In this document: positions 1 through 15,885 of the stretch, piece by piece
How the letters are laid out: the number at the start of each line of letters is the position of its first letter
How positions within the stretch are numbered: the first letter of the stretch is position 1
IMG/VR virus record: IMGVR_UViG_2534681991_000026
Strand: one strand, 5' to 3'
From: a virus
Lineage: Duplodnaviria; Heunggongvirae; Uroviricota; Caudoviricetes
Length of the DNA: 15,885 nucleotides
Made by a program: the position numbers and the translations under genes
Notes under the pieces: generated by a model
Databases searched by the model: none
Seen by the model: the letters and a program-made list of their open reading frames with translations, nothing else
What the model was told of the DNA's origin: nothing

Positions 1-165
1 ATGGCAAAGCCGATCATCACGCTCAATGGCCTAAAAATCGTCATTATGTTGGGAATGCTGGTCATTATTCTCTGCGGTATCCGTTTTGCCGCCGAGATCA
101 TCGTGCCGTTTATTCTCGCATTATTTATTGCTGTTATATATAACTTATTTCACTTAACGCATTGA
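1..165 (+). pseudogene. tqsA: 5' fragment of an AI-2 exporter TqsA/YdgG-like inner-membrane protein gene; frame ends after 54 codons
   Basis: ATG at position 1; translation [46 protein letters not shown] matches the N-terminus of enterobacterial TqsA as I recall it, then diverges (YNLFHLTH) and stops at 163-165. Hydrophobic TM-like segment. Identification is from memory, not a search. Confidence 0.5.
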
Positions 166-560
166 TTCAATTAAATAATTTACACAACAAAAAGTGCCAA
201 AAATCGCAAAATGACTACACCAGTGACTACACCGTTCGGTGCACTGTATGAAACAACGTGGAACAAATAGACACAAGAAATATAAAGGCGGGTCATCTTT
301 CCAGGGGGAAGCGCACCAATTCATGAGGGGCGTTAATGTCGATATGGGGATCCCCACCTACCGGAATTTTTGCCAGGTTAAATGTTAATCAGGCTGGTGG
401 GTTTTACATACCCTTGATCACGGTAATGATGATTCAGGTGCGTACCTTTTCCCCAGTGGGGTAAAAGCTCCAACCGTAACGATGTTCGTTGTAGTTGCCT
501 TGATGGTCTGCGTGGTCATTATGACCATTCAGCCAATGACCTTAATCAGAATTTTTCGCT

Positions 561-583
561 AAAAAATGACGTTGGCCACGTCA
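561..583 (-). terminator. Rho-independent terminator closing the leftward head/packaging operon
   Basis: Stem TGACGT(567-572)/ACGTCA(578-583) with 5-nt loop; on the minus strand the hairpin is followed by a T6 run (plus A-run 561-566). Lies about 70 nt downstream of the last minus-strand gene (stop at 655). Confidence 0.6.
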
Positions 584-654
584 TCCGGAAAGCACAAAAT
601 CACGTCGATTTTTAATGGATGGTTAAACCGTCTTTATCTCGATATCCGTACGTA

Positions 655-936
655 TTACGTACGCAGTCGTTCCGGCTTCTTCCAGTGGTACGTAATTTTT
701 GCTTTTTCCCTGTACGTCTGCACGCGGCGACGGTAGGCCAGCATTTCAAGAACGCGGATCCGTATGTTGCGCATATCCACATCATTAAGCTGGATACCAT
801 CACGGCGCATCACCTCCGCGACAACACGCGCATAATTTTCGGCGGTCACGCTGTCCGGCTGCGTGGCCTGTTCGTCATGCTGCTGGCTGATTCCAGAGAC
901 GCGGCGGATTAATCGCAGTATTTCGGCTTCTGTCAT
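655..936 (-). CDS. Hypothetical protein (93 aa) directly downstream of terL
   Basis: ORF starts 11 nt after the terL stop; TGAGGT Shine-Dalgarno-like sequence about 7 nt upstream of the ATG; same strand as the operon. No recognisable motif. Confidence 0.6.
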   Translation of the reverse strand: MTEAEILRLIRRVSGISQQHDEQATQPDSVTAENYARVVAEVMRRDGIQLNDVDMRNIRIRVLEMLAYRRRVQTYREKAKITYHWKKPERLRT

Positions 937-949
937 GCTGCTGACCTCA

Positions 950-2611
950 TTACACCCCGCTAAATTCTTCCAGTTTCTGGCGGTGGCTGTCGCTTATATC
1001 AAAAGCAAAATCCTCATGCTCTGCCTGGAATGTACCAAACGCCATCAGTGCCGCCACGCTCGGGTCTATCTTGTTCGGTGATTTTTTCTTGTTCGGCTTG
1101 ATATTGGCGTTCGCGTCACTCTGCATCACGACGTTACTCATCGACCAGGACAACACCGGATCACCACGATGCACGATAACCCTGCGGTTAACAAAAACTT
1201 CGAACGATTTCGCCGCCGGACTGAATCGAAGGTAGGTTTGCGGGAACGGCTCCACCTCAAAGCCTGCCCCCTGTAATTGCGTCCTGAGATGCGTTGCGTT
1301 CCACGTATCGAAGCCCACCAGCCTGATATTAAATTTTTCCGCGTCCTGCATGATGTCATCACGTATCCGGTCGTAATCAATGCAGTCCCCTGGCGTTGTG
1401 CGTATCCATCCCGCCCGTGCCCACTGGCGATAGATAGCGCGATTTTTATTGGCTGGGTTCTGTAACTGGAACTCCGGCAGATAATGACGGGAAACCAGCA
1501 TGATATTTTTACCGACCGGAAAGGCATAGCACACGCTGGAAATGTCGCTTGTGGATGATAAATCCAGCCCCGCGTAACATTCCTGACCGTGTAAATCTTC
1601 CTCCGTGAACTTTCCGGCGCACTCAGCCCATGCTCCGTTACCCATCCACGGGGTAGCCCCCTGACACCAGATATTAAATCGCTTTGTCATCATCTCCACC
1701 CATTGCGACGGTATGCCCCGCGCTTTCTGGATGGTTGAGGCCAGTTTTTCACGATCCACGGAAACATCAATATTAGGGTTCGCCTTTATCCACATCTCCG
1801 GATCATCAACCTCGTTTTCGTCGTCCAGTTCGTAAATCAGTACAAAAATTGAATCGTTGACCTCTTCGCCGTCCAGGATCTGGCAGCAATAATCATAGTG
1901 CTGTTTACAGGCTGAAACGACGTTGCTGCCTGATGTGGTAATGGCAAATAACAGCCCTTCGGGACGTGCCCCCATCCCCAGTTCAAGCGCAGAATAAACG
2001 CCGTTATCGGGGTGTAAGTGGTATTCGTCCACAATGGCAAGGCTGGGGTTAGTACCCTCGATGGTTGCCGCTTTTGCTGCCAGCGGCTTTAACAGGCTGT
2101 TGCTTTTCGGGTGCATCACCTTGTGGGCCTGAATATTCACTCTCTTGCGTAACGGTCGGGATAAAAGGCACATCTGACGCGCATCATCAAAAACGATCCG
2201 CGCCTGGTCGCGGCTCACCGCTGCGGTGTAAATATCCTGCTGCCCGTTCTCCATAATCAGAAACCAGTTAGCCAGAATCGCGGCTGTCGTGGATTTCGCA
2301 TTTTTGCGCGGTACTTCGATAAAGGCGCTCGTGTATTTGCGCCTTCCGGTGGCCTTAACCTTAAAGCCGAGGATGCACGCAAAGGCAAACTGCTGCCACG
2401 GTTCCAGCTCAATGGGTCTTCCACGCATCGGCCCTTTTACGTGCGGGCACACCCTGGAAAAGACAATAAACCGCTCAACAACCTCACGATCGAACATGTA
2501 AAGGGAGTTTTCAAGGTCCGAAAAGTATCGTTTAACGGCCTGTTTCAGCCGTTTACAGGCCGGAATCTTGCCCGTTTTTACGTCTTCTGCGTACTTATTC
2601 CAGGCGGTCAA
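950..2611 (-). CDS. terL: Terminase large subunit (TerL), HK97-like
   Basis: 553 aa; N-terminal ATPase region with Walker-A-like VPRKNAKST, C-terminal nuclease-like region; follows and overlaps terS by 17 nt. Confidence 0.85.
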   Translation of the reverse strand: MTAWNKYAEDVKTGKIPACKRLKQAVKRYFSDLENSLYMFDREVVERFIVFSRVCPHVKGPMRGRPIELEPWQQFAFACILGFKVKATGRRKYTSAFIEVPRKNAKSTTAAILANWFLIMENGQQDIYTAAVSRDQARIVFDDARQMCLLSRPLRKRVNIQAHKVMHPKSNSLLKPLAAKAATIEGTNPSLAIVDEYHLHPDNGVYSALELGMGARPEGLLFAITTSGSNVVSACKQHYDYCCQILDGEEVNDSIFVLIYELDDENEVDDPEMWIKANPNIDVSVDREKLASTIQKARGIPSQWVEMMTKRFNIWCQGATPWMGNGAWAECAGKFTEEDLHGQECYAGLDLSSTSDISSVCYAFPVGKNIMLVSRHYLPEFQLQNPANKNRAIYRQWARAGWIRTTPGDCIDYDRIRDDIMQDAEKFNIRLVGFDTWNATHLRTQLQGAGFEVEPFPQTYLRFSPAAKSFEVFVNRRVIVHRGDPVLSWSMSNVVMQSDANANIKPNKKKSPNKIDPSVAALMAFGTFQAEHEDFAFDISDSHRQKLEEFSGV

Positions 2612-2951
2612 GCTCGTCCTCTTCTTCTGTTTCCGGTGGATTTTTACGGCGGCTTATCGGGTCAAAACCGAGCAAAGAGGCCATTTTTATCATCACTCTT
2701 TCCGCGTCGGATTTCGCGCTTAATGCGGGGTTTCTGCTCTCTCCGCCCTGACTGTTAACAATGCTGAACCCGCGCGCCGCAAGGTCTGCGACGGCTTTCC
2801 GGTATATCGAGTAATTGACGCAATACAGTTCCAGATTACTCCAGTCGGCAGGGGTCAGGTCTCCCCGTTCCGCAAGCTGCCGCGATTTTTCCCGCCACTG
2901 CTTCACGGCGATATCATCCAGGTAGGCGGGGGCTTTCGGTGGTCTTGCCAT
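2595..2951 (-). CDS. terS: Terminase small subunit (P27-family-like TerS)
   Basis: 118 aa, MARPPKAPAYLDD...ADLAARGFSIVNSQG... typical of small terminase subunits that sit next to HNH and terL; acidic C-terminus; immediately upstream of terL. Confidence 0.75.
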   Translation of the reverse strand: MARPPKAPAYLDDIAVKQWREKSRQLAERGDLTPADWSNLELYCVNYSIYRKAVADLAARGFSIVNSQGGESRNPALSAKSDAERVMIKMASLLGFDPISRRKNPPETEEEDELDRLE

Positions 2952-3074
2952 GCTTATTTTTTCGCCAGATTATTTTTCAAAAAATTACCGTGCATAAAAA
3001 TTTGGGGAGGCGTTCGGTTCTGGGCGGGGTCGGGTTCGTCCTGAAAACTCCCCCCACCCCGTCCGGCTGCCTCA
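2952..3074. other. Putative cos / packaging-site region between the HNH-side genes and terS
   Basis: 123-nt non-coding gap; G-rich tract (GGGAGGCG...TGGGCGGGGTCGGG...CTCCCCCCACCCC, 3004-3060) with partial inverted symmetry. HNH-cos-terS is the usual layout in HK97-like cos packaging modules. Inference only. Confidence 0.35.
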
Positions 3075-3248
3075 TCAGCGATTGCGGAAACATTCCATAA
3101 CCTCGCGGTCACGGTCGTTTAATCGCGTCGCTGTGATGCGTTCTGCGCGTCCTGATGCTTTATCTTTATGCCCTGCTTCCTGTGCCTTCCATGCGTCACG
3201 CTGCCTTATAAGTCCACGGATAAGGCGGTTTTGTTCCCGCTCATTCAT
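3075..3248 (-). CDS. Small basic hypothetical protein (about 57 aa) between HNH and terS
   Basis: ORF MNEREQNRLIRGLIRQRDAWKAQEAGHKDK...; ATG overlaps the HNH stop (ATGAATGA). No strong SD; the longer upstream extension in the ORF track overlaps HNH out of frame and is probably not translated. Confidence 0.3.
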   Translation of the reverse strand: MNEREQNRLIRGLIRQRDAWKAQEAGHKDKASGRAERITATRLNDRDREVMECFRNR

Positions 3249-3681
3249 CAGCGCCATACATCCAGTTATTGCGGTTAGCGCCCCGTTCTTCCTCCTCACG
3301 GAATCCACCCGCAGCACGCTTGTTTTTTGTGGACGGATCAAGCCATTTCGTTTTCTGGTTATGACACGCCTGGCACAATGGCTGATGATTCCACTCAGGC
3401 CAGAAGAGAACATCATTACCGCCATCGATTGGGATAATGTGATCCACCACCACGGCGGGCGTGTATATTCCTTTTTCCAGGCAATGCGCACATAACGGGT
3501 TTTTACTCAGATACATGGCGCGGTATTTCTCCCACTGCCTCGTATACCCTCGCTCCCTGCTGCTGCCTCTCCGGCTGTCCTGCTGCTGGCGTGCGCTGCG
3601 TCTGTGCTCCTCACACTTGCCGGACTTCACGCGCCTGTTGCAGCCTGGTTCTGTACATCGTCTTAATGGTTGCCACGGCAT
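3241..3681 (-). CDS. HNH endonuclease (terminase-associated)
   Basis: 146 aa; Cys-rich N-terminus (CTEPGCNRRVKSGKCEEH), HNH-like core (DHIIPIDGGND...NHQPLCQACHNQKT); position just before terS as in HK97-like packaging modules. Confidence 0.85.
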   Translation of the reverse strand: MPWQPLRRCTEPGCNRRVKSGKCEEHRRSARQQQDSRRGSSRERGYTRQWEKYRAMYLSKNPLCAHCLEKGIYTPAVVVDHIIPIDGGNDVLFWPEWNHQPLCQACHNQKTKWLDPSTKNKRAAGGFREEEERGANRNNWMYGADE

Positions 3682-3974
3682 CAGTACACCCCCACATCAC
3701 GGTAAGCCGTCCAGAGTGCGCCAATCGTCATGGGTACGTGTGTTTTTGCGTTATCCGCGACAATCTGGCGATTTTCATACAGGTGAGCGATAAACATCAT
3801 GCAGCCAATCTTTATGGCTGGCGTGAACTCCAGCCCGTCATCAAAGCGCCTGCCTATGTGTATCTGGCACGCCTCAAGCGATGCGGCAATGTATCCGCTG
3901 ATTAACTGGTCTTCATCGTCGCCATCGATGCGGCAATGGAGTTTCACTTCTTCCAGGGTGATAAGTTCTGTCAT
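3681..3974 (-). CDS. Head-tail connector protein (gp6-like)
   Basis: 97 aa, MTELITLEEVKLHCRIDGDDEDQLISGYIAAS... typical N-terminus of the gp6-like connector family; start overlaps the upstream stop (ATGA). Confidence 0.7.
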   Translation of the reverse strand: MTELITLEEVKLHCRIDGDDEDQLISGYIAASLEACQIHIGRRFDDGLEFTPAIKIGCMMFIAHLYENRQIVADNAKTHVPMTIGALWTAYRDVGVY

Positions 3975-4309
3975 TTTTCCGCGCCCTCACTACAAAGAAT
4001 TTCAAGGCGTGTCCTGGCGGCATCTGGCAGCGGTTGCCCGATGATATTCAGTACACGCCCCGCCAGCGGCCCCGTATTGACCTTTATCCGACTGGTGGCG
4101 TTGATGTCCTTCCGGTAGCGTATCCATATCCTTACAGTTCCAGTCGCCAGCTCTGCACCTGATGAAATGGCCTCCTTGCTGCTGATCATGTTCACGCTTG
4201 CCCAGAGTGTGTGACCGTCCACCCACGTTTCGAGTATTTCGCCCGTCATGGCTCTGGTCTGTTTCAGGGTCTGAATCGTTACCCTGTCACGCAGTCGCCC
4301 TATGTTCAT
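3971..4309 (-). CDS. Head-tail joining / head closure protein
   Basis: Start taken at internal ATG (MNIGRLRDRVTIQ...) because it forms an ATGA overlap with the portal stop; family-typical N-terminal motif. The ORF track's 4351 start would overlap portal by 46 nt. Confidence 0.65.
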   Translation of the reverse strand: MNIGRLRDRVTIQTLKQTRAMTGEILETWVDGHTLWASVNMISSKEAISSGAELATGTVRIWIRYRKDINATSRIKVNTGPLAGRVLNIIGQPLPDAARTRLEILCSEGAEK

Positions 4310-5517
4310 TCCGGTTTTTCTCCCTCGCTGATTTTTACTTCCTGTTTCCATGCCTGGCTGAACTCATCACCACCATCACGCGGTGACAGTCCTTCACGTT
4401 CGCGGGCTTCGTTCGGACACATAACGCCGGATTTGATGCCGCGCTCATAGGTGGCAAAGCGTTCGCCAGGTGTGGCCCGTAACAGGTCCGCGCTGTCAAA
4501 CTCCACCTGATACCGGATACCAGGTACAGGCGAGGCCACCAGCAGGGCGTTTTTTATCTGCTGCTCAAAGTTCGCCAGCCACGGGCGCATCGTCATGGTG
4601 AGAAATGCGCGGCTTGCCTCGCTGAAATTGCTGTAGGTGCTGTTGCTGTATTCCTGCAAAAAAATCGGCGAGACGTTGAACATTCGGGCGATGTCTTCAA
4701 TGGTGAAGCGACGGGAGGCCAGCCATTCAGCATCCTGATTACTCATGCCCAGCTGCTGATAGCTCATACCCCCTTCAAGGATGGGCGTTTTTCCGGCGTT
4801 TCTGGCCCCTTTGTAGCGTTCCAGTGCGGCTAATGCCTGTTTGCCCTTCACGCCGTCCAGCCATTCGCCTGACGTGATAACCCCTGCCGCCATCATGCCA
4901 TCACGCATCACGCTCGCGCCGTGGCGTTGTTGGGCCAGCCCAAGCCCCAGCGATTCGCGGCAAATGGTTACAGGTGAGCGCCCCATAAAACCGTCATCCG
5001 TGGAGTAACGAAGGTGGAGAACCTCCCACGGTAAATAGTTGCGGGTGTTTCCGGTGTAAGCGTCAGTGATGCAGTAGCGCCAGTTGTGTTCTCCTGTCTG
5101 CTCCACGTTCACCGACTGCGGCGGGTAAGGATGTAAAGCCGCCGGAAAACCATCACGCCCCCACTGAATCACCGCGTAAGCATTACCGTTTAACAGGCAG
5201 TGGCGGATCATCATTCGCTTAAACTGGTAGGGAGTCTGCCACGCGTTCGGGCGCTCGTTGAGGATGTGATCGACCGGATGAGAATCAAGCCACTCGCGGG
5301 CCTCCTTCCCCTTCTCATTGCGTACCAGGTACAGGTAGCATGGCATAGTAGCCACCGCCTCAGAGATGACCGTGACGGCGTTCATGACGGCGGGGAGTGA
5401 TTCCGCTGTCCCCGATGATACGTACTCACCCGCCCCCGTGTTCGATGTGCCAGCCAGCGCCATAAATTCATCAAGCGTCATGCTGCGCTGCTCTTTTTTT
5501 CTTCTGAAAGGCCACAT
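4306..5517 (-). CDS. Portal protein, HK97 family
   Basis: 403 aa; size and position (after protease, before connector genes); GGGGGTG SD-like sequence 5 nt upstream of the ATG at 5517, which sits 1 nt after the protease stop. Confidence 0.8.
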   Translation of the reverse strand: MWPFRRKKEQRSMTLDEFMALAGTSNTGAGEYVSSGTAESLPAVMNAVTVISEAVATMPCYLYLVRNEKGKEAREWLDSHPVDHILNERPNAWQTPYQFKRMMIRHCLLNGNAYAVIQWGRDGFPAALHPYPPQSVNVEQTGEHNWRYCITDAYTGNTRNYLPWEVLHLRYSTDDGFMGRSPVTICRESLGLGLAQQRHGASVMRDGMMAAGVITSGEWLDGVKGKQALAALERYKGARNAGKTPILEGGMSYQQLGMSNQDAEWLASRRFTIEDIARMFNVSPIFLQEYSNSTYSNFSEASRAFLTMTMRPWLANFEQQIKNALLVASPVPGIRYQVEFDSADLLRATPGERFATYERGIKSGVMCPNEAREREGLSPRDGGDEFSQAWKQEVKISEGEKPE

Positions 5518-5518
5518 A

Positions 5519-6076
5519 TCACACCCCCGCTAAATCCGCCCACCAGCGGCGATTATCCGCACGCGGCATTTTTTCGGGGTGCTGCTCATACAGGGAACGG
5601 CGGGCCAGCTCCACGCCGGAATCGGGGTAAGCCGGTACGGATGTAACGGTAATTTCGTACAGTTCCGCCACCAGCACGGTGCGCACGCATGGATCTGTTG
5701 TGGTATCCCATACATCCTTACGGGAACGAAAGCCAAAGCTCATGCCGGATATATCACCACGTTTAACCAGTTCGATAACGTCACGCCCTGTGCTGGTATC
5801 CGGTGGGGTAAGTTCAAAGCGTAACCCTGTGTCGTCCTCTTCCAGTTTCAGCGTGCCAGAACGGGTGCGCCCCAGTAACATGCTGTGGTCATGCTCATAC
5901 AGGCCGCGAACGTCATTACCCGCCGCAAGCCACTCAGTAAACGCCCCCCGCTGGAATTTTTCGTAAAACTCCCCCCATAACAGTTCCGAAAGGTTATCCC
6001 AGCGAACAACGTAACCCGTCAGCGTGTTGCTGGCGCTGGTGGTGATTTCCGATGACCGGATTTCCATACTCTTCAT
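5519..6076 (-). CDS. Prohead (maturation) protease, HK97 family
   Basis: About 185 aa from the ATG at 6076 (MKSMEIRSSE...); the ORF track's longer form starts at a GTG (6190) inside the capsid gene. Lies between capsid and portal genes. Confidence 0.75.
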   Translation of the reverse strand: MKSMEIRSSEITTSASNTLTGYVVRWDNLSELLWGEFYEKFQRGAFTEWLAAGNDVRGLYEHDHSMLLGRTRSGTLKLEEDDTGLRFELTPPDTSTGRDVIELVKRGDISGMSFGFRSRKDVWDTTTDPCVRTVLVAELYEITVTSVPAYPDSGVELARRSLYEQHPEKMPRADNRRWWADLAGV

Positions 6077-6101
6077 AATTTTTTTCACCCATAAAACACT
6101 A

Positions 6102-6121
6102 AAGGGGCTTTTTAGCCCCTT
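6102..6121 (-). other. Stem-loop between capsid and protease genes (possible attenuator or processing site)
   Basis: AGGGGCT(6102-6108)/AGCCCCT(6115-6121), 7-bp stem with 6-nt loop, about 10 nt downstream of the capsid stop on the minus strand, followed by a weak U-tract (UAGUGUUUUA). Confidence 0.4.
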
Positions 6122-6131
6122 CTGTATGCTG

Positions 6132-7289
6132 TTAATCGTCGTCCTGTGGCAGTTCCAGAATCTTGATCGCGTTCGAATCCACCACGCCACCGCCTAAATA
6201 TTTCTGCGTGAAAATTTTGATGAATCCTGGTTCTGTCAGGTTGTCCGGTCTGGTGCGAACACCCGTTTCGTGATCAACAATGTAGTAACCGCGTTTGAAG
6301 TCACCCAGGGCAATAACGTTATCCGGCATAAACTCCAGATATTCGACCGGAAGGCCCAGCAACGTATCAGGATCACCAGCCTGTAAACGGTCGCGCCAGA
6401 TGTAATCACCGTTCGCGTTCTTCACCTTCTGAAGTTTTGCCGCCGTCGTGGAGTTAACCACCCAGACCGCGTTTTTGCGGTATTTTTTACGTAATGCAAA
6501 TTTCAGGTCGATCAGCGGGTCCGCAGATGTCCACGCAAGAGACTCAGAAGGCTTAATTACCTGCAACGTACCAAAATCACGTTCTTTGTCGTTCTTCTCT
6601 GCACGGGGTACGGATAAAAAGCCTTTTGCTTTTTTGTCACCGTCGCCCACAACCAGATCGCTTTCTTCGGTTTCCGTGAAGGTGTCGCCAATCTCACCCG
6701 TCAGCCATGAAAGGATGTCCACATCGGAAAAATCCACGATTTCCTGTGTGGTGCGCGGGTACGCATAGACCGGATACAGCTTAATGCTCACCTCGTTAAT
6801 CTGCGGGGTGCTGGTCTGTTCGCGTGCCTTACCCTCTTCACCGTGGTTAACGGTCGCACCGCCAGCGGAAACAAGCTGCTTAAACTCGTTGCTGCTGATT
6901 TTCTTCACGGTACAGATGCGGCGCATGGTGGATTCATCCGCCAGCATTCGCATGATTTCGGTGTTCAGCTCGGGGATAACGGTATAACCACCATCAGCGG
7001 GAACGCCTGTACTTAATGCGCGGGTTTCACCCGTCAGAATGTAGTTTCGTAGTTCTGCGGGGTCAGTGGTCTGGCTGCTTTTACCTGGCTTGCTGCGCTC
7101 TTCGTCTGCAATGGCTTCAAGGCGGGAAATGTCTTTATCGAGGGATTCAGCTTTAGCGCGTAATTCGTCAAATTTTGCGCCCTCTGCATCGTTAAGGCTG
7201 CGGTTTTCTTTTTCCGCGTTCTCCAGCATGTCGCGCATCTGATTTTTAATGGCGGTTTTCTGCTGGCGTAATTCGATTATTCTCGGCAT
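6132..7289 (-). CDS. Major capsid protein, HK97 fold, with N-terminal coiled-coil (delta/scaffold-like) domain
   Basis: 385 aa; charged coiled-coil-like N-terminal ~100 aa (ELRQQKTAIKNQMRDMLENAEKENRSL...) followed by a capsid-like body; first gene of the head operon. Confidence 0.8.
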   Translation of the reverse strand: MPRIIELRQQKTAIKNQMRDMLENAEKENRSLNDAEGAKFDELRAKAESLDKDISRLEAIADEERSKPGKSSQTTDPAELRNYILTGETRALSTGVPADGGYTVIPELNTEIMRMLADESTMRRICTVKKISSNEFKQLVSAGGATVNHGEEGKAREQTSTPQINEVSIKLYPVYAYPRTTQEIVDFSDVDILSWLTGEIGDTFTETEESDLVVGDGDKKAKGFLSVPRAEKNDKERDFGTLQVIKPSESLAWTSADPLIDLKFALRKKYRKNAVWVVNSTTAAKLQKVKNANGDYIWRDRLQAGDPDTLLGLPVEYLEFMPDNVIALGDFKRGYYIVDHETGVRTRPDNLTEPGFIKIFTQKYLGGGVVDSNAIKILELPQDDD

Positions 7290-7540
7290 AAAAAAAGTCC
7301 TGGGGTTAAGTAAGGAACTCCAGGACGCGGCAAAAACTCAACCGTTTTTCATAAGGAAATCAGCAATCGCACCGATCGTTTTTCCGCCTGGTAATGAATA
7401 TTGGTGAGCACATTAACAGGCGGGAAAGTGGCCCCAGCGTCCTGGCACCACTGGCGAGAATAATCATGATTCAGGGCGGGTAAAATATGCCGATCCGGTC
7501 AATGAACAACGTGGAACGACCACGAACAAATAATTTACAA
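7290..7540 (-). promoter_or_regulatory. Leader / promoter region of the head-packaging operon
   Basis: 250-nt non-coding region between an upstream terminator and the capsid ATG; contains the motif ATGAACAACGTGGAAC (7502-7517), also found at 248-264 and, inverted, at 14588-14600, plus inverted repeats (GTCCTGG 7297-7303 / CCAGGAC 7319-7325). Confidence 0.4.
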
Positions 7541-7570
7541 AAAATGACAAAAAGCCGGATTGCTCCGGCT
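7541..7570 (-). terminator. Rho-independent terminator after the 74-aa ORF
   Basis: Stem AGCCGGA(7553-7559)/TCCGGCT(7564-7570), loop TTGC; followed on the minus strand by a U-rich stretch (plus A-rich 7541-7552). Confidence 0.6.
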
Positions 7571-7580
7571 GTATGGGTGC

Positions 7581-7805
7581 TCAGTCCCTGATCCCTTTCA
7601 GAAATTCTATCAATGCATCTATCTGTTCAGGATTTACTGCCAGCATTTCACCGGATAGCGCACATCTGACAAATCCATGCCGATCCTTTTCGATTAGCGC
7701 GCCCGTTTCCAGGAATGCGCGGTAATCATTGATGTTCATCGTCTCCATGTTGTCAGCATGGTATTTATCACGCTGTTTTAATATCTCATCAAATTTCATC
7801 GGCAT
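7581..7805 (-). CDS. Hypothetical protein (74 aa)
   Basis: Start at ATG 7805 (MPMKFDEILKQRDKYHADNMETMN...) with AGAGGA SD about 7 nt upstream; flanked by terminators on both sides. Confidence 0.55.
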   Translation of the reverse strand: MPMKFDEILKQRDKYHADNMETMNINDYRAFLETGALIEKDRHGFVRCALSGEMLAVNPEQIDALIEFLKGIRD

Positions 7806-7899
7806 TGTTTTTTCCTCTGTTGTGTCTGTTTGTTTCAGATAGTAACTATGCCGGACCGTGACGAAAAGCCGGTAATGCGCCATACCGTTTCAACTGGCG

Positions 7900-7924
7900 C
7901 AAAAAAAGCCGGATTTCTCCGGCT
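7900..7924 (-). terminator. Rho-independent terminator after the PerC-like gene
   Basis: Stem AGCCGGA(7907-7913)/TCCGGCT(7918-7924), loop TTTC, preceded on plus by an A7 run (U-tract on minus). Stem sequence is identical to the terminator at 7553-7570. Confidence 0.65.
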
Positions 7925-7930
7925 GTGTGA

Positions 7931-8203
7931 TTAGCTGTCCTGGTAATTGCGCCGTATTTCATCACCAGCACCATCTATACCCATTTCGGCACAAGTGCGA
8001 TTAACTGCATTTCTCAGGTCTCCGAAATTATCAGGCGGCTCCGGTGGCCTCTGTGCCTTCCTGGAACATTCCAGCCGTCGCATCGTGATGTGATGCCGTT
8101 CCTTGTCTGTCTCCACCAGCATCATGACTTCACCCCATCGCGCCGCCGCCCTCCGGTAAAATCCTTTCGCTTCGAGTTCTTCCGCTATGCGGTCATGTAC
8201 CAT
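7931..8203 (-). CDS. PerC-family-like putative transcriptional activator (90 aa)
   Basis: Start at ATG 8203 (MVHDRIAEELEAKGFYRRAAARWGEVMM...) with GAGGGGG SD; the AE-LE--G--RRAA-RW pattern resembles PerC-like activators as I recall them. Sits just upstream of the head operon. Motif-level call only. Confidence 0.45.
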   Translation of the reverse strand: MVHDRIAEELEAKGFYRRAAARWGEVMMLVETDKERHHITMRRLECSRKAQRPPEPPDNFGDLRNAVNRTCAEMGIDGAGDEIRRNYQDS

Positions 8204-8213
8204 CGTCACCCCC

Positions 8214-8624
8214 TCAGAACGGAATATCATCACCGTAAGGGTCATCGCCTCCCGCTGGTGGCTGATTACCCTGTGTGCCTGTGGTTTTGCGTCTGCTGCC
8301 GCCTGGTCGCACCGTTTTCGCACTGATTACGCTGTCGGCAATGACCTGATAACCCTGACGCGTCTCCCCGTTCTGTCCGGTCCACTGGCTTATCTGCATC
8401 GTGCCGGATACGCTGATTACGTTGCCTTTCTCATGTCCTGCCAGTTGGTCGGCCTGTTTGCCAAATGCCAGGACCGACAGCCATAACGTAGCCTGCCCGT
8501 CCTGCGCCTGACTGCATGGCAGTGATACCGCCATACGCGCCAGCGTCATCGGTGTGCCCTTGCTGGTCTGTTTTACCTGCGGGTCGTCCACCAGCCGCCC
8601 GTAAGCTGCAATTTGTGCTGTCAT
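8214..8624 (-). CDS. ssb: Single-stranded DNA-binding protein
   Basis: 136 aa; OB-fold-like N-terminus, Gly-rich linker and the hallmark acidic C-terminal tail ...DDPYGDDIPF. Confidence 0.85.
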   Translation of the reverse strand: MTAQIAAYGRLVDDPQVKQTSKGTPMTLARMAVSLPCSQAQDGQATLWLSVLAFGKQADQLAGHEKGNVISVSGTMQISQWTGQNGETRQGYQVIADSVISAKTVRPGGSRRKTTGTQGNQPPAGGDDPYGDDIPF

Positions 8625-8633
8625 ATTGCCACC

Positions 8634-8939
8634 TCAGTGAAGCGATCCGGCGTTGTTCTTTTTCATCTCTTCCATCATTTTTTCAGTGAGCATTACGCAC
8701 TGAAAACCCATGTTTTTGATGTCTACGGGTTTCATGCCTTTGTCAGTGGATATCACAGGCAGAATATCCTGATACACATCGCGGTCAGGGTAACTAAGCA
8801 CACAAAGCGCCCATGATGCCACGGGTGAGGATCCTTCGTCTGTTTCAACCCACCAGCCTGGTGTAGCTGCGCTTATTTGCAGAATCGTGATCCGTCCGTT
8901 GTGCTTGTAAAATTTTTCACCAAATTTTGGTTCGCTCAT
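8634..8939 (-). CDS. Hypothetical protein (101 aa)
   Basis: ORF in operon context; 4-nt ATGA overlap with the upstream gene; no recognisable motif. Confidence 0.5.
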   Translation of the reverse strand: MSEPKFGEKFYKHNGRITILQISAATPGWWVETDEGSSPVASWALCVLSYPDRDVYQDILPVISTDKGMKPVDIKNMGFQCVMLTEKMMEEMKKNNAGSLH

Positions 8940-9250
8940 GATTCCACCTCTCCGGTTTTAACGTTGATGGTTGTTACCTGTTCCGCTTCGGCAATCTCCC
9001 GTTCTGTCAGCGTGGCAAAGTTTGCAGCTGCCGTTGTCATGAATGCGCTTATTAGTTCGGGATTCTCCTTCGCGTATCCTTCCCGTGTGTGGCGGTCTAT
9101 AACTTTGATTGCCACCTTTAGGGAAAGCTCTGTCATGTCTAACGCTTTATATTTTTGCTGTGTTCTGTCTCTGCGCATTTTGGTCATTTGTCGCCCCTGA
9201 TTCATGTTTTCGGTCGGCATGTTTGTTAAGTGATTTTGATGTATGCACAT
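8936..9250 (-). CDS. Hypothetical protein (104 aa)
   Basis: ATG at 9250 preceded by GAGGGGG about 9 nt upstream; first gene after the putative ori; no recognisable motif. Confidence 0.5.
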   Translation of the reverse strand: MCIHQNHLTNMPTENMNQGRQMTKMRRDRTQQKYKALDMTELSLKVAIKVIDRHTREGYAKENPELISAFMTTAAANFATLTEREIAEAEQVTTINVKTGEVES

Positions 9251-9289
9251 TTATTTTTACCCCCTCGTTTAAAAAGTTTTAGGTTGTGG

Positions 9290-9530
9290 TGCACCTCCTC
9301 TACCTCTCTACCTAATCATCTTTCAGGTCAGTAATGGCGCGGCTTTCAGATGGGTAGAGGGCTTTCGTGGCCCTCTACCCATCATCTACCCGCCCCTCAC
9401 AAACAACCTTAATCATGGTGGAGGGGGTAGAGGGCTTTTATTTGCCTTCTACCAGCCCCTCTACCCACTTATCATATTGAATAATGTATATTTATTTTCT
9501 TTAGGTAGAAGAGGTAGAGGGCTTTTGTCT
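9290..9530. repeat. Iteron array flanking an AT-rich stretch; putative replication origin
   Basis: At least 8 copies of the core GGTAGAG(GGC)/(GCC)CTCTACC in both orientations (about 9298, 9306, 9354, 9373, 9386, 9426, 9459, 9505, 9514), including a perfect 11-bp inverted pair GGGTAGAGGGC(9352-9362)/GCCCTCTACCC(9370-9380); AT-rich 9467-9503. Directly 3' of the primase gene. Confidence 0.6.
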
Positions 9531-9534
9531 AAAA

Positions 9535-11289
9535 TTATAAAAACGCGTCGCAATCCTCTGTTGTTGTCACATTGGTTTGCGTAAGTCCTTTAACCCTGCG
9601 CGTTATATATTCACATCCGTAAACTTTTGCCGCTGGCTTCATGGCCTTGCTGAAATCAGCCACGTTTAGCGGCTTGCTTCTTCCTGCGTATGCCATAAAC
9701 GCCAGATAGACGCGGTAAAGGCTGTTTCTGGTCGTGTACTTCACGGAATCGCCACCGCCACCCATCATCAGGCCGCGCGCTTCCTCCAGAAAATTCAGGA
9801 ACTGGCAAAACTCAATAACCGGATCCGTCTGTTGCTTTATTGCCAGTGCTTCATCACCGTCGCGCTGTTCCAGGAGTAAAGCCCGTGCCTTTTCAGGGTC
9901 GGCAAAGTTCGCCAGTAATCGGCGGATAATCACAGGGATTTCAGCCGCGACCTTCTCCGGCAAATCCTTGTCCTTTTCTGCCTCGCTAACGATATTGTCA
10001 AAGCGAAAAATAACCCGACGACGTGCCACGCCTCCGGCCCGTTCGGTGAATATCATCGGGTTGTTGTTGGTCGTCAGCACCACCGCCCTGATTACCGCCG
10101 TGAAACGCTTTTCATATTTCGGGTTAATTTCCACGGGGTCGCCGCCCGTGATTTTCTTGATGCCCGTTCCTTCGCCTGTATATTTCGGCTGGTCTGCCAG
10201 GACGATAAGACGACTCCCGACAACCTGCGCACGTCCACCAGCATCATCAAGCGATGTCATTTCAGCGCTTACCGTGTTCTGTTTCCCTGCCAGAAGGCTG
10301 GCTATGTGCGTGAATGTACTTTTACCGCTTCCGCCGTCTCCGGTGGCCTCAATAAACATCTGCCAGTCGTACCGGTTCGCCATAATCATGTACAGCGCGG
10401 CACATATACGCATCATCTTGCGCGGGTCTTTTCCGGCTGCGTGCTCAAGGCATTTATGAAAATTTGGCGCGTTATCGCGGATGTTCTCCCCTGGTGCTGG
10501 TGGCGTGTACTCAATACCGTTGTGCGTGGTGATCCAGTTCTCCGGCGTGTGCGGGGAAAATTCCCCCGTTTTCAGGTCAAGCGCACCATTGGCGAACGGC
10601 AACAAATCGCCGGACGGCTCGCCCATTGGTTCGGCAATAACTTTTAACGCTTCAACGGCGTTATTGATTACGCGCTTGCTGAAAGTGGCCCTGTGCTCTG
10701 AATAGATCGCCACCATTTCGCGGCTAAGTTCCATTGTGCTGACCGGACACCATAACCCGCCGCGCCATACGTGAACGATTTCACTTTCAGGATGTACGCA
10801 AACGCCATCAAAGCGATCGGAAAGCAGCTGAGCGCGTTCACTGTCCGCCATCTGCGAAAGTTGCGCCTTTTGCTTTACCGGAAGCTCAACGAACAGACCT
10901 TCAGAAAGATTCTGGCGCTCACGGGCCAGATATTCGCGCCAGTTCTCCACCTCCTGAACGTGCATTCCCTCAGGGTAAAAATTTGCATCCTGTACACCTG
11001 CCGCCGCCAGCTTCTGACCAATCGCCTTTATCATTACAGGTTCAAGATGTCCGGCCCTGAATATGCGTACTGATTTTCGGCCTTCCGGCACAATTTGCAG
11101 CTTATCCAGTTCGGATAACTGCTGATCCCCAAGCCACACAGGAGGCTCATTATCTCCGGCCATACGCGCGTCATGTTCCTGCCATTGTTTAGCGTGTGAC
11201 CAGGCATCACTACCCGCAAAAATAATGACTTCTGTTTCTTTGTGTTTTATGCCGCGTGACTGCTGTTTTACGTTCGGTGCAAGTTTCAT
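9535..11289 (-). CDS. Replication protein: P4-alpha-like primase/helicase
   Basis: 584 aa; N-terminal primase-like region and C-terminal NTPase with Walker A GDGGSGKST; typical of satellite and PICI replication modules; start overlaps the upstream gene (ATGA). Confidence 0.8.
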   Translation of the reverse strand: MKLAPNVKQQSRGIKHKETEVIIFAGSDAWSHAKQWQEHDARMAGDNEPPVWLGDQQLSELDKLQIVPEGRKSVRIFRAGHLEPVMIKAIGQKLAAAGVQDANFYPEGMHVQEVENWREYLARERQNLSEGLFVELPVKQKAQLSQMADSERAQLLSDRFDGVCVHPESEIVHVWRGGLWCPVSTMELSREMVAIYSEHRATFSKRVINNAVEALKVIAEPMGEPSGDLLPFANGALDLKTGEFSPHTPENWITTHNGIEYTPPAPGENIRDNAPNFHKCLEHAAGKDPRKMMRICAALYMIMANRYDWQMFIEATGDGGSGKSTFTHIASLLAGKQNTVSAEMTSLDDAGGRAQVVGSRLIVLADQPKYTGEGTGIKKITGGDPVEINPKYEKRFTAVIRAVVLTTNNNPMIFTERAGGVARRRVIFRFDNIVSEAEKDKDLPEKVAAEIPVIIRRLLANFADPEKARALLLEQRDGDEALAIKQQTDPVIEFCQFLNFLEEARGLMMGGGGDSVKYTTRNSLYRVYLAFMAYAGRSKPLNVADFSKAMKPAAKVYGCEYITRRVKGLTQTNVTTTEDCDAFL

Positions 11290-11585
11290 TTTTTACCCCT
11301 GAATACGTTCAACATCTTTCTTATTTCCTGAATATTGGCGCGTGCTTTCTCCCTGCTGGTGGGCACGTTACGCGGTACAGCCTGCACCAGAGAAAAATCA
11401 CGGTCGAACTGATAAACAGGCATAACGCAATCATATTCGTAGCCTTCACGGCGGTAAGTTACGCGCCGTTCCTCCACGCCCTTAATCATTACCGTGCCGC
11501 CGTACTTATCGCGGTAAATATCCCCGCACATGAATTTAGTGCGAGTTTTTCCGCTGGCAGTTAAGCCAGGATATTTAAGTTTCAT
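11286..11585 (-). CDS. Hypothetical protein (99 aa)
   Basis: ORF immediately upstream of and overlapping the primase start; same strand. Confidence 0.5.
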   Translation of the reverse strand: MKLKYPGLTASGKTRTKFMCGDIYRDKYGGTVMIKGVEERRVTYRREGYEYDCVMPVYQFDRDFSLVQAVPRNVPTSREKARANIQEIRKMLNVFRGKK

Positions 11586-11590
11586 TATTT

Positions 11591-11824
11591 TTATTCTCCG
11601 GTGTGCTGTTCTTTATATCTGTCGTGCAATAGGTCTATTTCTTGCAGTTCCATTATTACAGGCTCAAGAAGCGTTATTAATGCCGTAACAATTCTTGATT
11701 TTTGTTTGTCGCATTCATTGTCGCCAAGTGTTTCATGCCATATGCGCAATATTTCCAACATATTTTCACTGTGAGAAAGTGCAAGAAATGCGCGGTATAT
11801 TGTTTCGTGGTAAATATCACGCAT
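11591..11824 (-). CDS. Hypothetical protein (77 aa)
   Basis: ORF in tight operon (5-nt gap to next gene); AT-rich relative to the structural genes. Confidence 0.45.
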   Translation of the reverse strand: MRDIYHETIYRAFLALSHSENMLEILRIWHETLGDNECDKQKSRIVTALITLLEPVIMELQEIDLLHDRYKEQHTGE

Positions 11825-11825
11825 A

Positions 11826-12047
11826 TTAATCCCCGTCCGTCGTTTTTCTTAAAATAACCTCTGTCACGAAATCAGCATAATCGGCGGCGATATTCAGTAC
11901 GTCTATTCCAGTTGATTTATATTCTTTCGTGCCAATTAAGAAAAAAGATGCTCTAATCAGTTTGGATATTGACGAAAGCGCATCACCCGCATCATCAGAT
12001 ACGCCGGAAAATTCATGTTTCAGGGAATTAAAACGATCATCACGCAT
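11826..12047 (-). CDS. Hypothetical protein (73 aa)
   Basis: Start chosen at ATG 12047 (MRDDRFNSLKHEF...), which gives an 8-nt overlap with the upstream gene's stop; the longer ORF-track form (start 12095) would overlap by 56 nt. Confidence 0.4.
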   Translation of the reverse strand: MRDDRFNSLKHEFSGVSDDAGDALSSISKLIRASFFLIGTKEYKSTGIDVLNIAADYADFVTEVILRKTTDGD

Positions 12048-12264
12048 AACCCCCCCCATTTTCACAATCAGCAATAAGAATATTTTTAGCGTCATTCATC
12101 GACCGCGTGGCGGTGTATCGGATACATTCCAGGGCGAACAATGTGTATTCTTCCCGTTCTTCCTTTTGTGCAAGCACTGCTGTGCATTCAATATCAATAA
12201 GTGCGTGCATCAGCGTAGTGAGCGCGGCGGCTGCTGCGTCCGGTGTGGTTTTATTCTGCAACAT
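12040..12264 (-). CDS. Hypothetical protein (74 aa)
   Basis: ATG 12264 preceded by GGAG about 7 nt upstream; Ala-rich N-terminus. Confidence 0.45.
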   Translation of the reverse strand: MLQNKTTPDAAAAALTTLMHALIDIECTAVLAQKEEREEYTLFALECIRYTATRSMNDAKNILIADCENGGGYA

Positions 12265-12469
12265 ATCTTAACTCCACTGAACTTACGTATTTACACGGGT
12301 TTCCTTTTACCTGTCGCACACGGTAGGAATCGTTTTTAATCACTTCCGCTATTTGCCCAAACTTTTTTACCGCTGTACGGCGGCTCTTGTAGCGGTAAGT
12401 GTTTATCTCCCTTCTGCTCATTACCGCTTCATTGTGATATCTGGTTATCACTATCAGCACTTCAAACAT
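12251..12469 (-). CDS. Hypothetical protein (about 72 aa)
   Basis: Start taken at ATG 12469 (MFEVLIVITRYHNEAVMSRREIN...), overlapping the upstream icd-like stop as ATGTTTGA; alternative starts at 12499 or 12421. Confidence 0.4.
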   Translation of the reverse strand: MFEVLIVITRYHNEAVMSRREINTYRYKSRRTAVKKFGQIAEVIKNDSYRVRQVKGNPCKYVSSVELRYVAE

Positions 12470-12632
12470 GACGCACCCCCTGACGAATACGGGCGACAAA
12501 AATCAGATGTGCGCGCGGCAACTGGGCGCGGGCTTCGCGTTCAGTGGCTGCGGTAACGGTGTAAATATCAATGCTGCTGTGGTGGCACTGCATAAAGCGC
12601 CAGACAAAGTAAGGGCGTGCGGATACAGCCAT
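12462..12632 (-). CDS. Icd-like small protein, paralog 2 (56 aa)
   Basis: MAVSARPYFVWRFMQ...TEREARAQLPRAHLIFVARIRQG; GGGAG SD about 8 nt upstream of ATG 12632; paralogous to 12919-13116. Resembles the small Icd-like proteins annotated in P4-like prophages (from memory). An in-frame upstream extension to 12926 exists with no stop. Confidence 0.45.
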   Translation of the reverse strand: MAVSARPYFVWRFMQCHHSSIDIYTVTAATEREARAQLPRAHLIFVARIRQGVRHV

Positions 12633-12918
12633 GTGAAAGGCTCCCAATTTAATGTTAAGGGGTCTCACCACTACGCTGCTAAACGGGGTGGCGAGACGTA
12701 ACAGGGTTAGCAGACTGGCAAATTGGGAAACCAGCGAGCGCAAAGGCTCCCCCGTTACGCCCCGCCATAATGCGGGTATGGGTAGGTTTACGGACACAAA
12801 AAAACCGCTTATCGGATATGGGCGGCTGTCCGCCAATTTATTCAGGCTGCTAAACCCGGTCGCCATGTGGGCGACGGGGGAAGCATACAGCCCCGTGATA
12901 ATTTTTTGCAAGCGGTTT

Positions 12919-13116
12919 TTACGCATGATGTGACCCCTGACGAATACGAGCGGCAAATACAGCAACACAACCTGACGGGCAACGGCTACGCGCTTCGCGT
13001 TCCGTCCAGGCGGTTACGTGGATGATTTGAGATTCTCCGGCACTCAGGGCCAGAAAACGCCACACAAAGGCCGTTTGTGTGTGTACAAGGTGTGGTATAT
13101 GATTTACGGCAACCAT
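12919..13116 (-). CDS. Icd-like small protein, paralog 1 (65 aa)
   Basis: MVAVNHIPHLVHTQTAFVWRFLALSAGESQIIHVTAWTEREARSRCPSGCVAVFAARIRQG; AGGAG SD 5-6 nt upstream of ATG 13116; first gene of the leftward early operon. Confidence 0.5.
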   Translation of the reverse strand: MVAVNHIPHLVHTQTAFVWRFLALSAGESQIIHVTAWTEREARSRCPSGCVAVFAARIRQGSHHA

Positions 13117-13206
13117 AACGGCTCCTAGTTTACGTTGTTGGTTAGAAGCCCCGTTACTGCTCCTACAGTGCGGGGCTTTGCTCTTTGTATTTCAACAATC
13201 CTTTTG

Positions 13207-13239
13207 GTGTGTTTCATGTTATGGACACATGAAACACAC
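13207..13239. promoter_or_regulatory. Operator-like perfect inverted repeat in the divergent control region
   Basis: GTGTGTTTCATG(13207-13218)-N9-CATGAAACACAC(13228-13239); a third half-site GAAACACAC at 13276-13284 abuts a -10-like TATACT (13270-13275) upstream of the plus-strand gene at 13306. Confidence 0.55.
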
Positions 13240-13305
13240 GTCAAGGCTTTTTGTATTTCTTTTTTTGTGTATACTGAAACACACCGATGATTAGGAGTTT
13301 CAGAA

Positions 13306-13611
13306 ATGGCAACGGCTAACAAAAACGCAAAATCACAACTGACAACCGTCAGAGTCCCACTAGATGTTATGCAAGGGATGGAATCCGTTAAGCTGGACGG
13401 CGAAAGCAATGCCGGATTTATCGTAACCGCCATGCGCGGTGAAATCGCCCGCCGCCAGGCAGAAGGAAGCGGAGAAAATCCCCTTGTGTCTTCACTGGAT
13501 GCTTTGGCTAAGGTCGAACAAATTGGCATCAAGGCAGCGGAGGATATCGGGCAGCTTGTCACCGTTGCACGCGAAGAACTCCAGCGTCGCAAGACCCAAG
13601 AATCAGAATAA
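13306..13611 (+). CDS. Putative small DNA-binding regulator (101 aa), possibly ribbon-helix-helix
   Basis: ATG 13306 with AGGAG SD 9 nt upstream and a -10-like element; only clearly supported plus-strand gene inside the element; TTVRVPLDVMQGMESV suggests a beta-strand then helix as in RHH regulators (weak). Divergent from the leftward operon. Confidence 0.5.
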   Translation: MATANKNAKSQLTTVRVPLDVMQGMESVKLDGESNAGFIVTAMRGEIARRQAEGSGENPLVSSLDALAKVEQIGIKAAEDIGQLVTVAREELQRRKTQESE

Positions 13612-13940
13612 TCACTATCAGCGCCGTGGCGTGAGGTACTACGGCGCATTGCTTTACAGGCGCACACAATGACCAACGAAGAATCAACCGAAAAAACATC
13701 ACCTGCACGAAAAAGACGACGCAGAAAGAAAGAGCATGAATCAGAACGATTCGCGCCGTGTTCTTTTGCCCTTGAGAAGTACCTTAAAGAATACTCATCA
13801 AAGGAGAGAGCTTCGCAGTTATGGCAACGCACTGAACCAGACTGATTGCATTGCACACCAGCCTGATAGCGGCTATCATCCCCGTGCTTATGTTTGGGAT
13901 CACACACACAAACTGCGCAGCGGGTTATCTGTTCAGAAAG

Positions 13941-13968
13941 GCGGCTCCATTTCGGGGCCGCTTTTTTT
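13941..13968 (+). terminator. Strong rho-independent terminator of the rightward transcript
   Basis: GCGGCTCC(13941-13948)/GGGGCCGC(13954-13961) stem (one G-U pair), 5-nt loop, followed by T7 (13962-13968). Confidence 0.7.
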
Positions 13969-14114
13969 ATGCCTGAAAAACTCCAATTTTGTTGTTTTTC
14001 AGTTTCACCAGGGCGAACGAATCCCTGCCCACATTCGGGCGTATATTCAATCTTCATGGTTATAGCTCTGTGTTCAGATGATTGATGTGTGGCGGCTGCG
14101 TGCCGCCAGCGTGA

Positions 14115-14303
14115 TTAATGAACTGCCTTGCAGCTATCCTTCCAGGCCAGAACCTCGGATAAAGACCAGCCAACGGAACGACCGCCAAGTTTACGACGTG
14201 ATGGGAATTGTCCGGCCTTTTCCATGCGGTAGCGACACGTACGGCTAAGGCCGGTTAGTTTTTCGCATTCTTTTTCACGTATAAACCGATCAGTGCTTAA
14301 CAC
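14115..14303 (-). CDS. alpA: AlpA-family phage regulatory protein
   Basis: 62 aa; ...EKLTGLSRTCRYRMEKAGQFPSRRKLGGRSVGWSLSEVLAWK... matches the AlpA HTH pattern (compare E. coli AlpA ...LGVKSVGWIEAEIDEWL); directly downstream of int as in P4-like elements and PICIs. Confidence 0.85.
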   Translation of the reverse strand: MLSTDRFIREKECEKLTGLSRTCRYRMEKAGQFPSRRKLGGRSVGWSLSEVLAWKDSCKAVH

Positions 14304-14453
14304 TATTGCCCCCTTTCGTTTCTTAAAGAGTCATCAGGTGTCTTATTGTGTCGTATTGTTCCCGCTAGAGTGATGAATGGCAAATGTTGGTGGCGCATGG
14401 TTTACAGAAAGAGGAATAATCAGGATAAAATCATTTAAATTCATGTTAATACA

Positions 14454-14487
14454 AAGGCATAAAATCTCGTTTTATGCCTTTTTTCTC
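14454..14487. terminator. Terminator-like hairpin between int and alpA (possibly bidirectional)
   Basis: AAGGCATAAAA(14454-14464)/TTTTATGCCTT(14470-14480), loop TCTCG; T-run TTTTCTC on plus and U-rich flank on minus. Confidence 0.5.
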
Positions 14488-14575
14488 ACGCTTTAAAGCG
14501 TGATTCGCTAATGTATAAAAAACCAGTAATATAATAAAAATCAGCAACTTATAAATCTGTATGCTTTTTCGCCTC

Positions 14576-14625
14576 TTGTTCGTGATTGTTCCACGTTGTT
14601 GCACATTGTTTCACGTTGTATCTGT
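14576..14625. repeat. 10-bp phased tandem repeat (nCACGTTGTT-like) downstream of int
   Basis: TTGTT recurs at 14576, 14586, 14596, 14606 (then TTGTA at 14616) with exact 10-bp spacing; units cgtgaTTGTT, ccacgTTGTT, gcacaTTGTT, tcacgTTGTa. Contains GTTCCACGTTGTT (14588-14600), the reverse complement of the motif at 252-264 and 7505-7517. Confidence 0.6.
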
Positions 14626-14667
14626 TCGCATATCCAGTATGCGCATACTGAAAAAACCCGAAAAAAA

Positions 14668-15885
14668 TTATTTTCTTCTGGCTACGGGTAGCGTGGTTAC
14701 GTTTTCATGTGCTCCCGCCAGTATCCCTAACCGCTCCGTCCACATATCCAGCGCATCACGTTTCGCATCCAGATAACGGGAATGGTTATAGACTCGTTGC
14801 ATCCCTGGCATCTGATGACCTGTAAGCTGCTCCACGACGTGAGGATCCGCGCCTAAATCGTTCAGCATCGTTGTAAAGGTGCGCCGGATGTCATGCAGTG
14901 ACCATTGAGGGTGTTTTAGCCTCCTGTGCGCTAATCTGCCGTACTGCGATACGCTGGCCTCCTGTTTCACTTCCCCCAGCAATAAGCCCGTGTGCCTGTT
15001 CTGCTCCACCAGCTTCATGACAAACGGCAGGATCGCTTCCGGTATGGGCCGGAATATTGCGACCTTCGTTTTGCTGTGCTCCTTCGGAACGGTCCATAGC
15101 ATTTCCGTAAAATCCCACTCCCCGATCTCCGATAACCTCAGTTCTACCGTTCTGGCACCGAAGACAATCAGGAGGCGGATTAACGCGACGTAGTAAGGGG
15201 AAAATATTTTTTTATCCAGTGCCTGCAATAACTCGCCAAGTTCTTTGGTGCTTAAGACACGCTCGCTTATATCCGGTTTTTTCCCAACGTCCGCAACGTT
15301 CAGATCGTCCAGAACGTTGCTGATTGCATAGCGCCGCCTACGGCAGAACTTAAGCGCCTGTTTGCACGCCTGTAGCACGAATCCGGCAGTAACAGGCGTT
15401 CGCTTTGCCACCTGGTCAAAACAAGCCAGCCAGTGCCGTAGCTCGCATTTATCCAGCGGCATAGCACCAATGTGCTGTATTACGTGATTATTAAGTCGCC
15501 TTTTCAGGGCGATATAATCCACGCGGTTTTCCTTTACGTAAGACTCAAGCCAGTAGGTAAGCGCATCGCCAACCGTTACGGGCTTTAACGCTTCCTGTAC
15601 GGTGTAATTCATCTCATGACGTGGATTTTTCCCCTCAGCCAGCCATGCGCGACACTGTGCGGCTTTTTCCCTGGCTGCTTTCAGGCTCAGATCAGGATAA
15701 CTTCCCAGCTTAATGCGTTCGGGTCGTGTCTCCCTTCCCGTTCCGGCCCTGTATGTGAAATACCATGTTAATTTCCCTGATGTTAAATATTTCACGCTCA
15801 GGTTTCCGCCATCACTATAAAACGTGTTTTTCTCAGCTGGCTTACCATGAAGTTTCCTTAGCAATGTATCGCTCAGTTTGTTCAT
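14668..15885 (-). CDS. int: Tyrosine recombinase / integrase, P4 family
   Basis: 405 aa; P4-type N-terminus (MNKLSDTLL...FYSDGGNLSV), catalytic-domain motifs (HDIRRTF, ...RVYNHSRY); start codon at the window edge, so the cognate att site is expected just beyond 15885. Confidence 0.9.
   Translation of the reverse strand: MNKLSDTLLRKLHGKPAEKNTFYSDGGNLSVKYLTSGKLTWYFTYRAGTGRETRPERIKLGSYPDLSLKAAREKAAQCRAWLAEGKNPRHEMNYTVQEALKPVTVGDALTYWLESYVKENRVDYIALKRRLNNHVIQHIGAMPLDKCELRHWLACFDQVAKRTPVTAGFVLQACKQALKFCRRRRYAISNVLDDLNVADVGKKPDISERVLSTKELGELLQALDKKIFSPYYVALIRLLIVFGARTVELRLSEIGEWDFTEMLWTVPKEHSKTKVAIFRPIPEAILPFVMKLVEQNRHTGLLLGEVKQEASVSQYGRLAHRRLKHPQWSLHDIRRTFTTMLNDLGADPHVVEQLTGHQMPGMQRVYNHSRYLDAKRDALDMWTERLGILAGAHENVTTLPVARRK

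Follow-up and report, generated by a model that had tools for sequence, protein, structure and literature searches.

We analyzed a window of 15,885 nucleotides (the whole of the IMG/VR virus record IMGVR_UViG_2534681991_000026) that had been predicted, from its letters, to hold a satellite with a full set of head and packaging genes. The window is 100% identical to sequence from E. coli O103:H2 FWSEC0007 (NZ_CP031908.1), and several genomes of O103 and related STEC carry the same element at 100% identity. Table 1 lists its features. All of the genes that the original prediction named (the integrase, alpA, the primase/helicase, SSB, and the head and packaging genes) were recovered by profile searches with Pfam or NCBIfam.

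Table 1. Features of the O103:H2 element, in window numbering. The last column gives identity to the EcCIEDL933 counterpart.
Feature	Position	Strand	Evidence	Identity
5' part of the host's AI-2 transporter gene tqsA, which the insertion interrupts	1-137	+	RefSeq annotation	
attL core TGCTGTTAT	129-137		read directly from sequence	
Tandem pair of TGACTACACC repeats, probable arm-type sites for the integrase	212-233	+		
Conserved 93-aa ORF downstream of terL	655-936	-	phrog_1561, E = 2.5e-56	89%
TerL, large terminase	950-2611	-	Pfam TerL_ATPase, E = 1e-26; TerL_nuclease, E = 1e-49	96.9%
TerS, small terminase, P27 family	2595-2951	-	Pfam Terminase_4, E = 1e-23	100%
Candidate cos region, conserved 23-nt block GGGGTGGGGGGAGTTTTCAGGAC	3038-3060	-		same block present
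Conserved 60-aa ORF (orf60) between HNH and terS	3075-3257	-	phrog_3173, E = 5e-34	91.7%
HNH endonuclease, terminase accessory for cos cleavage	3241-3681	-	Pfam HNH, E = 9e-8	87.7%
gp6-like head-tail connector/adaptor	3681-3974	-	Pfam Phage_connect_1; TIGR01560, E = 8e-27	97.9%
Head-closure (head completion) protein	3971-4309	-	Pfam Phage_HCP, E = 6e-23; TIGR01563 gp16_SPP1	94.6%
Portal	4306-5517	-	Pfam Phage_portal, E = 2.5e-90	99.3%
Prohead serine protease (S78, HK97 family)	5519-6076	-	Pfam Peptidase_S78, E = 6e-48	99.5%
Major capsid protein, HK97 family	6132-7289	-	Pfam Phage_capsid, E = 1.6e-61	99.5%
PerC-family transcriptional regulator, accessory	7931-8203	-	Pfam PerC, E = 2e-40	
SSB, single-stranded DNA-binding protein	8214-8624	-	Pfam SSB, E = 4e-16	
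Candidate replication origin	9297-9520		11 GGTAGAGG-type iterons, both orientations, around an AT-rich stretch	
Primase/replicative helicase, 584 aa	9535-11289	-	Pfam D5_N, DUF5906, Pox_D5	
DUF4222 protein, homologue of OI-51 RgdR	11286-11585	-	Pfam DUF4222	90.9%
C4 antisense RNA	12684-12772	-	Rfam RF01695, 74 bits (gathering score 45)	
a1/b1-type C4 RNA target	12839-12888	-	Rfam RF03163, E = 1e-9, 45.5 bits (narrowly under the gathering score of 46.7)	
Icd-like cell-division inhibitor	12919-13116	-	NCBIfam NF033153, E = 6e-18	
YlcI/YnfO-family protein	13306-13611	+	NCBIfam NF041551; phrog_6522, E = 8e-63	
AlpA regulator/excisionase-type helix-turn-helix protein	14115-14303	-	Pfam Phage_AlpA, E = 1e-16	98.4%
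Tyrosine integrase, P4-type	14668-15885	-	Pfam Arm-DNA-bind_3, Phage_integrase; RefSeq 409 aa	90.5%
attR core TGCTGTTAT, 188 nt past the window end	16073-16081		read directly from sequence	

Gene content and boundaries

The eight head and packaging genes all lie on the minus strand, in order from capsid to TerL, and all of them score above the Pfam gathering scores. Given these scores, we rejected the idea that they are chance open reading frames. The conserved block GGGGTGGGGGGAGTTTTCAGGAC is situated between HNH/orf60 and terS and is present in 40 related loci. Furthermore, LR881103.1, which is a linear record for a related induced particle, terminates exactly on this block. The conservation of the block and the terminus of LR881103.1 suggest that the cos site is probably between HNH and terS. 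A caveat is that LR881103.1 is one deposited record, and its terminus could be an assembly convention.

The original prediction also placed an origin of replication beside the primase gene, and we found iterons there. The window contains 16 matches to GGTAGAGG (with at most one mismatch), and 11 of these, including all six of the exact matches, fall within 9297-9520, directly past the primase stop codon. This clustering supports the identification of the region as a candidate origin. The C-terminal domain of the primase belongs to the P4 family (TIGR01613, E = 1.6e-29).

Turning to the regulatory genes, the RgdR homologue has CGD in place of RGD at residues 20-22 and carries ED1a-type substitutions. 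Besides the Icd-like gene in Table 1, there is a second Icd-like copy at 12462-12926, which RefSeq annotates as frameshifted. Within the window, only two genes of the element are annotated on the plus strand (13306-13611 and 13736-14065). (We also noticed a minus-strand open reading frame at 13125-14057, of 310 amino acids, which is 72% identical over 188 amino acids to a 247-amino-acid hypothetical gene of EcCIEDL933. RefSeq annotates the two plus-strand genes in this region instead, and there is strong support for the YlcI/YnfO call.)

We then examined the ends of the element. It had been predicted to begin at a junction near position 138, and indeed an att core ends at 137. The prediction also called for a second att copy beyond 15885, and this copy is present in the FWSEC0007 genome. 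The element lies between these 9-bp direct repeats (TGCTGTTAT), is inserted precisely within tqsA, and is 15,944 bp long, rather than the approximately 15.7 kb that was originally estimated. The window is missing attR and the first four codons of the integrase, whose annotated start is 12 nucleotides past the window end. Homology to intact tqsA picks up again exactly at the att core, with tqsA continuing 188 nucleotides past the window end. If the flanks are joined with one copy of the core, tqsA is restored in full and matches many genomes at 100% identity; among 5,426 complete E. coli genomes, this site is unsplit in 5,165, and roughly 260 have a split tqsA. (In the O103:H2 STEC lineage, the insertion of the island splits tqsA, an AI-2 transporter gene, and would inactivate it.) There is no tRNA in the window and the target is a protein-coding gene, so we rejected integration at a tRNA.

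A pair of TGACTACACC repeats identical to the one near attL lies at 15923-15944, outside the window and adjoining attR. The four exact copies of TGACTACACC are found only at the two ends of the element, and as many as 6 matches were seen in 0 of 100 shuffled sequences. These repeats are probably arm-type sites that the integrase would bind.

The element was predicted to lack tail and lysis genes, and profile searches found none of them inside it. Annotated genes account for 84% of the element, and the longest gap between them is 517 bp, so there is no space for tail or lysis genes. We also looked for these genes beyond the window, where RefSeq annotates none; for 12 kb in each direction there are core genes, with mdtJ/ydgV flanking one end and pntB the other. 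With tqsA resuming and core genes on both flanks, we rejected an ordinary prophage that runs past the window. A self-sufficient tailed prophage was also rejected, as the tail and lysis modules are absent. Among the small ORFs of the element, profiles for tail, lysis, and defence proteins had no matches, PADLOC identified no defence genes, and the PHROG hits were confined to families of unknown function.

Comparison with EcCIEDL933 and other cf-PICIs

EcCIEDL933 from E. coli O157:H7 EDL933 (also known as CP-933C, O-island 51, or Sakai Sp7) is the prototype of the capsid-forming PICIs (cf-PICIs). From the integrase to terL, the O103:H2 element has the same architecture and gene order. The two are 94.9% identical at the DNA level over 7,980 bp, which comprises the packaging module, PerC, and SSB, and the proteins of the packaging module are 88-100% identical (Table 1). 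The ORFs of this module have the same lengths in both elements, except that the annotated start of the protease differs by 5 codons.

Other parts of the two elements differ. EcCIEDL933 is inserted between phoQ and roxA, instead of inside tqsA, and the core sequences differ. The O103:H2 primase is of the D5_N/DUF5906 type (584 amino acids), whereas EcCIEDL933 has a DUF927-type protein of 710 amino acids; only the C-terminal 163 amino acids are common to both, at 79% identity. The small genes between the primase and alpA are also different, and the O103:H2 element adds the C4 RNA, a second Icd-like cassette, and a 101-amino-acid ORF at 8634-8939. Conversely, it lacks the repeat array that the EDL933 element has at its left end, and its RgdR homologue has CGD where EcCIEDL933 has RGD. 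This illustrates the mosaicism of the family, with a nearly identical head module joined to an attB, a primase, and a regulatory cassette that differ.

EcCIEDL933 has been characterized by mutagenesis and electron microscopy, which showed that it makes its own small capsids, packages itself, and depends on its helper's tails (10.1101/2022.09.08.507074). It is induced by the phages HK106 and HK446, and eliminating alpA stops induction. Mutating any of the packaging genes abolishes transfer, except for one hypothetical gene whose mutation reduces transfer severely. Its capsids measure 46 x 42 nm, and mutations in the helper's tail genes abolish transfer (all from bioRxiv 10.1101/2022.09.08.507074). 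A search of the running text of papers gave no match for a PICI linked to tqsA.

The lifestyle, gene order, and wide distribution of cf-PICIs were published in 2022-23 (10.1101/2022.09.08.507074; PMC10085698). The O103:H2 element shows no deviation from the definition in those papers, and it has the size and gene content that the published family criteria call for (PMC10085698; 10.1101/2025.02.11.637232). Specifically, all 11 of the core components are present (integrase, regulator, primase-replicase, capsid, protease, portal, head-tail adaptor, head-tail connector, HNH, TerS, and TerL), which makes it "Type A" (PMC10085698), and the forbidden classes, tails and holins, are absent. It has an integrase at one end, AlpA, its own primase-replicase, and a candidate origin; it is bounded by att repeats; and its size is inside the 10-18 kb range of cf-PICIs. 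So, the original call of a cf-PICI-like satellite holds: the element is a close sibling of EcCIEDL933 and a member of an already known family. It adds little beyond one annotated and precisely delimited example, and it does not represent a new type of element.

Relatives of the packaging module are present in 538 of the 5,426 complete E. coli genomes. With coverage of at least 80%, 421 genomes have the same tail-less layout, which occupies two or more attB sites. At the tqsA site, both of the occupants that we inspected are cf-PICIs; the second, from a clinical strain that is unrelated, has the same design but has diverged. In the phage collection, four capsids are 58-66% identical to that of the O103:H2 element, and the others among the matches listed are at most 40% identical. 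For three of the four, the record spans just 3.8-16.5 kb, and the two for which we read the annotation, LR881103.1 and OR544139.1, both have the cf-PICI gene layout. The relatives in IMG/VR are mostly prophage predictions from isolate genomes, so they do not count as evidence for packaged particles.

The head and packaging proteins belong to families that are shared with HK97-like cos phages that have an HNH-assisted terminase. However, the O103:H2 element lacks the tail, lysis, and lysogeny-repressor modules of those phages, and among the matches listed, the capsids of bona fide phages are at most 40% identical to its own. Its gene order, capsid-protease-portal-closure-connector-HNH-TerS-TerL, also differs. 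(In HK97, the order is TerS-TerL-portal-protease-capsid-connector.) This inverted order had been pointed out in the original prediction; the order itself stands, but it is a conserved hallmark of the family and not a peculiarity of this copy.

The element also resembles P4, in that it has a P4-type integrase with an arm-binding domain, an AlpA-like regulator, a P4-family domain at the C terminus of the primase, and an RNA of the C4/CI/isrK clan. P4 reshapes the capsids of P2 via Sid, Psu, and Delta, and it carries its helper's cos site. In contrast, the O103:H2 element has its own capsid, portal, and terminase, and general (not targeted) scans with Pfam, PHROG, and NCBIfam gave no match to Sid, Psu, or Delta.

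A predicted life cycle

Overall, we consider it very probable that the window contains a nearly whole cf-PICI, whose P4-type tyrosine integrase inserted it within the tqsA coding sequence. Because its module proteins are so similar to those of EcCIEDL933, the O103:H2 copy would also make small capsids, package itself, and use a helper's tails. By the same homology, we predict how it is induced, the size of its capsids, the position of its cos site, and the source of its tails. A helper phage would turn on alpA. The element would then excise and replicate from the iteron origin, using its own primase/helicase and SSB. The capsid, protease, portal, head-closure, connector, HNH, TerS, and TerL genes would be expressed as a single minus-strand operon, and their products would form small, island-specific capsids of the HK97 type. 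The element's own terminase (TerS, TerL, and HNH) would package island DNA, probably from the cos site between HNH and terS. Finally, its own head-closure and connector proteins would attach the filled heads to the siphovirus tails of the helper, which would also supply lysis.

Some of these steps may differ from the prototype. Because the primase is of another type, replication and possibly helper dependence may be different. Also, tail specificity is governed by the adaptor and connector proteins (10.1101/2025.02.11.637232), and HNH and the head-closure protein are among the less similar proteins of the module, so the compatible helper cannot be read from the sequence. More generally, phage tails are all that cf-PICIs require for their spread, and the tail-less capsids that they make can take the tails of other species' phages.

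Alternative explanations

We considered four other readings. First, the element may be a natural chimera that arose by exchange of modules between classical PICIs and cf-PICIs, although we think this is unlikely. It may combine a capsid and packaging module of the EcCIEDL933 type; a left arm of the ED1a type, with the tqsA-directed integrase and the CGD form of RgdR; a different P4-family primase and origin; and a P1-immI-like C4 RNA/Icd cassette that is absent from the prototype. EcCIED1a is a classical E. coli PICI that is described as having no capsid or packaging module (we compared it by its description only). The related element of ED1a sits between ydgD and ydgG, which is tqsA, in the same neighborhood as the O103:H2 element (PMC3378721), and the O103:H2 RgdR homologue has 5 of the 6 ED1a-specific substitutions. 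If the element is such a chimera, then the C4/Icd cassette could link its induction or interference to P1-like phages instead of lambdoid helpers. Phage P1 was recently reported to induce another cf-PICI (10.1101/2025.02.11.637232).

Second, the element might descend from a cf-PICI but now be immobile in O103:H2, with no compatible helper; it would be retained for its RgdR-like and PerC-like regulators, or it would not have decayed yet. We consider this quite improbable. None of the 17 resident prophages of EDL933 is an efficient helper (10.1101/2022.09.08.507074), OI-51 aids LEE expression and colonization via RgdR (PMC3378721), one Icd-like gene is a pseudogene, and identity across several O103 and related STEC genomes fits vertical inheritance. 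But the genes for integration, replication, and packaging are all intact; the att sites, arm repeats, and origin iterons have been kept; and related elements at the same attB in unrelated strains imply recent mobility.

Third, a complete HK97-like phage could have lost its tail and lysis modules and left a degraded, cryptic prophage, which is how OI-51/CP-933C was described (PMC3378721). The head genes do fall in phage families. This reading is largely refuted, and we give it very little credence: neither att repeat is damaged and joining the flanks restores the empty site exactly, the packaging ORFs (apart from the start of the protease) have the lengths seen in a functional prototype that is mobile and builds its own capsids, and the tail-less layout recurs across hundreds of genomes at more than one attB site. 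The gene order and the low similarity to the capsids of bona fide phages also argue against it.

Fourth, the element could be a satellite of the classical PICI or P4-like kind, one that remodels and uses its helper's capsids and whose head genes are only interference factors, but we consider this extremely improbable. The integrase, AlpA, the P4-family domain of the primase, the Icd-like genes, and the C4/CI-clan RNA are indeed shared with such elements, and the related element of ED1a, which adjoins ydgG/tqsA, is named as a classical PICI (10.1101/2022.09.08.507074; PMC3378721). But the O103:H2 element has a full set of head and packaging genes with its own terminase, including a TerL, which classical PICIs lack; its portal, connector, and adaptor genes are forbidden for PICIs in SatelliteFinder (PMC10085698); no hijacking protein was matched by those untargeted searches; and in the prototype, which is 95% identical, the same genes build the capsids and transfer requires them (10.1101/2022.09.08.507074).

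Within a Shiga-toxin E. coli lineage, the element bears regulators of the RgdR and PerC types, relatives of which influence type III secretion. These regulators and the split tqsA are modest points about the biology of the strain.

Gene content and likeness to EcCIEDL933

By every criterion that sequence can test, the element is a capsid-forming phage-inducible chromosomal island (cf-PICI), and its defining module is 95% identical to that of the prototype, EcCIEDL933. This supports the original prediction of a cf-PICI-like satellite. Alqurainy et al. defined cf-PICIs from EcCIEDL933, a 15.4-kb island that runs int, alpA, rep, and then major capsid, protease, portal, head-tail connectors, HNH, TerS, and TerL, with no tail genes. 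EcCIEDL933 is induced by phages HK106 and HK446 (alpA is needed), makes its own capsids (46 x 42 nm), and imposes no cost on the helper. Mutating any of its packaging genes abolishes transfer completely, except for one hypothetical gene, whose mutation reduces transfer severely. Mutations in the helper's head or terminase genes have no effect on transfer, and mutations in its tape-measure or major tail genes abolish it (all from bioRxiv 10.1101/2022.09.08.507074). cf-PICIs release tail-less capsids, and adaptor and connector proteins set which phage tails they can use (10.1101/2025.02.11.637232). The cfPICI model of SatelliteFinder has 11 core components, forbids tails and holins, and found 969 cfPICIs, in 13% of Enterobacteriaceae genomes (PMC10085698).

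We checked the gene calls against Pfam and NCBIfam (see table). These searches confirmed the int, alpA, primase/helicase, SSB, capsid, protease, portal, HNH, TerS, and TerL genes, as well as the two connectors, that had been called from the sequence alone. In the part of the element that the window covers, RefSeq places every gene but two on the minus strand, and the packaging genes form one operon, from the capsid through a 93-aa ORF (orf93). The primase/helicase also matches TIGR01613 ("phage/plasmid primase, P4 family"; E = 1.6e-29), slightly below the curated cut-off. The proposed origin next to this gene is supported by a cluster of 11 GGTAGAGG-type iterons, in both orientations, which flank an AT-rich stretch immediately past the primase stop codon. 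All six exact matches to GGTAGAGG in the window fall in this cluster.

Features of the element and its surroundings (genes in transcription order, then other features; positions are in the window unless a locus is named)
Feature	Position	Strand	Evidence	Protein identity to EcCIEDL933
Integrase		minus	Pfam Arm-DNA-bind_3 + Phage_integrase	90.5%
AlpA		minus	Pfam/NCBIfam, E 1e-16	98.4%
Icd-like protein			Pfam/NCBIfam	
Several small ORFs, function unknown				
DUF4222 protein, 99 aa	11286-11585	minus	profile match	
Primase/helicase, 584 aa			D5_N, DUF5906, Pox_D5	
Two small ORFs				
SSB			profile match	
PerC-family regulator	7931-8203	minus	profile match	
Major capsid			Phage_capsid, 1.6e-61	99.5%
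S78 prohead protease			5.8e-48	99.5%
Portal			2.5e-90	99.3%
Head-closure protein			Phage_HCP, 5.6e-23; gp16_SPP1	94.6%
gp6-like connector			2.1e-12; TIGR01560, 8e-27	97.9%
HNH endonuclease			profile match	87.7%
60-aa ORF				
TerS			Terminase_4, 1.3e-23	100%
TerL			ATPase 2.4e-26, nuclease 8.6e-50	96.9%
93-aa ORF (operon end)				
Truncated "pheromone autoinducer 2 transporter" (part of tqsA)	1-144		annotation	
Other part of tqsA	L001 28073-28979 (remainder picks up at 28074)			
TGCTGTTAT repeat, copy 1	129-137		junction reading	
TGCTGTTAT repeat, copy 2	L001 28073-28081		junction reading	
GGGGTGGGGGGAGTTTTCAGGAC block	3038-3060	minus		
AAAAAGCCGGATTNCTCCGGCTGT repeats	7549-7575; 7903-7929			
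Small ORF by first AAAAAGCCGGATTNCTCCGGCTGT repeat	7581-7805			
Iteron cluster	9297-9520			
P1-immI-like cassette	12462-13116	minus		
C4 antisense RNA	12684-12772	minus	Rfam RF01695, 74 bits vs gathering score 45	
a1/b1-type target	12839-12888	minus	45.5 vs gathering score 46.7 bits	
310-aa ORF	13125-14057	minus		
YlcI/YnfO	13306-13611	plus	RefSeq, strongly supported	
Hypothetical gene	13736-14065	plus	RefSeq	
EcCIEDL933 repeat array	L002 11260-11720			

In EDL933 (NZ_CP120944.1), the packaging module matches a single locus along its entire length, with 95.6% identity. This is the EcCIEDL933 locus (L002); phoQ and roxA flank it, and its genes come in the same order. Aligning the two elements with BLAST gave a match of 7,980 bp, spanning orf93 to SSB, with 94.9% identity. 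Given these DNA identities and those of the proteins, the window element is, at the sequence level, a close sibling of a known and experimentally dissected island. By homology, it would be induced, form small capsids, and steal tails as EcCIEDL933 does. This type of element is already known, and the remaining points are minor: a mosaic left arm, the disruption of tqsA, a C4 RNA/Icd cassette, an RgdR variant, and a candidate cos block.

In phage HK97, the order is TerS-TerL-portal-protease-capsid-connector, and HNH lies beside cos at the opposite end of the genome. The order in the window element is capsid-protease-portal-closure-connector-HNH-TerS-TerL. Calling this order inverted, as the original prediction did, is accurate, but it is not a peculiarity, since this layout has been published as the conserved one in proteobacterial cf-PICIs (10.1101/2025.02.11.637232; 10.1101/2022.09.08.507074). 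Capsid first and terminase last is a hallmark of the family and nothing new.

The best capsid matches in the phage collection are 58-66% identical (four records, three of them only 3.8-16.5 kb). We read the annotations of two of these, vB_KppS-Ant and Pasteurella Pmp8, and both show the cf-PICI layout. The remaining phage capsids among the matches listed are at most 40% identical. These values agree with the published identity of under 40% between cf-PICI proteins and their phage homologues (10.1101/2022.09.08.507074). Both records were deposited as phages: "Escherichia phage vB_KppS-Ant" (LR881103.1, L057 1-16548; 16.5 kb) and "Pasteurella phage Pmp8" (OR544139.1, L058 1-15321; 15.3 kb). According to the record annotations, the former has a 2.3-kb putative "tape measure" gene past terL and the latter a small putative "tail terminator" gene.

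Boundaries and insertion into tqsA

Over all 15,885 nt, the window matches the chromosome of E. coli O103:H2 FWSEC0007 (NZ_CP031908.1, reverse strand) with 100% identity, and the same is true of several further genomes from O103 and related STEC. Of the complete E. coli genomes examined (5,426), 128 contain 80% or more of the window. To read the flanks, we added 12 kb on each side in FWSEC0007 (locus L001, where window position x is position x + 12000). Core genes lie to the left (ynfM, asr, ydgD, mdtIJ, and ydgV) and to the right (pntBA and ydgH).

Reading the junctions directly, we found a 9-bp direct repeat, TGCTGTTAT, at both. The predicted junction near 138 was correct, and the second att copy that was sought beyond the window is there, 188 nt past its end. 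From the repeat positions, the element is 15,944 bp. (The earlier estimate of about 15.7 kb was 0.2 kb too small because the window stops short of attR and of the integrase's first four codons.) Joining the flanks with one copy of the core gives intact tqsA, with 100% identity to the gene in many genomes; the site is unsplit in 5,165 of the 5,426 genomes. A separate search against intact tqsA placed the start of homology precisely at the core. Just within each end of the element are two tandem copies of TGACTACACC; the four exact copies are restricted to the ends, and the total of six matches was reached by no shuffle. These are probably arm-type sites for the integrase. In an unrelated clinical strain, this tqsA site holds another cf-PICI, which is more diverged; its integrase region is 96.9% identical.

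The predicted absence of tail and lysis genes also holds. The ten small unassigned ORFs have PHROG matches only to families of unknown function (and no PADLOC defence model matched them), 84% of the element is taken up by annotated genes, and the widest gap is 517 bp. Given this and the core genes on both sides, an ordinary prophage with contiguous tail and lysis genes beyond the window is excluded.

Because the island interrupts the AI-2 transporter gene tqsA at about codon 46, there is probably no functional TqsA in this O103:H2 lineage.

A mosaic left arm

The window element differs from EcCIEDL933 in its attB: the former is inside tqsA, with TGCTGTTAT as the core, while the latter is in the phoQ–roxA intergenic region, with a core of about AAATATGTCC. 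The primases also differ (D5_N/DUF5906 type versus DUF927 type) and have only the last 163 residues in common, at 79% identity. The small genes between primase and alpA are mostly different. Within this interval, a segment of about 430 bp contains a C4 antisense RNA, an a1/b1-type target, and a second, frameshifted Icd-like ORF; with the first Icd-like ORF, these make up a P1-immI-like cassette. A search for C4 in EcCIEDL933 and in the tqsA island of strain CREC7837 gave no match at the gathering score. The cassette recurs in 116 complete E. coli genomes.

The DUF4222 protein is a homologue of RgdR (ECs1581), an activator of LEE/type III secretion that is encoded on OI-51, which is EcCIEDL933 (PMC3378721). 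It has five of the six substitutions that mark the inactive ED1a variant (PMC3378721): D10A, R20C (CGD for RGD), Q27K, H45R, and R61D, with K35 retained. The published mutants do not allow its activity to be predicted. The related ED1a element was placed beside ydgG, which is tqsA (PMC3378721). Also, classical PICIs share four of the six attB sites used by cf-PICIs, and EcCIED1a is named as a classical PICI (10.1101/2022.09.08.507074). Based on these published descriptions of the ED1a element, the window element may combine a head module of the EDL933 type with a left arm of the ED1a type.

The 310-aa minus-strand ORF overlaps the two RefSeq plus-strand genes. Over 188 aa, it shares 72% identity with a hypothetical gene (247 aa) that lies downstream of alpA in EcCIEDL933, and there is a recombination breakpoint near 13605. 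The PerC-family gene (named PchE-like in the OI-51 paper) sits between the replication and head modules; relatives in this family activate LEE in EPEC and EHEC. Downstream of this gene and of a small ORF are two near-identical 27-nt hairpin-forming repeats, AAAAAGCCGGATTNCTCCGGCTGT, which probably serve as minus-strand intrinsic terminators ahead of the head operon. At its left end, between attL and orf93, EcCIEDL933 has an array of about 450 bp of imperfect 60-80-nt repeats containing ATCAACCAGTTACCGCGCC, which the window island lacks.

A candidate cos site

Between the 60-aa ORF and terS there is a block of 23 nt, GGGGTGGGGGGAGTTTTCAGGAC, that is kept in 40 related loci, including islands whose capsids are only 66-69% identical. 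The linear vB_KppS-Ant record, described as an "induced prophage" and containing the cf-PICI gene set, begins 22 nt ahead of terS and terminates exactly on this block. The block's conservation and this terminus suggest a cos site, although the ends of the record could be an assembly convention. A candidate cos at this position fits an HNH-assisted cos terminase.

Follow-up and report, generated by a model that had tools for sequence, protein, structure and literature searches.

The 15,885-bp stretch of DNA analysed here (the window) carries three arrays of head-to-tail 10-bp units with a TTGTTC core. These arrays far exceed chance expectation and are restricted to a few places in the island and its relatives. 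Their core and phase are conserved, and they are found together with one group of AlpA proteins. Sequence comparison makes it fairly probable that they form the operator set of the 62-aa AlpA excisionase/activator, through which excision, self-activation and capsid expression would be coupled. In a preliminary description of the window, three copies of a 16-17-bp motif had been taken to suggest that one DNA-binding protein (AlpA, the PerC-like protein or the integrase) coordinates excision and late-operon expression. This proposal fits all comparative evidence. A single binder for all sites is plausible only, because the capsid-operon array is also found in islands with a distant AlpA that lack arm arrays. 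Among the three proteins named, AlpA appears from the sequence to be the best candidate.

The window is an EcCIEDL933-like capsid-forming PICI (cf-PICI) sitting in E. coli tqsA, a class assignment based on the annotation of the identical RefSeq region and on the description in 10.1101/2022.09.08.507074. E. coli O103:H2 FWSEC0007 (NZ_CP031908.1) shows 100% identity over the 15,885-bp window, and the O157-type islands are 93.6% identical to it. Bases 1-137 are the 5' part of host tqsA, and the remainder is the inserted island, nearly all genes of which lie on the minus strand. The gene order starts with int, alpA, Icd-like genes, primase, SSB, PerC and a 74-aa ORF. After a 290-bp intergenic region follow the genes for the major capsid protein, protease, portal, head closure and connector proteins, HNH, TerS and TerL, and a 93-aa ORF. 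Int, alpA and primase are thus accompanied by the island's own HK97-type capsid, portal, protease, connector, HNH, TerS and TerL genes; tail and lysis genes are absent, the length is ~15 kb and the att site is specific. The coordinates of all features are given in Table 1.

Table 1. Features of the window and of the reconstructed attP (attP positions are relative to the core centre).
Feature	Position	Strand	Remarks
Att core identity block TGCTGTTAT	129..137	.	Junction with host tqsA
IHF-consensus match AATCAATGCGTTA	155..167	-	Between core and doubled motif; regex WATCAANNNNTTR; consensus match only
Second AATAATTTACA copy, left arm	174..184	+	Without conservation in sister islands
Doubled motif GGTGTAGTCAC-TGGTGTAGTCA	212..233	-	13 bp from array; second copy in other arm, outside window
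Int-distal att-arm array	247..276	-	Three units TTGTGTCTAT / TTGTTCCACG / TTGTTTCATA (read 276→247); holds motif 248-264
93-aa ORF	655-936		Last gene, beyond TerL
Major capsid gene	6132..7289	-	First packaging-operon gene, downstream of capsid-operon array
Inferred capsid-operon promoter	7457..7484	-	-35 TTTACC 7484-7479, 16-nt spacer, -10 TATTCT 7462-7457; read from sequence
Capsid-operon array	7500..7529	-	Three units TTGTTCGTGG / TCGTTCCACG / TTGTTCATTG (read 7529→7500); holds motif 7502-7517
Conserved box TGTAAATTATT	7529..7539	-	Directly 5' of capsid-operon array
Intrinsic terminator of upstream gene	7553..7570	-	Array immediately after
74-aa ORF	7581-7805		
PerC	7931-8203		Pfam 2.2e-40
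Primase	9535-11289		
alpA	14115..14303	-	62-aa winged-helix protein, proposed array binder
Int-alpA spacer array	14576..14625	+	Five units TTGTTCGTGA / TTGTTCCACG / TTGTTGCACA / TTGTTTCACG / TTGTATCTGT
int	14668..15885	-	Tyrosine integrase, N-terminal arm-DNA-binding domain; start 12 nt beyond window end
attP: distal-arm array	-143.5 to -114		Reconstructed attP
attP: GGTGTAGTCAC x2, distal arm	-100.5 to about -79		Reconstructed attP
attP: IHF-consensus match	-34.5		Reconstructed attP
attP: int-proximal-arm array	+89.5 to +129		Reconstructed attP
attP: GGTGTAGTCAC x2, int-proximal arm	+132.5 to about +155		Reconstructed attP; int start next

All strings quoted in the preliminary description were found where it had placed them. 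The 13-mer AACAACGTGGAAC occurs at 252-264 (+), 7505-7517 (+) and 14588-14600 (-), three exact matches against 0.00 expected from 200 dinucleotide-preserving shuffles. The similarity extends beyond the 13-mer in two inverted pairs: 7505-7529 and 14576-14600 (25 nt) agree in 23/25 bases (92%), and 249-278 and 14574-14603 (30 nt) are 80% identical. The third copy had correctly been placed in a phased array; it had been overlooked that all three loci are such arrays, built of head-to-tail units with a TTGTTC core and a period of exactly 10 bp everywhere. The pattern TTGTT-N5-TTGTT-N5-TTGTT (≤1 mismatch) gave 5 overlapping matches in the window, only at the three array loci, against 0.00 expected. 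By Markov simulation, 0.005 arrays are expected per window. The information content of the unit is high at positions 1-6, although at positions 1-5 it is partly inflated by the selection criterion of the scanner, and low at positions 8-9. Two further strings had been reported as shared by the left arm and the capsid-operon region. One of them, GAACAAATA (261-269, 7524-7532), is part of the arrays and weakly significant alone (0.18 expected; 2/200 shuffles give 2 matches). The other, AATAATTTACA (174-184, 7529-7539), is significant within the window (0.01 expected). Its left-arm copy is absent from the homologous arms of the sister islands L002, L004, L005 and L138, and only the copy at 7529-7539 is conserved, so the pairing of left arm and capsid operon by this string is probably fortuitous.

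DnaA boxes, ArcA repeats, IHF sites and a UP element were each considered as the identity of the arrays and rejected on consensus and spacing. ArcA repeats consist of TGTTA at 11 bp, and DnaA boxes do not fit the diverged array units. The CACG part of the units varies between islands, and the arrays lie at about -56 to -88. Iterons at a replication origin were likewise rejected: the repeat that lies downstream of the primase gene is a different one (GGTAGAGGGCTTT, three copies, 9353-9528), and a three-unit scan found no TTGTT arrays near this gene.

A scanner for three phased cores was run on ~20 related islands. The comparative data came from IMG/VR and E. coli genomes (an AlpA scan of genome contigs gave 5 loci, one of them relevant), and 89 kb of CFT073 DNA, comprising chromosome and a lambdoid prophage, served as negative control. 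Conservation across related islands, on which the preliminary description had staked its motif, was confirmed in that, among the ~20 islands scanned, arrays occur only at homologous places. No arrays were found in the 89 kb of control E. coli CFT073 DNA or in tens of kb of host DNA flanking the islands. In L001-L009 and L138, where L001 is the window locus with flanks added, arrays occur only at the two att arms, in the int-alpA spacer and in the capsid intergenic region. They keep these homologous places whatever the integration site, be it phoQ/roxA (L002, L004, L005, L138), near tRNA-Asp (L006) or clpS/cspD (L003, L007); L009 is a Shigella island with arrays. The int-distal-arm array is also found in the homologous arm of L002, L004, L005, L006 and L138, and EcCICFT073 (L138) has all three non-capsid arrays, that is, in both arms and upstream of alpA.

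Only islands with a 62-aa or a 69-aa AlpA allele have arm and alpA-proximal arrays; these two alleles show 50-54% identity and have an SR-x-x-RY helix in common. The 94-aa and 75-aa alleles (30-41% identical) are not accompanied by such arrays, which are missing from the hpt cf-PICI (AlpA 30-35% identical) and the HE-PICI (AlpA 37-41% identical). When phased repeats of any other sequence were sought de novo around alpA of distant cf-PICIs, nothing convincing emerged. The link to AlpA is a correlation, because int and alpA are adjacent and co-inherited and the distribution cannot cleanly separate them. A YlcI/YnfO-like protein shows no correlation with the arrays; L002 and L004 have arrays but no annotation of this protein, and L014 has the protein but no arrays.

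Two further readings were discarded. A packaging cassette flanked by the arrays as direct repeats was rejected; the left-arm array is not a module boundary, because the gene beyond TerL (655-936) is also present in non-cf PICIs. A packaging (cos/TerS) signal was rejected on the grounds that the same arrays occur in non-cf PICIs which have a small-terminase gene only and lack the HNH-TerS-TerL module.

The AlpA protein of the window matches Pfam Phage_AlpA (1.2e-16) and the PHROG 'excisionase and transcriptional regulator' (2.6e-17). Its AF2 model (pLDDT 86.5) is a winged helix, with the GIsul2 excisionase 8c3t as best PDB match (TM 0.79/0.85) and the RdfS excisionase also among the structural matches. 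AlpA of EcCICFT073 is 92% identical to it. In that island, AlpA activates its own promoter PalpA and downstream genes, and AlpA overexpression leads to int-dependent excision and replication (PMC6092414). In EcCIEDL933, mutation of alpA abolishes induction and transfer (10.1101/2022.09.08.507074). The arrays have the features of excisionase operators. The direct repeats are head-to-tail and about one helical turn apart, which is the hallmark of such operators, and their phase is conserved across islands; 3-5 units are adjacent, with loose sequence outside a short core; the att-arm array adjoins predicted integrase arm-type sites; and the element encodes a small winged-helix RDF. Recombination directionality factors are described as having weak single sites to which they bind cooperatively, head-to-tail and one turn apart, and as bending the DNA (PMC7498355).

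Given 3-5 head-to-tail 10-bp units, AlpA protomers would be aligned on one face of the helix, and they may bind cooperatively and bend the DNA like other excisionases. At both att-arm arrays, beside the integrase arm sites, AlpA could shape the excisive complex and remodel attL and attR; the int-proximal array could in addition influence the activity of the int promoter. Positive autoregulation, which is known for AlpA, would run through the five-unit array upstream of alpA, and the three-unit array ~45 bp upstream of a -35-like hexamer would turn on the capsid/packaging operon. Induction of alpA by a helper phage might in this way trigger excision, self-amplification and capsid production together. 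Both AlpA as the bound protein and its role at each site are inferred. In EcCICFT073, Pint-lacZ expression was unchanged by AlpA (PMC6092414) despite the array upstream of int, and because of this the int-proximal array may be purely architectural.

An antitermination mechanism as known for AlpA of P. aeruginosa was rejected. That protein is Q-like, has more than 140 aa and loads on RNA polymerase at a single GGGACG between -35 and -10 (PMC9371919), whereas AlpA of the window has 62 aa and a winged helix only, and its proposed sites are multi-unit arrays upstream of promoters.

The spacer array lies between the int stop codon and alpA, inverted relative to alpA and ~270 bp from the alpA start codon. 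The int-alpA spacers of different islands are ~75% identical; their (G)AACAA cores are invariant every 10 columns, and the five positions between them vary. At the same place EcCICFT073 has 5 units, and L005 and L006 have five or six units of different sequence. As the cores are invariant while the sequences between cores and of the units vary, the footprint is the phased core and not a particular 16-mer. A conserved hairpin (about 14456-14484) separates the array from alpA; read on the plus strand, it makes a good terminator of the ylcI-like unit, which is convergent. No conserved promoter was found beside the array, the sole consensus match (14555-14528) being lost in diverged spacers. The inverted orientation, the distance, the intervening hairpin and the nonconserved promoter hexamers are points against the proposed AlpA mechanism.

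The box TGTAAATTATT and unit 1 of the capsid-operon array together form the 17-mer TGTAAATTATTTGTTCG at 7523-7539. Since the upstream gene ends in an intrinsic terminator, the capsid operon needs its own promoter. The inferred promoter, which was not called by a stricter consensus promoter scan, puts the array cores at about -81, -71 and -61. In three diverged versions of the element, unit 1 is followed at 43-45 nt by a TTTAC(C/A/T) hexamer. A query with TGTAAATTATTTGTTCG returned 120 IMG/VR contigs, ~100 of which are cf-PICIs with a capsid gene roughly 230 bp downstream, including elements with capsid identity as low as 60-65%; as this pattern holds unit 1, the conservation of unit 1 is inflated in the sample. 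Units 2 and 3 lie outside the query and still read xTxTTC and xxGTTy, in phase. These two units, plus a capsid-selected sample, are unbiased for the capsid element. In the capsid-selected sample, the exact 17-mer was present in 39/40 close relatives, and among relatives at 66-70% the element was kept with one change in 3/5 types.

The binder of the capsid-operon array is less certain than that of the other arrays. The element is tied to the packaging module rather than to the AlpA allele: in the hpt-type island L015/L083 it is the sole TTGTT array, with none at the island's own att arms, and a 94-type AlpA was found in 11/45 contigs carrying both alpA and capsid genes. That the array is inherited with the packaging module had also escaped the preliminary description. 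In a second element type (TTACCC/terminator type) TGTAAATTATT is kept, but a terminator hairpin that shows compensatory changes stands in place of units 2 and 3. Beyond the capsid element no TTACCC arrays were found, and the TTACCC units are the terminator stem. This type was seen only with the 94-aa AlpA allele (7/7 contigs), and the TTGTTC type is present in 34/34 cf-PICI contigs with a 62/69-type AlpA; AlpA of the 62/69 group therefore plausibly needs the capsid-operon array, as far as such co-occurrence indicates. For the hpt-type capsid array that accompanies the 94-aa allele, either AlpA shares the core specificity or another factor reads the array.

Another factor, reading at least the capsid-operon array and the TGTAAATTATT box, is an alternative that we consider unlikely but worth weighing. 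Candidates are a late activator of the helper phage, a host protein or a conserved satellite protein, for example the 74-aa product, and the likeness to the att and alpA arrays would then be due to a shared core or shared ancestry. Such a factor would agree with the way the capsid element follows the packaging module across AlpA alleles, down to the islands in which it is the only TTGTT array, and with the conservation of TGTAAATTATT even in elements with other sequence in place of units 2 and 3. Moreover, nearly all cf-PICIs encode a homologue of the 74-aa protein just upstream. However, this protein is also present in the non-cf PICI L004, whose late-operon intergenic region lacks such an array, and the capsid-operon and alpA-proximal arrays share the 23/25 bases given above. 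To our knowledge, no host regulator recognizes TTGTTC at 10-bp spacing. The loss of cf-PICI induction and transfer upon alpA mutation likewise argues against a separate factor. It is also conceivable, though again we doubt it, that TGTAAATTATT and the three phased GTTC-type units are a common licensing site for something shared across cf-PICIs, whatever their AlpA allele. Its reader could be a helper-phage or host factor, or the site could reflect a GTTC(G) core specificity across the satellite AlpA family. If such a family-wide specificity were true, AlpA of one island could trigger capsid production in unrelated co-resident islands, and perhaps cross-island excision too.

The att arms allow AlpA to be weighed against the integrase. 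The attP was rebuilt by joining both island ends at the 9-bp identity block TGCTGTTAT. The count of three copies in the preliminary description holds for the window; it missed a fourth array (TTGTTCCAGC TTGTTTCACG TTGTAGCCCT TTGTGTAACG), seen in L001 beyond the window, where it occupies the second att arm between the int start and the tqsA junction on that side. The arrays of both arms adjoin a doubled GGTGTAGT motif at a distance of 3-13 bp, and GGTGTAGT is confined to the two att arms and found nowhere else in the island. The arm of L002 contains an IHF-consensus match similar to that of the window. The doubled motif is always present at fixed geometry, and its sequence switches with the integrase clade. 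It reads TGTAGTCA/TGTAGTTA in the window and cspD clades, TGTGGTCA in L035, L108 and L052, TATATCAC/TGTATCAC in the hpt island L015 and TGTATTGC in the HE-PICI L014. Because its sequence changes with the integrase clade, the doubled GGTGTAGTCAC motif is predicted to be the integrase arm-type site, and probably is. In the integrase clade of the window, the probable arm sites of the integrase can in this way be told apart from the excisionase sites.

That the arrays themselves are arm-type binding sites of the integrase is improbable. Their presence in both att arms, co-oriented and beside the core-flanking region, would suit such a function, as would the Arm-DNA-binding domain of the integrase, and int and alpA always travel together. 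Yet it is the separate doubled motif that holds both arms (about -79 and +132.5), with the geometry known from HE-PICI and a clade-dependent sequence, and the TTGTTC arrays stay unchanged when this motif switches from TGTAGTTA to TGTGGTCA. The arrays are also absent from the hpt and HE-PICI clades, whose integrases carry Arm-DNA-bind_3. Finally, two of the arrays (14576-14625 and 7500-7529) are 1.3 kb and ~7 kb away from any att core, whereas arm sites are confined to attP.

Binding by the PerC-like protein is very improbable: its gene is located just upstream of the capsid operon and bears the annotation of a transcriptional regulator, but it is unannotated in L003, L005, L006, L007 and L015, all of which have arrays, and no PerC match was obtained for many of the IMG/VR cf-PICIs that have the capsid element, so that PerC is effectively excluded by the persistence of arrays in islands without it in their annotation. 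There is just as little to recommend the idea that the repeats have no sequence-specific function and are remnants of duplication or recombination between island segments, as the arrays within one island are alike even at non-core positions (again 23/25), which gene conversion could explain, but the cores and their 10-bp phase have been kept across islands that differ in flanks and inter-core positions (60-100% capsid and ~75% spacer identity), always at the same four functional positions.

AlpA as the reader of the arrays, the interpretation we prefer, would have consequences beyond this island. In phage-inducible chromosomal islands of Gram-negative bacteria, AlpA acts as the master switch, and a TTGTTC-every-10-bp box defines a testable AlpA regulon with sites in both att arms, in the promoter region of alpA and at the packaging operon. 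Such an AlpA box would account for the coupling of excision, self-amplification and capsid synthesis in satellites that form capsids. The arrays can also serve as a signature by which such islands and their att arms are annotated. In the literature covered by our search, which many subscription-journal papers lie outside, we found no description of AlpA binding sites in PICIs, and the regulation of the packaging operon is not discussed in the cf-PICI paper. The kind of element is well known, and this instance of it appears to be undescribed for these islands.

Dual-purpose excisionases are known to coordinate excision with expression in the way proposed here. The operators of 186 Apl are direct repeats 10-11 bp apart, located at the att site and in the promoter region (PMC7498355). 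P2 Cox and P4 Vis are cited there as dual-use proteins as well, with second promoter sites or with att sites overlapping the int promoter. As in the window, Apl and Cox have adjacent phased direct repeats at att and at a promoter, and a small monomeric protein serves both excision and transcription. In contrast, Apl and Cox repress face-to-face lytic and lysogenic promoters, whereas AlpA of PICIs is an activator (PMC6092414). The window further differs from them in having arrays in both att arms and before a structural-gene operon, and AlpA is from another sequence family than Apl and Cox.

P4 Vis and AlpA of CP4-57 resemble AlpA of the window in that they belong to Pfam Phage_AlpA and are encoded beside a P4-type integrase. 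As cited in PMC7498355, Vis is required for excision and bends the att DNA, where its sites overlap the promoter of int; AlpA of CP4-57 is reported, as cited in PMC6092414, to control int. By comparison, the PICI AlpA alleles are only remotely related to P4 Vis, and AlpA of EcCICFT073 is without effect on Pint. The X1-X1.5-X2 microfilament of lambda Xis, as outlined in PMC7498355, consists of head-to-tail winged-helix protomers one turn apart, beside an integrase arm site. Sites for lambda Xis are limited to a single arm, and no role in activation is known for them, whereas the window locus has arrays in both arms and two promoter-proximal arrays.

In HE-PICIs a doubled attP motif, tgTGTATTGCantgTGTATTGCa, is located at -81 and +132 and has been tentatively assigned to the integrase arm domains or to AlpA (PMC10111431). 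It shares with the doubled GGTGTAGTCAC motif of the window the tandem structure, the co-orientation and the distances from the core (-81/+132 versus about -79/+132.5). This likeness concerns the motif beside the array and not the motif of the preliminary description, and the sequence differs from GGTGTAGTCAC. Moreover, tgTGTATTGCantgTGTATTGCa was reported to be unique to HE-PICIs (PMC10111431). HE-PICIs in turn lack the TTGTTC arrays.

The capsid operon is preceded by a strongly structured leader, which is predicted to fold into what looks like a terminator/antiterminator arrangement. Its 3' end forms the hairpin GUCCUGG...CCAGGAC followed by U7, immediately 5' of the capsid ATG. CCAGGACGC, which lies further upstream, may instead base-pair with GCGUCCUGG. 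A leader of this kind is kept in L185, a relative with 69% identity. A terminator hairpin is found in the second version of the capsid-operon element, which is present in IMG/VR cf-PICIs (L197-L213). Here, TTTTGTAAATTAT is kept and is followed by CCCCTGTCTCTGACGGGGG-TTTT, with compensatory changes in the hairpin in L206 and L213. Wherever an AlpA allele was seen with this version, it was always the 94-aa form and no other.

In the int-alpA spacer, a hairpin with a T-run likely represents the terminator of the ylcI-like unit. The phoQ/roxA island L005 carries a G-U change that preserves the stem. The palindrome CAGTATGCGCATACTG is kept in two further phoQ/roxA islands (L002 and L004) and is not conserved in L005 or in L006, located near tRNA-Asp. 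In five distant islands with a 69-like AlpA (L027, L041, L088, L091 and L111), the sequence just upstream of alpA contains the hairpin GCTCTCGAAC-CTTAG-CGAACGAGAGC and a T-run that reaches the alpA ATG. Within the loop and stem of this hairpin, CGAAC, which reads GTTCG on the opposite strand, occurs twice at a spacing of 10 bp. These two boxes echo the inverted alpA-proximal array of the window.

The GGTAGAGGGCTTT copies together with the inverted repeat are probably replication-origin iterons. Within the Icd-like gene region, the match to Rfam RF01695 indicates that the island carries a P1/P4-style immunity RNA; this region is internally duplicated and, according to the annotation, one of the two Icd-like copies is frameshifted.

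Sequence features of the island (window coordinates)
Feature	Position	Strand	Remarks
IHF-consensus match AATCAATGCGTTA, perfect	155-167	-	between att core and doubled motif
Doubled motif, GGTGTAGTCAC x2	212-233	-	second copy L001:17425-17447 (window plus flanks)
Capsid-operon leader, strongly structured	7290-7455	-	MFE -60.3 kcal/mol, z -4.2
GGTAGAGGGCTTT x3	9336-9528 region; copies at 9353, 9426, 9513		just 3' of primase gene
Inverted repeat	9336-9396		accompanies GGTAGAGGGCTTT copies
Icd-like segments, duplicated	12462-12968		12467-12500 vs 12924-12957; 12529-12558 vs 12989-13018
C4 antisense RNA (RF01695)	12684-12772	-	74 bits, E 3.6e-13
ylcI-like unit	13306-14065	+	antisense through alpA
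Hairpin GGCATAAAA...TTTTATGCC, then T6	14454-14487	+	
Palindrome CAGTATGCGCATACTG, perfect, 16 bp	14633-14648		between array and int stop codon

Each att arm contains the doubled motif, at ~-79 and +132.5 relative to the core. The copies are probably integrase arm-type sites, since sequence variants of the motif track the integrase clade. An IHF-consensus match similar to that of the window is found in the L002 arm. A doubled motif had been described as unique to HE-PICIs (PMC10111431); its geometry is the same as that of the doubled motif in the window.

Follow-up and report, generated by a model that had tools for sequence, protein, structure and literature searches.

The 123-nt gap upstream of terS very probably holds the cos site of a capsid-forming PICI, at which the DNA of the island is recognised and cut for packaging. 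The window, a stretch of 15,885 nt taken from the IMG/VR virus record IMGVR_UViG_2534681991_000026, is an EcCIEDL933-like capsid-forming PICI (cf-PICI) of E. coli, that is, a phage-parasitic island. A cos site is expected in such elements, and cohesive ends are mentioned in the preprints of Alqurainy et al. (2022) and He et al. (2025), which, as far as their texts were available, neither locate nor dissect the site. The site predicted here has apparently not been mapped before, and it is located by comparative evidence. An earlier note on this DNA had proposed an island-specific cos between the HNH-side genes and terS. That proposal is supported by the gene context, the conservation of the gap, breaks in the records of Klebsiella particle DNA, the reported cohesive ends, a match to the cos of HK97 and the absence of the site from phage records. 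The cues that the note had relied on, G-richness and a palindrome, are not the informative features.

Identity of the island and gene context

Every gene of the window lies on the minus strand. The published gene order of the cf-PICIs EcCIEDL933 and KpCIDSM30104, int ... primase, capsid-protease-portal-connectors, hnh-terS-terL, matches that of the window (Table 1). For EcCIEDL933, Alqurainy et al. (2022 preprint) described capsid, protease, portal and connectors, followed by hnh-terS-terL, in an element without tail genes. When the RefSeq annotation of an identical island is set beside the published description, an integrase, an alpA-type regulator, a primase-replicase, the capsid set and hnh-terS-terL are all found, in about 15 kb and without tail genes. 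Of 5426 complete E. coli genomes, 382 have a match to a 501-nt probe taken around the gap, always in the chromosome. O103 and O121 strains match the probe with 100% identity and an O157:H7 strain with 99%, and the region of the window is 99-100% identical to the islands of O157, O103 and O121 strains.

Table 1. Features of the island and of the gap upstream of terS, in window coordinates
Feature	Position	Strand	Remarks
Integrase	14668-15885	-	
Primase	9535-11289	-	
Major capsid protein	6132-7289	-	Followed by protease
Portal	4306-5517	-	Followed by head closure and connector proteins
HNH endonuclease, packaging accessory nuclease	3241-3681	-	Pfam HNH PF01844, E=9e-8; PHROG 144, E=8e-43
60-aa gene, WP_001196871.1	3075-3257	-	Between HNH gene and gap; full-length match to PHROG 3173 (unknown function), E=5e-34
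Intergenic gap, candidate cos region, 123 nt	2952-3074	-	No gene annotated inside by RefSeq
Box A, G-run GGGGTGGGGGG	3050-3060	-	GGGTGGGGG nearly invariant in 31 genome loci and 92 distinct variants
Semi-conserved spacer AGTTTTCAGGACGAA	3035-3049	-	In aligned relatives TTTCAGGAC, TTTAAAGAC or AAAAATGAC plus AA
Variable GC-rich segment CCCGACCCCGCCCAG, fixed length	3020-3034	-	Length constant ±1 nt in 92 variants
Conserved C-rich box AACCGAACGCCTCCCC, predicted cosN	3004-3019	-	Consensus [A/C]ACC[A/G]CCCGCC[C/T]CCTC
Box B, A/T-tract element AAATTTTTATGCACGGTAATTTTTTGAAAAATAATC, predicted cosB / small-terminase binding site	2968-3003	-	Single copy in window
Variable leader immediately before terS start codon	2952-2967	-	Conservation falls; AGGAAA-type ribosome-binding sequences differ among relatives
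terS, small terminase, P27 family	2595-2951	-	Pfam Terminase_4 PF05119, E=1e-23; PHROG 83, E=3e-39
terL, large terminase	950-2611	-	Pfam TerL_ATPase PF03354 and TerL_nuclease PF20441
93-aa gene	655-936	-	PHROG 1561
KpCIDSM30104 sequence holding the expected end region			...CACCACCCGCCCCCTCAAAT...

Around the gap the order on the one strand is HNH gene, small gene, gap, terS and terL. The gap is bordered by the stop codon of the 60-aa gene and by the ATG of terS (2951-2949). The earlier description of the gap as non-coding agrees with the RefSeq copy of the identical island, which shows nothing in 2952-3074. RefSeq names the product of 3241-3681 'HNH endonuclease signature motif containing protein'.

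The product of the 60-aa gene is arginine-rich, and its C-terminal ...RDRE..ECFRNR is kept in many relatives. Among the relatives compared, the gene is missing from the Xenorhabdus, Aeromonas, Citrobacter and Pasteurella islands. It was reported in the 2022 preprint that loss of 'hypothetical gene 1792' severely lowers transfer, and the candidates for this gene in the window are the 60-aa gene and the gene at 655-936. The latter is the only gene after terL in the window. In some Klebsiella-type cf-PICIs a large tail tape-measure-like gene directly follows terL (L002, 2036-4333; L364, 11637-15044), which is notable in a family said to be tail-less. In a group of E. coli islands with 89% TerS identity (P0005-P0063), many gene callers give a TerS of 165 aa by extending the open reading frame upstream through the cos core. 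These calls are probably an annotation artefact; RefSeq gives 118 aa.

Composition and conservation of the gap

The gap had been described as strongly G-rich on the minus strand. The strings quoted in support are found on that strand, but the description fails for the gap as a whole, which has 33 G and 30 C. The minus strand is instead tripartite, with a G-rich part (3074-3038, 19 of 37 G), a C-rich part (3037-3004, 19 of 34 C) and a part that is 75% A+T (3003-2952). For the G-run motif GGGTGGGGG the window has 3 matches at one mismatch or fewer where 3.5 are expected, so that the motif is no rarer than by chance. The gap had also been called partly palindromic, and an inverted repeat of 13 nt, in which 11 positions pair, is present (3022-3034 / 3052-3064); it is marginal, however, since 44 of 1000 composition-preserving shuffles reach it. 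The repeat is specific to the E. coli lineage and is missing in most relatives because one of its arms sits in the variable segment. Repeated R-type sites were looked for in the gap and none were found. With G about equal to C overall, a G-run that is not rare and a repeat that is marginal, composition alone would therefore not single out the gap. The feature of the gap that stands above chance is its conservation.

A terS-based scan with one genome per species, covering Klebsiella, Aeromonas, Citrobacter, Serratia, Rahnella, Erwinia, Pantoea, Xenorhabdus, Pectobacterium and other genera, gave 33 loci, and 31 of them, Escherichia included, entered an alignment of about 1 kb. Mean pairwise identity among these 31 loci is 0.01-0.45 in the small upstream gene, 0.72 in the G-run (3066-3052) and 0.44 in 3036-3022, against 0.80-0.89 next to the latter bin. 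It peaks in 3021-2977, with 0.80 in the first bin, 0.89 in 3006-2992 and 0.80 in 2991-2977; the interiors of terS and terL have about 0.6-0.86. The most conserved 45 nt of the whole stretch of about 1 kb, in 31 islands from many genera, are non-coding (3021-2977).

Pooling of the IMG/VR loci gave 118 distinct sequences, of which 92 were left after trimming. Across these 92 variants the alignment from box A to box B is almost indel-free. Only the G-run departs from this, through 1-nt differences in its length, which rule out a coding function. The consensus of the coding strand reads GGGTGGGGG, then a TTTCAGGAC-like element plus AA, about 15 variable GC-rich bases, [A/C]ACC[A/G]CCCGCC[C/T]CCTCAAATTTTTACGCACGG..ATTTTTTTGAAAATAAAAC and a variable leader with the ribosome-binding site. 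The boxes and their layout are the same in a Pasteurella multocida island with a TerL identity of 69%. RNAalifold found no consensus structure in the 92 variants (-1.7 kcal/mol), and fixed spacing without a foldable structure would fit a site that is bound by protein as duplex DNA. Box A shows a homopolymer length polymorphism, with a run of 5 to 8 G in E. coli islands (L037-L116) that are nearly identical in other respects.

Short perfect palindromes that abut the conserved ..ACC occur in the variable segment of many relatives (L005-L235), for example GGTGCC-A-GGCACC, CCTC-N5-GAGG, GTCC-N5-GGAC and CCCG-N7-CGGG. Their enrichment is slight (mean best stem 3.77 against 3.04 in shuffled sequences), their registers differ and they are absent from the window and from the O157 variants. 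A conserved hairpin or RNA structure in the core was considered and rejected on these observations and on the RNAalifold result.

Specificity of the site

When 50,697 phage records were searched by sensitive blastn with the gap sequences of E. coli and Klebsiella, all matches were to records derived from cf-PICIs and none was to a genuine phage. Published genetics has established that HNH, TerS and TerL of the island are each needed for transfer of the island and are irrelevant to transfer of the helper, and that the converse is also true. An island-specific site fits packaging of this exclusive kind, in which the island relies on HNH, TerS and TerL of its own.

Contig ends at the site were looked for as well. 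In IMG/VR, scans based on TerS and on the box B pattern gave no contig ending at the site; all the cf-PICI matches span it, and most are prophage-derived. A pattern scan of metagenomes also gave no contig ending there. Three candidates were discarded. The metagenome locus L320 appeared to start 1 nt before AAATTTTT, but this is a storage boundary inside a 22.5-kb contig and not a contig end. The ENA contig that carries P0098 spans the site. The record of BiPBO1, a distant relative, starts arbitrarily at the terS ATG and is uninformative as a comparator.

Ends of particle DNA in Klebsiella homologues

A TerL search of phage records gave only four close records, and two records derived from Klebsiella particles bear on the ends of packaged DNA. 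LR881103 (vB_KppS-Ant) is a linear record of 16,548 bp, a SPAdes assembly of Nextera XT reads from a lysate on K. pneumoniae DSM 30104, and, as its authors remarked, it is over 99% identical to the genome of the host. From this host and this identity it follows that vB_KppS-Ant is the cf-PICI KpCIDSM30104 studied by He et al. It was described as a filamentous ssDNA phage and filed under Escherichia; it is actually this island. The record is a permutation of the integrated island, which starts 22 nt before the terS ATG and ends ...GGGGTGGGGGAGGTTTTCAGGAC. The contig end at ...TTTTCAGGAC lies in the spacer and is equivalent to position 3038 of the window. The chromosome of ATCC 13883 (= DSM 30104) has exactly 69 more nt between the two ends, within the homologous gap, although this 69-nt loss could be an artefact of assembly or trimming.

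PQ569648 (Klebsiella phage P12620-1) is a 106.5-kb chimeric record, a chimera of unknown construction, in which the last 15.9 kb or so are a cf-PICI. The island part begins at the second base of the terS ATG and breaks off 4 nt short of the stop codon of the small gene; 134 nt, and with them the whole gap, are missing. Tagmentation libraries lose the ends of linear molecules. The true ends are therefore expected about halfway along each missing segment. This point is CCCCCTC|AAATTT in vB_KppS-Ant and CACC|CGCCCCC in P12620-1; the two midpoints are 9 nt apart and both are in the C-rich box.

The gap is missing from both of these linear records, which were read as finished records of Klebsiella homologues with 81-82% TerL identity to the E. 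coli island. The missing segment is at a common place in both, and neither record is circularly closed, which is not the pattern of headful packaging. He et al. (2025 preprint) have reported that DNA from KpCIDSM30104 capsids gives a concatemer band through cohesive cos ends. The Klebsiella particle records are good circumstantial evidence for a cos site in the gap, not proof of it.

Comparison with the cos site of HK97

The island shares with HK97 a large terminase of the HK97 type together with a dedicated HNH endonuclease: PF03354 and PF20441 are found in HK97 gp2 and in the island TerL alike, and PF01844 is found in both HNH proteins. HK97 has the end of its HNH gene at 39413, the junction of its genome ends at 39732|1 and the start of terS at 50, which places cos between the HNH gene and terS. 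The candidate site of the island is placed likewise, after the HNH gene and a short way before terS, with all of these on one strand. The HK97 sequence at the cut is ...GGGCAGGGGGGGGGATCAAATCTTCAAAACCTTTGCCCCAAATGACCGCCGCCAAA | GTTTGAATTTAACGCTAACCCGATTTTTTTAG... Chechik et al. mapped the TerS site of HK97 to +15..+29, with an essential G:C pair at 21 and an essential A-tract at 24-29; the ends of HK97 DNA have 3' overhangs of 10 nt.

A 93-position nhmmer profile of the cf-PICI core was run against both strands of the circularised HK97 genome. The best match spans the cos junction in the same orientation (39683-39762, model positions 4-82, collinear) with 9.0 bits and E=0.043; in a control sequence of 327 kb the best match outside real cf-PICI sites had 6.4 bits. 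The end of the HK97 record, ...GACCGCCGCCAAA, compares with ...CACCGCCCGCCCCC in the cf-PICIs. Both sites have a G-run about 42-47 nt upstream of the cut (in HK97 a G10 run, at 42 nt), a C-rich ACCGCC(C)GCC at the cut and AATTT..ACGC..GATTTTTTT downstream. Box B resembles +6..+30 of HK97, AATTTAACGCTAACCCGATTTTTTT, which holds the mapped TerS site, and the A-tract of the cf-PICIs, ...ACGCACGGTGATTTTTTT, is at a spacing that corresponds to +15..+29, a resemblance at the level of sequence.

There are also clear differences. Most bases of the two cos sites differ, as the score of 9 bits and E=0.043 indicates. The TerS proteins of HK97 and the island have no detectable sequence homology and belong to different PHROGs, and HK97 gp1 has no Pfam match. 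In HK97 there are 319 nt between the HNH gene and the cut, a space that in the island is occupied by the 60-aa gene. The cut and overhang of HK97 have been demonstrated, whereas those of the island are predicted. The likeness of the core to HK97 may reflect shared ancestry of the sites or convergence, and it is not proof of an equal mode of binding.

When +1 of HK97 is aligned through the T-tract, the cut falls at ...CCCGCCC(C)|C(C)TCAAA, or about 3007|3006 in the window. A nick of the coding strand is predicted at this position in the C-rich box (±6 nt) because the HK97 alignment with its T-tract distance and the midpoints of both missing segments are concordant; the chances that the nick lies within 6 nt of it are put at about even. 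The predicted cut is 55 nt before the terS ATG, compared with 49 nt in HK97. A 3' overhang of about 3016-3007 would be expected, its polarity and length being assumed from HK97.

Alternative readings of the gap

A first alternative accepts the gap as cos and moves the staggered cut into the 15 nt of the variable segment (3034-3020). The conserved boxes on either side would serve the terminase as reference points for measuring, and self-pairing ends would be free to drift. The strictly fixed length and low identity (0.44) of this segment between conserved boxes speak for such an arrangement, as do the palindromes of many relatives with their slightly longer stems, and in the HK97 model it is the distance from bound TerS that sets the position of the cut. 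On the other hand, both missing-segment midpoints and the HK97-anchored distance point 10-25 nt downstream of the variable segment, to the C-rich box. For the cut to lie in the variable segment, both assemblies would have to have lost far more from one end than from the other, and on the same side, and the palindromes differ in register and are missing in the window and the O157 variants. A cut in the variable segment is thus an unlikely variant of the preferred reading, a cos site that is cut in the C-rich box.

It is much less probable that the conserved core is an expression signal for terS and terL (a promoter, an antiterminator or an element for RNA stability or translation) instead of a packaging site. 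The core is directly upstream of terS, and its A+T-rich part could host transcription signals; an expression role would also be compatible with a cos and the two are not mutually exclusive. A scan of the coding strand of the gap, however, gave no sigma-70-like promoter and no intrinsic terminator, a search of the gap against Rfam gave no match at E<=1, and the 92 variants share no RNA fold. Conservation stops about 17-20 nt before the ATG, exactly where the ribosome-binding sequences vary, and an expression signal leaves the breaks in the particle-DNA assemblies unexplained.

A pac site, with recognition by TerS, headful packaging and permuted ends, is the least probable reading and can nearly be set aside: TerS-bound sites near terS are typical of pac phages too, but an HK97-type TerL with a dedicated HNH protein is a hallmark of cos packaging, the two independent particle assemblies are linear with a common break region and are not circularly closed, and cohesive-end concatemers have been reported for KpCIDSM30104 (He et al., 2025 preprint).

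Proposed mechanism

If the gap is a cos site cut in the C-rich box, packaging could proceed as follows. After the island excises and replicates, its own TerS would bind the A/T-tract box (about 3003-2968), a short distance before the terS gene. TerL and the HNH protein would then nick both strands in a staggered manner in the C-rich box (about 3017-3004), the coding strand near 3007|3006, and cutting would leave 3' cohesive ends like those of HK97. Starting at the terS side, packaging would travel round the circularised or concatemeric island until the site is met again. The right end would then be formed by the orf60/HNH side, which includes the G-run of box A, and box A may serve in termination or in contact with the nuclease complex. 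From its place on the right-end side of the predicted cut, box A is possibly a cosQ-like element or a contact for terminase or the HNH protein. Since the site occurs in no known phage and the island has its own TerS, TerL and HNH, exclusive packaging of island DNA would be accounted for.

Relation to other systems and significance

The cos of lambda is tripartite (cosQ-cosN-cosB), with an upstream element, a cleavage site and a downstream region for binding of the small terminase by the terminase genes. The predicted island site has this tripartite logic in common with lambda, but the terminase families differ, and lambda has a 12-nt 5' overhang whereas a 3' overhang is expected for the island. 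EcCICFT073 (a classical E. coli PICI with Rpp-TerS), P4 and the cos-SaPIs also carry a cos that chooses the DNA to be packaged, as is proposed here. The cos of P4 and of the cos-SaPIs is identical to that of the helper, whereas the site in the window matches no deposited phage. Classical satellites use the terminase of the helper, redirected or not; in the island the terminase, the HNH protein and the site are all its own.

cf-PICIs are recently described, widespread satellites that have their own capsids, package only themselves and move between species in their particles. The core of about 95 bp could conceivably be a near-universal cos of the cf-PICIs of Enterobacterales, Aeromonas and Pasteurellaceae, such that any cf-PICI terminase could package any DNA that bears it; we consider this doubtful. 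Were it true, one short portable sequence would mobilise plasmids across genera by way of cf-PICI capsids. The variable segment of fixed length might instead be a lineage-specific discriminator or hold freely drifting cohesive ends. The current picture of HNH-dependent terminases is unchanged by the site, which belongs to a known class of cos and is to be expected in this known satellite family. Its location provides a cis element of about 95 bp for probing the specificity of packaging and a handle for engineering cf-PICI particles as vehicles for DNA delivery.

The site can also serve as a marker of immobilised islands, such as a Shigella flexneri copy without box B and the terS start. In this island, from strain SFBU1023 (L004, 3960-4010), a deletion of about 100 nt is flanked by CCCCGCC repeats, the first in the variable segment and the second in terS codons 7-9, and with box B and the terS start deleted the ability to be packaged has probably been lost. 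In Erwinia tracheiphila ICMP 5845 (L035, 3880-4010) a large internal deletion has taken out the capsid gene through the HNH gene and the cos region, and codon 8 of terS directly follows the N-terminal 38 or so codons of the major capsid gene in a fusion.

Follow-up and report, generated by a model that had tools for sequence, protein, structure and literature searches.

The window analysed here is a stretch of 15,885 nt of viral DNA, which is an EcCIEDL933-type capsid-forming PICI (cf-PICI) located in tqsA. The island that splits tqsA in strain 2015C-3163 (locus L001) matches the window at 100%; the span between the two tqsA fragments gives an island of approximately 16 kb, and the tqsA fragment stops near window position 156. 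The PICI backbone is represented by an integrase (PF00589/PF13356), AlpA (PF05930) and a D5_N/DUF5906 primase, all encoded on the minus strand, and the gene set runs from int, alpA, the D5-type primase and SSB to the HK97 capsid gene and on through TerL. The genes of the head operon follow the order HK97-type major capsid, protease, portal, head completion, connector, HNH, TerS and TerL, and profile searches found no tail or lysis genes in the gene set of the window. This composition, that is, an HK97-type head and TerS/TerL of its own, no tail or lysis genes and a length of 10–16 kb, is that of a cf-PICI.

EcCIEDL933 is the prototype cf-PICI, and its induction is AlpA-dependent (Alqurainy et al., 10.1101/2022.09.08.507074; He et al., 10.1101/2025.02.11.637232). 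Helper-phage- and AlpA-dependent induction and small tail-less capsids have been shown experimentally for EcCIEDL933 only (10.1101/2022.09.08.507074). The window has the same succession of genes, which starts with int and alpA and passes through the HK97-type capsid before ending with TerL, as well as the junction SSB-perC-T1(GAAA)-74-aa ORF-T2(GCAA)-292 bp-capsid, where T1 and T2 are two hairpins described below. It differs at the replication-gene position, where EcCIEDL933 has a DUF927 protein and the window has the D5-type primase, and in its insertion site, which is tqsA. Terminators and promoters are mentioned in neither of the two EcCIEDL933 papers (10.1101/2022.09.08.507074 and 10.1101/2025.02.11.637232).

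The features of the junction between the replication zone and the head operon are listed in Table 1, together with the related features elsewhere in the window; the coding strand of all genes in the region is minus. Since the SSB gene is located 10 bp upstream of perC, the two genes are read as co-transcribed, and the early/replication transcription unit would end with perC. The label "trigger factor" in some RefSeq records is attached to a frameshifted pseudo-ORF of 42 aa that overlaps T1 and is no real gene.

Table 1. Coordinates of the genes, hairpins and putative control elements in the window.
Feature	Position	Strand	Description
Third exact 13-mer copy	252..264	+	some 90 bp in from the left attachment end
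Major capsid gene, HK97-type	6132..7289	-	PF05065, E=1.6e-61; opens the head/packaging operon
Leader hairpin H3 + U7	7290..7326	-	directly before the capsid ATG; z=-3.6; pair probability about 1.0
Leader hairpin H2	7384..7423	-	z<-2 in 47/53 leaders; about ten stem sequences; structure kept, sequence lineage-specific
Leader hairpin H1	7427..7452	-	loop GACG
Predicted promoter P_cap	7457..7484	-	-35 TTTACC (7484-7479), 16-nt spacer, -10 TATTCT (7462-7457), predicted start about 7450
Three GAACAA-type repeats	7503..7529	+	10-bp phase; exact 13-mer AACAACGTGGAAC at 7505-7517; candidate operator
Conserved upstream box	7526..7542	-	TTTTGTAAATTATTTGT; about -90 to -74 of predicted P_cap; conserved in six genera
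Putative terminator T2	7543..7570	-	same stem as T1, loop GCAA, tail TTTTGTCATT; follows the 74-aa ORF
27-nt direct repeat, copy 1	7549..7575		partner 7903-7929; the pair bounds the 354-bp indel unit
74-aa ORF (orf74)	7581..7805	-	phrog_1957 family, E=8e-41
Putative terminator T1	7900..7924	-	stem AGCCGGA/TCCGGCT, loop GAAA, T-run 6-7; follows perC
27-nt direct repeat, copy 2	7903..7929		93% identical to copy 1
perC-like gene (90 aa)	7931..8203	-	PF06069, E=2.2e-40, 137.2 bits against a cut-off of 22.6, residues 1-89/90; phrog_994
SSB gene	8214..8624	-	PF00436, E=3.8e-16; RefSeq annotation of the identical locus L001; replication zone
alpA (62 aa)	14115..14303	-	PF05930, E=1.2e-16; candidate repeat-binding protein
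At least five GAACAA-type repeats	14565..14620	-	10-bp phase; in the interval from the int stop to alpA, immediately ahead of the promoter-like site 14555-14528

The original prediction had placed two hairpins with the same stem (AGCCGGA-N4-TCCGGCT) at 7553-7570 and 7907-7924, and a pattern search of the window agrees: read on the plus strand, they are AGCCGGATTGCTCCGGCT (T2) and AGCCGGATTTCTCCGGCT (T1), respectively. With no more than one mismatch allowed, the pattern has exactly two matches in the window, compared with a mean of 0.01 in dinucleotide shuffles, and none of the 200 shuffles contained two. On the minus strand, each stem consists of 7 bp with five G-C pairs and carries a 4-nt loop (GAAA or GCAA), and on the 3' side it is followed by TTTTTTGCGC in T1 and by TTTTGTCATT in T2, where the U-tract is interrupted. 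T1 is 6 nt past the stop codon of perC and T2 10 nt past that of orf74 (10–11 nt for both copies by another count). The folding energy is -12.8 kcal/mol for each hairpin (z about -2.6), and in a terminator scan of the window they are the second and third among 34 sites. Both display the anatomy of intrinsic terminators, namely a G+C-rich stem, a short loop, a 3' U-tract and a location near a stop codon; they are also unidirectional, since no T-run follows the stem when the plus strand is read. Judged by strand, position and T-run, the view of these hairpins as terminators is credible, and T1 and T2 would act in vivo as functional Rho-independent terminators. The arrangement of perC followed by the T1 hairpin is also found in ETEC1749, EcCICFT073 and EcCIEDL933.

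From the two terminators it had been concluded that the head operon must be driven by its own promoter or by antitermination. The first of these very probably applies, whereas no antiterminator was recognised. A -35 element (TTTACn), a 16-nt spacer and a -10 element (TAnnnT) are conserved 70–95 nt downstream of T2. Among 53 non-redundant satellite leaders, the -12, -11 and -7 positions (alignment columns T38, A39 and T43) are invariant, and columns 16–18 (TTT) are invariant or nearly so. The predicted promoter P_cap scores 8 of the 12 consensus positions and is consequently missed by a standard scan with a threshold of 9/12. Upstream of it, the core TGTAAAT of the conserved box occurs in 50 of 53 islands, in 48 of these at a fixed distance of 77–79 nt. 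In many other genera a terminator hairpin is present between the box and the -35 element, where the E. coli type has the GAACAA repeats.

Downstream of the predicted start, a structured leader of approximately 160 nt is conserved with the promoter and the box in the 53 non-redundant satellite loci. H1 (containing CCAGGACGC) and H2 have conserved secondary structures with compensatory changes on the sense strand. For H1, 99.6% of the cells are paired (G-U included) and both partners have changed in four pairs, of which three belong to a single lineage split; most of the loci were fetched by the exact H1 motif, so that the invariance of H1 in that group is by construction. H3 (with GCGTCCTGG) contains an AGGA Shine-Dalgarno sequence within its 3' arm, and its 5' arm is complementary to the arm and loop of H1. 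The helix of seven pairs that the H1 loop could form with the H3 arm is paired in 97.6% of the cells, with two pairs changed on both sides, essentially in one lineage split, and the alternative H1-H3 pairing lies 9.7 kcal/mol above the MFE structure. Searches of Rfam with the E. coli-type leader and the majority leader found no family. At E<=1 there were only two unrelated sub-threshold hits, which were discarded: the sR1 snoRNA, which scored 16 bits where the gathering threshold is 45, and Hrs1, which lay on the opposite strand and scored 21 bits with a threshold of 56. The leader is essentially missing from phage records, and its sole full-length match is a 16.5-kb "induced prophage" record.

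Could the head operon instead be read mainly from the AlpA-dependent early promoter, past T1 and T2, after induction, so that the two terminators would be of consequence only in an uninduced island? Transcription of Gram-negative PICIs runs in a single direction (PMC6092414), and the interrupted U-tract of T2 would favour such read-through. In addition, more terminator-like hairpins are present in the late region, that is, H3 with its U7 before the capsid ATG and a hairpin at 6122-6101 past the capsid gene, and therefore downstream genes need some read-through anyway; a terminator after the capsid gene is present in only 10 of 51 islands and is not a conserved feature. However, no antiterminator was recognised among the island proteins by profile searches, and a conserved promoter with a position-fixed upstream element downstream of T2 would be needless under pure read-through. 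The AlpA of Pseudomonas aeruginosa, considered as a model for passage through T1 and T2, has only its name in common with the PICI protein: it is a Q-like antiterminator, a type with a ring at the N-terminus and a C-terminal HTH, has DNA-contact residues to position 142, and is unrelated to the 62-aa PICI AlpA. When the AlpA of the window was compared with PDB by phmmer, the only relevant match was 8c3t, and the Pseudomonas AlpA complexes were unmatched. Read-through as the main route is therefore unlikely, and we prefer transcription of the head operon from P_cap.

Then, which protein might control this promoter? The PerC-like protein had been proposed as a late activator, which would be made from the end of the early operon and would switch on the insulated promoter of the head operon. 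The assignment itself withstood the profile search that could have overturned it, with a full-length match to PF06069, and RefSeq names the gene a PerC family transcriptional regulator; a weak sub-threshold match to the ANR family was also seen. LEE1/ler is activated in EPEC by PerC and in EHEC by the Pch proteins. The PerC-like protein resembles them in its full-length PF06069 membership and in being encoded on a mobile element. The family is thus named after a transcriptional activator, and the gene lies directly upstream of the late region. We searched the 3 kb upstream of the capsid promoter and leader in 53 representative islands with the PerC HMM at E<=10. PerC was found in only 3 of them, namely in all three islands with the E. 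coli-type leader variant against 0 of the 50 others; this co-occurrence may reflect shared ancestry or a lineage-specific function. Since only 3 of 53 islands encode PerC, its role as a late activator is unsupported: promoter, box and leader are kept in the other 50. Moreover, perC with the same terminator precedes unrelated late modules in non-capsid-forming PICIs (EcCICFT073 and ETEC1749), and Shigella-type islands with a deletion of SSB-PerC (L004 and L027) keep the same capsid region at the sequence level. Whereas EPEC PerC and EHEC Pch activate LEE1, PMC11773190 (citing Porter 2005) reports that the alleles carried by the PICIs of EDL933 and CFT073 have no activity on LEE1 and that the allele of the PICI EcCIMP1 represses it. 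Consequently, activation of the capsid genes by PerC is quite improbable. The capsid genes probably do not have the PerC-like gene as their switch. The comparison suggests that this gene is accessory and placed at the 3' terminus of the early operon, rather than a conserved late activator; it may have a lineage-specific role in E. coli islands. To our knowledge, PerC has no known role in the PICI life cycle.

A different candidate is indicated by the GAACAA-type repeats, which are located at about -55 to -80 of the predicted P_cap and recur upstream of alpA. The exact 13-mer has three copies in the window. The regions upstream of P_cap and upstream of alpA share a 25-nt match with 3 mismatches, which scores 20 against a shuffle maximum of 11.5, and the repeats ahead of P_cap are inverted relative to those ahead of alpA. 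Phased arrays in the window are confined to these sites, and 0.04 would be expected per shuffled window. The scan also returned a terminator-like hairpin at 7524-7510, which was reread as an inverted pair of operator half-sites. EcCICFT073 has the same 10-bp-phased array upstream of its alpA, and the AlpA proteins of EcCICFT073 and the window agree at 58 of 63 aligned positions (62 residues and the stop, about 92%), whereas there is no such array upstream of the late module of EcCICFT073 itself. The AlpA of EcCICFT073 activates its own promoter (PMC6092414), and for the purification of EcCIEDL933 capsids, reproduction of the island has been driven with a strain that over-expresses alpA (10.1101/2025.02.11.637232). 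The recurrence of the repeats upstream of alpA therefore points to AlpA, rather than PerC, as the putative activator of the capsid promoter through these candidate sites. By ungapped local alignment, the match between the alpA and capsid upstream regions is better than in shuffles, strongly so in E. coli-type islands but in only about 3 of 25 other islands, where it is marginal; exact 11-mers common to the two upstream regions are mostly missing in other genera.

The likeness of T1 and T2 reaches past the stem, to a 27-nt direct repeat with 93% identity and a spacing of 354 bp, and both terminators descend from a single 27-nt module, CAYACAGCCGGAG(A/C)AATCCGGCTTTTT. The 354-bp unit between equivalent points of the two copies consists of the 74-aa gene and one terminator. 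About half of the related islands carry it, and it is cleanly missing from the others. For example, Ec15103 lacks exactly these 354 bp, and its one hairpin has the 5' flank of T1 and the 3' flank of T2, which locates the junction within the hairpin itself. When only islands whose capsids share 98% identity or more are compared, orf74 is carried by 17, about 20 are without it and have a single hairpin, and the loop variants GAAA and GCAA are found in every combination. The same indel recurs in the CFT073-type background. In comparisons with islands carrying a lambda-like capsid module, homology ends directly past the T-run of T2. Since the 74-aa gene lies between two copies of the module, the unit could be gained or lost through homologous recombination between the copies or between islands that have the module in common.

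The original prediction had read the duplicated terminators as a deliberately insulated regulatory cassette. However, the 74-aa gene with its terminator is a presence/absence polymorphism, the edges of which lie inside the hairpin. In a related island (L062), perC overlaps the 74-aa homologue with no terminator between them, and only 20 of 52 islands have a terminator of any kind in the 160 nt ahead of the promoter. These observations suggest that the 354-bp unit is a recombination-prone cargo cassette rather than a designed insulator, and that the 74-aa gene can be taken as optional cargo in E. coli islands. Two terminator copies around an optional small gene at the replication/capsid border are an ordinary module-boundary architecture. 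Phage morons and mosaic module boundaries have reportedly been described by Hendrix and co-workers in lambdoid/HK97-like phages, and the cassette would be analogous to a moron as a small non-essential gene with its own terminator between modules, variably present between collinear relatives with sharp breaks of homology. A classical moron carries its own promoter, whereas none is evident for the 74-aa gene, for which the scan of 7906-7806 found no sigma70 promoter at 9/12 or above and the best site by eye reaches about 7/12. A second difference is that the flanks in the window are two copies of one terminator, that is, an explicit recombination substrate.

It is also conceivable that the 74-aa protein, and neither PerC nor AlpA, regulates the capsid promoter or the leader, e.g., by binding hairpin H1. 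In 33 of 53 islands, which come from many genera, a homologue of 25–46% identity from the phrog_1957 family is located immediately ahead of the capsid promoter; this is the widest gene linkage at this position, and the family comprises 112 protein clusters across Enterobacterales. Yet about 20 E. coli islands and the Erwinia-type islands are without the gene and keep promoter and leader, and in O157 180-PT54 a gene of the family precedes a different late module. The protein has no recognisable nucleic-acid-binding fold or family: searches of Pfam, NCBIfam and PDB profiles gave nothing, and a Foldseek search of its AF2 model (pLDDT 77) against PDB gave nothing meaningful (best E=0.24, TM 0.28). 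We regard this regulation as very doubtful and retain AlpA as the candidate. A reading of the two hairpins as copies of a dispersed, REP/MITE-like repeat, or as a coincidence unconnected with termination, can be dismissed, since their near-identity, expected of mobile repeats, is set against two matches in none of 200 shuffles, the correct strand, position after a stop codon and T-run of both copies, and no more than six hairpin copies per E. coli genome (hairpin and flank in 909 of 5426 genomes, at a median of 2 places each), linked to perC in the sampled rows covering most of the query.

Taken together, the best explanation, with a probability of about 0.65 as a whole, is a cf-PICI in which a copied terminator module, cargo recombination, a capsid promoter of its own and an accessory PerC are combined. 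The 27-nt module would close the early unit (alpA, the replication genes and perC) at the border between the replication and variable late regions of E. coli PICIs, and would serve as a crossover point joining different late modules. T1 and T2 would stop early-operon transcription before the capsid control region, and the head operon would then be driven by its own weak sigma70-type promoter at 7484-7457, with the position-fixed box, the phased GAACAA repeats common to the alpA region and the att arm, and the structured leader as putative control elements. More tentatively, the region from T2 to the capsid ATG could be an undescribed late switch common to enterobacterial capsid-forming satellites, where AlpA (or whichever protein binds the repeats and box) would activate the promoter directly, the leader would impose a further level of control, either through attenuation or by hiding the ribosome-binding site, and the terminators would block read-through from the early operon; we hold this extension to be somewhat less probable than not.

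With a known satellite type, a known accessory family and canonical module-boundary terminators, the starting observation is an ordinary one. The duplicated terminator is a concrete recombination substrate, which would explain the coming and going of a cargo gene and the swapping of late modules on one PICI backbone. The comparative data re-rank PerC downward as an activator of the capsid operon and define a testable control region for cf-PICIs, composed of promoter, upstream box, AlpA-type repeats and leader RNA. Tail-less cf-PICI capsids spread between species; hence the current interest in cf-PICIs, and knowledge of the trigger of capsid production would be useful to the field.

Two further analogies may be drawn. 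The put element of HK022 is a cis-acting antiterminator RNA. The capsid leader resembles put and leader attenuators in having two adjacent 5' stem-loops ahead of terminator-like hairpins and in the possible alternative pairing of H1 and H3; it differs in being without an Rfam match and in that this pairing is some 10 kcal/mol less stable than the ground state. Excisionase-like proteins of the Xis/Vis type bind phased direct repeats, and the repeat copy near the att end of the window is what would be expected if AlpA resembled them.

The window carries, all in one direction, the genes for integrase, AlpA, a D5-type primase, SSB, PerC and a 74-aa protein (orf74), followed by head and packaging genes (major capsid, prohead protease, portal, head completion protein, connector, HNH, TerS and TerL); no tail or lysis gene was found among the genes annotated over the whole window. 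This is the architecture of capsid-forming PICIs, a known type of phage satellite (10.1101/2022.09.08.507074), to which the element belongs. It is 100% identical to an island of E. coli 2015C-3163 that interrupts tqsA, and its local arrangement is that of the prototype EcCIEDL933, including both hairpins treated here, with the same loops and tails. PerC homologues of E. coli PICIs are already known (PMC6092414, PMC11773190). An Icd-like cell-division inhibitor gene (12462-12968 region; 14262-14726 in the identical locus, L001) is frameshifted according to the RefSeq annotation.

Two terminator-like hairpins, T1 and T2, had been noticed behind the perC-like gene and orf74, and they are confirmed: AGCCGGA-N4-TCCGGCT occurs exactly twice in the window, while dinucleotide shuffles give a mean of 0.01 matches and none of 200 shuffles contained two. 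On the minus strand, which is the strand of all window genes, each has a stem of 7 bp, five of them G-C, that closes a loop of 4 nt (GAAA or GCAA) and precedes a T-run. Both have a folding energy of -12.8 kcal/mol and they rank second and third in a terminator scan of the window. The likeness extends beyond the stem to a 27-nt direct repeat with 93% identity and 354-bp spacing. RefSeq also lists a 42-aa ORF overlapping T1 (7846-7974, minus strand), called a hypothetical protein or, for EDL933 and WS4202, a frameshifted 'trigger factor'; this ORF is apparently an artefact of annotation.

Features around the capsid operon and the repeat sites, in window positions
Feature	Position	Strand	Context or basis
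Terminator T1	7907-7924	-	after 90-aa perC-like ORF 8203-7931
Terminator T2	7553-7570	-	after 74-aa ORF 7805-7581
Upstream box TTTTGTAAATTATTTGT, core TGTAAAT	7542-7526	-	alignment
Predicted capsid promoter, -35 TTTACC	7484-7479	-	alignment of 53 leaders
Predicted capsid promoter, -10 TATTCT	7462-7457	-	alignment of 53 leaders
Leader hairpin H1	7452-7427	-	leader alignment
Leader hairpin H2	7423-7384	-	leader alignment, folding vs shuffles
Leader hairpin H3	7326-7297	-	leader alignment, folding
HK97-type capsid gene	start 7289	-	profile search
13-mer copy, between T2 and the promoter -35	7505-7517	+	exact match, within phased repeats 7503-7529
13-mer copy in 10-bp-phased array, int to alpA	14620-14565	-	just upstream of promoter-like site
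13-mer copy, ~90 bp inside left att end	252-264	+	exact match

The original prediction saw in this arrangement a deliberately insulated regulatory cassette. Comparison among islands does not bear this out: orf74 and one terminator form a cargo cassette bounded by recombination, placed where two modules join. For example, the island of this type in strain Ec15103 lacks the 74-aa gene and aligns to the window with a clean 354-bp gap; its sole hairpin is flanked as T1 is towards perC and as T2 is towards the capsid gene. Among sampled islands whose capsid genes share at least 98% identity, 17 carry the gene, and about 20 lack it and have a single hairpin; both loop variants, GAAA and GCAA, occur there in every combination at the two hairpin positions, as would be expected from recombination within the repeat. 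This indel is present on a second backbone too, where EcCICFT073 has perC followed by one hairpin only and O157 strain 180-PT54 has perC-T1-orf74-T2 before the same lambda-like capsid and decoration module. Among islands with different late modules, homology ends directly after the T-run of T2, and in the ETEC1749 PICI, which has no capsid genes, the replication zone is closed by perC and the same hairpin. This position is where the replication zone meets the 'dynamic late zone' described for Gram-negative PICIs (PMC10111431). In the island locus L062, perC overlaps the orf74 homologue and a single terminator follows the pair; therefore, separate insulation of each small gene is not a conserved design.

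Of 5426 complete E. coli genomes, 909 contain the hairpin together with its flank, at a median of two places per genome, and in the sampled rows covering most of the query it lies at perC, which marks it as a PICI module linker, not a dispersed repeat. The 74-aa family is widespread in Enterobacterales and present in 33/53 representative islands, and the gene is dispensable in the many E. coli islands that lack it. Profile searches and a predicted model gave no recognisable family or fold for the protein, and no clear sigma70 site lies between T1 and the orf74 start. Just upstream of its ribosome-binding site, GAAACAAACAGACACAACAG (7812-7835, minus strand) includes a pair of hexamers similar to GAACAA, spaced 10 bp apart, that resemble the repeats near the att end.

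The PerC assignment itself withstands the profile search that could have refuted it: the Pfam PerC profile matches the full length of the 90-aa ORF (E=2.2e-40). Its proposed role as a late activator fares differently. A search of the 3 kb upstream of the capsid promoter with an HMM of 26 distinct PerC sequences (E<=10) found PerC in only 3/53 representative islands, the E. coli-type ones, at least 1.5 kb of upstream sequence being available in 47 of the 53. The promoter is conserved in all 53, so that by sequence comparison a conserved activator of the capsid operon is not supported in PerC. The literature consulted gives it no role in the PICI life cycle, and the EDL933 and CFT073 alleles have been reported inactive on LEE1 (PMC11773190). 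In two Shigella/E. coli islands (L004, 4173-4334, and L027), a deletion joins the first 25 ssb codons to the final third of perC but spares the terminators, orf74 and the capsid region; such islands may be decaying, or they may show that SSB and PerC can be dispensed with.

The most interesting by-product of the analysis is a conserved control region of the capsid operon. Capsid-upstream sequences from six genera were aligned, and then 53 non-redundant leaders from satellite-sized viral contigs. Most of these loci were retrieved by the exact H1 motif, so the invariance of H1 in that group arises by construction, whereas the retrieval does not account for the conservation of the promoter, the box, H2 or the downstream partner. 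The idea that the head operon has its own promoter is upheld by a predicted sigma70-like site with the consensus TTTACn, a 16-nt spacer and TAnnnT, of which positions -12, -11 and -7 are invariant in the 53 leaders. Promoter and leader are common to all 53 satellite loci, which come from many Enterobacterales. A box with the core TGTAAAT accompanies the promoter in 50/53 islands, fixed at 77-79 nt from the -10 in 48 of these 50; the sequence from the box to the -35 is not conserved. By eye, the box loosely resembles an IHF site (7/9 positions of WATCAANNNNTTR), and a weaker copy adjoins the att end at 171-187. A terminator lies within 160 nt upstream of the promoter in 20/52 islands, so insulation is common, not universal.

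A better candidate than PerC for the activator, judging from the repeats, may be AlpA. Three exact copies of the 13-mer AACAACGTGGAAC are present in the window. The regions upstream of the capsid promoter and of alpA have 25 nt in common with three mismatches (score 20, compared with a shuffle maximum of 11.5), in different orientations relative to the two promoters. Phased GAACAA-type arrays occur only at the 13-mer sites and at one weak site, against 0.04 expected in a shuffled window; the weak array (12148-12171, minus strand; GCACAA, GAAGAA, GAAGAA) lies in or near the small ORFs that follow alpA. Phased direct repeats are bound by small winged-helix proteins of the Xis/Vis type. EcCICFT073 has the same array upstream of alpA, its AlpA is ~92% identical to that of the window (58/63 aligned positions), and there AlpA activates its own promoter (PMC6092414). 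The array is also present upstream of the capsid promoter in EcCIEDL933 and Ec15103, and for capsid purification, reproduction of EcCIEDL933 has been driven in a strain that overexpresses alpA (10.1101/2025.02.11.637232). The phased repeats are thus a candidate AlpA operator, through which AlpA would directly activate the capsid promoter. A better-than-shuffle match between the alpA and capsid upstream regions was found in only about 3/25 other islands, which gives weak support outside the E. coli lineage.

The capsid gene is preceded by a structured leader of ~160 nt (within 7290-7484, minus strand), which is essentially absent from the phage records searched. H2 has z<-2 against shuffles in 47/53 leaders, with about ten unrelated stem sequences. 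In the E. coli-type leader, U7 and the ATG come after H3, which in the predicted fold buries the AGGA Shine-Dalgarno. The inner arm and loop of H1 also have a complement in the 5' arm of H3, CCAGGACGC with GCGTCCTGG in the window and AGACGTG with CACGTCT in the majority-type leader. Two pairs are changed on both sides, from a single split between lineages, and the ground state is favoured over the alternative fold by 9.7 kcal/mol; a riboregulatory switch is consequently put forward only as a hypothesis. An Rfam scan (E<=1) of both leader types gave no family, only one unrelated sub-threshold match each. In Gilliamella (L008 and L063), a divergent leader ~110-190 nt upstream of the capsid ATG has a hairpin loop TTAGACTGC with, by eye, an 8-nt complement GCAGTCTA ~60 nt downstream, which may add a third, independent case to the loop-to-downstream pairings of the other two leader types. 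The ETEC1749 PICI (L260, 4662-5159) carries, between SSB and perC, a gene for an RNA chaperone of the ProQ/FinO family, which is of interest because these satellites have structured leader RNAs.

The strongest terminator-like hairpin in the window (6101-6122, minus strand; 9-bp stem, -17.6 kcal/mol, z=-4.6) sits between the capsid stop and the protease start. A terminator occupies this position in only 10/51 related islands, and the hairpin is probably an attenuator setting the capsid-to-protease ratio.

Follow-up and report, generated by a model that had tools for sequence, protein, structure and literature searches.

A probable replication origin of P4 design directly after the initiator gene of a predicted capsid-forming PICI of Escherichia coli

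Introduction

Iteron/Rep specificity pairs have been shown experimentally in SaPIs, and the iterons of plasmids are direct repeats of about 17–22 bp with regular spacing, accompanied by DnaA boxes. In PICIs of Gram-negative bacteria, the origin lies directly 3′ of the initiator, and in the E. coli representatives it consists of an AT-rich region between two iteron sets, 3′ of the initiator (Fillol-Salom et al. 2018, ISME J; PMC6092414). This was tested for EcCICFT073: a plasmid carrying its pri-ori fragment was maintained at the restrictive temperature, and the Δpri and Δori versions were impaired. The deletion of ori 'significantly reduced' colony numbers; abolition was not reported (PMC6092414).

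In P4, the repeat cluster just after the alpha gene is annotated as crr, and ori is located 4.5 kb away (GenBank annotation of NC_001609). Read in the same orientation as the locus described below, P4 ori comprises two tandem copies of TGTTCACC, an AT-rich stretch of about 35 bp, one inverted copy and three direct copies.

The window considered here is the whole analysed stretch of DNA, 15,885 bp in length. It carries a repeat array (9299–9522) next to the gene of an initiator of the Pri-Rep type. The array is probably the vegetative replication origin (ori) of a capsid-forming PICI (probability about 0.88). The type, position and layout of such an origin in E. coli PICIs have been published since 2018 (PMC6092414). 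The window origin is a correct but ordinary finding, because its kind has already been described and was tested in a sister island with a 95% identical Pri-Rep. What is new is the equivalence of the layout to that of P4 ori, the replacement of the repeated word together with the winged helix of the initiator on a fixed scaffold, and the existence of two iteron flavours in E. coli with candidate residues for each.

The Host Element

All genes of the window lie on the minus strand and are read in one direction. They encode, in this order, a tyrosine integrase, Icd/Ash-like proteins, a DUF4222 protein and the 584-aa Pri-Rep; two small proteins, SSB and a PerC-like regulator; and an HK97-type capsid protein, prohead protease, portal, two head-tail connectors, HNH nuclease, TerS and TerL. 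No tail or lysis genes were found among the ORFs of the window. Judged by its gene content, the window is a capsid-forming PICI (phage satellite) of E. coli, since it possesses an integrase, a one-directional operon, pri-rep, a packaging module, a size within 10–16 kb and an attachment site.

A chromosomal island of STEC O103:H2 strains is 100% identical to the window, and 128 of 5,426 complete E. coli genomes contain at least 80% of the window sequence. A close variant, that of strain 2015C-3121, is inserted within tqsA, which is the attachment site of EcCIO42 and EcCIK1516 (supplementary table, PMC6092414). Between its capsid and PerC genes, the 2015C-3121 island departs from the window by about 360 bp, and its portal gene (L001 5416–6628) is annotated as frameshifted; the portal ORF of the window (4306–5517) is intact. 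By megablast, the gap behind pri-rep has a match in 444 complete E. coli genomes; among the 30 RefSeq matches listed, no annotated feature lies under the match.

The Repeat Array and the AT-Rich Stretch

GGTAGA occurs 11 times in the window, on both strands, and 10 of the 11 copies, in both orientations, fall within 9299–9518. A lone stray copy is found at position 15143, and there is no second cluster elsewhere in the 15.9-kb window. Dinucleotide-preserving shuffles of the whole window give 3.4 copies on average and 9 at most, and none of 200 reaches the observed number. For the exact heptamer GGTAGAG, all seven copies of the window lie within 9298–9519 (expected 0.82; 0 of 200 shuffles reach 7). 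Nine sites in the gap match GGTAGAGGGC with no more than two mismatches, four of them perfectly.

The array starts 13 nt past the stop codon of pri-rep (9535–9537) and is described here from this side. The primase-proximal iteron pair (9504–9522, plus strand) is the 19-bp tandem GGTAGAAGAGGTAGAGGGC, with GGTAGA at 9504–9509 and 9513–9518, 9 bp apart. It is followed by the AT-rich spacer (9466–9503, 38 bp, 84–86% A+T), the presumed DNA-unwinding element. Beyond the spacer lie the iterons GGTAGAGGGG (9460–9465, minus) and GGTAGAAGGC (9448–9453, minus), a degenerate copy with an iteron (9417–9431, plus; GGTGGA at 9417–9422, then GGTAGAGGGC at 9426–9435) and the iteron GGTAGATGAT (9385–9390, minus). 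A convergent iteron pair (9352–9380; cores 9353–9358, plus, and 9374–9379, minus) forms a perfect 11-bp inverted repeat with the arms GGGTAGAGGGC (9352–9362) and GCCCTCTACCC (9370–9380) and a spacer of 7 nt. Inside the array there is also a GC-rich conserved block, CAGTAATGGCGCGGCTTTCAG (9330–9350), and the distal end is formed by a second tandem pair (9299–9312, minus) with GGTAGA at 9299–9304 and 9307–9312. The iteron cores are 6–10 bp long, of mixed orientation and 8–12 bp apart within pairs.

The segment 9467–9503 contains 86.5% A+T compared with 49.5% in the whole window. The most AT-rich 36-mer of the window is 9469–9504, and its least stable 40-bp duplex by nearest-neighbour energy is 9469–9508 (z = +4.0). 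A single 8-of-9 match to the DnaA box is located at 9526; a host-factor motif scan of the region revealed no IHF, Fis-like or GATC sites.

An earlier note on this DNA had described the gap as an iteron-flanked AT-rich stretch with the layout of PICI origins. The perfect 11-bp inverted pair, the 19-bp tandem and the AT-rich stretch of about 37 bp (9467–9503) are all present as that note had it. Its count of at least eight copies of GGTAGAG(GGC) is right for the core (10) and for the near-matches (9), but it does not hold for the exact 7-mer (7). Iterons are indeed found on both sides of the AT-rich stretch, but the arrangement is lopsided, with two GGTAGA sites on the primase side and eight, plus the degenerate GGTGGA, on the far side. 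The gap length of 245 nt had to be corrected: the non-coding gap comprises 284 nt (9251–9534) if the next ORF begins at its first in-frame ATG, and 347 nt if it begins at its RefSeq start, 9187.

The start of this next gene (8936–9250, minus) is ambiguous between ATG 9250, which has a strong and highly conserved Shine-Dalgarno sequence, and 9187. RefSeq places the start at 9187 in the identical locus and uses the longer start for GF60 and Nissle. The match of the product to phrog_1231 is confined to residues 22–104. The leader (9248–9282, minus; Shine-Dalgarno GAGGGGG, ATG 9250) bounds the origin.

The Pri-Rep Initiator

The Pri-Rep gene (9535–11289, minus) encodes a protein with D5_N, an SF3-helicase P-loop (DUF5906) and a C-terminal winged helix resembling Pox_D5 and the P4 origin-binding domain (Pfam: D5_N 1.4e-13, DUF5906 7.2e-10, Pox_D5 1e-3). 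The match to TIGR01613 'primase_Cterm' (1.6e-29, 102.8 bits) is just below the curated cut-off of 108.7, and residues 177–432 match the SaPI primase-helicase structure PDB 7OLA (1.3e-13). Residues 141–580 are 39% identical to P4 alpha, the homology beginning at 141. The N-terminal part of about 150 aa (10840–11289, minus) has no Pfam or NCBIfam match; residues 1–150 match only phrog_2850 (unknown function) and phrog_864.

In RefSeq this protein is named 'DNA primase family protein', and the earlier description of the gene as a primase agrees with the family name. However, no catalytic primase domain was recognised in it by Pfam or NCBIfam. The zinc-finger/Toprim primase domain, which is present in P4 alpha and in the Morganella homologue L007, is absent. 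Since neither this nor another primase domain is recognisable, 'primase' is a family label here, and the recognisable features of Pri-Rep are those predicted for an origin-binding helicase. The recognisable domains do not account for the priming step, which counts against the reading as an origin.

The predicted origin-binding winged-helix domain covers residues 488–579 (9553–9828, minus), which phmmer aligns with residues 2–92 of the PDB 1KA8 chain (E 6e-8). This chain comprises 100 residues of the P4-specific primase and is the origin-binding winged-helix domain of P4 gp-alpha. The homology of the Pri-Rep domain to a solved P4 origin-binding domain is consistent with the earlier proposal that the array is of the type bound by a cognate initiator. 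Codons 544–547 (A-D-F-S; 9649–9660, minus), where the third helix of this domain begins, could encode the specificity residues. An AlphaFold model of residues 470–584, made without an alignment, has a pLDDT of 58 overall and of about 80 in helix 543–556; this model of the binding domain is weak and was used solely for placing that helix.

Comparison with Described Origins

The tested sister origin is that of EcCICFT073. In Nissle 1917, a Pri-Rep 95% identical to that of the window is followed by capsid and head-decoration genes, and the gene content of EcCICFT073 (c1499, c1500) is the same (PMC6092414). An exact match to EcoCFT073-pri-4c (…CTCAGGTAGACAGGGTAGACAGCCATTGCAACAAA…), a primer from the published knock-out work, is present in the Nissle gap; therefore, this gap represents EcCICFT073 sequence. 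The window gap aligns with this origin over its full length, with the GGTAGA cores in the same columns. Both are located directly 3′ of pri-rep and share the stop-proximal tandem pair, the AT-rich spacer and the GC-rich block. They differ in the iteron flank (GGTAGA-Y-A-G in EcCICFT073, GGTAGA-N-G-G(C) in the window), in the opposite orientation of one iteron beside the AT-rich spacer (window slot 9448–9453) and in the Pri-Rep residues N544/G547 versus A544/S547. EcCICFT073 is a cos-type PICI without terS, whereas the window island is capsid-forming and has its own HK97-type capsid, portal, protease and terminase. The layout ascribed to the gap by the earlier note is found in a homologous gap that is a published ori, tested by plasmid maintenance (PMC6092414); in the window, likewise a PICI, the gap is 3′ of the initiator and iterons lie on both sides of the weakest duplex.

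The P4 initiator likewise combines an SF3 helicase with an origin-binding winged helix of this type. The arrangement of P4 ori recurs in the gaps of the CFT073 type, of Serratia and of Morganella, and, with one site inverted, in the window; the repeat units of crr are unlike the window layout. The word is different (TGTTCACC in P4, GGTAGA in the window, with no TGTTCA in the window gap), the window origin follows the initiator gene directly instead of lying 4.5 kb away, no second crr-like cluster accompanies it, and alpha has the zinc-finger/Toprim primase domain that the window Pri-Rep lacks. We conclude from the motif layout that the window array is probably an ori of P4 design sited directly after the initiator gene, and not crr, because its layout matches P4 ori and the window has no second cluster.

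The SaPI ori is similar to that of the window in its position 3′ of rep, in the two iteron sets around an AT-rich region and in the island-encoded SF3-type initiator (PMC6092414), but its DNA sequence is unrelated and the origin-binding domain is different. The oriV of iteron plasmids (RepA family) has repeated initiator sites beside an AT-rich unwinding element as well. In contrast to it, the window has cores of 6–10 bp in both orientations and one 8-of-9 DnaA-box match, and its initiator is itself a helicase.

Conservation of the Scaffold and Replacement of the Word

For the analysis of conservation, 85 loci were collected from IMG/VR, GTDB genomes and RefSeq, in which the primase is at least 87.5% identical and the downstream flank is long enough to score. 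They contain 62 distinct 300-nt downstream regions, all of which (62/62) hold 7–11 GGTAGA copies at conserved positions. Absence of the repeats from homologous islands with the same primase, named in the earlier note as evidence against an origin, was therefore not observed. The iteron-core columns are more conserved than the others (mean majority fraction 0.90 versus 0.76 in the 62 regions); the Mann-Whitney p of 4e-7 is indicative only, because the sequences are related. The block 9330–9350 (CAGTAATGGCGCGGCTTTCAG) is invariant in a 4-way alignment and at least 90% conserved in the 62 GGTAGA-type origins. It is also present in a lineage of 80% identity, and in the TGTTCA-type relatives the same slot is occupied by a second AT-rich stretch. 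The leader 9248–9282 is at least 98% conserved (62 sequences).

A protein homologue search returned E. coli copies of 96–98% identity only, and a search of genome contigs returned three loci. When IMG/VR was scanned a second time, with an alignment of 5 sequences as the seed, primases from 41% to 100% identical to that of the window were obtained. The repeated word of a locus was taken as the commonest 6-8-mer in the 350 nt past the stop codon. In each locus there is one single word, in 6–12 copies, within these 350 nt. Primases 70–100% identical to that of the window, with a winged helix of the form …SLYR[VL]Y[LM]AFM…V[ANG][DE]F[SG]KAM…, are followed by GGTAGA. Primases of 41–54% identity have a YLYHAYL-type winged helix and are followed by GGTGAACA (the P4 word), ATGAACAC or GGTATAC.

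Between the window and the relatives of 41–54% identity, the sites agree in orientation and, within a few bases, in position. Counted from the stop codon, with arrowheads for orientation, the sites of the window are 17<, 26<, the AT-rich spacer, 70>, 82>, 104<, 145>, 156>, 177<, 223> and 231>. Those of the CFT073 type are 17<, 26<, the spacer, 72>, 94<, 105<, 114<, 145>, 156>, 178<, 224> and 232>, and those of a locus with a 54% identical primase and the word GGTGAACAGT (L155) are 15<, 25<, the spacer, 70>, 89<, 108<, 144>, 154>, 184< and 230>. In all relatives, irrespective of the word, the proximal pair is equally far from the stop codon, and the distal tandem pair is kept as a pair in all of them. 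At the corresponding place, an AT-rich spacer of 35–40 bp is present in the CFT073-type, Serratia and Morganella gaps, in L155 and in P4 ori.

Joint change of word and binding domain on a constant scaffold is the pattern that initiator-binding sites should display. This family-wide covariation of word and winged helix is the strongest new evidence obtained. The earlier suggestion that the iterons would define replicon specificity is partly supported by it at the level of the family; at the fine scale, linkage confounds the covariation, as discussed in the next section.

Two further observations concern the relatives. In four loci with primases of 70–71% identity (L149–L152), the core module (tandem pair, AT-rich spacer, then inverted and three direct iterons) is shifted away from the stop codon by about 190 nt and is preceded by 5–6 extra iterons; therefore, the origin modules are rearranged in this lineage. 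The 16.5-kb record LR881103 ('Escherichia phage vB_KppS-Ant', L089) contains an integrase, a 41% identical Pri-Rep, an origin with GGTGAACAC iterons and a capsid/portal module; this content suggests a capsid-forming PICI that was deposited under a phage name.

Two Iteron Flavours in E. coli

The GGTAGA-type origins of E. coli are represented by two flavours. Flavour G, R-GGTAGA-N-G-G-(C/G), occurs in 34 distinct origins including the window, and flavour CT, R-GGTAGA-Y-A-G, in 28 including EcCICFT073. The change is concerted across all iteron copies of an origin. Among 174 variable columns of Pri-Rep, the strongest association with flavour is shown by 544 (A versus N) and 547 (S versus G), with a normalised MI of 0.92. 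Both positions are inside the 1KA8-like domain, at the start of the predicted helix 543–556. N544/G547 goes with GGTAGA-Y-A also in lineages of 71–80% identity, and one primase that has the exact C-terminal domain of the window, in spite of an overall identity of just 84%, is followed by the flavour of the window.

Synonymous sites in codons 543–575 (on to the stop), however, track flavour as strongly as the replacements do, and the small gene across the gap is partially associated with it (MI up to 0.68); the DUF4222 gene, 1.8 kb away, is not (MI ≤0.21). The signal at synonymous sites and in the neighbouring gene implies that a linkage block from codon ~543 through the origin explains much of the association. 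A code of one residue for one base ('S547 reads G at iteron position 8') was considered and rejected, as it fails in the L161/L164 pair.

Two loci deserve mention. A metagenome contig (IMGVR_UViG_3300029303_000153, L014/L092) combines A/S residues and window-type codons 543–553 with a CFT073-type origin, and from codon 572 on it is of the CFT073 type. Either natural recombination has brought together a reader and sites that do not match, or the metagenome assembly is chimeric. An isolate genome (IMG taxon 2703718778) carries two islands, L042 and L070, one with CFT073-type and the other with window-type iterons; as the only genome in the sample with two such islands (n = 1), it is an anecdote.

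It is plausible that the flavours represent separate specificity groups. That these groups are switched by the two residues (A544/S547 versus N544/G547), the family keeping its scaffold and swapping word and reader, is a tentative proposal that we would at present rather doubt than assume.

Alternative Functions of the Array

Since the P4 cluster directly 3′ of alpha is crr, which bears the same iterons as ori 4.5 kb off, and the helicase and C-terminal domains of Pri-Rep are 39% identical to alpha, the array could be an auxiliary cis-acting element of this kind, with initiation at another site. This is very improbable. Apart from the stray copy at 15143 the window has one GGTAGA cluster; the succession of a tandem pair, an AT-rich spacer of 38 bp and then inverted and direct sites reproduces P4 ori and not the crr units; and the EcCICFT073 pri-ori fragment alone supports plasmid maintenance (PMC6092414). 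The repeats could also serve as operators for a regulator of the island (the PerC-like protein, the DUF4222 protein or the small downstream protein) controlling the SSB, PerC and capsid genes. The position of the gap upstream of a co-directional gene block, the partial association of the adjoining small gene with the iteron class and the very conserved leader 9248–9282 would fit such a function. It has as little likelihood as a crr-like role: a scan of 8900–9700 found no sigma-70-like promoter or terminator, DUF4222 shows no association, and the layout is that of an annotated origin, P4 ori. It also recurs in front of differing downstream genes (a capsid gene in vB_KppS-Ant), with the winged-helix initiator always upstream. 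As the downstream genes differ among loci, the covariation of word and winged helix is hard to reconcile with an operator for another protein or with an RNA structure.

The latter, in the form of a terminator, attenuator, processing site or small RNA in a polycistronic transcript, could be supposed because the perfect 11-bp inverted repeat with its 7-nt loop (9352–9380) would give a strong hairpin. No T-run follows the hairpin on either strand, and there is no terminator-like site; a terminator or attenuator was dropped as a candidate after the empty promoter and terminator scan. In Rfam, at permissive thresholds, no family reaches threshold, and only sub-threshold microRNA models fall on the inverted repeats. 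The CFT073-type origins keep the complementarity of the 6–8 bp cores only, with a loop of about 16 nt and no compensatory changes; therefore, two facing sites are conserved and not a hairpin, and a role in RNA is scarcely credible. An equally slight chance is left to a packaging (cos/pac) site for the small terminase of the island. The window does encode TerS, TerL and HNH, and terminase-binding sites are often short repeats, but this proposal fails because the same array occurs in islands without terS (EcCICFT073; PMC6092414) or with unrelated packaging modules; moreover, its place is always behind the initiator gene and in no case behind the terminase genes. A vegetative origin is the preferred reading of 9299–9522.

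Proposed Mechanism and Significance

As the vegetative origin of the island, the array could function as follows. After induction and excision, Pri-Rep, an SF3/D5-type hexameric helicase by its domains, would bind the GGTAGA iterons via its C-terminal winged-helix domain. Protein bound on both sides of the AT-rich stretch (two tandem sites on the gene side, eight or nine on the far side) would melt 9466–9503. The helicase could then load itself at the melted spacer, and the island would replicate independently of the host initiator. The binding of Pri-Rep to the GGTAGA sites and the melting at the AT-rich stretch are inferred from the arrangement of sites and domains.

The added biological value of this finding is modest, and current views are not overturned by it. 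It marks the probable cis-acting site needed for the satellite's own amplification after induction. For initiators of this family it also provides an annotation rule: the origin should be sought within 300 nt past the gene, as 9–12 copies of one 6-8-mer around an AT-rich stretch of 35–40 bp. The two close flavours of E. coli constitute a small testable system for shifts in replicon specificity. If they are indeed separate specificity groups, several PICIs could share one cell without cross-activation or competition for each other's initiator.

What the first reader, a model, noticed from the sequence alone, without database searches (positions are those of the whole stretch)
11286..12499. Cluster of five small overlapping genes of unknown function between the icd-like genes and the primase
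Five ORFs of about 72-99 aa are packed with 4- to 14-nt overlaps in a visibly AT-richer segment than the structural genes. None shows a motif I can recognise. This position (after the regulators, before replication genes) is where satellites usually carry helper-derepression, helper-interference or anti-defence functions, so this is the likeliest place in the window for undescribed biology.
Basis: inference. Interest (0 to 1): 0.6.

Follow-up and report, generated by a model that had tools for sequence, protein, structure and literature searches.

The report
Small early genes of a phage satellite
The five small genes are real and sit in the early operon of an E. coli phage satellite, but one is the already described regulator RgdR, two are halves of one gene that a variable run of G's splits or fuses, and the rest remain of unknown function.

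Summary
The five minus-strand ORFs exist as described (A 72, B 74, C 73, D 77, E 99 aa). They are AT-richer than the structural genes (43.7% vs 53.3% GC) and evolve under purifying selection (dN/dS 0.12-0.5).

The window is a capsid-forming PICI inserted in tqsA. The ORFs lie between a P4-type isrK-like/C4 (CI) antisense-RNA leader with icd-like genes and the primase.

- **E** is RgdR (DUF4222), a published small regulator said to be "encoded by all analysed E. coli PICIs". Here it is the CGD allele. It always overlaps the replicase start by 4 nt, whichever replicase type follows. Its predicted core is an SH3/Tudor-like barrel.
- **B and C** are two halves of one acidic helical protein. Their junction is a G8 tract. 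Relatives carry G7-G11, which gives fused or split forms, and both halves stay under selection in every state.
- **D** belongs to a very narrow family.
- **A** is rare and not annotated by PGAP, but it is conserved and coding.

Nothing matches P4 epsilon or Cnr, defence systems or solved structures by sequence. Functions of A-D remain inferred. Verdict: a real, ordinary, widespread PICI early module. It is a new member of a known kind, with one modestly new detail, the homopolymer-toggled gene.

The parts
12251..12469 (-). ORF A: 72 aa, basic (pI 10.0), rare accessory gene whose start overlaps the stop of icd2 by 8 nt
   Evidence: It matches phrog_9805 (1.5e-22). Only 4 protein clusters were found among 5.8e9 proteins. 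It takes the same position, right after an Ash/Icd-like ORF, in other PICIs (L013, L014). dN/dS is 0.33-0.34. PGAP does not annotate it. Homologues of 36-52% identity occur in lambdoid phages, two genes upstream of replication gene O.
12040..12264 (-). ORF B: 74 aa, acidic (pI 4.6), helical hairpin; the N-terminal half of the bipartite B-C protein
   Evidence: It matches phrog_5146 and positions 2-76 of the 154-aa phrog_2512. In relatives it is fused to C as proteins of 144-154 aa. dN/dS is 0.18-0.26 in every tract state. AF2 predicts helices 8-35 and 38-68 at pLDDT about 68.
12050..12057 (-). Poly-G tract (G8 here) at the B/C junction. It encodes the Gly-Gly linker, lies 2 nt before the ATG of C (Shine-Dalgarno-like), and its length decides whether B and C are fused or split.
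   Evidence: Tract lengths seen: G8 in the window, L001, L003 and L004; G7 in L002 and L005 (fused); G9 in L006. In 82 IMG/VR contigs the counts are G7 23, G8 34, G9 18, G10 4, G11 2. Lengths 7, 8 and 9 occur on each B-variable type and on both common C-tail types. Among 12 near-identical RefSeq islands, 7 are identical to the window (annotated split in L001) and 5 match over one base fewer and carry one hypothetical gene fewer (fused G7 in L002). That indel is the only difference in 1214 nt.
11826..12047 (-). ORF C: 73 aa, acidic (pI 4.75), helical; the C-terminal half of the bipartite B-C protein, with its own invariant ATG
   Evidence: It matches phrog_24341 (5.5e-35) and positions 78-145 of phrog_2512. 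Met73 is invariant in 41 fused homologues. dN/dS is 0.42-0.50 in fused, split and G9 states.
11591..11824 (-). ORF D: 77 aa, acidic (net charge -7), predicted helical (sequence pattern only, no model made); narrow family found in most related islands
   Evidence: It matches phrog_2196 (1.4e-38). Only 11 representatives reach E<=1e-3 among 1.84e9 proteins. A 77-aa copy is present in most of about 90 related loci, and divergent D-like genes sit in islands that lack B-C. dN/dS is 0.14-0.50. One relative has an internal stop (L003).
11286..11585 (-). ORF E: RgdR-family protein (DUF4222), 99 aa, pI 9.96, CGD allele; its end overlaps the primase start by 4 nt (ATGA)
9535..11289 (-). Primase-helicase (D5_N, DUF5906, Pox_D5), the last long gene of the operon
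   Evidence: Pfam matches and PGAP's 'DNA primase family protein'.
12462..12632 (-). icd2: second Icd-like ORF (56 aa), directly upstream of A and overlapping its start
   Evidence: NCBIfam NF033153 scores 55.2 bits. PGAP reads a longer 'frameshifted' Icd-like pseudogene across this stretch.
12684..12772 (-). C4/CI-type antisense RNA (P1 immI / P4 immunity type) in the operon leader between icd1 and icd2
   Evidence: Rfam RF01695 scores 74 bits (gathering score 45), E 3.6e-13, with the full model 1-87 matched. The CI region of P4 hits the same model at 74.9 bits.
12798..12888 (-). isrK-like leader with a1/b1-type C4 target and a hairpin followed by a U-run
   Evidence: RF03163 scores 45.5 bits (gathering score 46.7) and RF01394 scores 37.6 bits (gathering score 50). 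Both are just below threshold. P4 hits RF01394 at 60.8 bits in the same relative position.
12919..13116 (-). icd1: first Icd-like ORF (65 aa), first gene of the operon
   Evidence: NCBIfam NF033153 scores 64.7 bits. A promoter-like site at 13244-13216 and a 27-nt inverted repeat at 13193-13253 lie upstream.

Best explanation
**Setting.** The segment is the promoter-distal, pre-replication part of the early operon of an E. coli capsid-forming phage-inducible chromosomal island (cf-PICI) inserted in tqsA. Transcription runs on the minus strand: icd1, then an isrK-like leader and a C4/CI antisense RNA, then icd2, A, B, C, D, E and the primase. No convincing internal promoter or terminator interrupts it.

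The ORFs are not one machine. They are a mosaic array of small early proteins.

**E (shown).** E is RgdR, a basic 99-aa protein. Its orthologues bind DNA without sequence specificity, raise LEE1 transcription and lower motility. This copy is the CGD allele.

**E (inferred).** Its core is an SH3/Tudor-like barrel followed by a basic helix. It is always made in step with the replicase through an ATGA overlap. Its native role is therefore most likely that of a small DNA- or RNA-polymerase-associated accessory factor of satellite replication or early transcription. The effects on host virulence genes would then be side effects.

**B and C (shown).** They are the two helical-hairpin halves of one acidic protein. 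A poly-G tract forms the Gly linker and sits where a Shine-Dalgarno sequence for C would be. Slippage to G7 or G10 fuses the halves. G8, G9 or G11 separate them. Both halves stay under purifying selection in all states.

**B and C (inferred).** C is translated from its own ATG in every state, so the halves work together whether tethered or not.

**B-C, D and A (inferred).** B-C and D are acidic helical protein-binding modulators acting on host or helper proteins early after induction. A is a rare basic add-on translationally coupled to icd2.

**Regulation (inferred from P1 immI and P4).** The C4-type RNA keeps the whole distal operon, these genes included, silent until the island is induced.
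For: **Island identity**
- PGAP annotation of the identical island lists int, alpA, primase, SSB, PerC, capsid, protease, portal, connectors, HNH and terminase subunits. There are no tail genes, and split tqsA flanks the island.
- AlpA and the primase domains are confirmed by Pfam.

**Operon**
- All genes are co-oriented with overlaps or spacers of 1-5 nt.
- Promoter-like hits do not exceed the shuffle expectation. Terminator-like hits in the wider scanned region do (17 found, 6.6 expected), but none of them is a convincing minus-strand terminator inside the cluster.

**C4 RNA**
- C4 scores 74 bits with the full model matched, and the isrK-like and a1b1 matches lie just upstream.
- P4 hits the same two models in the same order.

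**E**
- It is DUF4222, with 90/99 identity to the RgdR-type copy.
- The RgdR phenotypes and non-specific EMSA binding are reported in PMC3378721.
- The 4-nt overlap with D5-type primase, RepA/AAA_25 helicase, DUF927 and a further primase-like replicase is kept, even at 32% identity.
- The AF2 core has pLDDT about 90.

**B and C**
- phrog_2512 spans both halves.
- Fused proteins of 144-154 aa are common.
- dN/dS stays below 0.5 in every state.
- The AF2 model shows two hairpins joined by a low-confidence linker, residues 71-75, next to the tract-encoded Gly-Gly.

**Charges** are.

**Mosaic architecture** across about 90 loci is shown.
Against: - No experiment or homology assigns a function to A, B-C or D. 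Their 'protein-binding modulator' role rests only on size, charge, helicity and cassette-like allelic variation.
- The sequence of E does not co-vary with replicase type. That argues against a specific E-replicase contact.
- The published ED1a CGD allele neither bound DNA nor activated type III secretion (PMC3378721).
- C4 is absent from many related islands that carry the same small genes, so C4 control is not a general feature of the module.
- Some relatives carry a stop in D or a frameshift in C, so individual genes are dispensable in the prophage state.
Confidence: 0.6

Rival explanations
1. Helper-directed functions in the P4 sense. One or more of A-D would derepress, inhibit or redirect the helper phage, as epsilon does for P4 or Ppi/Pti proteins do for SaPIs. 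Their allelic cassettes would track different helpers.
For: - The position equals that of P4 epsilon/orf151/cnr, downstream of a CI/C4 RNA and upstream of an alpha-like primase.
- B and C show discrete allelic cassettes: 3 B-variable types, 5 C-middle types and 4 C-tail types, recombined in many combinations.
- The proteins are small, acidic and helical.
- B-C, D and E have no counterpart in 50,697 phage records, so they are satellite-specific.
Against: - There is no match to the Derepression family, DUF5375 or orf151.
- In Gram-negative PICIs the signal is reported to run from helper to island through alpA (PMC6092414).
- Interference by cf-PICIs is attributed to their own capsid and packaging module (bioRxiv 10.1101/2022.09.08.507074).
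- No phenotype data exist for these genes.
Confidence: 0.2
2. D and E, and perhaps B-C, are replication accessory proteins of the island. They could act as an origin-remodelling or copy-number factor, functionally like P4 Cnr. That would explain why E is locked to the replicase start.
For: - The E-replicase 4-nt overlap is kept across four or more unrelated replicase types and down to 32% E identity.
- A D-like gene is nearly always the next gene upstream.
- RgdR binds DNA non-specifically (PMC3378721).
- The best structural matches of E are the C-terminal Tudor domains of the UvrD/PcrA helicases.
- Iterons lie just downstream of the primase, at 9336-9528.
- Distant A homologues in lambdoid phages also lie just before the replication genes.
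Against: - E alleles do not co-vary with replicase type.
- RgdR acts in trans on host promoters without the replicase (PMC3378721).
- Alpha-type primase-helicases need no loader (established knowledge of P4 alpha).
- There is no homology to Cnr.
Confidence: 0.25
3. The genes are anti-defence or defence cargo. They would be early-expressed inhibitors of host restriction or abortive-infection systems, or small defence genes against competing phages.
For: - The segment is AT-rich and mosaic, with variable gene content (A, A', s70, X121 inserts).
- B, C and D are small and acidic.
- Early operon position suits anti-restriction.
Against: - None of the six proteins tested, including fused B-C, hits a PADLOC model.
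- The cf-PICI literature places the expected immune hot spots before and after the packaging operon, not here (bioRxiv 10.1101/2025.02.11.637232).
- D and E are near-constant core genes rather than cargo.
- There is no similarity to solved anti-restriction proteins by sequence.
Confidence: 0.1
4. The cluster is decaying filler. The small ORFs would be remnants under relaxed selection, and the poly-G variation would be simply frameshift decay or assembly error.
For: - PGAP flags a frameshift (G9) in L006, a frameshift in C in L007 and a stop in D in L003.
- PGAP does not call A.
- Homopolymers are error-prone in some sequencing chemistries.
Against: - dN/dS is 0.12-0.5 for every ORF, and for B and C in every tract state.
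- Most of about 90 loci are intact.
- Groups with identical flanks mostly share one tract length (5/5, 3/3, 3/3, 2/2).
- The four Nissle-type assemblies listed all carry the same gene count as the split locus L004.
- C keeps an invariant ATG.
Confidence: 0.07

Closest known systems
RgdR (ECs1581) of EHEC O157:H7 O-island 51 / CP-933C, Pfam DUF4222
   Same: ORF E has the same length (99 aa) and the same pI (about 10). It shares 90/99 residues with the O157:H7 island copy that carries the ECs1581 diagnostic residues. It has the same position on an int-alpA-...-replicase island, and the Pfam match is well above threshold (PMC3378721; PMC6092414).
   Different: It carries C20 (CGD) instead of the name-giving RGD, plus A10, K27, R45 and D61, as in the commensal ED1a allele, which did not activate type III secretion or bind DNA. 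Unlike ED1a it keeps K35. Activity of this allele cannot be predicted.
Left (early) operon of satellite phage P4: CI RNA, epsilon, orf151, cnr, alpha
   Same: The order of parts is the same: isrK-like leader, C4/CI RNA embedded in an Ash/Icd-like ORF, a run of small ORFs, then a primase-helicase. The same Rfam models hit both.
   Different: None of A-E is homologous to epsilon, orf151 or Cnr. The island is a cf-PICI with alpA and its own capsid genes, not a P4-like element. Many sister islands lack the C4 RNA.
P1/P7 immI operon (c4 - icd - ant)
   Same: There is a C4 antisense RNA with repeated target motifs, followed by an icd-like ORF whose stop overlaps the start of the next gene, as icd and ant do in P1 (the P1 arrangement is from established knowledge).
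   Different: The gene coupled to icd here is a 72-aa protein with no antirepressor domain. The operon continues into replication genes.
Capsid-forming PICIs (EcCIEDL933 prototype) and classical E. coli PICIs (EcCICFT073, EcCIED1a)
   Same: The modules match: int, alpA, small genes, pri/rep, SSB, PerC and a complete capsid/packaging module without tails, in about 15.9 kb. The element in strain ED1a with the closest RgdR allele is reported at the same attachment region (ydgD-ydgG) (PMC3378721; bioRxiv 10.1101/2022.09.08.507074).
   Different: The published work on these islands does not describe A-D, the poly-G junction or the C4 leader.
Homopolymer contingency loci (slipped-strand phase variation, for example poly-G tracts in restriction-modification mod genes)
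   Same: A G7-G11 coding tract changes length recurrently on all allelic backgrounds and far faster than point substitutions accumulate.
   Different: No frame gives an OFF state. The downstream half has its own start codon and stays under selection in all frames. The switch is fused versus split, not ON versus OFF. Switching within a clone was not observed.
Bacterial Tudor-like RNA-polymerase-interacting domains (UvrD/PcrA C-terminal domain, CarD RID) and DUF1653
   Different: Sequence identity is only 10-17%. The fold is generic (SH3, KOW and chromo domains score alike). No binding to RNA polymerase is known for RgdR.

Membership tests
RgdR / DUF4222 | Pfam PF13973 match above the gathering score | tested here: met
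   82.8 bits against a cut-off of 27, covering residues 18-68 and profile positions 3-53 of 53.
RgdR / DUF4222 | About 99 aa, strongly basic (reported 11.7 kDa, pI 10.09) | tested here: met
   99 aa, 11.64 kDa, pI 9.96 (PMC3378721).
RgdR / DUF4222 | RGD tripeptide at residues 20-22 (name-giving; tied to activation of type III secretion) | tested here: not met
   The window protein has C20-G21-D22, as in the ED1a allele ECED1_1787 (PMC3378721). Family membership stands. The 'RGD' activity class does not.
RgdR / DUF4222 | Encoded on an OI-51-like island / E. coli PICI | tested here: met
   It lies on an int-alpA-pri island in tqsA. The same gene order is seen in all compared islands.
RgdR / DUF4222 | Activates LEE1 and represses motility; binds DNA | not testable with these tools
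   This needs reporter, motility and EMSA assays with this allele.
P4 epsilon (Derepression family PF25738) | Sequence or profile similarity to epsilon | tested here: not met
   A-E give no Pfam hit at E<=1, whereas P4 epsilon itself scores 170 bits. hhalign probabilities are 3% or less.
P4 Cnr (DUF5375) | Sequence or profile similarity to Cnr; gene directly upstream of the primase | tested here: not met
   The position is met by E, but there is no similarity: hhalign probability is 0.1% for E and at most 0.3% for the other ORFs, and Pfam DUF5375 is absent.
Known anti-phage defence systems (PADLOC-DB 2.0) | Match to any of 5027 models | tested here: not met
   Zero families at E<=1 for A, B, C, D, E and fused B-C.
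C4/CI antisense-RNA immunity operon (P1 immI, P4) | C4 RNA above the Rfam gathering score in the operon leader | tested here: met
   RF01695 scores 74 bits against 45, with the full-length model matched, at 12684-12772 on the minus strand.
C4/CI antisense-RNA immunity operon (P1 immI, P4) | Upstream and downstream target repeats complementary to the C4 loop | tested here: inconclusive
   The a1b1 model scores 45.5 bits, just under its cut-off of 46.7. A repeated GCTGCTAAAC motif lies at 12675-12692 and 12846-12863. The duplex-energy test was not discriminating against shuffles and controls.
C4/CI antisense-RNA immunity operon (P1 immI, P4) | icd-like ORF translationally coupled to the next gene | tested here: met
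   icd2 is NF033153 at 55 bits. Its stop overlaps the ATG of A within ATGTTTGA.
Capsid-forming PICI | int + alpA + pri/rep plus own capsid, protease, portal, connectors and terminase; no tail or lysis genes; about 15 kb | tested here: met
   PGAP features of the identical island L001 and Pfam AlpA and primase domains. The island spans about 15.9 kb between tqsA fragments.
Capsid-forming PICI | Helper-dependent induction and tail-only piracy | not testable with these tools
   This needs induction and transfer experiments.
Phase-variable contingency locus | Homopolymer in coding sequence with recurrent length change among close relatives | tested here: met
   G7-G11 are seen in 81 contigs. Pairs that differ at only 1-2 of 400 flanking nt already differ in tract length in 16 of 18 cases. 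Lengths 7-9 occur on each B type and on both common C-tail types.
Phase-variable contingency locus | Reversible ON/OFF switching of expression within a clonal population | not testable with these tools
   Groups with identical flanks mostly share one length. There are no read-level data. No OFF state is predicted, because C keeps its own ATG.

The most novel reading that the evidence does not exclude
The homopolymer junctions would be genuine slipped-strand switches of a phage satellite. These are the G tract between B and C, and an A7/A8 tract between A' and B in sister islands. They would toggle a modular, fast-diversifying acidic effector between tethered and untethered forms, and so change which helper or host proteins it engages. 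In the same reading, RgdR would be a CarD/UvrD-CTD-like Tudor protein through which PICIs dock onto RNA polymerase or onto their own replicase. That would explain both its universal coupling to the replicase gene and its pleiotropic effects on LEE and motility.
Probability: 0.1. Interest if true: 0.7.

Novelty: new member of a known kind. Interest (0 to 1): 0.35.

Why it matters
At least part of this cassette was found in 1,135 of 5,426 complete E. coli genomes, including EHEC O157, O103, O111 and O121 and the probiotic Nissle 1917. Yet only one of its genes has ever been studied.

- **RgdR.** It is the constant gene locked to the replicase of every island type, and it probably has an SH3/Tudor-like fold. 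This gives a concrete, testable idea of what RgdR does for the satellite, rather than only what it does to LEE.
- **Annotation.** Recognising B and C as one gene that a poly-G tract splits or fuses corrects the annotation of many genomes, where the locus is called 'frameshifted' or appears as two unrelated hypotheticals. It also shows that both halves are kept by selection.
- **Island classes.** The P4-type C4/CI RNA in front of the cluster links two satellite classes that were described as sharing only int, alpA/vis and the primase.

None of this overturns current views. It narrows where to look.

Tried and rejected
- **Paralogy of the small helical ORFs.** I suspected A', B, C and D were paralogous repeats. 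hhalign gave probabilities of 2.5% or less for all pairs, so I rejected the idea.
- **Homology to P4 genes.** I compared A-E with P4 epsilon, orf151 and Cnr. The best result was E against orf151, at probability 8.7% and E 0.004. orf151 is not DUF4222 in Pfam. Rejected.
- **Isolated phages.** tblastn of E, B-C and D against 50,697 phage records found nothing. Only A has distant phage homologues.
- **Solved structures by sequence.** Nothing meaningful was found for A, D, E or the A'-B-C fusion.
- **Curated protein families.** NCBIfam has no model for A-E.
- **Defence models.** PADLOC gave nothing.
- **Fold search with the B-C model.** Only generic helical bundles came up (FlgN/FliJ, GST C-terminal domains, syntaxin). 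Given pLDDT 62, I disregarded them.
- **Fold search of E against viral models.** Only uncharacterised and DUF1653 proteins were found. The afdb50 library was unavailable.
- **Species-representative genomes.** Scanning with the E profile returned only 2 loci (Shigella flexneri and Escherichia albertii), because the derived peptide patterns were narrow.
- **C4-target pairing.** The duplex-energy test did not separate targets from controls or shuffles.
- **Literature.** The cf-PICI and PICI papers contain no functional statement on A-D.

Full report
**1. What is in the sequence**

All long ORFs of the window lie on the minus strand. Between an Icd-like pair and a primase-helicase there are five small ORFs:

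| ORF | Coordinates | Length |
|---|---|---|
| A | 12251-12469 | 72 aa |
| B | 12040-12264 | 74 aa |
| C | 11826-12047 | 73 aa |
| D | 11591-11824 | 77 aa |
| E | 11286-11585 | 99 aa |

- The Icd-like genes match NCBIfam NF033153 at 64.7 and 55.2 bits.
- The primase-helicase carries the D5_N, DUF5906 and Pox_D5 domains.
- Four of the six junctions overlap: icd2/A by 8 nt, A/B by 14 nt, B/C by 8 nt and E/pri by 4 nt. C/D and D/E are separated by 1 and 5 nt.
- Each start has a G-rich ribosome-binding motif.
- GC content is 43.7% here, against 53.3% in the structural genes.

**2. Are they genes?**

- Each ORF matches a PHROG family of unknown function, with E-values from 1.5e-11 to 1.4e-38.
- Pairwise dN/dS against relatives is 0.12-0.49 for E, 0.14-0.50 for D, 0.34-0.43 for C and 0.33-0.34 for A.
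- Over several hundred pairs it is 0.18-0.26 for B and 0.42-0.50 for C.

D has a stop in strain CD45, and C has a frameshift in strain 06-00048. Most of about 90 related loci are intact.

**3. What the element is**

- The 1214-nt segment is 100% identical in seven complete E. coli genomes, among them O103:H2 and O121 strains. At least part of it is found in 1,135 of 5,426 genomes.
- In strain 2011C-4315 the island sits inside tqsA. It carries int, alpA, the small genes, primase, SSB, a PerC-family regulator and a full head/packaging module, but no tail genes. That is the make-up of a capsid-forming PICI (bioRxiv 10.1101/2022.09.08.507074).
- Iterons (GGTAGAGGGCTTT) lie downstream of the primase, at 9336-9528.

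**4. The regulatory setting**

- Rfam finds a full-length C4 antisense RNA at 12684-12772 on the minus strand (74 bits, gathering score 45).
- Upstream of it are near-threshold a1b1-target and isrK-like matches.
- Phage P4 hits the same two models in the same order, at its CI RNA.
- No convincing promoter or terminator lies inside the cluster.

The five genes are therefore the distal part of an icd1 - leader/C4 - icd2 - A-E - pri operon. Their place corresponds to epsilon-orf151-cnr upstream of alpha in P4. This is a positional likeness only. Pfam and hhalign show no relationship of A-E to those P4 proteins. C4 is present in only some sister islands.

**5. ORF E is RgdR**

- E is a DUF4222 protein (82.8 bits). 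RgdR (ECs1581, 99 aa, pI 10.09) of O-island 51 is a DUF4222 protein (PMC10877973) and, to my knowledge, the only member of the family that has been studied.
- RgdR raises LEE1 transcription, lowers motility and binds DNA without specificity (PMC3378721).
- The O157:H7 island copy (L011) carries the diagnostic residues D10, R20, Q27, K35, H45 and R61. The window protein shares 90/99 residues with it. It has A10, C20, K27, R45 and D61 like the inactive commensal ED1a allele, but it keeps K35.
- The ED1a element is reported between ydgD and ydgG. From my own knowledge ydgG is tqsA, so this is the same site.
[quoted passage not shown] This gene is therefore known.

What I can add about E:

- Its last codons overlap the replicase start by 4 nt in every island examined. 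This holds whether the replicase is a D5-type primase, a RepA/AAA_25 helicase, DUF927 or another primase-like protein, and even for an E homologue of 32% identity.
- Its AlphaFold core (residues 20-70, pLDDT about 90) is a five-stranded barrel followed by a basic helix.
- Viral matches are uncharacterised DUF1653-like proteins.

**6. B and C are one gene with a variable joint**

- phrog_2512 (154 aa) covers B and C end to end.
- The B stop and the C start lie in GAAAAT-G8-TTATGCGTGA (tract at 12050-12057).
- Five of the 12 near-identical islands match over 1213 rather than 1214 nt. The one examined, L002, has G7 and a single 144-aa gene. That indel is the only difference in 1214 nt.
- Fused proteins of 144-154 aa make up most of the 120 best-scoring homologues listed, out of 490 clusters found.
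- In 82 IMG/VR contigs the tract is G7 in 23, G8 in 34, G9 in 18, G10 in 4 and G11 in 2.
- Groups with identical flanks mostly share one length, so this is not assembly noise.
- Pairs that differ at only 1-2 of 400 flanking positions already differ in tract length as often as random pairs do.
- Lengths 7, 8 and 9 occur on each B-variable type and on both common C-tail types. The tract has therefore slipped many times.
- B and C remain under purifying selection in the fused, split and G9 states, and the Met that starts C is invariant in fused proteins.
- The model (pLDDT 62) shows two helical hairpins with a low-confidence linker at residues 71-75, next to the tract-encoded glycines.

My reading is that C is translated from its own ATG, with the G run acting as ribosome-binding site. 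The two halves would then work together whether joined or not.

A second junction of this kind exists in sister islands. An A8/A7 tract lies between a 76-aa gene (A') and B, and it gives A'-B-C fusions of 217-224 aa.

**7. A and D**

- **D:** acidic, net charge -7. Only 11 relatives are found in 1.84 billion representative proteins. It has no phage counterpart.
- **A:** basic, pI 10.0. Only four protein clusters were found, and PGAP does not annotate it. In other PICIs it keeps its place and its 8-nt overlap behind an Ash/Icd-like ORF. It has homologues of 36-52% identity in lambdoid phages. In the one annotated record it lies two genes upstream of replication gene O.
- **The region as a whole:** the stretch between icd and D is a mosaic. 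A, A', a 70-aa ORF or a 121-aa ORF can be present or absent.

**8. What they probably do**

- **Shown:** gene identity, operon position, selection, and the fuse/split polymorphism. RgdR orthologues have published regulatory and DNA-binding activity.
- **Inferred:** E serves the island as a DNA- or polymerase-associated accessory of early transcription or replication. B-C and D are small acidic helical binders of host or helper proteins, and their cassette-like alleles hint at changing partners. C4 keeps the set silent before induction.

Rivals are helper-directed action in the P4 or SaPI sense, replication accessories, anti-defence cargo, or decaying filler. They are weighed in the rival section. 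None is excluded except the last, which the selection data make unlikely.

**9. Verdict**

This is a real and very widespread, but essentially ordinary, PICI early module. One member is already known. The homopolymer-toggled B-C gene, the RgdR fold and coupling, and the P4-type RNA leader are modest additions. Interest 0.35. It is a new member of a known kind.

Noticed in passing
window 12684-12772 (-), with 12798-12888 (-): A full-length C4/CI antisense RNA (Rfam RF01695, 74 bits) is preceded by near-threshold a1b1-target and isrK-like matches. It lies inside the stretch that PGAP annotates as a 'frameshifted Icd-like' pseudogene. P4 hits the same models. PICIs and P4 were described as sharing only int, alpA/vis and the primase.
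   Followed up: partly
window 9336-9528: Three direct copies of GGTAGAGGGCTTT, plus a 27-nt inverted repeat, lie just downstream of the primase. This is probably the island's replication origin.
   Followed up: no
L004 about 4470-4490 and sister loci (A'/B junction): A second homopolymer junction exists. GA8TGCGGAGGGGTACATG separates a 76-aa gene (A') from B. The A7 form (2 of 14 loci) fuses them, giving A'-B-C proteins of 217-224 aa (for example P0083, seen on 52 contigs).
   Followed up: partly
window 13306-13611 (+) and 13736-14065 (+): Two plus-strand genes lie between alpA and icd1: a YlcI/YnfO-family protein and a hypothetical protein in PGAP. The 310-aa minus-strand ORF at 13125-14057 that overlaps them is therefore probably spurious. 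The divergent intergenic region 13117-13305 holds a 27-nt inverted repeat (13193-13253) and a promoter-like site.
   Followed up: no
window about 7931-8203 (L001 8646-8918): The island carries a PerC-family regulator as well as RgdR. Members of both families are reported to act on LEE, and the host strains are LEE-positive O103/O121 STEC.
   Followed up: no
L013 5678-5765 and 6367-6454: A related island has two C4 RNA copies flanking its ORF A homologue. A is thus associated with the icd/C4 module rather than with B-C-D.
   Followed up: no
L008 4255-4620; L009 4486-4698: Extra small genes are inserted in the array in O157:H7 islands: a 121-aa ORF between B and C, and a related 70-aa ORF upstream of B-C. 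They share an N-terminal motif (LSxxDLNxIQFxEKFTGQLLVNV).
   Followed up: no
L102 (plasmid pZ1323HEC0475-3, 10.8 kb circular): A complete PICI-like element (int, alpA, icd-like, DUF4222, primase, protease-capsid fusion) is deposited as a circular 'plasmid'. It may be an excised island.
   Followed up: no
L014 3024-3296 (P0123): A 90-aa protein joins ORF A to the C-terminal tail of a B allele and ends at the poly-G tract. This shows recombination between the small-gene cassettes.
   Followed up: no

What the first reader, a model, noticed from the sequence alone, without database searches (positions are those of the whole stretch)
12040..12060. G8 homopolymer exactly at the stop/start junction of two small genes
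On the minus strand ATGGGGGGGGTTATG (plus C8 at 12050-12057) lies within the 8-nt window where one ORF ends (stop 12040-12042) and the next can start (ATG 12047 or 12059). An 8-nt G/C run is a classic slipped-strand mispairing substrate, so a +/-1 slip would change start-codon choice or the N-terminus of the downstream protein, a possible phase-variable switch.
Basis: seen in the sequence. Interest (0 to 1): 0.35.

Follow-up and report, generated by a model that had tools for sequence, protein, structure and literature searches.

The report
Length-variable G-run joining two satellite genes
A run of eight G's at the overlap of two small genes in an E. coli phage-satellite island is a genuine slippage hot spot: related islands carry 5 to 12 G's, so the two proteins are made separately or fused, but it looks like a slowly changing, tolerated polymorphism rather than a proven fast on/off switch.

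Summary
The C8 run (G8 on the minus strand, 12050-12057) is real. It is the only homopolymer of 8 or more in the window, though one such run is not beyond chance. The window is a capsid-forming PICI-type satellite inserted in tqsA. The run lies in the last Gly codons of a 74-aa gene (12040-12264) and 3-10 nt upstream of the ATG (12047) of a 73-aa gene, where it is the only Shine-Dalgarno-like element. The two genes overlap by ATGCGTGA.

In 144 related loci the tract region is 7 nt (23%), 8 nt (47%), 9 nt (21%) or 10-12 nt (9%). For one identical allele, every state from G5 to G12 exists in public assemblies. The window's own allele occurs as G7 on 933 contigs and as G8 on 907. G7 and G10 fuse the two ORFs into one 144/145-aa protein. 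G8 and G9 keep them apart.

Both halves are under purifying selection, and distant relatives are two separate genes with the same 8-nt overlap. States are stably inherited: about 240 O157:H7/O145 genomes are G7, while O55:H7 is G8.

Verdict: the hypermutable tract is confirmed. The start-codon-choice idea is wrong. Adaptive phase variation is unproven.

The parts
12050..12057 (-). G8 homopolymer. It encodes Gly codons GGG GGG GG(T) at the C-terminus of the upstream gene and occupies positions -10 to -3 before the downstream ATG, where it acts as an SD-like element. It is a slippage hot spot.
   Evidence: sequence; anti-SD duplex -11.1 kcal/mol; length polymorphism G5-G12 in relatives.
12040..12264 (-). 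Upstream small gene, 74 aa (WP_001368660.1). It matches phrog_5146 and the N-terminal half of phrog_2512. Predicted helical hairpin; function unknown.
   Evidence: pN/pS 0.31-0.46.
11826..12047 (-). Downstream small gene, 73 aa (WP_001204069.1), starting MRDDRF. It matches phrog_24341 and the C-terminal half of phrog_2512. Predicted three helices; function unknown.
   Evidence: It is intact (73/77 aa) in all tract states. pN/pS is 0.35-0.42 in split-state and fused-state loci alike. It also occurs as a stand-alone gene behind an unrelated gene in L219/L221/L222.
12040..12047 (-). 8-nt start/stop overlap ATGCGTGA (ATG of the downstream gene, TGA of the upstream gene). This is translational-coupling geometry.
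   Evidence: A distant relative (L230) has the same 8-nt overlap, ATGCATAA, preceded by CAGGAGGTGGGGC.
12022..12055 (-). Predicted mRNA hairpin in which the G-run plus the AUG pair with UAAUUCCCU inside the downstream gene. It might occlude the SD and start codon. Weak evidence only.
   Evidence: dG about -12 to -13 kcal/mol, z -1.7 to -2.0, and 6-12 of 200 shuffles fold as well. A common T/G polymorphism at +21 breaks one pair.
12008..12075 (-). Block of near-zero nucleotide diversity, synonymous sites included, around the tract. It sits between variable N- and C-terminal modules.
   Evidence: third-codon-position diversity is about 0 from -18 to +39, against about 0.5 elsewhere. Only 9+14 nt of this block were forced by the search pattern.
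11591..11824 (-). Third small gene (77 aa, phrog_2196). Its junction (11816-11834, GGGGATTAATATGCGTGAT) repeats the G-rich SD plus ATGCGTGAT start.
   Evidence: L190 carries a deletion joining the upstream half directly to this gene across the repeated junction.
1..15885 (-). The host element: a capsid-forming PICI-like satellite inserted in tqsA of E. coli 2011C-4315. It carries integrase, an AlpA-like HTH, Icd-like genes, small genes, DUF4222, primase, SSB, PerC, HK97 capsid, protease, portal, connectors, HNH, TerS and TerL, and no tail or lysis genes.
   Evidence: 100% identical record, PGAP annotation, tqsA split on both sides; cf-PICI literature.

Best explanation
The G8 run is an over-extended G-rich Shine-Dalgarno element embedded in the last codons (Gly-Gly-Gly) of the upstream gene. 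That gene is one of a pair of translationally coupled small genes in the early (alpA-to-primase) operon of an E. coli PICI/cf-PICI satellite. As a G/C homopolymer of 7-9 nt it undergoes replication slippage much more often than ordinary sites mutate, so related islands carry G5 to G12.

Length modulo 3 sets the architecture:
- G8 or G11 (this window): two proteins of 74 and 73 aa, with the ancestral-type 8-nt ATGCGTGA overlap.
- G9 or G12: the same two proteins, but the upstream one gains the tail LCVMIVLIP and stops 27 nt into the downstream gene.
- G7 or G10: one fused 144/145-aa protein in which the tract encodes the linker between two helical modules.

The downstream half keeps its own ATG and SD in every state, so both polypeptide modules can be made in all three frames. 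This is the likely reason all frames are tolerated and common. The states are heritable and change on the time scale of clone divergence, not within a few generations.

Shown: the anatomy, the polymorphism, independent recurrent changes, coding constraint on both halves, and the two-gene ancestry. Inferred: SD use, translational coupling, near-neutrality of the fused versus split state, and slippage as the mutational mechanism.
For: Tract lengths:
- In 144 related loci from IMG/VR, metagenomes and Shigella, the tract region is 7 nt in 33, 8 nt in 68, 9 nt in 30, 10 nt in 5, 11 nt in 4 and 12 nt in 4. It is uninterrupted G in 92%.
- Exact-sequence look-ups for one upstream allele give G5 on 11 contigs, G6 on 5, G7 on 258, G8 on at least 1000, G9 on at least 1000, G10 on 152, G11 on 47 and G12 on 8.
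- The window's own allele gives G6 on 5, G7 on 933, G8 on 907, G9 on 14 and G11 on 1.

Recurrence:
- Five independent pairs with at most 2 substitutions in 800 bp differ in tract length.
- At least 37 length changes are needed on a neighbour-joining tree of 75 haplotypes.

Controls:
- An A8 run at the preceding junction of the same operon is A8 in 30 loci and A7 in 2.
- Other runs are mostly invariant.

Complete E. coli genomes show about 357 G7, 179 G8, 167 G9 and 20 G10. PHROGs holds separate families for the fused form and for each half.

Coding and ancestry:
- The downstream ORF is intact in all states, and pN/pS is 0.3-0.46 for both halves.
- In an exhaustive profile search, distant relatives are stand-alone proteins of 72-77 aa. 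The downstream type starts at the MRDD methionine and the upstream type lacks GGG.
- Distant locus L230 has the same 8-nt overlap behind CAGGAGGTGGGGC.

Translation signals:
- SD duplex energy is -11.1 kcal/mol for ATG-12047, +0.4 for ATG-12059 and -2.4 for ATG-12095. Other genes of the operon also use G4-G5 SDs.

Stability in clones:
- About 240 O157:H7/O145 genomes are G7, whereas O55:H7 strains with identical flanks are G8.

The AF2 model puts the tract-encoded residues 69-74 in the linker between two helical modules.
Against: - No expression data exist, so SD use, coupling and production of both polypeptides in each state are inferred.
- The run's 3' end is only 2 nt from the ATG, so only its 5' part has canonical SD spacing.
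- The tract and about 60 nt around it are far more conserved at synonymous sites than the rest of the genes. Pure neutrality does not predict this, and it could mean selection for the tract itself.
- The loci were found with a pattern requiring 23 exact flanking bases, which inflates the apparent conservation of the junction.
- The counts are affected by clonal over-sampling (STEC) and by gene-caller choices.
- The function of the proteins is unknown: no Pfam, PDB or fold match.
Confidence: 0.68

Rival explanations
1. This is a selected contingency (bet-hedging) locus. The satellite keeps a mutable G-run so that populations always contain fused and unfused versions of the two early proteins, which differ in activity, for example toward different helper phages or host defences.
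For: - The tract stays pure G in 92% of loci, although synonymous diversity in the same genes is about 0.3-0.5.
- All three frames are frequent, and the window's allele is about 50:50 G7:G8.
- A same-length A8 run nearby is nearly monomorphic.
- The region downstream of alpA is described as variable and of unknown function in cf-PICIs.
Against: - States are stably inherited in clones. About 240 O157:H7/O145 genomes are all G7 in the rows sampled, and 12 of 12 identical-flank pairs share the same length. This argues for a modest rate.
- The length distribution is smooth and unimodal, with no 3-periodicity, as expected without frame-specific selection.
- Interrupted 'locked' tracts exist.
- The conserved block may reflect the translation-initiation region or recombination rather than selection for mutability.
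- No phenotype is known.
Confidence: 0.18
2. The functional gene is the single 145-aa ORF. G8 in this window is then a frameshift that inactivates it (an OFF state or an incipient pseudogene), and the two 'genes' are just fragments.
For: - Fused forms are abundant and diverse (top 120 hits; phrog_2512).
- O157:H7 is fixed for the fused form.
- The neighbouring Icd-like gene in this island is flagged as frameshifted.
Against: - Distant relatives are two separate genes with the same 8-nt overlap and no G-run.
- The split states (G8, G9) are modal in every data set except the STEC-biased complete genomes.
- The downstream half has its own ATG and a strong SD, and it occurs alone behind another gene.
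- It remains intact and under purifying selection in split-state loci.
- All interrupted 'locked' tracts are in split frames, with lengths 8, 11 and 12.
Confidence: 0.08
3. This is a programmed recoding site. RNA-polymerase slippage or ribosomal +1/-1 frameshifting on G GGG GGG, stimulated by the run's own anti-SD pairing, produces both separate and fused proteins from one template.
For: - G_GGG_GGG allows perfect tRNA re-pairing in a shifted frame.
- The run pairs strongly with the anti-SD, as the stimulators of prfB and dnaX frameshifting do (textbook knowledge).
- A +1 shift from the G8 frame would give exactly the fusion seen elsewhere.
Against: - Programmed sites keep a fixed length and frame in relatives. 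Here the DNA length varies freely and all frames are encoded directly.
- No separate downstream stimulatory structure is present. The only predicted hairpin uses the run itself and is marginal.
- Efficient transcriptional slippage in E. coli is known for A/T runs of about 9 or more, not for G8 (from memory).
- No data on products are available.
Confidence: 0.04
4. The tract-length differences are sequencing or assembly artefacts at a homopolymer.
For: - Long-read assemblies miscall G/C homopolymers.
- The Nissle 1917 (G8) versus EcN_Sk (G7) difference, with identical flanks, could be such an error.
Against: - The same states recur in hundreds to over 1000 independent contigs, including Illumina-based NCBI, Logan and SPAdes metagenome assemblies.
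- States follow phylogeny: O55:H7 is G8 and O157:H7 is G7.
- An A8 run in the same loci is nearly invariant.
Confidence: 0.02

Closest known systems
Homopolymeric-tract contingency loci (slipped-strand mispairing), e.g. poly-G tracts of Campylobacter jejuni, where adjacent annotated ORFs such as cj0031/cj0032 become one ORF when the tract changes length (from memory, not checked here)
   Same: A G/C run of 7-10 nt lies inside coding sequence. Its length is polymorphic between strains. A +/-1 change merges or splits adjacent annotated ORFs.
   Different: In those loci the out-of-frame state is OFF, meaning a truncated protein with no independent downstream start. Switching is fast (1e-3 to 1e-4) in an MMR-poor host. 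Here the downstream part has its own SD and ATG and is ancestrally a separate gene, the host is MMR-proficient E. coli, and states are clonally stable.
Hypermutable poly-G tracts in Campylobacter phages (receptor-binding genes; Sorensen et al. 2021, from memory)
   Same: A mobile viral or satellite element carries a G-run whose length variation creates protein variants.
   Different: Those tracts switch receptor-binding proteins on and off, with a demonstrated host-range phenotype. Here the proteins are early-operon helical proteins of unknown function, and no phenotype is known.
Translationally coupled overlapping gene pairs with the downstream SD inside the upstream ORF (e.g. trp operon junctions; ATGA/TGATG-type overlaps; textbook knowledge)
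   Same: The start and stop overlap (ATGCGTGA). A purine/G-rich SD lies in the last codons of the upstream gene. Distant relative L230 has the same geometry.
   Different: Here the SD has become a pure G8 homopolymer, which makes the junction mutationally unstable and able to fuse the pair.
Programmed frameshift sites with internal SD-like stimulators (prfB +1, dnaX -1; textbook knowledge)
   Same: A G-rich anti-SD-pairing element lies next to a potentially slippery sequence at a point where two frames meet.
   Different: The length and frame are not conserved, and there is no dedicated stimulatory structure. The alternative frames are realised at the DNA level.
cf-PICI / PICI phage satellites of Enterobacteria (EcCIEDL933, EcCICFT073)
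   Same: The host element has the cf-PICI gene set. The region after alpA is known to be variable and of unknown function. The same gene pair is named 'prophage protein' in CFT073.
   Different: The papers searched make no mention of this tract.

Membership tests
SSR / homopolymeric-tract phase-variable (contingency) locus | A mononucleotide run of at least about 7 within an ORF or between a promoter/SD and the start codon | tested here: met
   G8 at 12050-12057 lies in the last codons of the upstream ORF and 2 nt before the downstream ATG.
SSR / homopolymeric-tract phase-variable (contingency) locus | Tract length polymorphic among otherwise near-identical alleles, changing recurrently and independently | tested here: met
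   G5-G12 occur for one identical allele. The window's allele is G7 on 933 contigs and G8 on 907. Five independent near-identical pairs differ, and at least 37 changes are needed on the tree.
SSR / homopolymeric-tract phase-variable (contingency) locus | A length change alters the encoded product or its expression | tested here: met
   At sequence level the outcome is fused 144/145 aa, or 74+73 aa, or 83+73 aa. Expression itself was not testable.
SSR / homopolymeric-tract phase-variable (contingency) locus | High-frequency, reversible switching within a clonal population (about 1e-5 per generation or more) | not testable with these tools
   No read-level data are available. Indirect evidence points to a modest rate: 12 of 12 identical-flank pairs share one length, and the sampled O157:H7/O145 genomes are all G7. 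Nissle 1917 versus EcN_Sk differ, but that may be an assembly error.
SSR / homopolymeric-tract phase-variable (contingency) locus | A phenotypic difference between states that is subject to selection | not testable with these tools
   Protein function is unknown. The smooth length distribution shows no frame-specific selection.
Translationally coupled overlapping gene pair | The stop of the upstream gene overlaps or abuts the start of the downstream gene | tested here: met
   ATGCGTGA overlap at 12040-12047. The same 8-nt overlap occurs in distant relative L230.
Translationally coupled overlapping gene pair | An SD for the downstream gene lies inside the upstream coding sequence | tested here: met
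   The duplex with the anti-SD is -11.1 kcal/mol, the strongest in the operon, and the alternative ATGs have none. Actual use in vivo was not tested.
Programmed ribosomal frameshift / transcriptional slippage site | Slippery sequence of conserved length and frame relationship among homologues | tested here: not met
   Length varies from 5 to 12, and all three frame relationships are common at the DNA level.
Programmed ribosomal frameshift / transcriptional slippage site | A dedicated stimulatory element (a downstream hairpin or pseudoknot at 5-9 nt, or an upstream SD at defined spacing) | tested here: inconclusive
   The only predicted hairpin includes the run itself (dG about -12, z about -1.8). 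The 151-nt context folds no better than shuffles (z +1.0).
cf-PICI (capsid-forming phage-inducible chromosomal island) | An island of about 10-16 kb with integrase, an AlpA-type regulator, primase/replication genes, and its own capsid, protease, portal, connector and terminase genes, but no tail or lysis genes | tested here: met
   PGAP annotation of the 100%-identical record. The island is about 15.9 kb and splits tqsA.
cf-PICI (capsid-forming phage-inducible chromosomal island) | Helper-phage-dependent induction and packaging into its own capsids with hijacked tails | not testable with these tools
   This is an experimental property, known for EcCIEDL933.

The most novel reading that the evidence does not exclude
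The G-run is a selected, heritable switch that E. coli PICI/cf-PICI satellites use to toggle two early-operon proteins between a covalently fused and a two-subunit form. This would change how the satellite senses or interferes with helper phages. It would be the first simple-sequence contingency locus described in a phage satellite, and one of very few in E. coli. A second, weaker A7/A8 run at the preceding junction would extend the same logic to a three-protein fusion.
Probability: 0.15. Interest if true: 0.65.

Novelty: new member of a known kind. Interest (0 to 1): 0.38.

Why it matters
E. coli is usually considered poor in simple-sequence contingency loci, and phage satellites are under active study. 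Here a single G-run produces three alternative protein architectures of a conserved early-operon gene pair, and it is present in about one sixth of complete E. coli genomes (889 of 5426 match the junction).

- For annotation, it explains why databases hold three 'families' (phrog_2512, phrog_5146 and phrog_24341) for what is one locus, and why gene counts differ between near-identical islands.
- For typing, the tract is a lineage marker: O55:H7 is G8 and O157:H7 is G7.
- For biology, if fused and split forms differ in activity, the tract would be a bet-hedging device for satellite-helper interactions. If they do not, it is a clean natural example of gene fusion and fission by slippage being tolerated because each module keeps its own translation signals.

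Tried and rejected
- Function of the proteins. There is no Pfam hit, and PHROGs families are all 'unknown function'. No PDB sequence match has E below 0.9. A Foldseek search of PDB with the AF2 model (pLDDT 68) gave only generic helical bundles, with E at least 0.09 and TM at most 0.38. No function is assigned.
- Chance test. A G8 run in the window is not significant on its own, so that argument was dropped.
- RNA structure. The 151-nt context folds no better than shuffles. The local hairpin is marginal, and one of its pairs is broken by a common T/G polymorphism. It is kept only as a weak possibility.
- Rate estimate from whole-tree parsimony. The tree is saturated (3.9 substitutions per site), so the ratio is meaningless. 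Close pairs were used instead.
- Genome-contig scan. It returned only one hit, Shigella flexneri, because there is one genome per species. It says little about host range.
- Counting tract states in complete genomes with short BLAST queries works only approximately, because about 239 partial 100% hits must be subtracted.
- Literature. Four searches and one full-text check found no description of this tract. Absence from this library is not proof of novelty.
- The alternative starts ATG-12059 and ATG-12095 were rejected for lack of an SD and because homologues start at MRDD.

Full report
**Observation.** The minus strand reads ...GCT GAT TGT GAA AAT GGG GGG GGT TAT GCG TGA. The G8 run is at 12057-12050, which is C8 at 12050-12057 on the plus strand. 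The 74-aa ORF 12040-12264 ends ...ENGGGYA* with TGA at 12042-12040. The next ORF is open from ATG-12095 and has further in-frame ATGs at 12059 and 12047. This is the only homopolymer of 8 or more in the window. One G8/C8 is not unusual for a sequence of this size and composition: 63 of 200 shuffles have at least one.

**Context.** The window is 100% identical to E. coli 2011C-4315 (NZ_CP024479), and it is essentially one mobile element that splits tqsA. The gene order is:
- integrase, an AlpA-like HTH regulator and Icd-like genes;
- a string of small overlapping genes, then DUF4222 and primase;
- SSB and PerC;
- HK97-type capsid, protease, portal, head-closure and connector proteins, HNH, TerS and TerL.

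There are no tail or lysis genes. This is the gene set of a capsid-forming PICI satellite, in which the region after alpA is described as variable and of unknown function. PGAP annotates the upstream gene at 12040-12264 (WP_001368660.1) and the downstream gene at 11826-12047 (WP_001204069.1, starting MRDDRF). The two genes therefore overlap by ATGCGTGA.

**What the run is in the mRNA.** The run has two roles. It supplies the Gly-Gly-Gly codons at the end of the upstream gene, and it occupies positions -10 to -3 before ATG-12047.
- Its predicted duplex with the 16S anti-SD is -11.1 kcal/mol, the strongest in the operon. ATG-12059 (+0.4) and ATG-12095 (-2.4) have no SD.
- Neighbouring genes also use short G-runs as SDs: CAGGGGG before orf72, ACGGGGATTAAT before the third gene, and CAGGGG before primase.
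- The third gene starts with the same ATGCGTGAT.
- A distant relative (L230) has the same architecture without a homopolymer...CAGGAGGTGGGGC ATG CAT AA, again an 8-nt start/stop overlap.

I therefore read the run as a G-rich SD inside the upstream gene that has become a pure homopolymer. The window's G8 state matches the ancestral two-gene, translationally coupled arrangement. SD use and coupling are inferred, not shown.

**Comparative test of tract length.** A pattern scan (TGTGAAAAT, then 3-16 nt, then ATGCGTGATGATCG) found 90 matches in IMG/VR, 53 in metagenomes and 1 in Shigella. The tract region in these 144 loci has the following lengths:

| Length (nt) | Loci |
|---|---|
| 7 | 33 |
| 8 | 68 |
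| 9 | 30 |
| 10 | 5 |
| 11 | 4 |
| 12 | 4 |

- The tract is uninterrupted G in 132 of 144 loci.
- Twelve loci carry an interrupting T or A. All twelve have lengths 8, 11 or 12, which are split frames.
- Pairs with identical 800-bp flanks always share the same length (12 of 12 pairs). All 8 pairs with 1-2 substitutions differ in length, and these represent 5 independent cases: L022/L072, L029-group/L077, L042/L053, L050/L063 and L059/L081.
- A neighbour-joining tree of 75 haplotypes needs at least 37 length changes.
- Exact-sequence look-ups in the 15-billion-protein collection give every predicted product for one identical upstream allele.
- The same look-ups were run for the window's own allele.

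| State | One upstream allele, contigs | Window's own allele, contigs |
|---|---|---|
| G5 | 11 | not looked up |
| G6 | 5 | 5 |
| G7 (fused) | 258 | 933 |
| G8 | at least 1000 | 907 |
| G9 | at least 1000 | 14 |
| G10 (fused) | 152 | 0 |
| G11 | 47 | 1 |
| G12 | 8 | not looked up |

- In 5,426 complete E. coli genomes, 889 contain the junction. After removing about 239 partial hits, the states are roughly G7 357, G8 179, G9 167 and G10 20, with a bias toward STEC clones.
- Controls: an A8 run at the preceding junction of the same operon in related islands is A8 in 30 loci and A7 in 2. Other runs of 6-7 nt are mostly invariant.

The run is a real, recurrent mutational hot spot and not a sequencing artefact: Illumina-based assemblies show all states, and the states follow phylogeny.

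**What a slip does.** A slip does not change start-codon choice, because the 3' end of the run stays 2 nt from ATG-12047. It changes the upstream reading frame relative to the downstream gene.
- **G7 or G10:** the two ORFs fuse into one protein of 144/145 aa (...ENGG(G)VMRDD...). A search with the hypothetical fusion returned 451 hits, and the best 120 are all such single ORFs.
- **G8 or G11:** two genes with the 8-nt overlap, as in this window.
- **G9 or G12:** the upstream protein gains the tail LCVMIVLIP and stops 27 nt into the downstream gene.

PHROGs holds one family for the fusion (phrog_2512) and one for each half (phrog_5146 and phrog_24341). The AF2 model (pLDDT 68) is all-helical, and the tract-encoded residues 69-74 form the linker between a two-helix and a three-helix module.

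**Which state is 'the gene'?**
- In an exhaustive profile search of 1.84 billion representatives, the family is small (53 representatives).
- Its distant members are stand-alone proteins of 72-77 aa. The downstream type begins exactly at the MRDD-equivalent methionine. The upstream type ends without GGG.
- The downstream half also occurs alone behind an unrelated gene, preceded by CAGGGGGGTAAAC-ATG (L219, L221 and L222).
- The downstream ORF is intact (73 or 77 aa) in nearly all loci whatever the tract state.
- Both halves show purifying selection (pN/pS 0.31-0.46, pS 0.1-0.39), and the downstream half does so equally in split-state and fused-state loci.

Two separate genes is therefore the ancestral and still modal arrangement, and the fusion is a derived form produced by the tract. 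The length distribution is smooth and unimodal, with no three-nucleotide periodicity. This suggests that no frame is strongly selected against, and it is understandable if both modules are translated in every state.

**How fast does it change?** The states are heritable.
- About 240 O157:H7/O145:H28 genomes (16 of 60 evenly spaced rows) carry exactly G7 and a single fused CDS.
- O55:H7 strains (CB9615, RM12579, DEC5A/B/E, TB182A, USDA5905) have the same 84 flanking bases with G8 and two CDSs. No O157:H7 strain appears among the 17 exact G8 matches.
- Two assemblies of Nissle 1917 differ: G8 in CP022686 and G7 in EcN_Sk, with identical flanks. This could be a laboratory change or an assembly error.

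Length changes therefore occur on roughly the time scale at which about one substitution accumulates per kilobase. That is far faster than a normal site, but it gives no sign of the rapid switching of classical contingency loci. The true per-generation rate cannot be measured with these tools.

**Unexplained residue.** A block from about 12008 to 12075, which includes the run, has almost no synonymous diversity, while the rest of both genes has third-position diversity near 0.5. Only 23 nt of that block were forced by the search pattern. There are three candidate explanations:
- constraints on the translation-initiation region;
- a marginal hairpin pairing the run and the AUG with UAAUUCCCU (dG about -12 kcal/mol, z about -1.8), weakened by a common T/G polymorphism;
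- a recombination block between variable N- and C-terminal modules. L190 shows a deletion between the repeated junction motifs.

This conservation is the main point in favour of the contingency-locus rival, in which the tract itself is selected.

**Comparison with known systems.**
- *Slipped-strand hot spot:* mechanistically this is a homopolymeric slipped-strand hot spot. It resembles poly-G contingency loci in which neighbouring ORFs merge when the tract changes (Campylobacter; from memory). It fails or cannot be tested on the defining features of fast reversible switching and a selected phenotype.
- *Translationally coupled pair:* it meets the sequence-level features of a translationally coupled overlapping gene pair.
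- *Programmed frameshift site:* it does not behave like one, because length and frame are not conserved.
- *Literature:* no paper in the searchable library describes the tract.

**Verdict.**
The tract is hypermutable and has a real protein-level consequence. The proposed consequence (start-codon choice) is wrong, and adaptive phase variation is unproven.
- This is a new example of a known kind of feature.
- Interest is moderate (0.38).

Noticed in passing
L226 491-498 (E. coli Nissle 1917, the gene junction preceding the upstream half); not present in the window, which has a different gene there: There is a second homopolymer at the previous gene junction in related islands...AACG-A8-TGCGGAGGGGTACATG. 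A8 gives separate genes (...ISNEKKCGGVHVQ*). A7 would fuse the phrog_1478 gene to the upstream half (...ISNEKNAEGYMCNKTT), which explains the 217-224-aa triple fusions P0018 and P0083. The run is A8 in 30 loci and A7 in 2.
   Followed up: partly
window 12462-12926 (-): PGAP marks an Icd-like host cell division inhibitor gene as 'frameshifted' immediately upstream in the same operon. A second, intact Icd-like gene lies at 12919-13116. The cause of the frameshift was not examined.
   Followed up: no
window 12251-12469 (-): A 72-aa ORF with a strong G-rich SD (CAGGGGGUGCGUC-AUG, -10.7 kcal/mol) matches phrog_9805 (E 1.5e-22) but is left unannotated in the RefSeq record.
   Followed up: partly
window 12008-12075 (-): A sharp valley of nucleotide diversity, with synonymous sites near 0 against about 0.5 elsewhere, surrounds the tract. 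It lies between mosaic variable modules of both genes. It may be a translation-initiation or RNA element, or a recombination block.
   Followed up: partly
L190 about 1690-1740; L219/L221/L222 about 1490-1520: The modules are shuffled at the repeated junction motif (G-run followed by ATGCGTGAT). In L190 the upstream half is joined through a G6 run directly to the third gene (MRDIY...), so the downstream half is deleted. In L219-type loci the downstream half stands alone behind an unrelated gene with CAGGGGGGTAAAC-ATG.
   Followed up: partly
window 6079-6085, 7808-7813, 13260-13266 (+): Intergenic T6/T7 runs just upstream of gene starts (prohead protease, a hypothetical gene, and the YlcI/YnfO gene) show two length states among related islands: 8 vs 2, 12 vs 4 and 8 vs 3. 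They might affect promoter or SD spacing.
   Followed up: no
L225 vs L226 (E. coli EcN_Sk CP172017 vs Nissle 1917 CP022686): Two assemblies of the probiotic strain Nissle 1917 differ at this tract: G7 with one fused 144-aa CDS, against G8 with two CDSs. The 670 bp of compared flanks are identical. This is either a real laboratory-lineage change or a homopolymer assembly error.
   Followed up: partly
window 11826-12095 (-): Some gene callers extend the downstream gene to ATG-12095 (89 aa, MTLKIFLLLIVKMGGVMRDD...). That product is recorded on 460 contigs (P0242), although the start has no SD and lies inside the upstream gene. It is probably an annotation artefact.
   Followed up: yes

Follow-up and report, generated by a model that had tools for sequence, protein, structure and literature searches.

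A C4 antisense-RNA cassette of the P1/P4 type is predicted between two Icd-like genes of a cfPICI-type satellite of E. coli

Two small open reading frames (ORFs) on the minus strand, at 12919-13116 (65 aa) and 12462-12632 (56 aa), encode Icd-like proteins and, as the earlier note had proposed, head an operon; this operon runs into a primase gene. They had been read there as a duplicated, diverged pair, the second of which might exist as a longer fusion protein. This raises the question of whether the locus is a toxin pair or something else, and what the DNA between the two ORFs does. We addressed it in the window, that is, the whole stretch of 15,885 nucleotides that was analysed. The 286 nt between the ORFs (12633-12918), left out of the earlier account, were found to hold an antisense-RNA cassette collinear with immI of P1. 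The locus is a known kind of regulatory switch and not a new toxin pair.

Both ORFs were found at the places given for them, each with the reported GGAGCC 5' of its ATG when read from the sequence (13125-13120 and 12644-12639). Their paralogy, proposed from a shared core, was borne out by BLASTP (24/48 identical, E=4e-13), and the second core motif, previously given as IFAARIRQG, was corrected to IFVARIRQG. The assignment to the Icd-like family also held, since both proteins matched the NCBIfam profile NF033153 ("host cell division inhibitor Icd-like protein") with 64.7 bits for copy 1 and 55.2 bits for copy 2, against a curated cutoff of 25 bits; the known members P1 Icd and P4 Eta/Kil scored 52.6 and 73.1 bits. 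Detection of this kinship required profile searches. Against phage genomes, the 65-aa Icd-like 1 found P1/P7 Icd only at E ~2-10, and tblastn of the 56-aa Icd-like 2 gave no match at E<=0.01; solved structures searched by profile for Icd-like relatives returned chance matches only. Expression of P1 Icd or P4 Kil inhibits host cell division or kills the cells, and both Icd-like proteins of the island may inhibit cell division as well. Purifying selection was observed on both, with pN/pS values of 0.17 for copy 1 (34 variants) and 0.32 for copy 2, the latter containing a hypervariable central patch. Two genuine proteins under such selection are what would be expected of two diverged toxins for different hosts or helpers, with paralog 2 made mainly as a 154-aa fusion and the spacer serving as coding or linker DNA, and the hypervariable patch could then reflect target diversification. 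For the idea that the copies are aimed at different hosts or helpers, however, we found no indication, and neither copy was linked to a particular host or helper.

Judged by its genes, the element that carries the locus is a capsid-forming phage satellite of the cfPICI type that has integrated into tqsA in STEC O103:H2. Satellites of this type are induced by a helper phage and packaged in capsids of their own, to which helper tails are joined. According to the PGAP annotation of an identical island, it is 15.9 kb long, is bounded at its ends by the two tqsA halves and encodes int, an HTH protein, primase, capsid, protease, portal, head closure, connector, HNH, TerS and TerL, with no tail or lysis genes annotated within the 15.9 kb. 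The published criteria for cfPICIs name int, regulator, primase, capsid, protease, portal, head-tail connector/adaptor, HNH, terS and terL, and exclude tail and holin genes (PMC10085698); in this annotation the island has that gene set, in order. The earlier description as a P4-like element was not borne out. A P4-like satellite is recognised by the core genes psu, delta, sid and epsilon together with alpha, int and alpA, and we rejected membership on gene content, as Psu, Sid and Delta are absent from the annotation; capsid, portal, protease, connector, HNH, TerS and TerL are present instead. The region was matched in 1179/5426 complete E. coli genomes.

The cassette lies on the minus strand. 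A putative internal promoter is followed in it by the a1/b1 leader, then by a hairpin resembling a terminator, the C4 gene and the a2/b2 targets. The promoter-like site (12882..12911; TTGCAA, 18 nt, TATGCT) is collinear with the P1 promoter P1c4 (former P51b). It has 8/12 consensus matches, under the scan threshold, and is nearly invariant in 24 relatives; it is a putative internal promoter. The leader (c4-a1b1, 12839..12888), with a1 (TTAGCAG, 12853-12847) and b1 (AAATTGG, 12839-12833), matched Rfam RF03163 over its full length with 45.5 bits (E=4e-10), 1.2 bits under the gathering score of 46.7. A match to isrK (RF01394) overlapping the leader gave 37.6 bits, short of the gathering score of 50, the resemblance being restricted to two hairpins and the terminator. 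The terminator-like hairpin (12798..12826; GCCGC...GCGG, then a seven-T run) stands between leader and C4 and aligns with the isrK model at its terminator as well as with the P1 counterpart; its stem is weak, and ViennaRNA favours other small hairpins. The C4 gene (12684..12772) matched the covariance model RF01695 with 74 bits against a gathering score of 45, over model positions 1-87 of 87, and P1 C4 and P4 CI match the same Rfam model. Its predicted fold (MFE -45.2 kcal/mol, z = -5.9) places b' (CCCAAUUU, 12727-12720) in the loop of hairpin 2 and leaves a' (CUGCUAA, 12713-12707) unpaired as a single strand 3' of that hairpin. In P1 and P4, the C4 RNA matures from a longer precursor by RNase P; a GCCACC motif is present 3' of the long C4 stem of the island, whose RNA would presumably be processed too. 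The downstream targets (12643..12682) comprise a2 (TTAGCAG, 12682-12676) and b2 (AAATTGGG, 12650-12643), and b2 overlaps the Shine-Dalgarno (SD) sequence GGGAG (12645-12641) of Icd-like 2. On these matches, we take the spacer to encode an antisense immunity RNA of the C4 family, as in P1 and P4, along with the sites that it targets; switches of this kind are known from phages.

The pairing of C4 with its targets was followed through 24 related cassettes, 19 of them distinct. Seven b types and two a types changed in step across C4, a1/b1 and a2/b2. Between C4 a'/b' and a2/b2, 99.3% of cells were paired and nine pairs had changed on both sides, compared with 30-52% in slid controls; between C4 a'/b' and a1/b1, pairing was found in 100% of cells, with six pairs changed on both sides. 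Slid controls across both target sets gave 17-52%, and the observed covariation score was reached in 0/500 shuffles. Furthermore, the b' loop formed with the ribosome site of Icd-like 2 a duplex of -12.8 kcal/mol, stronger than the 1st-percentile value of the window background (-10.7). These findings correspond to what characterises a C4 RNA, namely loop and single-strand segments complementary to upstream and downstream targets, with the downstream one at a ribosome site. Because the C4 stems were almost invariant among relatives, covariation lends little support to the fold itself. Another b'-loop duplex, of -12.9 kcal/mol, was seen in the integrase gene (~15275-15305); it contains no exact b-type site and was taken as chance.

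Variation in the spacer was confined to the RNA pairing sites and hairpins, and the linker DNA was otherwise nearly invariant. This pattern, together with the strong three-way covariation, argues against a toxin pair joined by coding or linker DNA; for the spacer, that explanation is largely refuted, and as a whole we regard it as very unlikely, even though both proteins are genuine. The antisense-RNA cassette is the reading that we follow below.

Icd-like gene 2 (12462..12632, minus strand) occupies the position of P1 icd and P4 kil, and the short form is intact with its own SD and ATG. Its stop overlaps (ATGTTTGA) the ATG at 12469-12467 of a 72-aa ORF (12251..12469, minus strand; phrog_9805, E=1.5e-22), which is the first gene coupled downstream of Icd-like 2 and has no PGAP annotation. 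Small ORFs, DUF4222 and primase follow, with no P1-type ant coupled to icd. In comparison with another strain, a frameshift splits the neighbouring gene at 11826-12264. This split and the call of a pseudogene by PGAP would fit a decayed locus, with copy 2 broken and the tandem a non-functional recombination scar in a defective island. We consider such decay most improbable, given the intact 56-aa gene, a complete cassette whose pairing sites are perfectly matched in every relative, the full cfPICI gene set and the presence of the region in so many complete genomes.

The cassette resembles that of P1 and P7, in which immI has the same order of promoter, a1/b1, hairpin, C4, a2/b2 and Icd-like gene. 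From the -10 element of P1c4 through a2, the cassette is ~69% identical to annotated P1 immI over 215 aligned positions. The RNA and protein families are the same, b2 lies at the icd ribosome site, and the Icd gene overlaps, at its stop, the gene that follows. P1 and P7 are themselves specificity variants of C4 immunity, as found among the island cassettes. The differences concern what surrounds this core. P1 is a plasmid prophage, whereas the island is a satellite; its immI comprises c4, icd and ant1/2, whereas the island has the small ORFs, DUF4222 and primase in place of a downstream ant; and an extra Icd-like gene stands upstream in the island where P1 has a C1-controlled promoter and operator. 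Since the downstream genes are not P1 ant, the target of repression is one that we infer, and C4 may repress the genes downstream in the island. No C4 was found near the Icd-like genes of Rahnella, Rosenbergiella, Pectobacterium and Tatumella (four distant genes, one bacterial contig scan); as most sampled Icd-like genes have no C4 nearby, Icd function is independent of C4.

The extra gene, Icd-like 1 (12919..13116, minus strand; SD GGAG at 13125-13122), has no C4 gene before it. Its ribosome site was constant in relatives while the b' loop of the resident C4 varied, and the duplex between the two, at -5.3 kcal/mol, equalled the mean of the window background (-5.2). Icd-like 1 thus appears to be outside the control of the resident C4, which on this evidence would regulate copy 2 and not copy 1. 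A scan of 12200-13400 found a sole promoter-like site, at 13216..13244 on the minus strand (TTGACG, 17 nt, TAACAT), a sigma-70-like sequence called at consensus level that would be the putative driver of Icd-like 1. This predicted promoter sits within an operator-like inverted repeat. The operator-like repeats (GGTGTGTTTCA / TGAAACACAC(C), three copies, 13206..13285) lie between Icd-like 1 and a divergent YlcI/YnfO-family gene; the inverted-repeat arms (I2) at 13206-13216 and 13275-13285 are 100% complementary, the direct-repeat (D2) copies are at 13230-13239 and 13275-13284, and reading the alignment of relatives by eye shows the motif changing at the two positions together. The divergent gene (13306..13611, plus strand, 101 aa; NF041551, 63.1 bits) had weak Pfam matches to the Rv0623-like transcription factor family and no others. 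From its position beside the operator-like repeats, its product is a candidate repressor of the upstream promoter. No family matches were obtained for plus-strand ORFs across the region or for a 310-aa ORF at 13125-14057, which runs antisense to ylcI.

In the presumed 5' UTR of Icd-like 1, a minus-strand stem-loop was read from the sequence at 13148..13176 (GCCCCG...CGGGGC); it scores as terminator-like on the plus strand. Its loop repeats the SD context TAGGAGC, giving a direct repeat (13118-13127 / 13156-13165). The leader is laid out like an a2/b2 region, with a hairpin, ~20 nt and an SD in AAAYTRGGAGCC context. The ribosome site (AAACUAGGAGCC) and the hairpin loop (UAGGAGCAG) might therefore be orphan b2/a2-type targets of the C4 of another element, a helper phage or second satellite, which would control copy 1 in trans. 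In some relatives a complete second C4 cassette precedes the first Icd gene, and one natural C4, labelled L212, has a loop (CCUAGUGC) that would pair with ACUAGG. However, a pattern search of a viral collection for a C4 loop matching Icd-like 1 gave 19 matches, of which one was a real C4, that of L212; this match spans 6 nt, the own target of L212 differs (CACUAGG), and the collection yielded no C4 whose loop matched exactly. In addition, an a-type partner was not identified, and among relatives it is the hairpin loop that varies, the ribosome site being unchanged. Control of copy 1 by a foreign C4 is therefore, in our view, improbable, and we retain separate control of Icd-like 1 from its own predicted promoter.

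The 3' junction of Icd-like 1 (12924..12957, minus strand) contains the ARIRQG codons, an SD-like CAGGGG and an ATG at 12926 overlapping the stop TAA at 12921-12919 (ATGCGTAA). A 15-nt repeat, CCCCTGACGAATACG, is present at 12477-12491 and 12934-12948 as reported; it had been placed downstream of each start, and it lies instead at the 3' end of each ORF because the genes are on the minus strand. It forms the core of a 34-nt direct repeat (12467-12500 / 12924-12957, 82% identical) which contains the ARIRQG codons and also the SD and start codon of the ORF that comes next and overlaps. An identical RIRQG/SD/ATG-N4-stop arrangement closes Icd-like genes that have many different genes behind them, and ATG 12926 holds that position. 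As the earlier note stated, this ATG opens a stop-free frame of 154 codons (12462..12926, minus strand). In the manner of P4 eta, the frame sets out at the Icd-like 1 stop, crosses the internal promoter, the leader and C4, and enters Icd-like 2.

As a protein, the fusion fared less well. The middle of the frame was read in the window's frame in 20/118 database variants and in another frame in 94/118. The middle being read in two frames among relatives, the 154-aa peptide is not conserved; moreover, the 98-aa linker had no family match, which argues further against a toxin pair with a fused second member. On the other hand, the frame itself is open, and its translation as a regulatory act is plausible by analogy. 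Long forms are annotated in many genomes, as the toxin-pair explanation would have it: the long frame matched 330 database proteins, and nearly all of the 120 listed were long forms of 152-155 aa. PGAP labels the long frame a "frameshifted" Icd-like pseudogene.

An alternative explanation is that the frame is never translated, being a by-product of selection on the RNA, with ATG 12926 a junction relic copied when recombination joined an Icd gene to the cassette. In support of this, stops had little chance to arise in inter-gene DNA that is nearly invariant outside the pairing sites, the peptide is not conserved, and one relative (L010) has lost the frame by a 1-nt deletion with otherwise no visible damage; the pseudogene label points the same way. 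Long stop-free frames are common on the minus strand, for example antisense to ylcI, so that they occur even opposite real genes. Against it, the frame was open in only 1.9% of composition-matched shuffles, and two indel classes each restore it. In the distinct relatives it was open in 25/26. A frame was open across C4 in 9/9 cassettes examined, namely those of the window, P4, P1, L212, L041 and four upstream "C4*" copies, some of which (P1, P4) are diverged. In the window, in P4 and in the C4* copies this frame continues into the Icd gene as a fusion; in P1 it ends 2 nt short of the Icd start (a further difference from the island), in L212 1 nt short and, by our reading, in L041 just short of it as well. 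Likewise, an eta-like frame was open in 58/61 distinct P4-like loci. Finally, ATG 12926 stands with an SD at the canonical position of a coupled start, and there are experimental precedents in P4 and Gifsy-1 (PMC10111431, PMC4825925). We judge the chance that the frame goes untranslated to be only a little short of even.

The first precedent is the P4 immunity region (PLL/PLE, seqA, CI RNA, seqC, and kil nested in eta), in which CI belongs to the C4 family and Kil is Icd-like. There, eta opens where the gene before it stops, ahead of the internal promoter, then crosses the RNA and ends as an Icd-like protein. Coupling ties eta to the alpA homologue that precedes it, and termination that depends on immunity is prevented when eta is translated (PMC10111431). 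P4 differs from the island in that its sequence is ~50% identical to the island cassette, in that the alpA homologue orf88 precedes eta whereas an Icd-like gene precedes the long frame of the island, and in that it pairs via seqB whereas the island pairing regions have the P1 a/b layout; the island is also without sid, delta and psu (by annotation), and has its own capsid and terminase genes. The second precedent is the isrK-orf45-anrP locus of Gifsy-1 (Salmonella), whose leader, with its hairpins and terminator, is of the IsrK/seqA kind that the island leader resembles and which has a processed RNA downstream. That RNA, STnc1160, was likened to P4 CI by its authors, and orf45, which overlaps it, is conserved in nucleotides and not in amino acids, is translated, is coupled to the next gene and is required for downstream gene expression (PMC4825925). 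In contrast to the island, a short leader RNA of Gifsy-1 activates translation in trans, the output is an antiterminator pathway, and the locus has no described Icd-like gene. Several Gram-negative PICIs and helper-embedded PICIs (HE-PICIs) are also matched, within eta-like genes, by the C4 and isrK profiles of Rfam, and an immunity role was proposed (PMC10111431). This "Bro zone" represents the same kind of element and module as the window; the anatomy of targets, the specificities and the tandem Icd genes are not given there, whereas here the targets are mapped and shown to co-vary, and the first Icd gene is placed outside C4 control.

Collectively, it is quite probable that the region is the immunity/early-control module of a cfPICI-type satellite, built like P1 immI and the P4 immunity region. 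In this model, the internal promoter (~12911-12882) would be constitutive and transcribe the a1/b1 leader, the hairpin, C4, a2/b2, Icd-like 2 and the downstream genes through primase. Processed C4 would pair, via its b' loop and a' single strand, with a1/b1 and a2/b2, and C4-b2 pairing would block translation of Icd-like 2 because b2 overlaps its SD. Polarity or premature termination would then keep the downstream replication genes off, so that the island would be quiescent, with immunity against a further copy that shares its specificity. Icd-like 1 would be transcribed separately from the promoter at 13244-13216 amid the operator-like repeats and would not be targeted by the resident C4. Ribosomes finishing Icd-like 1 may restart at ATG 12926 and go on through leader and C4 until they reach Icd-like 2; on the example of P4 eta, such translation could melt the RNA structures and let transcripts initiated upstream escape immunity. 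We give a bypass of immunity through translation across the cassette roughly even odds.

More tentatively, the locus might be a two-tier switch, new for PICI-type satellites, an idea that is possible and still rather doubtful. A repressor-controlled promoter would drive the C4-insensitive Icd-like 1 and from there read-through of the cassette, whereas transcripts from the internal promoter would only make C4 and be silenced by it. Read-through from 12926 would block the leader terminator and C4 maturation and give an N-terminally extended Icd-like 2. The cassettes of such a switch would be diversified and stackable; at least 15 b types and 2 a types were found, and some relatives carry a tandem C4*-Icd-C4-Icd arrangement.

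In summary, our results correct the annotation of this locus, in that the "frameshifted Icd-like pseudogene" of PGAP corresponds to a gene for an RNA together with a short Icd-like gene that is intact, and the many 152-155-aa "Icd-like proteins" in the databases span the same RNA cassette. The principle was already known from P1, P4 and Gifsy-1, and the gain lies in better annotation and a clear experimental handle. How Gram-negative PICI/cfPICI satellites are silenced and switched on is only partly understood. Here, a widespread satellite of E. coli and STEC appears to carry a complete antisense-RNA immunity cassette of the P1 type, whose targets are mapped and open to mutational tests and which has many natural variants of specificity. 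If the two-tier switch is true, stacked and diversified cassettes would allow several satellites to share a cell with their immunities kept separate.

The earlier note had proposed two small ORFs, and both proved to be real genes on the minus strand, Icd-like 1 (12919-13116, 65 aa) and Icd-like 2 (12462-12632, 56 aa), each with its own Shine-Dalgarno GGAGCC preceding the ATG. The two are paralogous (24/48 identical, E=4e-13), and the NCBIfam profile NF033153, 'host cell division inhibitor Icd-like protein', established the family of both (64.7 and 55.2 bits, cutoff 25). No Pfam family matched Icd-like 1 or Icd-like 2, no solved structure was related to them, and the plus-strand ORFs of the region had no family match. 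Purifying selection was evident on both proteins, with pN/pS of 0.17 for Icd-like 1 and 0.32 for Icd-like 2. By analogy with P1 and P4, they would inhibit cell division. The repeated 15-mer reported earlier was indeed found at 12477-12491 and 12934-12948, as the core of a 34-nt direct repeat (12467-12500 and 12924-12957); because both genes read leftward, it sits at the 3' end of each gene and not after the starts.

A single Rfam family scored above threshold in the whole window, the C4 antisense RNA (RF01695), which matched at full length at 12684-12772 on the minus strand (74 bits vs a gathering score of 45), and this is the only C4 gene present. It folds as expected of C4 (-45.2 kcal/mol, z = -5.9), with one segment, b' (CCCAAUUU, 12727-12720), in a hairpin loop and another, a' (CUGCUAA, 12713-12707), unpaired. 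Sequences complementary to b' lie upstream of C4 (b1, AAAUUGG, 12839-12833) and downstream of it (b2, AAAUUGGG, 12650-12643), and b2 overlaps the Shine-Dalgarno of Icd-like 2. The complement of a', UUAGCAG, likewise occurs twice, as a1 (12853-12847) and a2 (12682-12676). In a permissive scan, the leader at 12839-12888 matched 'a1, b1 targets of C4' (RF03163, 45.5 bits, E=4e-10) slightly below its gathering score, and an overlapping isrK-like match (37.6 bits, also below its own gathering score) took in a hairpin and the run of seven T behind it (12826-12798). From the leader, C4 and target matches, the 286 nt between the genes are therefore filled with RNA elements.

Plain tblastn was too weak for proteins this short, and a scan of genome contigs returned only four distant Icd-like genes, all without C4. 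Related loci were gathered from IMG/VR with each Icd-like protein, and 24 cassettes, 19 of them distinct, were aligned. Across these 24, the inter-gene DNA was near-invariant; what varied were the a and b sites, the loop of the terminator and, in the first leader hairpin, a pair with compensating changes. We found seven b types and two a types, and every sequence carried the same type in C4, a1/b1 and a2/b2. Between a'/b' and a2/b2, 99.3% of cells were paired and 9 of 15 pairs had changed on both sides, with slid controls at 30-52%; between a1/b1 and a'/b', 100% of cells were paired and 6 of 12 pairs had changed on both sides (slid controls 17-40%). In neither comparison did any of 500 shuffles reach the covariation score. 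Complementarity and covariation are thus both demonstrated, and they give strong comparative evidence that C4 acts on all four sites, a1, b1, a2 and b2. Database proteins translated from the cassette region display at least 15 b types.

The protein family of the Icd-like genes also includes P1 Icd and P4 Kil (the last 65 aa encoded by the eta frame), and the RNA family of C4 includes P1 C4 and P4 CI. The cassette is collinear with the annotated P1 immI (P1c4 -10, a1, b1, hairpin, c4, a2), with 69% identity to P1 over 215 aligned positions and about 50% to P4. Since TATGCT at 12887-12882 aligns to the -10 element of the P1 promoter P1c4, a probable internal promoter (TTGCAA, 18 nt, TATGCT) was placed at 12911-12882, just downstream of the Icd-like 1 stop. 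In P4, a constitutive promoter lies inside eta, and its transcript is terminated via CI and seqA interactions and processed to CI, Kil being translated on read-through (PMC10111431). Only the upstream promoter yields full-length Eta, which is coupled to the alpA homologue ahead of it and whose translation keeps termination from occurring (PMC10111431).

As the earlier note had observed, the ATG at 12926 opens a 154-codon frame across the cassette into Icd-like 2. The linker, which the note regarded as possible coding sequence of a fusion protein, is not conserved as protein: among the protein matches listed, 94 of 118 long forms read the middle segment in another frame than the window, and 20 share the window's frame. 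The long frame stayed open in only 1.9% of composition-matched shuffles. Long stop-free frames are common on the minus strand, even antisense to ylcI. The 98-residue linker had no match in Pfam or PHROGs, its variation is accounted for by the RNA constraints, and PGAP labels the frame a frameshifted pseudogene. We concluded that what matters is not the peptide itself. Another reading, to which we give about an even chance, is that transcripts from upstream are translated across the cassette for regulation. Of 26 distinct relatives, 25 keep the frame open, with two different +1/-1 indel combinations each restoring it, and in all nine cassettes examined a frame runs open across C4; 330 proteins matched, and of the 120 listed nearly all were full-length (152-155 aa). 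Among 61 distinct P4-like loci, 58 keep an eta-like frame free of stops. The C4-spanning frame is fused to the Icd gene in the window, in P4 and in four copies of C4*, an extra upstream cassette; in P1 it ends 2 nt short of the Icd ATG, and in the related loci L212 and L041 it ends 1 nt and 2 nt short of it (the latter by our own reading). The 3' end of Icd itself is a conserved coupling device, with RIRQG codons containing CAGGGG or CAGGAGG, followed by a start codon (ATG) whose frame runs over the Icd stop. This device was found ahead of many unrelated downstream genes, and ATG 12926 is exactly in its start position (ATGCGTAA). The same junction form (ATGTTTGA) starts a 72-aa ORF (12251-12469, minus strand; phrog_9805, E=1.5e-22), whose ATG overlaps the Icd-like 2 stop and which PGAP leaves unannotated in identical genomes. 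The Gifsy-1 frame orf45 lies over a processed RNA, STnc1160, that the authors liken to P4 CI; the nucleotides of orf45 are conserved and its amino acids are not, it is translated, and the downstream gene's expression needs it (PMC4825925).

The first Icd-like gene, judged from sequence comparison, is outside the resident C4's control. Its ribosome site AAACUAGGAGCC is identical among relatives whose resident C4 loop differs, and its predicted b' duplex (-5.3 kcal/mol) equals the window background mean of -5.2, vs -12.8 at the Icd-like 2 site. A b' duplex as strong as that at the true b2 (-12.9 kcal/mol) was predicted at about 15275-15305 on the minus strand, inside the integrase gene; without an exact b-type match, it was taken as chance. 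In the viral collection, no C4 loop exactly matched the Icd-like 1 ribosome site. The nearest natural match, of 6 nt, is the loop CCUAGUGC of a C4 cassette at 1051-1138 of L212 (IMGVR_UViG_2806310749_000003), with targets GCACUAG(G) and then a Kil-like Icd gene. Some relatives (L008, L009, L014, L015, L020, L021, L030) carry a full second cassette of other specificity ahead of the first Icd gene, in the order C4*-Icd-C4-Icd, at about 2384-2471 and 2862-2949, and C4 is missing altogether from most Icd-like 1 homologues. Modular recombination, in which cassette-plus-Icd units were joined at conserved Icd sequences, therefore seems to have produced the tandem pair. Upstream of their tandem cassettes, the same relatives carry a truncated window-type copy of Icd-like 1, whose reading frame continues into the first cassette.

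Upstream of Icd-like 1, the only good sigma-70-like site predicted in the region (TTGACG, 17 nt, TAACAT) lies at 13244-13216. Three GGTGTGTTTCA repeats (two inverted, one direct; 13206-13285) overlap its -10 and -35 and adjoin a divergent gene of the YlcI/YnfO family (13306-13611, plus strand). The relatives show matching changes of the repeat at the two positions, the pattern that an operator/repressor specificity module would give. The 5' UTR of Icd-like 1 contains a minus-strand stem-loop (13176-13148), whose loop shows UAGGAGC, a near copy of the gene's Shine-Dalgarno context (13118-13127 vs 13156-13165); on the plus strand, a T-rich tract follows this hairpin, with a terminator-like score. 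A 310-aa ORF (13125-14057, minus strand), antisense to the YlcI/YnfO gene and its neighbour and without a family match, is almost certainly spurious, and similar long stop-free frames recur upstream of Icd-like genes in relatives.

The window matches E. coli O103:H2 FWSEC0007 (NZ_CP031908.1, 2464569-2480453) at 100% identity; there it corresponds to an island splitting tqsA. The earlier note spoke of a P4-like element; the gene content is instead the cfPICI set as defined in PMC10085698. The island has integrase, an HTH/AlpA-like regulator, the Icd/C4 module, DUF4222, primase, SSB and PerC, and also major capsid, prohead protease, portal, head closure, head-tail connector, HNH, TerS and TerL; tail and lysis genes were not found in the island. 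Of 5426 complete E. coli genomes, 1179 have matches to the 1-kb region described here, where the annotation usually shows two Icd-like genes. Two overlapping minus-strand ORFs (11826-12264, 89 and 74 aa) both match phrog_2512, a 154-aa family; strain 2015C-3163 has a single 144-aa CDS at this position, so the window holds a frameshifted or split version of the gene. Homologues of PerC/Pch carried by prophage-like elements are able to switch on the LEE virulence locus of EPEC and STEC. The PerC-family transcriptional regulator gene (7931-8203, minus strand), on a cfPICI in an O103:H2 STEC, may thus be relevant to virulence.

In the working that we propose, the internal promoter would constitutively make the leader and C4, and C4 would block the Icd-like 2 ribosome site and hence the replication genes, via polarity or termination. 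The YlcI/YnfO protein would hold the upstream promoter; when this fires, Icd-like 1 would be translated, and coupled ribosomes would cross the cassette, overriding immunity. The components and logic are already known from P1, P4 and Gifsy-1, and several Gram-negative PICIs were matched by C4 and isrK profiles before (PMC10111431). Our data add a mapped cassette anatomy in a cfPICI, covariation evidence with many specificities, a first Icd gene found outside C4 control, and a reinterpretation of the widespread 'frameshifted pseudogene' and long-protein annotation.

Follow-up and report, generated by a model that had tools for sequence, protein, structure and literature searches.

The DNA analysed here, a stretch of 15,885 nt referred to below as the window, is identical to an island inserted at tqsA in E. 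coli, for which the RefSeq annotation lists int, alpA, primase, capsid, portal, protease and terminase genes. Phage-inducible chromosomal islands that form capsids (cf-PICIs) are defined by int, alpA and primase genes together with their own capsid, protease, portal, connector and terminase genes, lack tail and lysis genes, are about 15 kb long and use a dedicated att site (bioRxiv 10.1101/2022.09.08.507074); by its gene content the window is an E. coli cf-PICI satellite. The region considered here, which is proposed to be the control core of the satellite, lies between alpA and the first gene of the leftward operon, an icd-like gene. Matches to it are present in 1699 of 5426 complete E. coli genomes (about one third), at up to six related places per genome, and the position of its plus-strand gene cassette between alpA and icd is strictly kept across relatives.

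The features of the region are listed in Table 1. Every sequence feature described in the original prediction is present where it had been placed, including the leftward operon start at 13116, which is the start of an icd-like gene, and the earlier interpretation as a whole is partly supported. Absent from that prediction were a 310-codon minus-strand ORF (14057–13125) that spans the cassette, a C4 antisense RNA module, and the assignment, from its profile match, of the first leftward gene to the Icd/Kil-like proteins.

Table 1. Features of the alpA–icd region and of the adjoining leftward operon (window coordinates)
Feature	Position	Strand	Basis or remark
alpA, 62 aa	14115–14303	−	Pfam Phage_AlpA, E 1e-16; upstream of bridging ORF
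eta-like bridging ORF, 310 codons	13125–14057	−	Begins just below alpA, stops 8 nt short of the icd-like ATG
Rho-independent terminator of plus-strand cassette	13937–13972	+	Fold
Small protein gene, 58 aa	13669–13845	+	phrog_21027, E 2e-12; 24 homologues
Intercistronic hairpin, 9-bp stem, 9-nt loop	13621–13647	+	Inside 57-nt in-frame spacer; conserved
ylcI-like gene, 101 aa	13306–13611	+	NCBIfam YlcI_YnfO_N, phrog_6522; purifying selection in frame
YlcI domains	Residues ~9–52; 59–100		Predicted N-terminal ribbon-helix-helix; long C-terminal helix
P_R −10, TATACT	13270–13275	+	TATAAT or TATATT in relatives; good −35 absent
O2, imperfect pair	13252–13284		Putative operator flanking P_R −10; TGTATTTCT 13252–13260 and TGAAACACAC 13275–13284
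O1, perfect palindrome, two TGAAACACAC half-sites	13207–13239		Putative operator; −99 and −76 from ylcI ATG
P_L, putative leftward early promoter	13216–13244	−	Consensus scan; embedded in O1
Leader element of leftward transcript	13139–13178	−	GC stem-loop 13146–13178, then motif TCTAACCA 13146–13139
icd-like gene no. 1, 65 aa	12919–13116	−	NCBIfam phage_ICD_like, 64.7 bits; first leftward gene
Second eta/kil-like ORF	12462–12968	−	Contains C4 module; second Icd-like domain at C-terminus
C4 target sites a1b1	12839–12888		c4-a1b1 45.5 bits, just under gathering score 46.7
isrK-like terminator	12798–12875		Rfam isrK, 37.6 bits
C4 antisense RNA	12684–12772		Within second eta/kil-like ORF; Rfam RF01695, 74 bits

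A single convincing plus-strand gene had been predicted, and the pattern of substitutions supports two, ylcI and the 58-codon ORF. By its profile match the product of the first is a member of the YlcI/YnfO family (NCBIfam NF041551, 63.1 bits against a cut-off of 30, residues 9–50 covering the whole 42-position model), which is also its name in RefSeq, and the gene has a good Shine–Dalgarno sequence (SD; AGGAG, 13293–13297). In ylcI, changes that are synonymous on the plus strand and nonsynonymous on the minus strand occur at 0.87 of the rate of doubly synonymous changes, those that are nonsynonymous on the plus and synonymous on the minus strand at 0.51 of that rate, a pattern that shows purifying selection in the plus frame. 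Between E. coli and Xenorhabdus the plus-strand frame is 74 % identical and the antisense frame 61 %.

The small ORF shows the same kind of difference between plus- and minus-strand substitutions, and its synonymous/nonsynonymous ratio is 0.87, against 0.21–0.29 for the other plus frames. On this evidence the ORF is a real small protein gene, so that of the two earlier options the substitutions support the small protein, and a regulatory RNA may still be encoded; a search of 13120–13980 against Rfam 15 with permissive thresholds found no family (best E 0.09 or worse, far below gathering scores). Its SD, previously described as unclear, is a weak AGG in this island and improves to AGGA in relatives. 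The 58-aa protein has a basic, disordered N-terminus (ARKRRRRKK) and a conserved helical core (EHESERFAPCxFALExxLKEY), with a helix at residues 29–55 in the AlphaFold2 (AF2) model. The hairpin in the spacer between the two genes folds as predicted (−18.2 kcal/mol), and since its z-score is only −1.3 it stands out for the conservation of its sequence rather than for its stability; the sequence is kept even where the upstream ribbon-helix-helix (RHH) gene is of a different type.

The terminator that had been placed at the end of the cassette is strong in the plus orientation (−22.4 kcal/mol, z −4.5, U7 tail), whereas the minus-strand fold (−14.6 kcal/mol) has an A–C mismatch and no U-run, and it should thus work in one orientation, that of the plus strand. 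Very probably this is where transcription of the cassette stops; at the corresponding position two relatives, L025 and L026, carry another terminator. Three other candidates in this part of the region were set aside. An independent small RNA running from a promoter-like sequence (13852–13879) to the terminator has a fold z-score of −2.1 that is mostly due to the terminator, and the segment is not conserved in L025–L028. The 109-aa ORF annotated by PGAP/RefSeq at 13736–14065 has a poor synonymous/nonsynonymous ratio and no codon periodicity, and crosses the terminator. A 12-nt repeat, ACACACACAAAC, that flanks the cassette was not retained as an inversion or mobility signal because its right-hand copy is degenerate in relatives.

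The leftward transcript would begin with the leader element, which was found in all 19 loci compared, with compensatory pairs at two positions and a near-invariant TCTAACCA motif that is unique in the window. No similarity of the element to P4 was found, and a boxA-like sequence beside its hairpin (TGCTCTTTG) is not conserved in relatives. The first gene belongs to the same family as P4 kil and P1 icd, and the C-terminus of P4 Kil shows the matching pattern; the PHROG label 'transcriptional repressor' for this family is regarded as a legacy label, consistent with the old annotation of a P4 'cI' ORF. With an antisense RNA of the C4/CI family preceded by its target sites, the leftward operon, on its Rfam matches, carries a C4 antisense-RNA immunity module of the P4/P1 type. 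The genetic switch that had been envisaged is not of the two-regulator, lambda type, as the first opposing gene is Icd-like and not a second regulator.

That YlcI looks like an RHH protein of the Arc/Mnt type rests on weak profile matches. An hhalign comparison with Mnt and Arc is weak (E 1e-3, probability 21 %) and places the β-strand, the helix and the G-x-S turn in the correct register, the turn being G-E-S in YlcI. Of 34 family members, 24 match the RHH antitoxin family PSK_trans_fac, weakly and below the cut-off, two match Pfam Arc, and weak matches to HicB, another family of RHH antitoxins, were also seen. The AF2 model of the monomer has helices at residues 19–28, 35–52 and 59–100, a pattern that fits an RHH domain followed by a long helix, without a formed β-strand and with a low-confidence N-terminus. 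A Foldseek search of the PDB with this model gave no significant match. A marginal helix-hairpin-helix-like match of the C-terminal helix in a profile search of PDB sequences (Hef, E 0.022) was not relied upon. By analogy with P22 Mnt, the C-terminal helix suggests oligomerisation.

The inverted repeat is exact as predicted (GTGTGTTTCATG, 13207–13218, and CATGAAACACAC, 13228–13239) and its arms can be lengthened to 13 bp without a mismatch, leaving a spacer of 7 bp, and to 27 nt with 81 % complementarity. In the 15.9-kb window there are exactly three copies of the 10-mer TGAAACACAC, each within the 78 bp from 13207 to 13284. Chance alone would give about 1.1 hits when up to one mismatch is allowed. 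The third copy, already noted as a half-site at the TATACT, abuts that hexamer and is now assigned to the imperfect second operator, O2. The four half-sites lie at about −99, −76, −54 and −31 with respect to the ylcI ATG, at a spacing of 22–23 bp or about two helical turns, those over the P_R −10 being in direct and inverted orientation. The sigma-70-like P_L (−35 TTGACG, 13244–13239; 17-nt spacer; −10 TAACAT, 13221–13216), from which transcription would start near 13209, can also be read by eye at the same positions in relatives with different half-sites, and is a putative positional analogue of P4 PLE. P_R is missing from the list of scanned promoters because its −35 is poor.

Comparison of 23 related loci from about eight genera revealed that the positions of the half-sites are fixed and that their sequence is lineage-specific, with both arms of O1 changed in concert. 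The predicted β-strand of YlcI includes QLTTV (residues 11–15). Per 10 bases, half-sites of one locus differed by 1.5 mismatches on average, those of loci sharing a β-strand by 1.3 and those of loci whose β-strands differ by 5.3, figures that in part reflect shared descent, as regulator and operators are adjacent and inherited together. The comparison shows that the half-site sequence changes together with the predicted DNA-reading strand of YlcI. This, with the two-turn spacing of the half-sites, lends indirect support to an RHH dimer whose two-stranded antiparallel sheet would read the repeated sites in the major groove. Given the family match, the RHH-like profile and this co-variation, it is very probable that the 101-aa protein is a regulator that binds DNA sequence-specifically, and the palindrome most likely serves a small DNA-binding repressor as its operator. 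The arrangement supports O1 as the strongest operator, on the leftward promoter, and O2 as a weaker putative operator on the promoter of ylcI itself. DNA binding, repression and promoter activity are all read from the sequence.

The whole plus-strand cassette, together with O1 and O2, lies antisense within the bridging ORF. Here the ORF begins at an ATG with a weak SD, 57 nt below the alpA stop and after a GC hairpin, and its TAG stop overlaps the SD of the icd-like gene. The corresponding frame is open in all 26 relatives surveyed (181–698 codons; about eight genera, many of the loci being related by descent), whereas neither of the remaining antisense frames exceeds 90 codons, and in at least 16 of the 26 it ends in frame with an Icd-like domain. 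At one Serratia locus (L023) the ORF, which has such a domain at its end, starts within an overlap with the stop of alpA. Some relatives carry Phage_ASH ORFs at this position. Within ylcI, NNT codons before CAN, which would close the antisense frame, were found in none of 40 contexts against a T3 background of 34 % (about 5e-8, treating contexts as independent); in other genes of the island, read in the matching phase, stops occur at about 3.2 % per codon and the avoidance is absent. The substitution data, together with this avoidance, show that the openness of the antisense frame is under selection and that the encoded sequence is not.

The frame might nonetheless be kept for a functional protein, an N-terminally extended Icd or Eta or a Bro-network protein, with both strands coding or with ylcI as a shadow ORF. 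The open frame itself fits such a protein, PGAP annotates minus-strand CDSs or pseudogenes in relatives (e.g. the 247-aa WP_001304194.1 from an O157 strain, and entries named 'Icd-like, missing C-terminus'), and P4 Eta is treated as a Bro-network protein in a secondary account (PMC10111431). However, the antisense amino acids are almost unconstrained, minus-strand nonsynonymous changes reaching 0.87 (ylcI) and 0.71 (small ORF) of the doubly synonymous rate, and codon periodicity is absent where no plus-strand gene overlaps. The 310-aa product, rich in Ser, Cys and Arg, found no Pfam, NCBIfam or PHROG family apart from one chance-level match and no PADLOC match, and its N-terminal parts are not homologous between genera. 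As ylcI moreover has its own HMM family and the better conserved frame, we consider a functional minus-strand protein improbable.

Alternatively, the open frame could be a functionless by-product of composition or descent, leaving the repressor and operators as the only real part. YlcI contains no Tyr and mostly no His, which lowers the probability of antisense stops, ylcI of the K-12 prophage DLP12 is also stop-free within the gene, and many of the loci share ancestry. Against this, the open frame of DLP12 reaches only 25 nt beyond the gene on its upstream side and about 50 nt on its downstream side, whereas at the 26 loci openness runs through non-homologous intergenic and downstream sequence and ends at, or in frame with, the icd-like gene; nor would a by-product account for the missing NNT-CAN pairs, given that such avoidance is not seen elsewhere in the island. 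We give this explanation little chance of being correct.

Doubts may also be raised about what the regulator does. YlcI could bind its sites but serve chiefly in immunity between satellites or against the helper, or in activation, instead of being the island's own maintenance repressor. The diversified specificities and the several related places in one E. coli genome would suit such a role, as would the YlcI/YnfO homologues of lambdoid prophages, which adjoin terminase genes. The operators, which lie over the P_L −35 and −10 and over the P_R −10, have instead the classical geometry of repression, and tblastn found no relative of YlcI in 50,697 phage records, making this role an unlikely one. 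In gene order the cassette, where a small protein gene comes after that of an RHH protein, also resembles a type II toxin–antitoxin or addiction-like module; it has a palindrome (O2) over its own promoter and the weak antitoxin-family matches noted above, and could be self-contained, without control of the leftward operon. But the strongest operator is on the leftward promoter and not on P_R, the small ORF is missing from many ylcI loci (e.g. L023 and L008) and elsewhere is found beside short RHH proteins of unrelated sequence and without the C-terminal helix, a structured 57-nt spacer separates the genes, the small ORF matched neither a toxin nor any entry of Pfam or PADLOC, and the cassette strictly keeps its place between alpA and icd, all of which makes an addiction module very improbable. 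Finally, the concerted change of both arms is what the stem of an attenuator or processing hairpin in a read-through transcript would show, but the further direct and inverted half-sites 22–23 bp apart over the P_R −10, loops of 13–17 nt with non-conserved sequence that contain the P_L −10, the lack of a U-run after the repeat and the match between half-site and β-strand of the adjacent RHH protein leave an RNA element in place of a protein operator hardly credible.

The preferred reading, a YlcI repressor with O1 and O2 nested in a translated bridging ORF, has partial parallels in several known systems. Gene order matches that of the P4 left-operon region (PLL, vis, eta/kil, CI RNA, alpha primase). 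In both, an AlpA/Vis-type regulator gene adjoins a long ORF whose start lies upstream of an internal early promoter and whose end falls within a 65-aa Kil/Icd-like protein or shortly before it, and a C4/CI antisense RNA with a1b1/seqA-like targets is followed by primase. No homology of the bridging ORF to P4 Eta (Bro-network/Phage_ASH domain) was detected with Pfam, NCBIfam or PHROG. P4 eta has no antisense genes, PLE is constitutive and there is no protein repressor, whereas the ORF here is longer, lacks conserved protein sequence and hosts a complete antisense cassette, and the internal promoter is overlaid by a palindromic putative operator. The island also has an additional icd-like gene ahead of its C4 module, and most ylcI-bearing relatives (17 of 20 loci scanned, at gathering score) are without C4.

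The proposed divergent small RHH-like repressor resembles that of P22 immI, where Mnt, a small RHH repressor with an oligomerising C-terminal helix, is transcribed divergently (Pmnt/Pant) from an operon that it represses, its operator lies on the target promoter, and the sar antisense RNA acts in the region that encodes Mnt and Arc. YlcI aligns in register with both proteins, though with the marginal similarity given above; there are two operators with four half-sites 22–23 bp apart, the cassette is nested in an antisense ORF, and the operon under control has icd-like and replication genes, not ant, at its start. Judged by Rfam matches, the C4 antisense RNA and a1b1 targets, and with them the Icd-like protein, recall P1/P7 immI (c4 RNA, icd, ant), in which control is by translation-coupled, Rho-dependent polarity. 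P1 immI is not known to have a divergent protein repressor or an upstream bridging ORF, and the elements found here belong to a satellite replication operon. A divergent repressor next to int that controls a satellite replication and packaging operon is known from the SaPI Stl/Str system of Gram-positive PICIs (see also PMC6695447), but Stl is a large HTH protein derepressed by binding helper proteins, whereas the protein here is RHH-like and nested antisense in an ORF that would be translated.

Together, the Icd/Kil-like first gene, the C4 module and the nested cassette assign the region to a scheme like that of P4, in which read-through is driven from the side of alpA. AlpA, by its Pfam match a probable regulator of the activator/excisionase type, is named in the literature on Gram-negative PICIs as their helper-induced master activator, and a repressor has not been reported there. 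We propose that the plus-strand cassette (P_R, ylcI, hairpin, small ORF and terminator) encodes an RHH repressor that would bind the four half-sites about two helical turns apart. As O1 lies over P_L and O2 over P_R, the leftward icd-like/C4/replication operon would be held down in the quiescent island and ylcI would be autoregulated, and the lineage-specific half-sites would represent immunity specificities. The bridging ORF would be the analogue of P4 eta, whose translation from the upstream promoter prevents immunity-specific termination according to a secondary summary (PMC10111431); both its translation and its anti-polarity role we infer from this analogy. A helper phage would switch on transcription from the alpA side, ribosomes would translate through the bridging ORF and so protect the read-through transcript from Rho/C4-dependent premature termination, and RNA polymerase would be carried past the repressed P_L into icd and the replication genes, the converging transcription interfering with ylcI expression and with operator occupancy. 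If P_L must supply C4 RNA as it does in P4, full repression by YlcI would be counter-productive. Taken as a whole, the combination of RHH repressor cassette, O1/O2 and translated eta-like ORF is in our judgement slightly favoured to be correct.

The region bears on how Gram-negative phage-inducible islands are silenced and how a helper phage wakes them. It supplies a concrete candidate repressor, a conserved and specificity-diversified RHH-like protein with mapped putative operators on an early promoter, and islands carrying this candidate occur in other Enterobacterales as well. If confirmed, it would give a function to the uncharacterised YlcI/YnfO family, which includes two y-genes of E. 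coli K-12. For annotation, RefSeq is inconsistent in this region, with genes called now on the plus strand and now on the minus strand, and the 109-aa call is probably wrong. The bridging ORF is an unusually clean case of a frame whose openness, and not its sequence, is selected opposite two real genes, and it bears on how the coupling of transcription and translation shapes the architecture of mobile elements. More tentatively, and with the odds against it, YlcI/YnfO proteins may be a broad and still diversifying group of RHH master repressors of Gram-negative PICIs and cf-PICIs at large, their genes, promoters and operators lying antisense within a translated spacer that is kept only for the passage of ribosomes. 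Such a collision-type switch, if real, would let helper-induced transcription and translation from the alpA side at once bypass a repressed promoter, escape Rho/C4 termination and silence the repressor head-on, and would be built from a fully nested antiparallel gene pair.

A chromosomal island 100 % identical to the window is present in several Shiga-toxin-type E. coli strains, inserted at tqsA according to RefSeq. The RefSeq annotation places on one strand int, an AlpA-family regulator, two Icd-like genes, DUF4222, primase, SSB and PerC, together with the major capsid, prohead protease, portal, head-closure and connector proteins, HNH, and the small and large terminase; it includes no tail or lysis genes. 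This gene content matches the definition of a capsid-forming PICI (phage-inducible island) in bioRxiv 10.1101/2022.09.08.507074. For Gram-negative PICIs, published accounts name AlpA, an activator induced by the helper, as the master regulator and report no repressor. Two further repeats were noted in the island. Inverted and repeated GGGTAGAGGG / CCCTCTACCC motifs directly 3' of the primase gene (9336-9469) are probably replication-origin iterons, and the stretch between int and alpA, on the upstream side of alpA, has a perfect 12-bp inverted repeat, AAAGGCATAAAA-N5-TTTTATGCCTTT (14453-14481), which may be a regulatory site or a terminator serving the alpA promoter region.

The original prediction had read the region between the leftward operon and ylcI as a genetic switch. 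The elements described all lie at the positions given, which confirms the observation; the interpretation holds in part and was substantially extended. The inverted repeat is present as claimed, with arms that are perfect to 13 bp and reach 27 nt with mismatches, and the 10-mer TGAAACACAC occurs in three exact copies in 15.9 kb, all inside 78 bp. Comparison of the 125-bp upstream regions of 23 ylcI-type genes showed a common layout, namely four half-sites at approximately -99, -76, -54 and -31 from the ATG with a spacing of 22-23 bp. The upstream pair corresponds to O1, which lies over the putative leftward promoter P_L, and the downstream pair to O2, which brackets a conserved -10 (TATACT, TATAAT or TATATT) of the putative rightward promoter P_R.

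Features of the control region and its surroundings
Feature	Coordinates	Strand	Details
Second Icd-like ORF	12462-12968		Just downstream
P1/P4-type immunity module	12684-12888	minus	C4 74 bits; a1b1 45.5 bits, just under gathering score; isrK-like terminator
Terminator-like hairpin	13061-13081		Inside icd-like gene no. 1
ACACACACAAAC, left copy	13073-13084	minus	5' arm of the terminator-like hairpin
Bridging ORF	14057-13125	minus	310 codons; start 57 nt below alpA stop; TAG overlaps icd-like SD
Leader stem-loop, then near-invariant TCTAACCA	13139-13178	minus	Between putative P_L start and icd-like SD
O1	13207-13239		Perfect pair, GTGTGTTTCATG-N9-CATGAAACACAC
Putative P_L, sigma-70-like	13244-13216	minus	TTGACG-17-TAACAT; inside O1
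O2	13252-13284		Imperfect; TGTATTTCT at 13252-13260, TGAAACACAC at 13275-13284
ylcI	13306-13611	plus	101 aa
Hairpin	13621-13647		
Small ORF	13669-13845	plus	58 codons
ACACACACAAAC, right copy	13902-13913	plus	Degenerate in several relatives

The half-site differs by lineage (TGAAACACAC, TGATACACAC, TGAATCACAC, TGTCTTACAC, TGAATCGCAC and others), the copies at any one locus vary in concert, and the -35 and -10 of P_L are readable at the same positions in lineages with other half-sites. Where the beta-strand of the downstream protein is the same, so is the half-site, even between genera (E. coli, Xenorhabdus and Photorhabdus; E. coli and Yersinia). Mean mismatches per 10 bases were 1.5 among copies at one locus, 1.3 across loci whose beta-strands are identical and 5.3 where the strands differ, a contrast that is inflated by linkage. 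A repressor and operator that co-evolve would nevertheless be expected to leave such a pattern, with three or four dispersed copies changing in concert while their positions over two promoters stay fixed.

The 101-aa protein matches NCBIfam YlcI_YnfO_N at 63 bits (cut-off 30) and also phrog_6522; no description of a function for YlcI or YnfO was found in the literature searched. Homologues occur in Escherichia, Salmonella, Citrobacter, Klebsiella, Enterobacter, Yersinia, Serratia, Xenorhabdus, Photorhabdus and Edwardsiella, and Pseudomonas also yielded a locus. The alignment consists of a variable N-terminal arm, a strand-like KSQLTTVRVP, a helix and a G-E-S turn, followed by a second helix with an RRQ end and a conserved C-terminal segment. 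In some relatives, including the O157 cf-PICI, the ylcI position has only a protein of ribbon-helix-helix (RHH) size, 57-63 aa. The family aligns in register with P22 Mnt and Arc (hhalign), though the match is weak, AF2 predicts helices at residues 19-28, 35-52 and 59-100, and Foldseek with this model returned no significant match. That YlcI is an RHH domain with an oligomerising helix, as in Mnt, is thus a well-supported inference rather than a demonstrated fold. Residues 60-90 (LDALAKVEQIGIKAAEDI, 13483-13575) also match, marginally (E 0.022), the helix-hairpin-helix motif of Hef, pattern L..V.GIG.K.A..I, on which reading the C-terminal helix need not serve oligomerisation alone. One E. coli island (L003, 1016-2267) carries tandem cassettes, YlcI with a 75-aa ORF and then a short RHH with a 67-aa ORF, both having palindromes of their own, and where the 57-63-aa RHH replaces the 101-aa protein in the O157 cf-PICI type (L006, 952-1374; L007, 948-1352) the palindromes are of the GGTAATTACC type.

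The hairpin, the 58-codon ORF and the terminator predicted beyond ylcI are all real; the terminator is a strong one for plus-strand transcripts (-22.4 kcal/mol, z -4.5, U7) and a weak one in the minus direction. The 3' part had been taken as either a small protein or a regulatory RNA, and the substitution pattern favours the protein: in nine distinct sequences the synonymous/nonsynonymous ratio was 0.87 in the small-ORF frame versus 0.21-0.29 in the other two plus frames, including that of a 109-aa ORF annotated in RefSeq, and synonymous first-position Arg changes (CGA/AGA) were seen. We conclude that the small ORF encodes a protein. The annotated 109-aa hypothetical protein (13736-14065, plus strand) runs through the terminator, has no coding signal and is probably a miscall. 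Homologues of 57-70 aa in E. coli and Shigella share the core EHESERFAPCxFALExxLKEY and have variable, sometimes frame-shifted, tails; an exhaustive profile search found nine cluster representatives only, and AF2 predicts a basic disordered N-terminus and a single helix. Many ylcI loci lack the small ORF, and it is also found 3' of unrelated short RHH genes, always with the same conserved 57-nt hairpin spacer between.

The bridging ORF, a minus-strand frame, encloses in antisense the two plus-strand genes, with both of which it shares its third codon position, together with the pair of operators, the two promoters and the terminator. RefSeq annotations of other strains place minus-strand CDSs or pseudogenes over ylcI, sometimes in its place. 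Across roughly eight genera, all 26 loci keep this frame open, for 181-698 codons, against a maximum of 90 in either of the remaining antisense frames. In at least 16 of them it continues in-frame into the Icd-like domain, and in a Serratia island it begins with an ATG that overlaps the stop codon of alpA. In ylcI, codons before His or Gln never end in T (40 distinct contexts; T elsewhere 34 %), which would give an antisense TGA, whereas ten other island genes used as a control have approximately 3.2 % stops per codon in the same phase and T before CAN at 34 %. The antisense frame in K-12 DLP12 closes just outside ylcI. Changes nonsynonymous on the minus strand only accumulate almost as fast as doubly synonymous ones (ratio 0.87 for ylcI and 0.71 for the small ORF), those nonsynonymous on the plus strand only are depressed (0.51 and 0.45), and there is no codon periodicity in the bridging ORF outside the gene overlap. 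Because stops are avoided with near-free minus-strand amino acid change and no periodicity, we conclude from these comparisons that the openness of the frame is selected and the encoded sequence is not.

Several other properties of the frame were observed. alpA and the bridging ORF are in one reading frame here, with one TAA and 19 sense codons between them, and a GC-rich hairpin lacking a U-run (GGCGGCTGCGTGCCGCC, 14091-14107) lies 7 nt past the alpA stop codon. ylcI and the small ORF likewise share a frame (13609-13668; one TAA and 19 stop-free codons, 57 nt, with the hairpin inside), a relation kept in every relative checked, including one with different spacing (L024), and this may be a simple consequence of the antisense-frame constraint. 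The same cassette in a PICI with a truncated integrase in E. coli Nissle 1917 (L031, 7174-7479 and flanks) has a 36-bp insertion by which the upstream portion of the bridging ORF acquires an in-frame stop, a single example of lost openness, in a decayed element. In Xenorhabdus (L008, 3313-3892), the ORF spans approximately 580 nt without a plus-strand ORF, and tandem DNA repeats there, translated SLRGLVRL and GSPI(T/I)SGWL, may be binding sites.

Phage P4 shares the order of the island, with vis (AlpA family) followed by eta, a long ORF overlapping the end of vis that contains seqA/a1b1, CI/C4 and the C-terminal 65-aa Icd-like kil. According to the summary of Forti et al. 1999 in PMC10111431, eta contains a constitutive promoter whose transcript terminates via CI-seqA pairing. 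The whole of eta is translated only when transcription comes from the late promoter upstream, in translational coupling with the alpA homologue, and this translation prevents termination. The bridging ORF fits the P4 logic and would take it further upstream, though here there is no conserved protein sequence and an antisense repressor cassette lies inside. The C4 antisense RNA, its a1b1 targets and the isrK-like terminator (Rfam) all fall inside the second Icd-like ORF, which is marked frameshifted in RefSeq; there are therefore tandem icd-like units, with C4 control on the second only. At gathering score, C4/isrK had no match in 17 of the 20 ylcI loci scanned, and hence the RHH protein may be the sole brake on P_L in most relatives. 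In the island studied here, repression by YlcI would have to leave room for the C4 synthesis that is needed. The leader stem-loop and TCTAACCA were found in 19 of 19 loci across genera with any operator type, with some compensatory pairs; they resemble the 3' part of C4 (stem-loop and CUAACC) in polarity but not in complementarity. Two copies of the 12-mer ACACACACAAAC, in inverted orientation, flank the entire plus-strand cassette, against a chance expectation of 0.07.

Repressor-operator modules are of a known kind, as is P4-type read-through control; the searchable literature appears to contain no description of the two combined in a nested antiparallel arrangement, with an RHH family that is uncharacterised, in Gram-negative PICIs. 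In the quiescent island, YlcI oligomers would occupy O1 and then O2, repressing P_L, and with it the icd-like and replication genes, and limiting their own synthesis, and the plus-strand transcript would end at the one-strand terminator, short of alpA. On induction, helper-triggered transcription from the alpA side would be translated through the bridging ORF, avoiding Rho- and C4-dependent termination and reading past the operators into icd and the replication genes, and head-on transcription would lower ylcI expression.

Follow-up and report, generated by a model that had tools for sequence, protein, structure and literature searches.

What controls alpA in a phage satellite of E. coli, and through which of the structured elements that lie upstream of the gene? 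The stretch of DNA that we analysed (the window, 15.9 kb) is almost the whole of a mobile island inserted in tqsA, as seen from the RefSeq annotation of an identical copy and from Pfam matches. The region in question is the 364-nt spacer that separates the stop of int (14668) from the start of alpA (14303); both genes lie on the minus strand. Int (14668-15885, stop codon at 14668-14670; ORF list and RefSeq) is a P4-type tyrosine integrase with an N-terminal arm-DNA-binding domain (Pfam Arm-DNA-bind_3, 6.9e-19; Phage_integrase, 2.1e-15), and alpA (14115-14303) encodes a 62-aa protein from a GTG start with the ribosome binding site GGGGG at 14309-14313. In the annotation of the identical copy the genes, nearly all of them on the minus strand, run in the order int, alpA, a YlcI/YnfO-like gene and Icd-like genes; further genes encode a P4-family primase (D5_N, DUF5906), SSB and PerC, and a capsid module comprises HK97 capsid, protease, portal, connector, HNH, and small and large terminase subunit genes. 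The island is a capsid-forming PICI (cf-PICI), a phage satellite like EcCIEDL933, and its gene content matches the gene set of EcCIEDL933-type cf-PICIs (10.1101/2022.09.08.507074). The spacer sits between int and alpA, which share one orientation, in an island where pri-rep is followed by an iteron origin.

A first-pass annotation, made from the sequence of the window, had described four features of this spacer, a hairpin, a palindrome, an AT-rich block and a 10-bp array, all of which are present where it had placed them. It lacked a second 16-bp palindrome, the array copies at both ends of the island and two proximal ATTGT repeats (14345-14359). An identical int-alpA region is found in 14 complete genomes, and a related one in 1,158 of 5,426. 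For comparison we drew on E. coli genomes and IMG/VR contigs, which gave 54 unique spacer alleles whose AlpA has 85% identity or more; more distant AlpA homologues (70% identity or less) lie in other gene contexts and have no comparable array. A genome-wide search for AlpA loci returned 3 loci. An Rfam scan of the spacer gave nothing credible (BSnc120 reached 29 bits against a gathering score of 114). Open reading frames of 52 and 71 aa across the spacer were rejected as coding, because indels of 1, 2, 10 and 11 nt that distinguish the alleles break them.

This spacer is the control region of alpA in a Gram-negative PICI. Together with alpA it aligns end to end with EcCICFT073 (75% identity, 601/601 nt), and with islands of the O157:H7 EDL933 type at 93.7% identity over all 601 nt. 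Reporter fusions of the EcCICFT073 spacer revealed a distinct alpA promoter that is activated by AlpA and induced by the helper phages lambda and phi80 in an SOS-independent manner, and placed Pint outside AlpA control (PMC6092414); the alpA promoter of EcCIMP1 behaves like that of EcCICFT073 (PMC11773190). The proposal of the first-pass annotation that int and alpA are separate transcription units is very probably correct, judging from the homology to the tested EcCICFT073 spacer, a sigma-70 match kept in 54 of 54 alleles and selection on a hairpin of the sense strand. Since the reporter work on the homologous spacer is published, separate transcription is, however, already known rather than new. 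The contrast that had been drawn with an assumed co-transcription of int and alpA thus marks no real gap, the PICI literature already holding the alpA promoter to be separate.

The best conserved sigma-70 candidate for the alpA promoter lies on the minus strand at 14383-14355 and consists of a -35 element TTGCCA (14383-14378), a 17-bp spacer and a -10 element AACAAT (14360-14355). TTGCCA-17-[A/C]ACAAT is kept in all 54 unique alleles, and a promoter matrix scan returned TTGCCA-17-NACAAT as the top-scoring minus-strand sigma-70 match in 11 of 11 aligned alleles, despite a 10-bp indel. Two ACAAT repeats 10 bp apart (14345-14359, minus strand; TRF finds period 10 at 14338-14359) lie over the candidate -10 element and the putative start region, and other alleles carry one extra proximal ACAAT unit as a 10-bp insertion. 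Because they overlap the -10 element, these proximal repeats would point to repression and not to activation. An alternative -10 candidate, TACATT (14515-14510), with a -35 element that is variable, falls within the block that a conservation profile over the alleles shows to be the most conserved of the spacer (14500-14526, minus strand; sense CTGGTTTTTTATACATTAGCGAATCAC). The AT-rich block (about 14500-14560) has 22-25% G+C. It holds an IHF-like site on the plus strand (14538-14550, AATCAGCAACTTA), between the array and the promoter region; the pattern [AT]ATCA[AG]N4TT[AG] is found in 53 of the 54 alleles and the full WATCAANNNNTTR consensus in 15, the site of the window having one mismatch. 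A further promoter candidate in this block, TTTATA-16-TATATT, was discarded, as the allele of the window is the only one to have it.

Between the best promoter candidate (14383-14355) and the array lies the hairpin (14453-14481, minus strand), with a 12-bp stem and a 5-nt loop, followed on the sense side by UUUGUAUU. Its arms (14453-14464 and 14470-14481, 12 nt each) are 100% complementary, a T6 run follows on the plus strand, and the structure appears in the centroid fold. We judged its pairing by folding each allele on both strands (MAFFT shifts the left arm by one base). The stem is unbroken in the sense RNA of about 50 of the 54 alleles, with a dG of -9.5 to -13.8 kcal/mol. Five kinds of substitution produce G.U pairs in the sense RNA and A.C mismatches in the antisense RNA, and one lineage carries a full compensatory change in the stem, from A-U to G-C. 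The hairpin is under selection at the RNA level, on the strand of int and alpA. Because the substitutions keep pairing only in the sense RNA, it may serve the int transcript at its 3′ end, either by terminating it or as a protective stem-loop, and the same one-sidedness argues against an antisense terminator, though the T6 run on the plus strand is clean. The hairpin is probably the int 3′ terminator, or a stem-loop, that insulates alpA; the U-tract of the sense strand is weak (UUUGUAUU only) and lost in about 4 of the 54 alleles, and a consensus scan made no terminator call.

Upstream of these elements stands the phased array (14576-14625, minus strand), five direct repeats with an exact 10-bp step that read ACAACGTGAA ACAATGTGCA ACAACGTGGA ACAATCACGA ACAAG in the sense direction, and that we propose to be AlpA sites. 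On the plus strand TTGT starts at 14576, 14586, 14596, 14606 and 14616 (period 10 by TRF), and the consensus 10-mer is RA-ACAA-Y-G-N-G. Such an array is not expected by chance: runs never exceeded 2 in 300 block shuffles of the window, and ACAA-N6-ACAA-N6-ACAA, with 0.00 expected in 200 shuffles, occurs four times in the window, as three overlapping matches in the spacer and one at 253-276. At least three ACAA cores at exact 10-bp spacing are present in 53 of the 54 alleles (five cores in 36, six in 10 and three in 7). Across the 54 alleles only these cores are conserved (90-100%); the linkers reach 40-80%. The repeats are direct, head to tail and not inverted, an orientation that by analogy corresponds to the binding mode of multimeric excisionase-type proteins. 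A scan of viral contigs with the phased TTGTT pattern was non-specific, returning mostly simple repeats in giant-virus bins, and neither the array nor its copies in the att arms appeared in any published description that we found.

The copies in the att arms are the main clue to what the array is for. The att core TGCTGTTAT lies inside tqsA (window 129-137; L002 18074-18082). Within the window, the phased pattern is limited to two places, the spacer and the attR arm. In the latter, on the plus strand, a unit at 211-276 consists of a doubled 12-mer, ATGACTACACCA GTGACTACACCG (211-234; putative Int arm sites), followed by the array ACAACGTGGAACAAATAGACACAA (253-276), about 120 bp inside the attR junction. 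The attL array lies just beyond the window (L002 17955-18000) and has 4-5 copies. Both arms have the same build: a doubled tandem 12-mer, (G/T)T(G/A)ACTACACC twice, and then the array after 12 bp; the 12-mer, also written as (A/G)TGACTACACC, stands twice in each arm (window 211-234; L002 17923-17946). The attL unit of 12-mers and array was present in 10 of the 10 E. coli loci examined, each with 4-5 array copies, and attR of EcCICFT073 has the unit of doubled 12-mer and phased array too. The array of the spacer shares 15 identical nt with that of attR (AACAACGTGGAACAA) and 14 with that of attL (ACAACGTGAAACAA), and has no doubled 12-mer beside it. Because matching arrays adjoin both island ends, the array in the spacer is most likely a head-to-tail AlpA binding site, and we infer that AlpA is the protein that binds it.

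The properties of AlpA agree with this assignment. It matches Pfam Phage_AlpA (1.2e-16) and, by sequence, PDB entry 8c3t (E 4e-6), and is 39% identical to Vis of phage P4. Its AF2 model (pLDDT 86.7) has the GIsul2 excisionase as its best fold match (TM 0.79), with RdfS matching too; AlpA is, on this model, an excisionase-type winged-helix protein. As to the idea of an antiterminator of the P. aeruginosa AlpA type, the PDB sequence search gave 8c3t and no further similarity. The sites of excisionases (RDFs) are generally direct repeats in tandem, spaced by one helical turn, and for Apl, Cox and Vis they occur at a promoter as well as at att (PMC7498355); for P4 Vis, a footprint at attP and promoter regulation are described (PMC2603039).

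Two comparisons separate the motifs of the att arms, and through this co-variation point to Int as the binder of the 12-mers and to AlpA as that of the array. The window and CFT073-type islands share the same arrays and have AlpA proteins of 92% identity, whereas the N-terminal arm domain of Int is 79-81% identical, against 93-94% outside that domain; the doubled 12-mer is GTGACTACACC in the one and TTAACTACACC in the other. The 12-mer of the window likewise differs from the TTAACTACACC of islands at the roxA, abgR and cspD sites, a difference that parallels the divergence confined to the first ~95 residues of the integrase. Conversely, CFT073-type and cspD-site islands (L015 and L016) have the same Int beta-strand and the same doubled 12-mer; the AlpA of the cspD-site islands is 60-63% identical to that of the window, and their array has CGAAC instead of ACAA as its core, at att as well as between int and alpA. 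The co-variation comes from few allele groups, and linkage could mimic it.

The same comparisons bear on the reverse assignment, namely that the array consists of arm-type sites for the integrase, comparable to lambda P′1-P′3 and put to a second use in alpA regulation downstream of int, with the 12-mers bound by AlpA or another factor. Arrays are indeed present in both att arms, and arm sites of the lambda type, too, can stand in tandem and in helical phase; moreover, Mageeney et al. left open which protein binds the doubled motif (PMC10111431). The 12-mer, however, shifts with the N-terminal domain of Int while the array does not, and where the AlpA allele differs the core of the array differs with it, the Int strand and the 12-mer staying constant. 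The spacer array, furthermore, has no 12-mers at its side, and tandem 12-mers, laid out as in the doubled motif of the window, are also the annotated attP arm repeats of P4. We thus regard integrase binding to the array as unlikely. Beside the doubled 12-mers of P4 we noticed by eye what appear to be three ~10-bp phased repeats, CGGACAACCT CGGAAGACGC AGGACGAAAA (L001 3966-4000), which would be a unit of the PICI type, 12-mers and then a phased array.

Could a different protein act on the spacer through one of its palindromes? The palindrome at 14486-14503 is perfect over 18 bp (TCACGCTTTAAAGCGTGA) and contains the 16-bp CACGCTTTAAAGCGTG (14487-14502); perfect palindromes of at least 16 bp arise in 0.9% of spacer shuffles. 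The first-pass annotation had read it as a site at which a dimeric protein gates alpA, which would make it an operator for a repressor or activator, and the perfect 18 bp, one compensated pair between the alleles of the window and O157, and the retention of 6-8 of 9 pairs around a TTTAAA centre in most alleles speak for this idea. The symmetry, however, is perfect in 1 of the 54 alleles, that of the window; the others have 4-8 of 9 symmetric pairs, and the EcCICFT073 group, in which the region has been studied experimentally, retains only 4 of 9. Conservation is limited to one half, ATSACKCTTTAA, which overlaps the box ATCACGCTTTAA (14504-14493, sense). This single conserved half recurs not as an inverted but as a direct repeat, in a proximal conserved box at 14323-14334 (minus strand; sense ATGACTCTTTAA). 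With the palindrome perfect in one allele of 54, a dimeric operator is unsupported, and we hold it to be very unlikely. The second palindrome, a perfect 16 bp (CAGTATGCGCATACTG, 14635-14650) just past the int stop, is specific to an allele group and is missing from the CFT073 group because of an 11-bp deletion; two U-runs precede it on the sense strand.

The two conserved boxes also bear on how the helper phage is sensed. Either they, as two copies of ATSACKCTTTAA, or the ACAA arrays at attL, attR and the alpA control region might be the docking sites of a helper-phage inducer, for example an Xis- or Cox-like protein, on the model of P2 Cox, which activates P4 PLL via 10-bp phased Cox boxes. 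Both boxes contain TTAAAG on the plus strand, and upstream of P4 vis lie three 10-bp phased TTAAAG repeats, which we take to be Cox boxes. The alpA promoter is, besides, induced by helpers independently of SOS (PMC6092414). The boxes of the spacer, however, match the Cox-box consensus inexactly and exist in two copies only, 170 bp apart; the known helpers belong to the lambdoid or P22-like phages and not to the P2-like ones; and array copies in both arms are explained more simply by the excisionase of the island itself. Helper docking is thus improbable. If true, it would reveal the cis target of the inducer of a Gram-negative PICI, and would couple helper sensing to excision and to alpA feedback.

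The array beside an AT-rich region also resembles the layout of an iteron origin of replication, and P4 ori1, whose TGTTCACC iterons look similar, lies directly upstream of vis. Yet an origin of the canonical PICI kind already exists elsewhere in the island. It lies 3′ of pri-rep, at about 9290-9530, where at least 10 iterons of a different sequence, GGGTAGAGGG/CCCTCTACC, in both orientations, flank an AT-rich stretch, and it matches the layout of Gram-negative PICI origins tested functionally (PMC6092414). The spacer array, in turn, is independent of the type of replicase, being unchanged across four types that include DUF927, a RepA helicase and a different primase family. We rejected the spacer as a replication origin on both counts, and consider such a role extremely improbable.

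Other parts of the island yielded observations of their own. At 13925-13960, between small convergent genes of the plus strand and alpA, a GC-rich hairpin is followed by T7 on the plus strand and preceded by an A-run; it looks like a two-way terminator shared by alpA and the opposing genes. At 13193-13285, between the divergent YlcI/YnfO-like gene (plus strand) and the Icd/C4 operon (minus strand), we noted a perfect inverted repeat, GGTGTGTTTCA...TGAAACACACC, with a third copy of TGAAACACAC(C) 45 bp away, an operator-like set with a motif unlike the ACAA array. In or beside the Icd-like genes, at 12684-12888 on the minus strand, lies a match to C4 antisense RNA (RF01695, 74 bits), together with an a1/b1 target match just below the gathering score (RF03163, 45.5 bits) and an overlapping isrK-like match; this region looks like an RNA immunity module of the P1/P4 type in a capsid-forming PICI. 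RefSeq flags the longer Icd-like gene (L002 14463-14927, about 12462-12926 of the window) as frameshifted. As the C4 RNA and its targets map to this region, features at the RNA level, rather than decay, may lie behind the pseudogene call.

Taken together, the features of the spacer suggest a three-part model, of insulation by the hairpin, a promoter of its own for alpA and an array bound by AlpA, which we favour with moderate confidence. int would be expressed from attL, and its transcript would end at, or be stabilized or capped by, the sense hairpin (14481-14453), which would block constitutive int transcription from entering alpA. A helper signal would lead to transcription of alpA from its own sigma-70 promoter (14383-14355, with the second -10 candidate at 14515-14510). 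AlpA would multimerize head to tail on the five ACAA repeats (14576-14625), reinforcing its own expression, and would also load both att arms, leading to excision; the DNA that links array and promoter may be bent at the IHF-like site. As like arrays lie beside the Int arm sites at attL and attR, one protein, AlpA, would drive both excision and its own positive feedback. The array is about 190-240 bp upstream of the best -35 element, with the hairpin between them, which is far for direct activation, and the nearer promoter candidate has a -35 element that is not conserved.

AlpA is the master switch of Gram-negative phage satellites, and its DNA targets have so far been undescribed. One repeat motif at both island ends and upstream of alpA offers a testable map of these targets and of a possible coupling between excision and self-activation. 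The search for the input of the helper phage, in turn, is narrowed to a few conserved boxes within about 360 bp. An excisionase doubling as a regulator is a design well known from phages 186, P2 and P4, and newly noticed here.

The closest relatives of this control region are the int-alpA regions of EcCICFT073 and EcCIEDL933, which are the alpA promoters of Gram-negative PICIs (Fillol-Salom 2018, Alqurainy 2023). They have the same position, array, hairpin, TTGCCA-17-NACAAT candidate and conserved boxes. The allele of the window differs from them in its perfect 18-bp palindrome and second 16-bp palindrome and in lacking the 10-bp proximal insertion, and the island integrates at tqsA, with a diverged arm domain of Int and diverged arm sites. 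Among phages, 186 Apl and P2 Cox, also small winged-helix proteins, have 5-7 direct repeats, one per helical turn, at att and at a promoter, with similar sequence and layout in the two places (PMC7498355). Their targets, however, are face-to-face switch promoters, which they repress, while AlpA reportedly activates the promoter of its own gene; the array of the window is also far upstream of the best promoter candidate, and AlpA belongs to Phage_AlpA and not to the Cox/Apl family. The X1-X1.5-X2 sites of lambda Xis resemble the array in that monomers bind head to tail, 10 bp apart, beside Int arm sites and bend the DNA (PMC7498355), but they occupy one arm only and have no copy at a promoter, while the window has the array in both arms and in the alpA control region. 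P4 Vis, 39% identical to AlpA, is likewise an excisionase that binds attP and a regulator of promoters (PMC2603039). P4 shares with the window the tandem 12-mer arm sites of attP and phased 10-bp repeats upstream of the excisionase gene; unlike alpA, vis does not adjoin int, its upstream repeats are of the TTAAAG type, and ori1 lies upstream of it, while the PICI origin is elsewhere.
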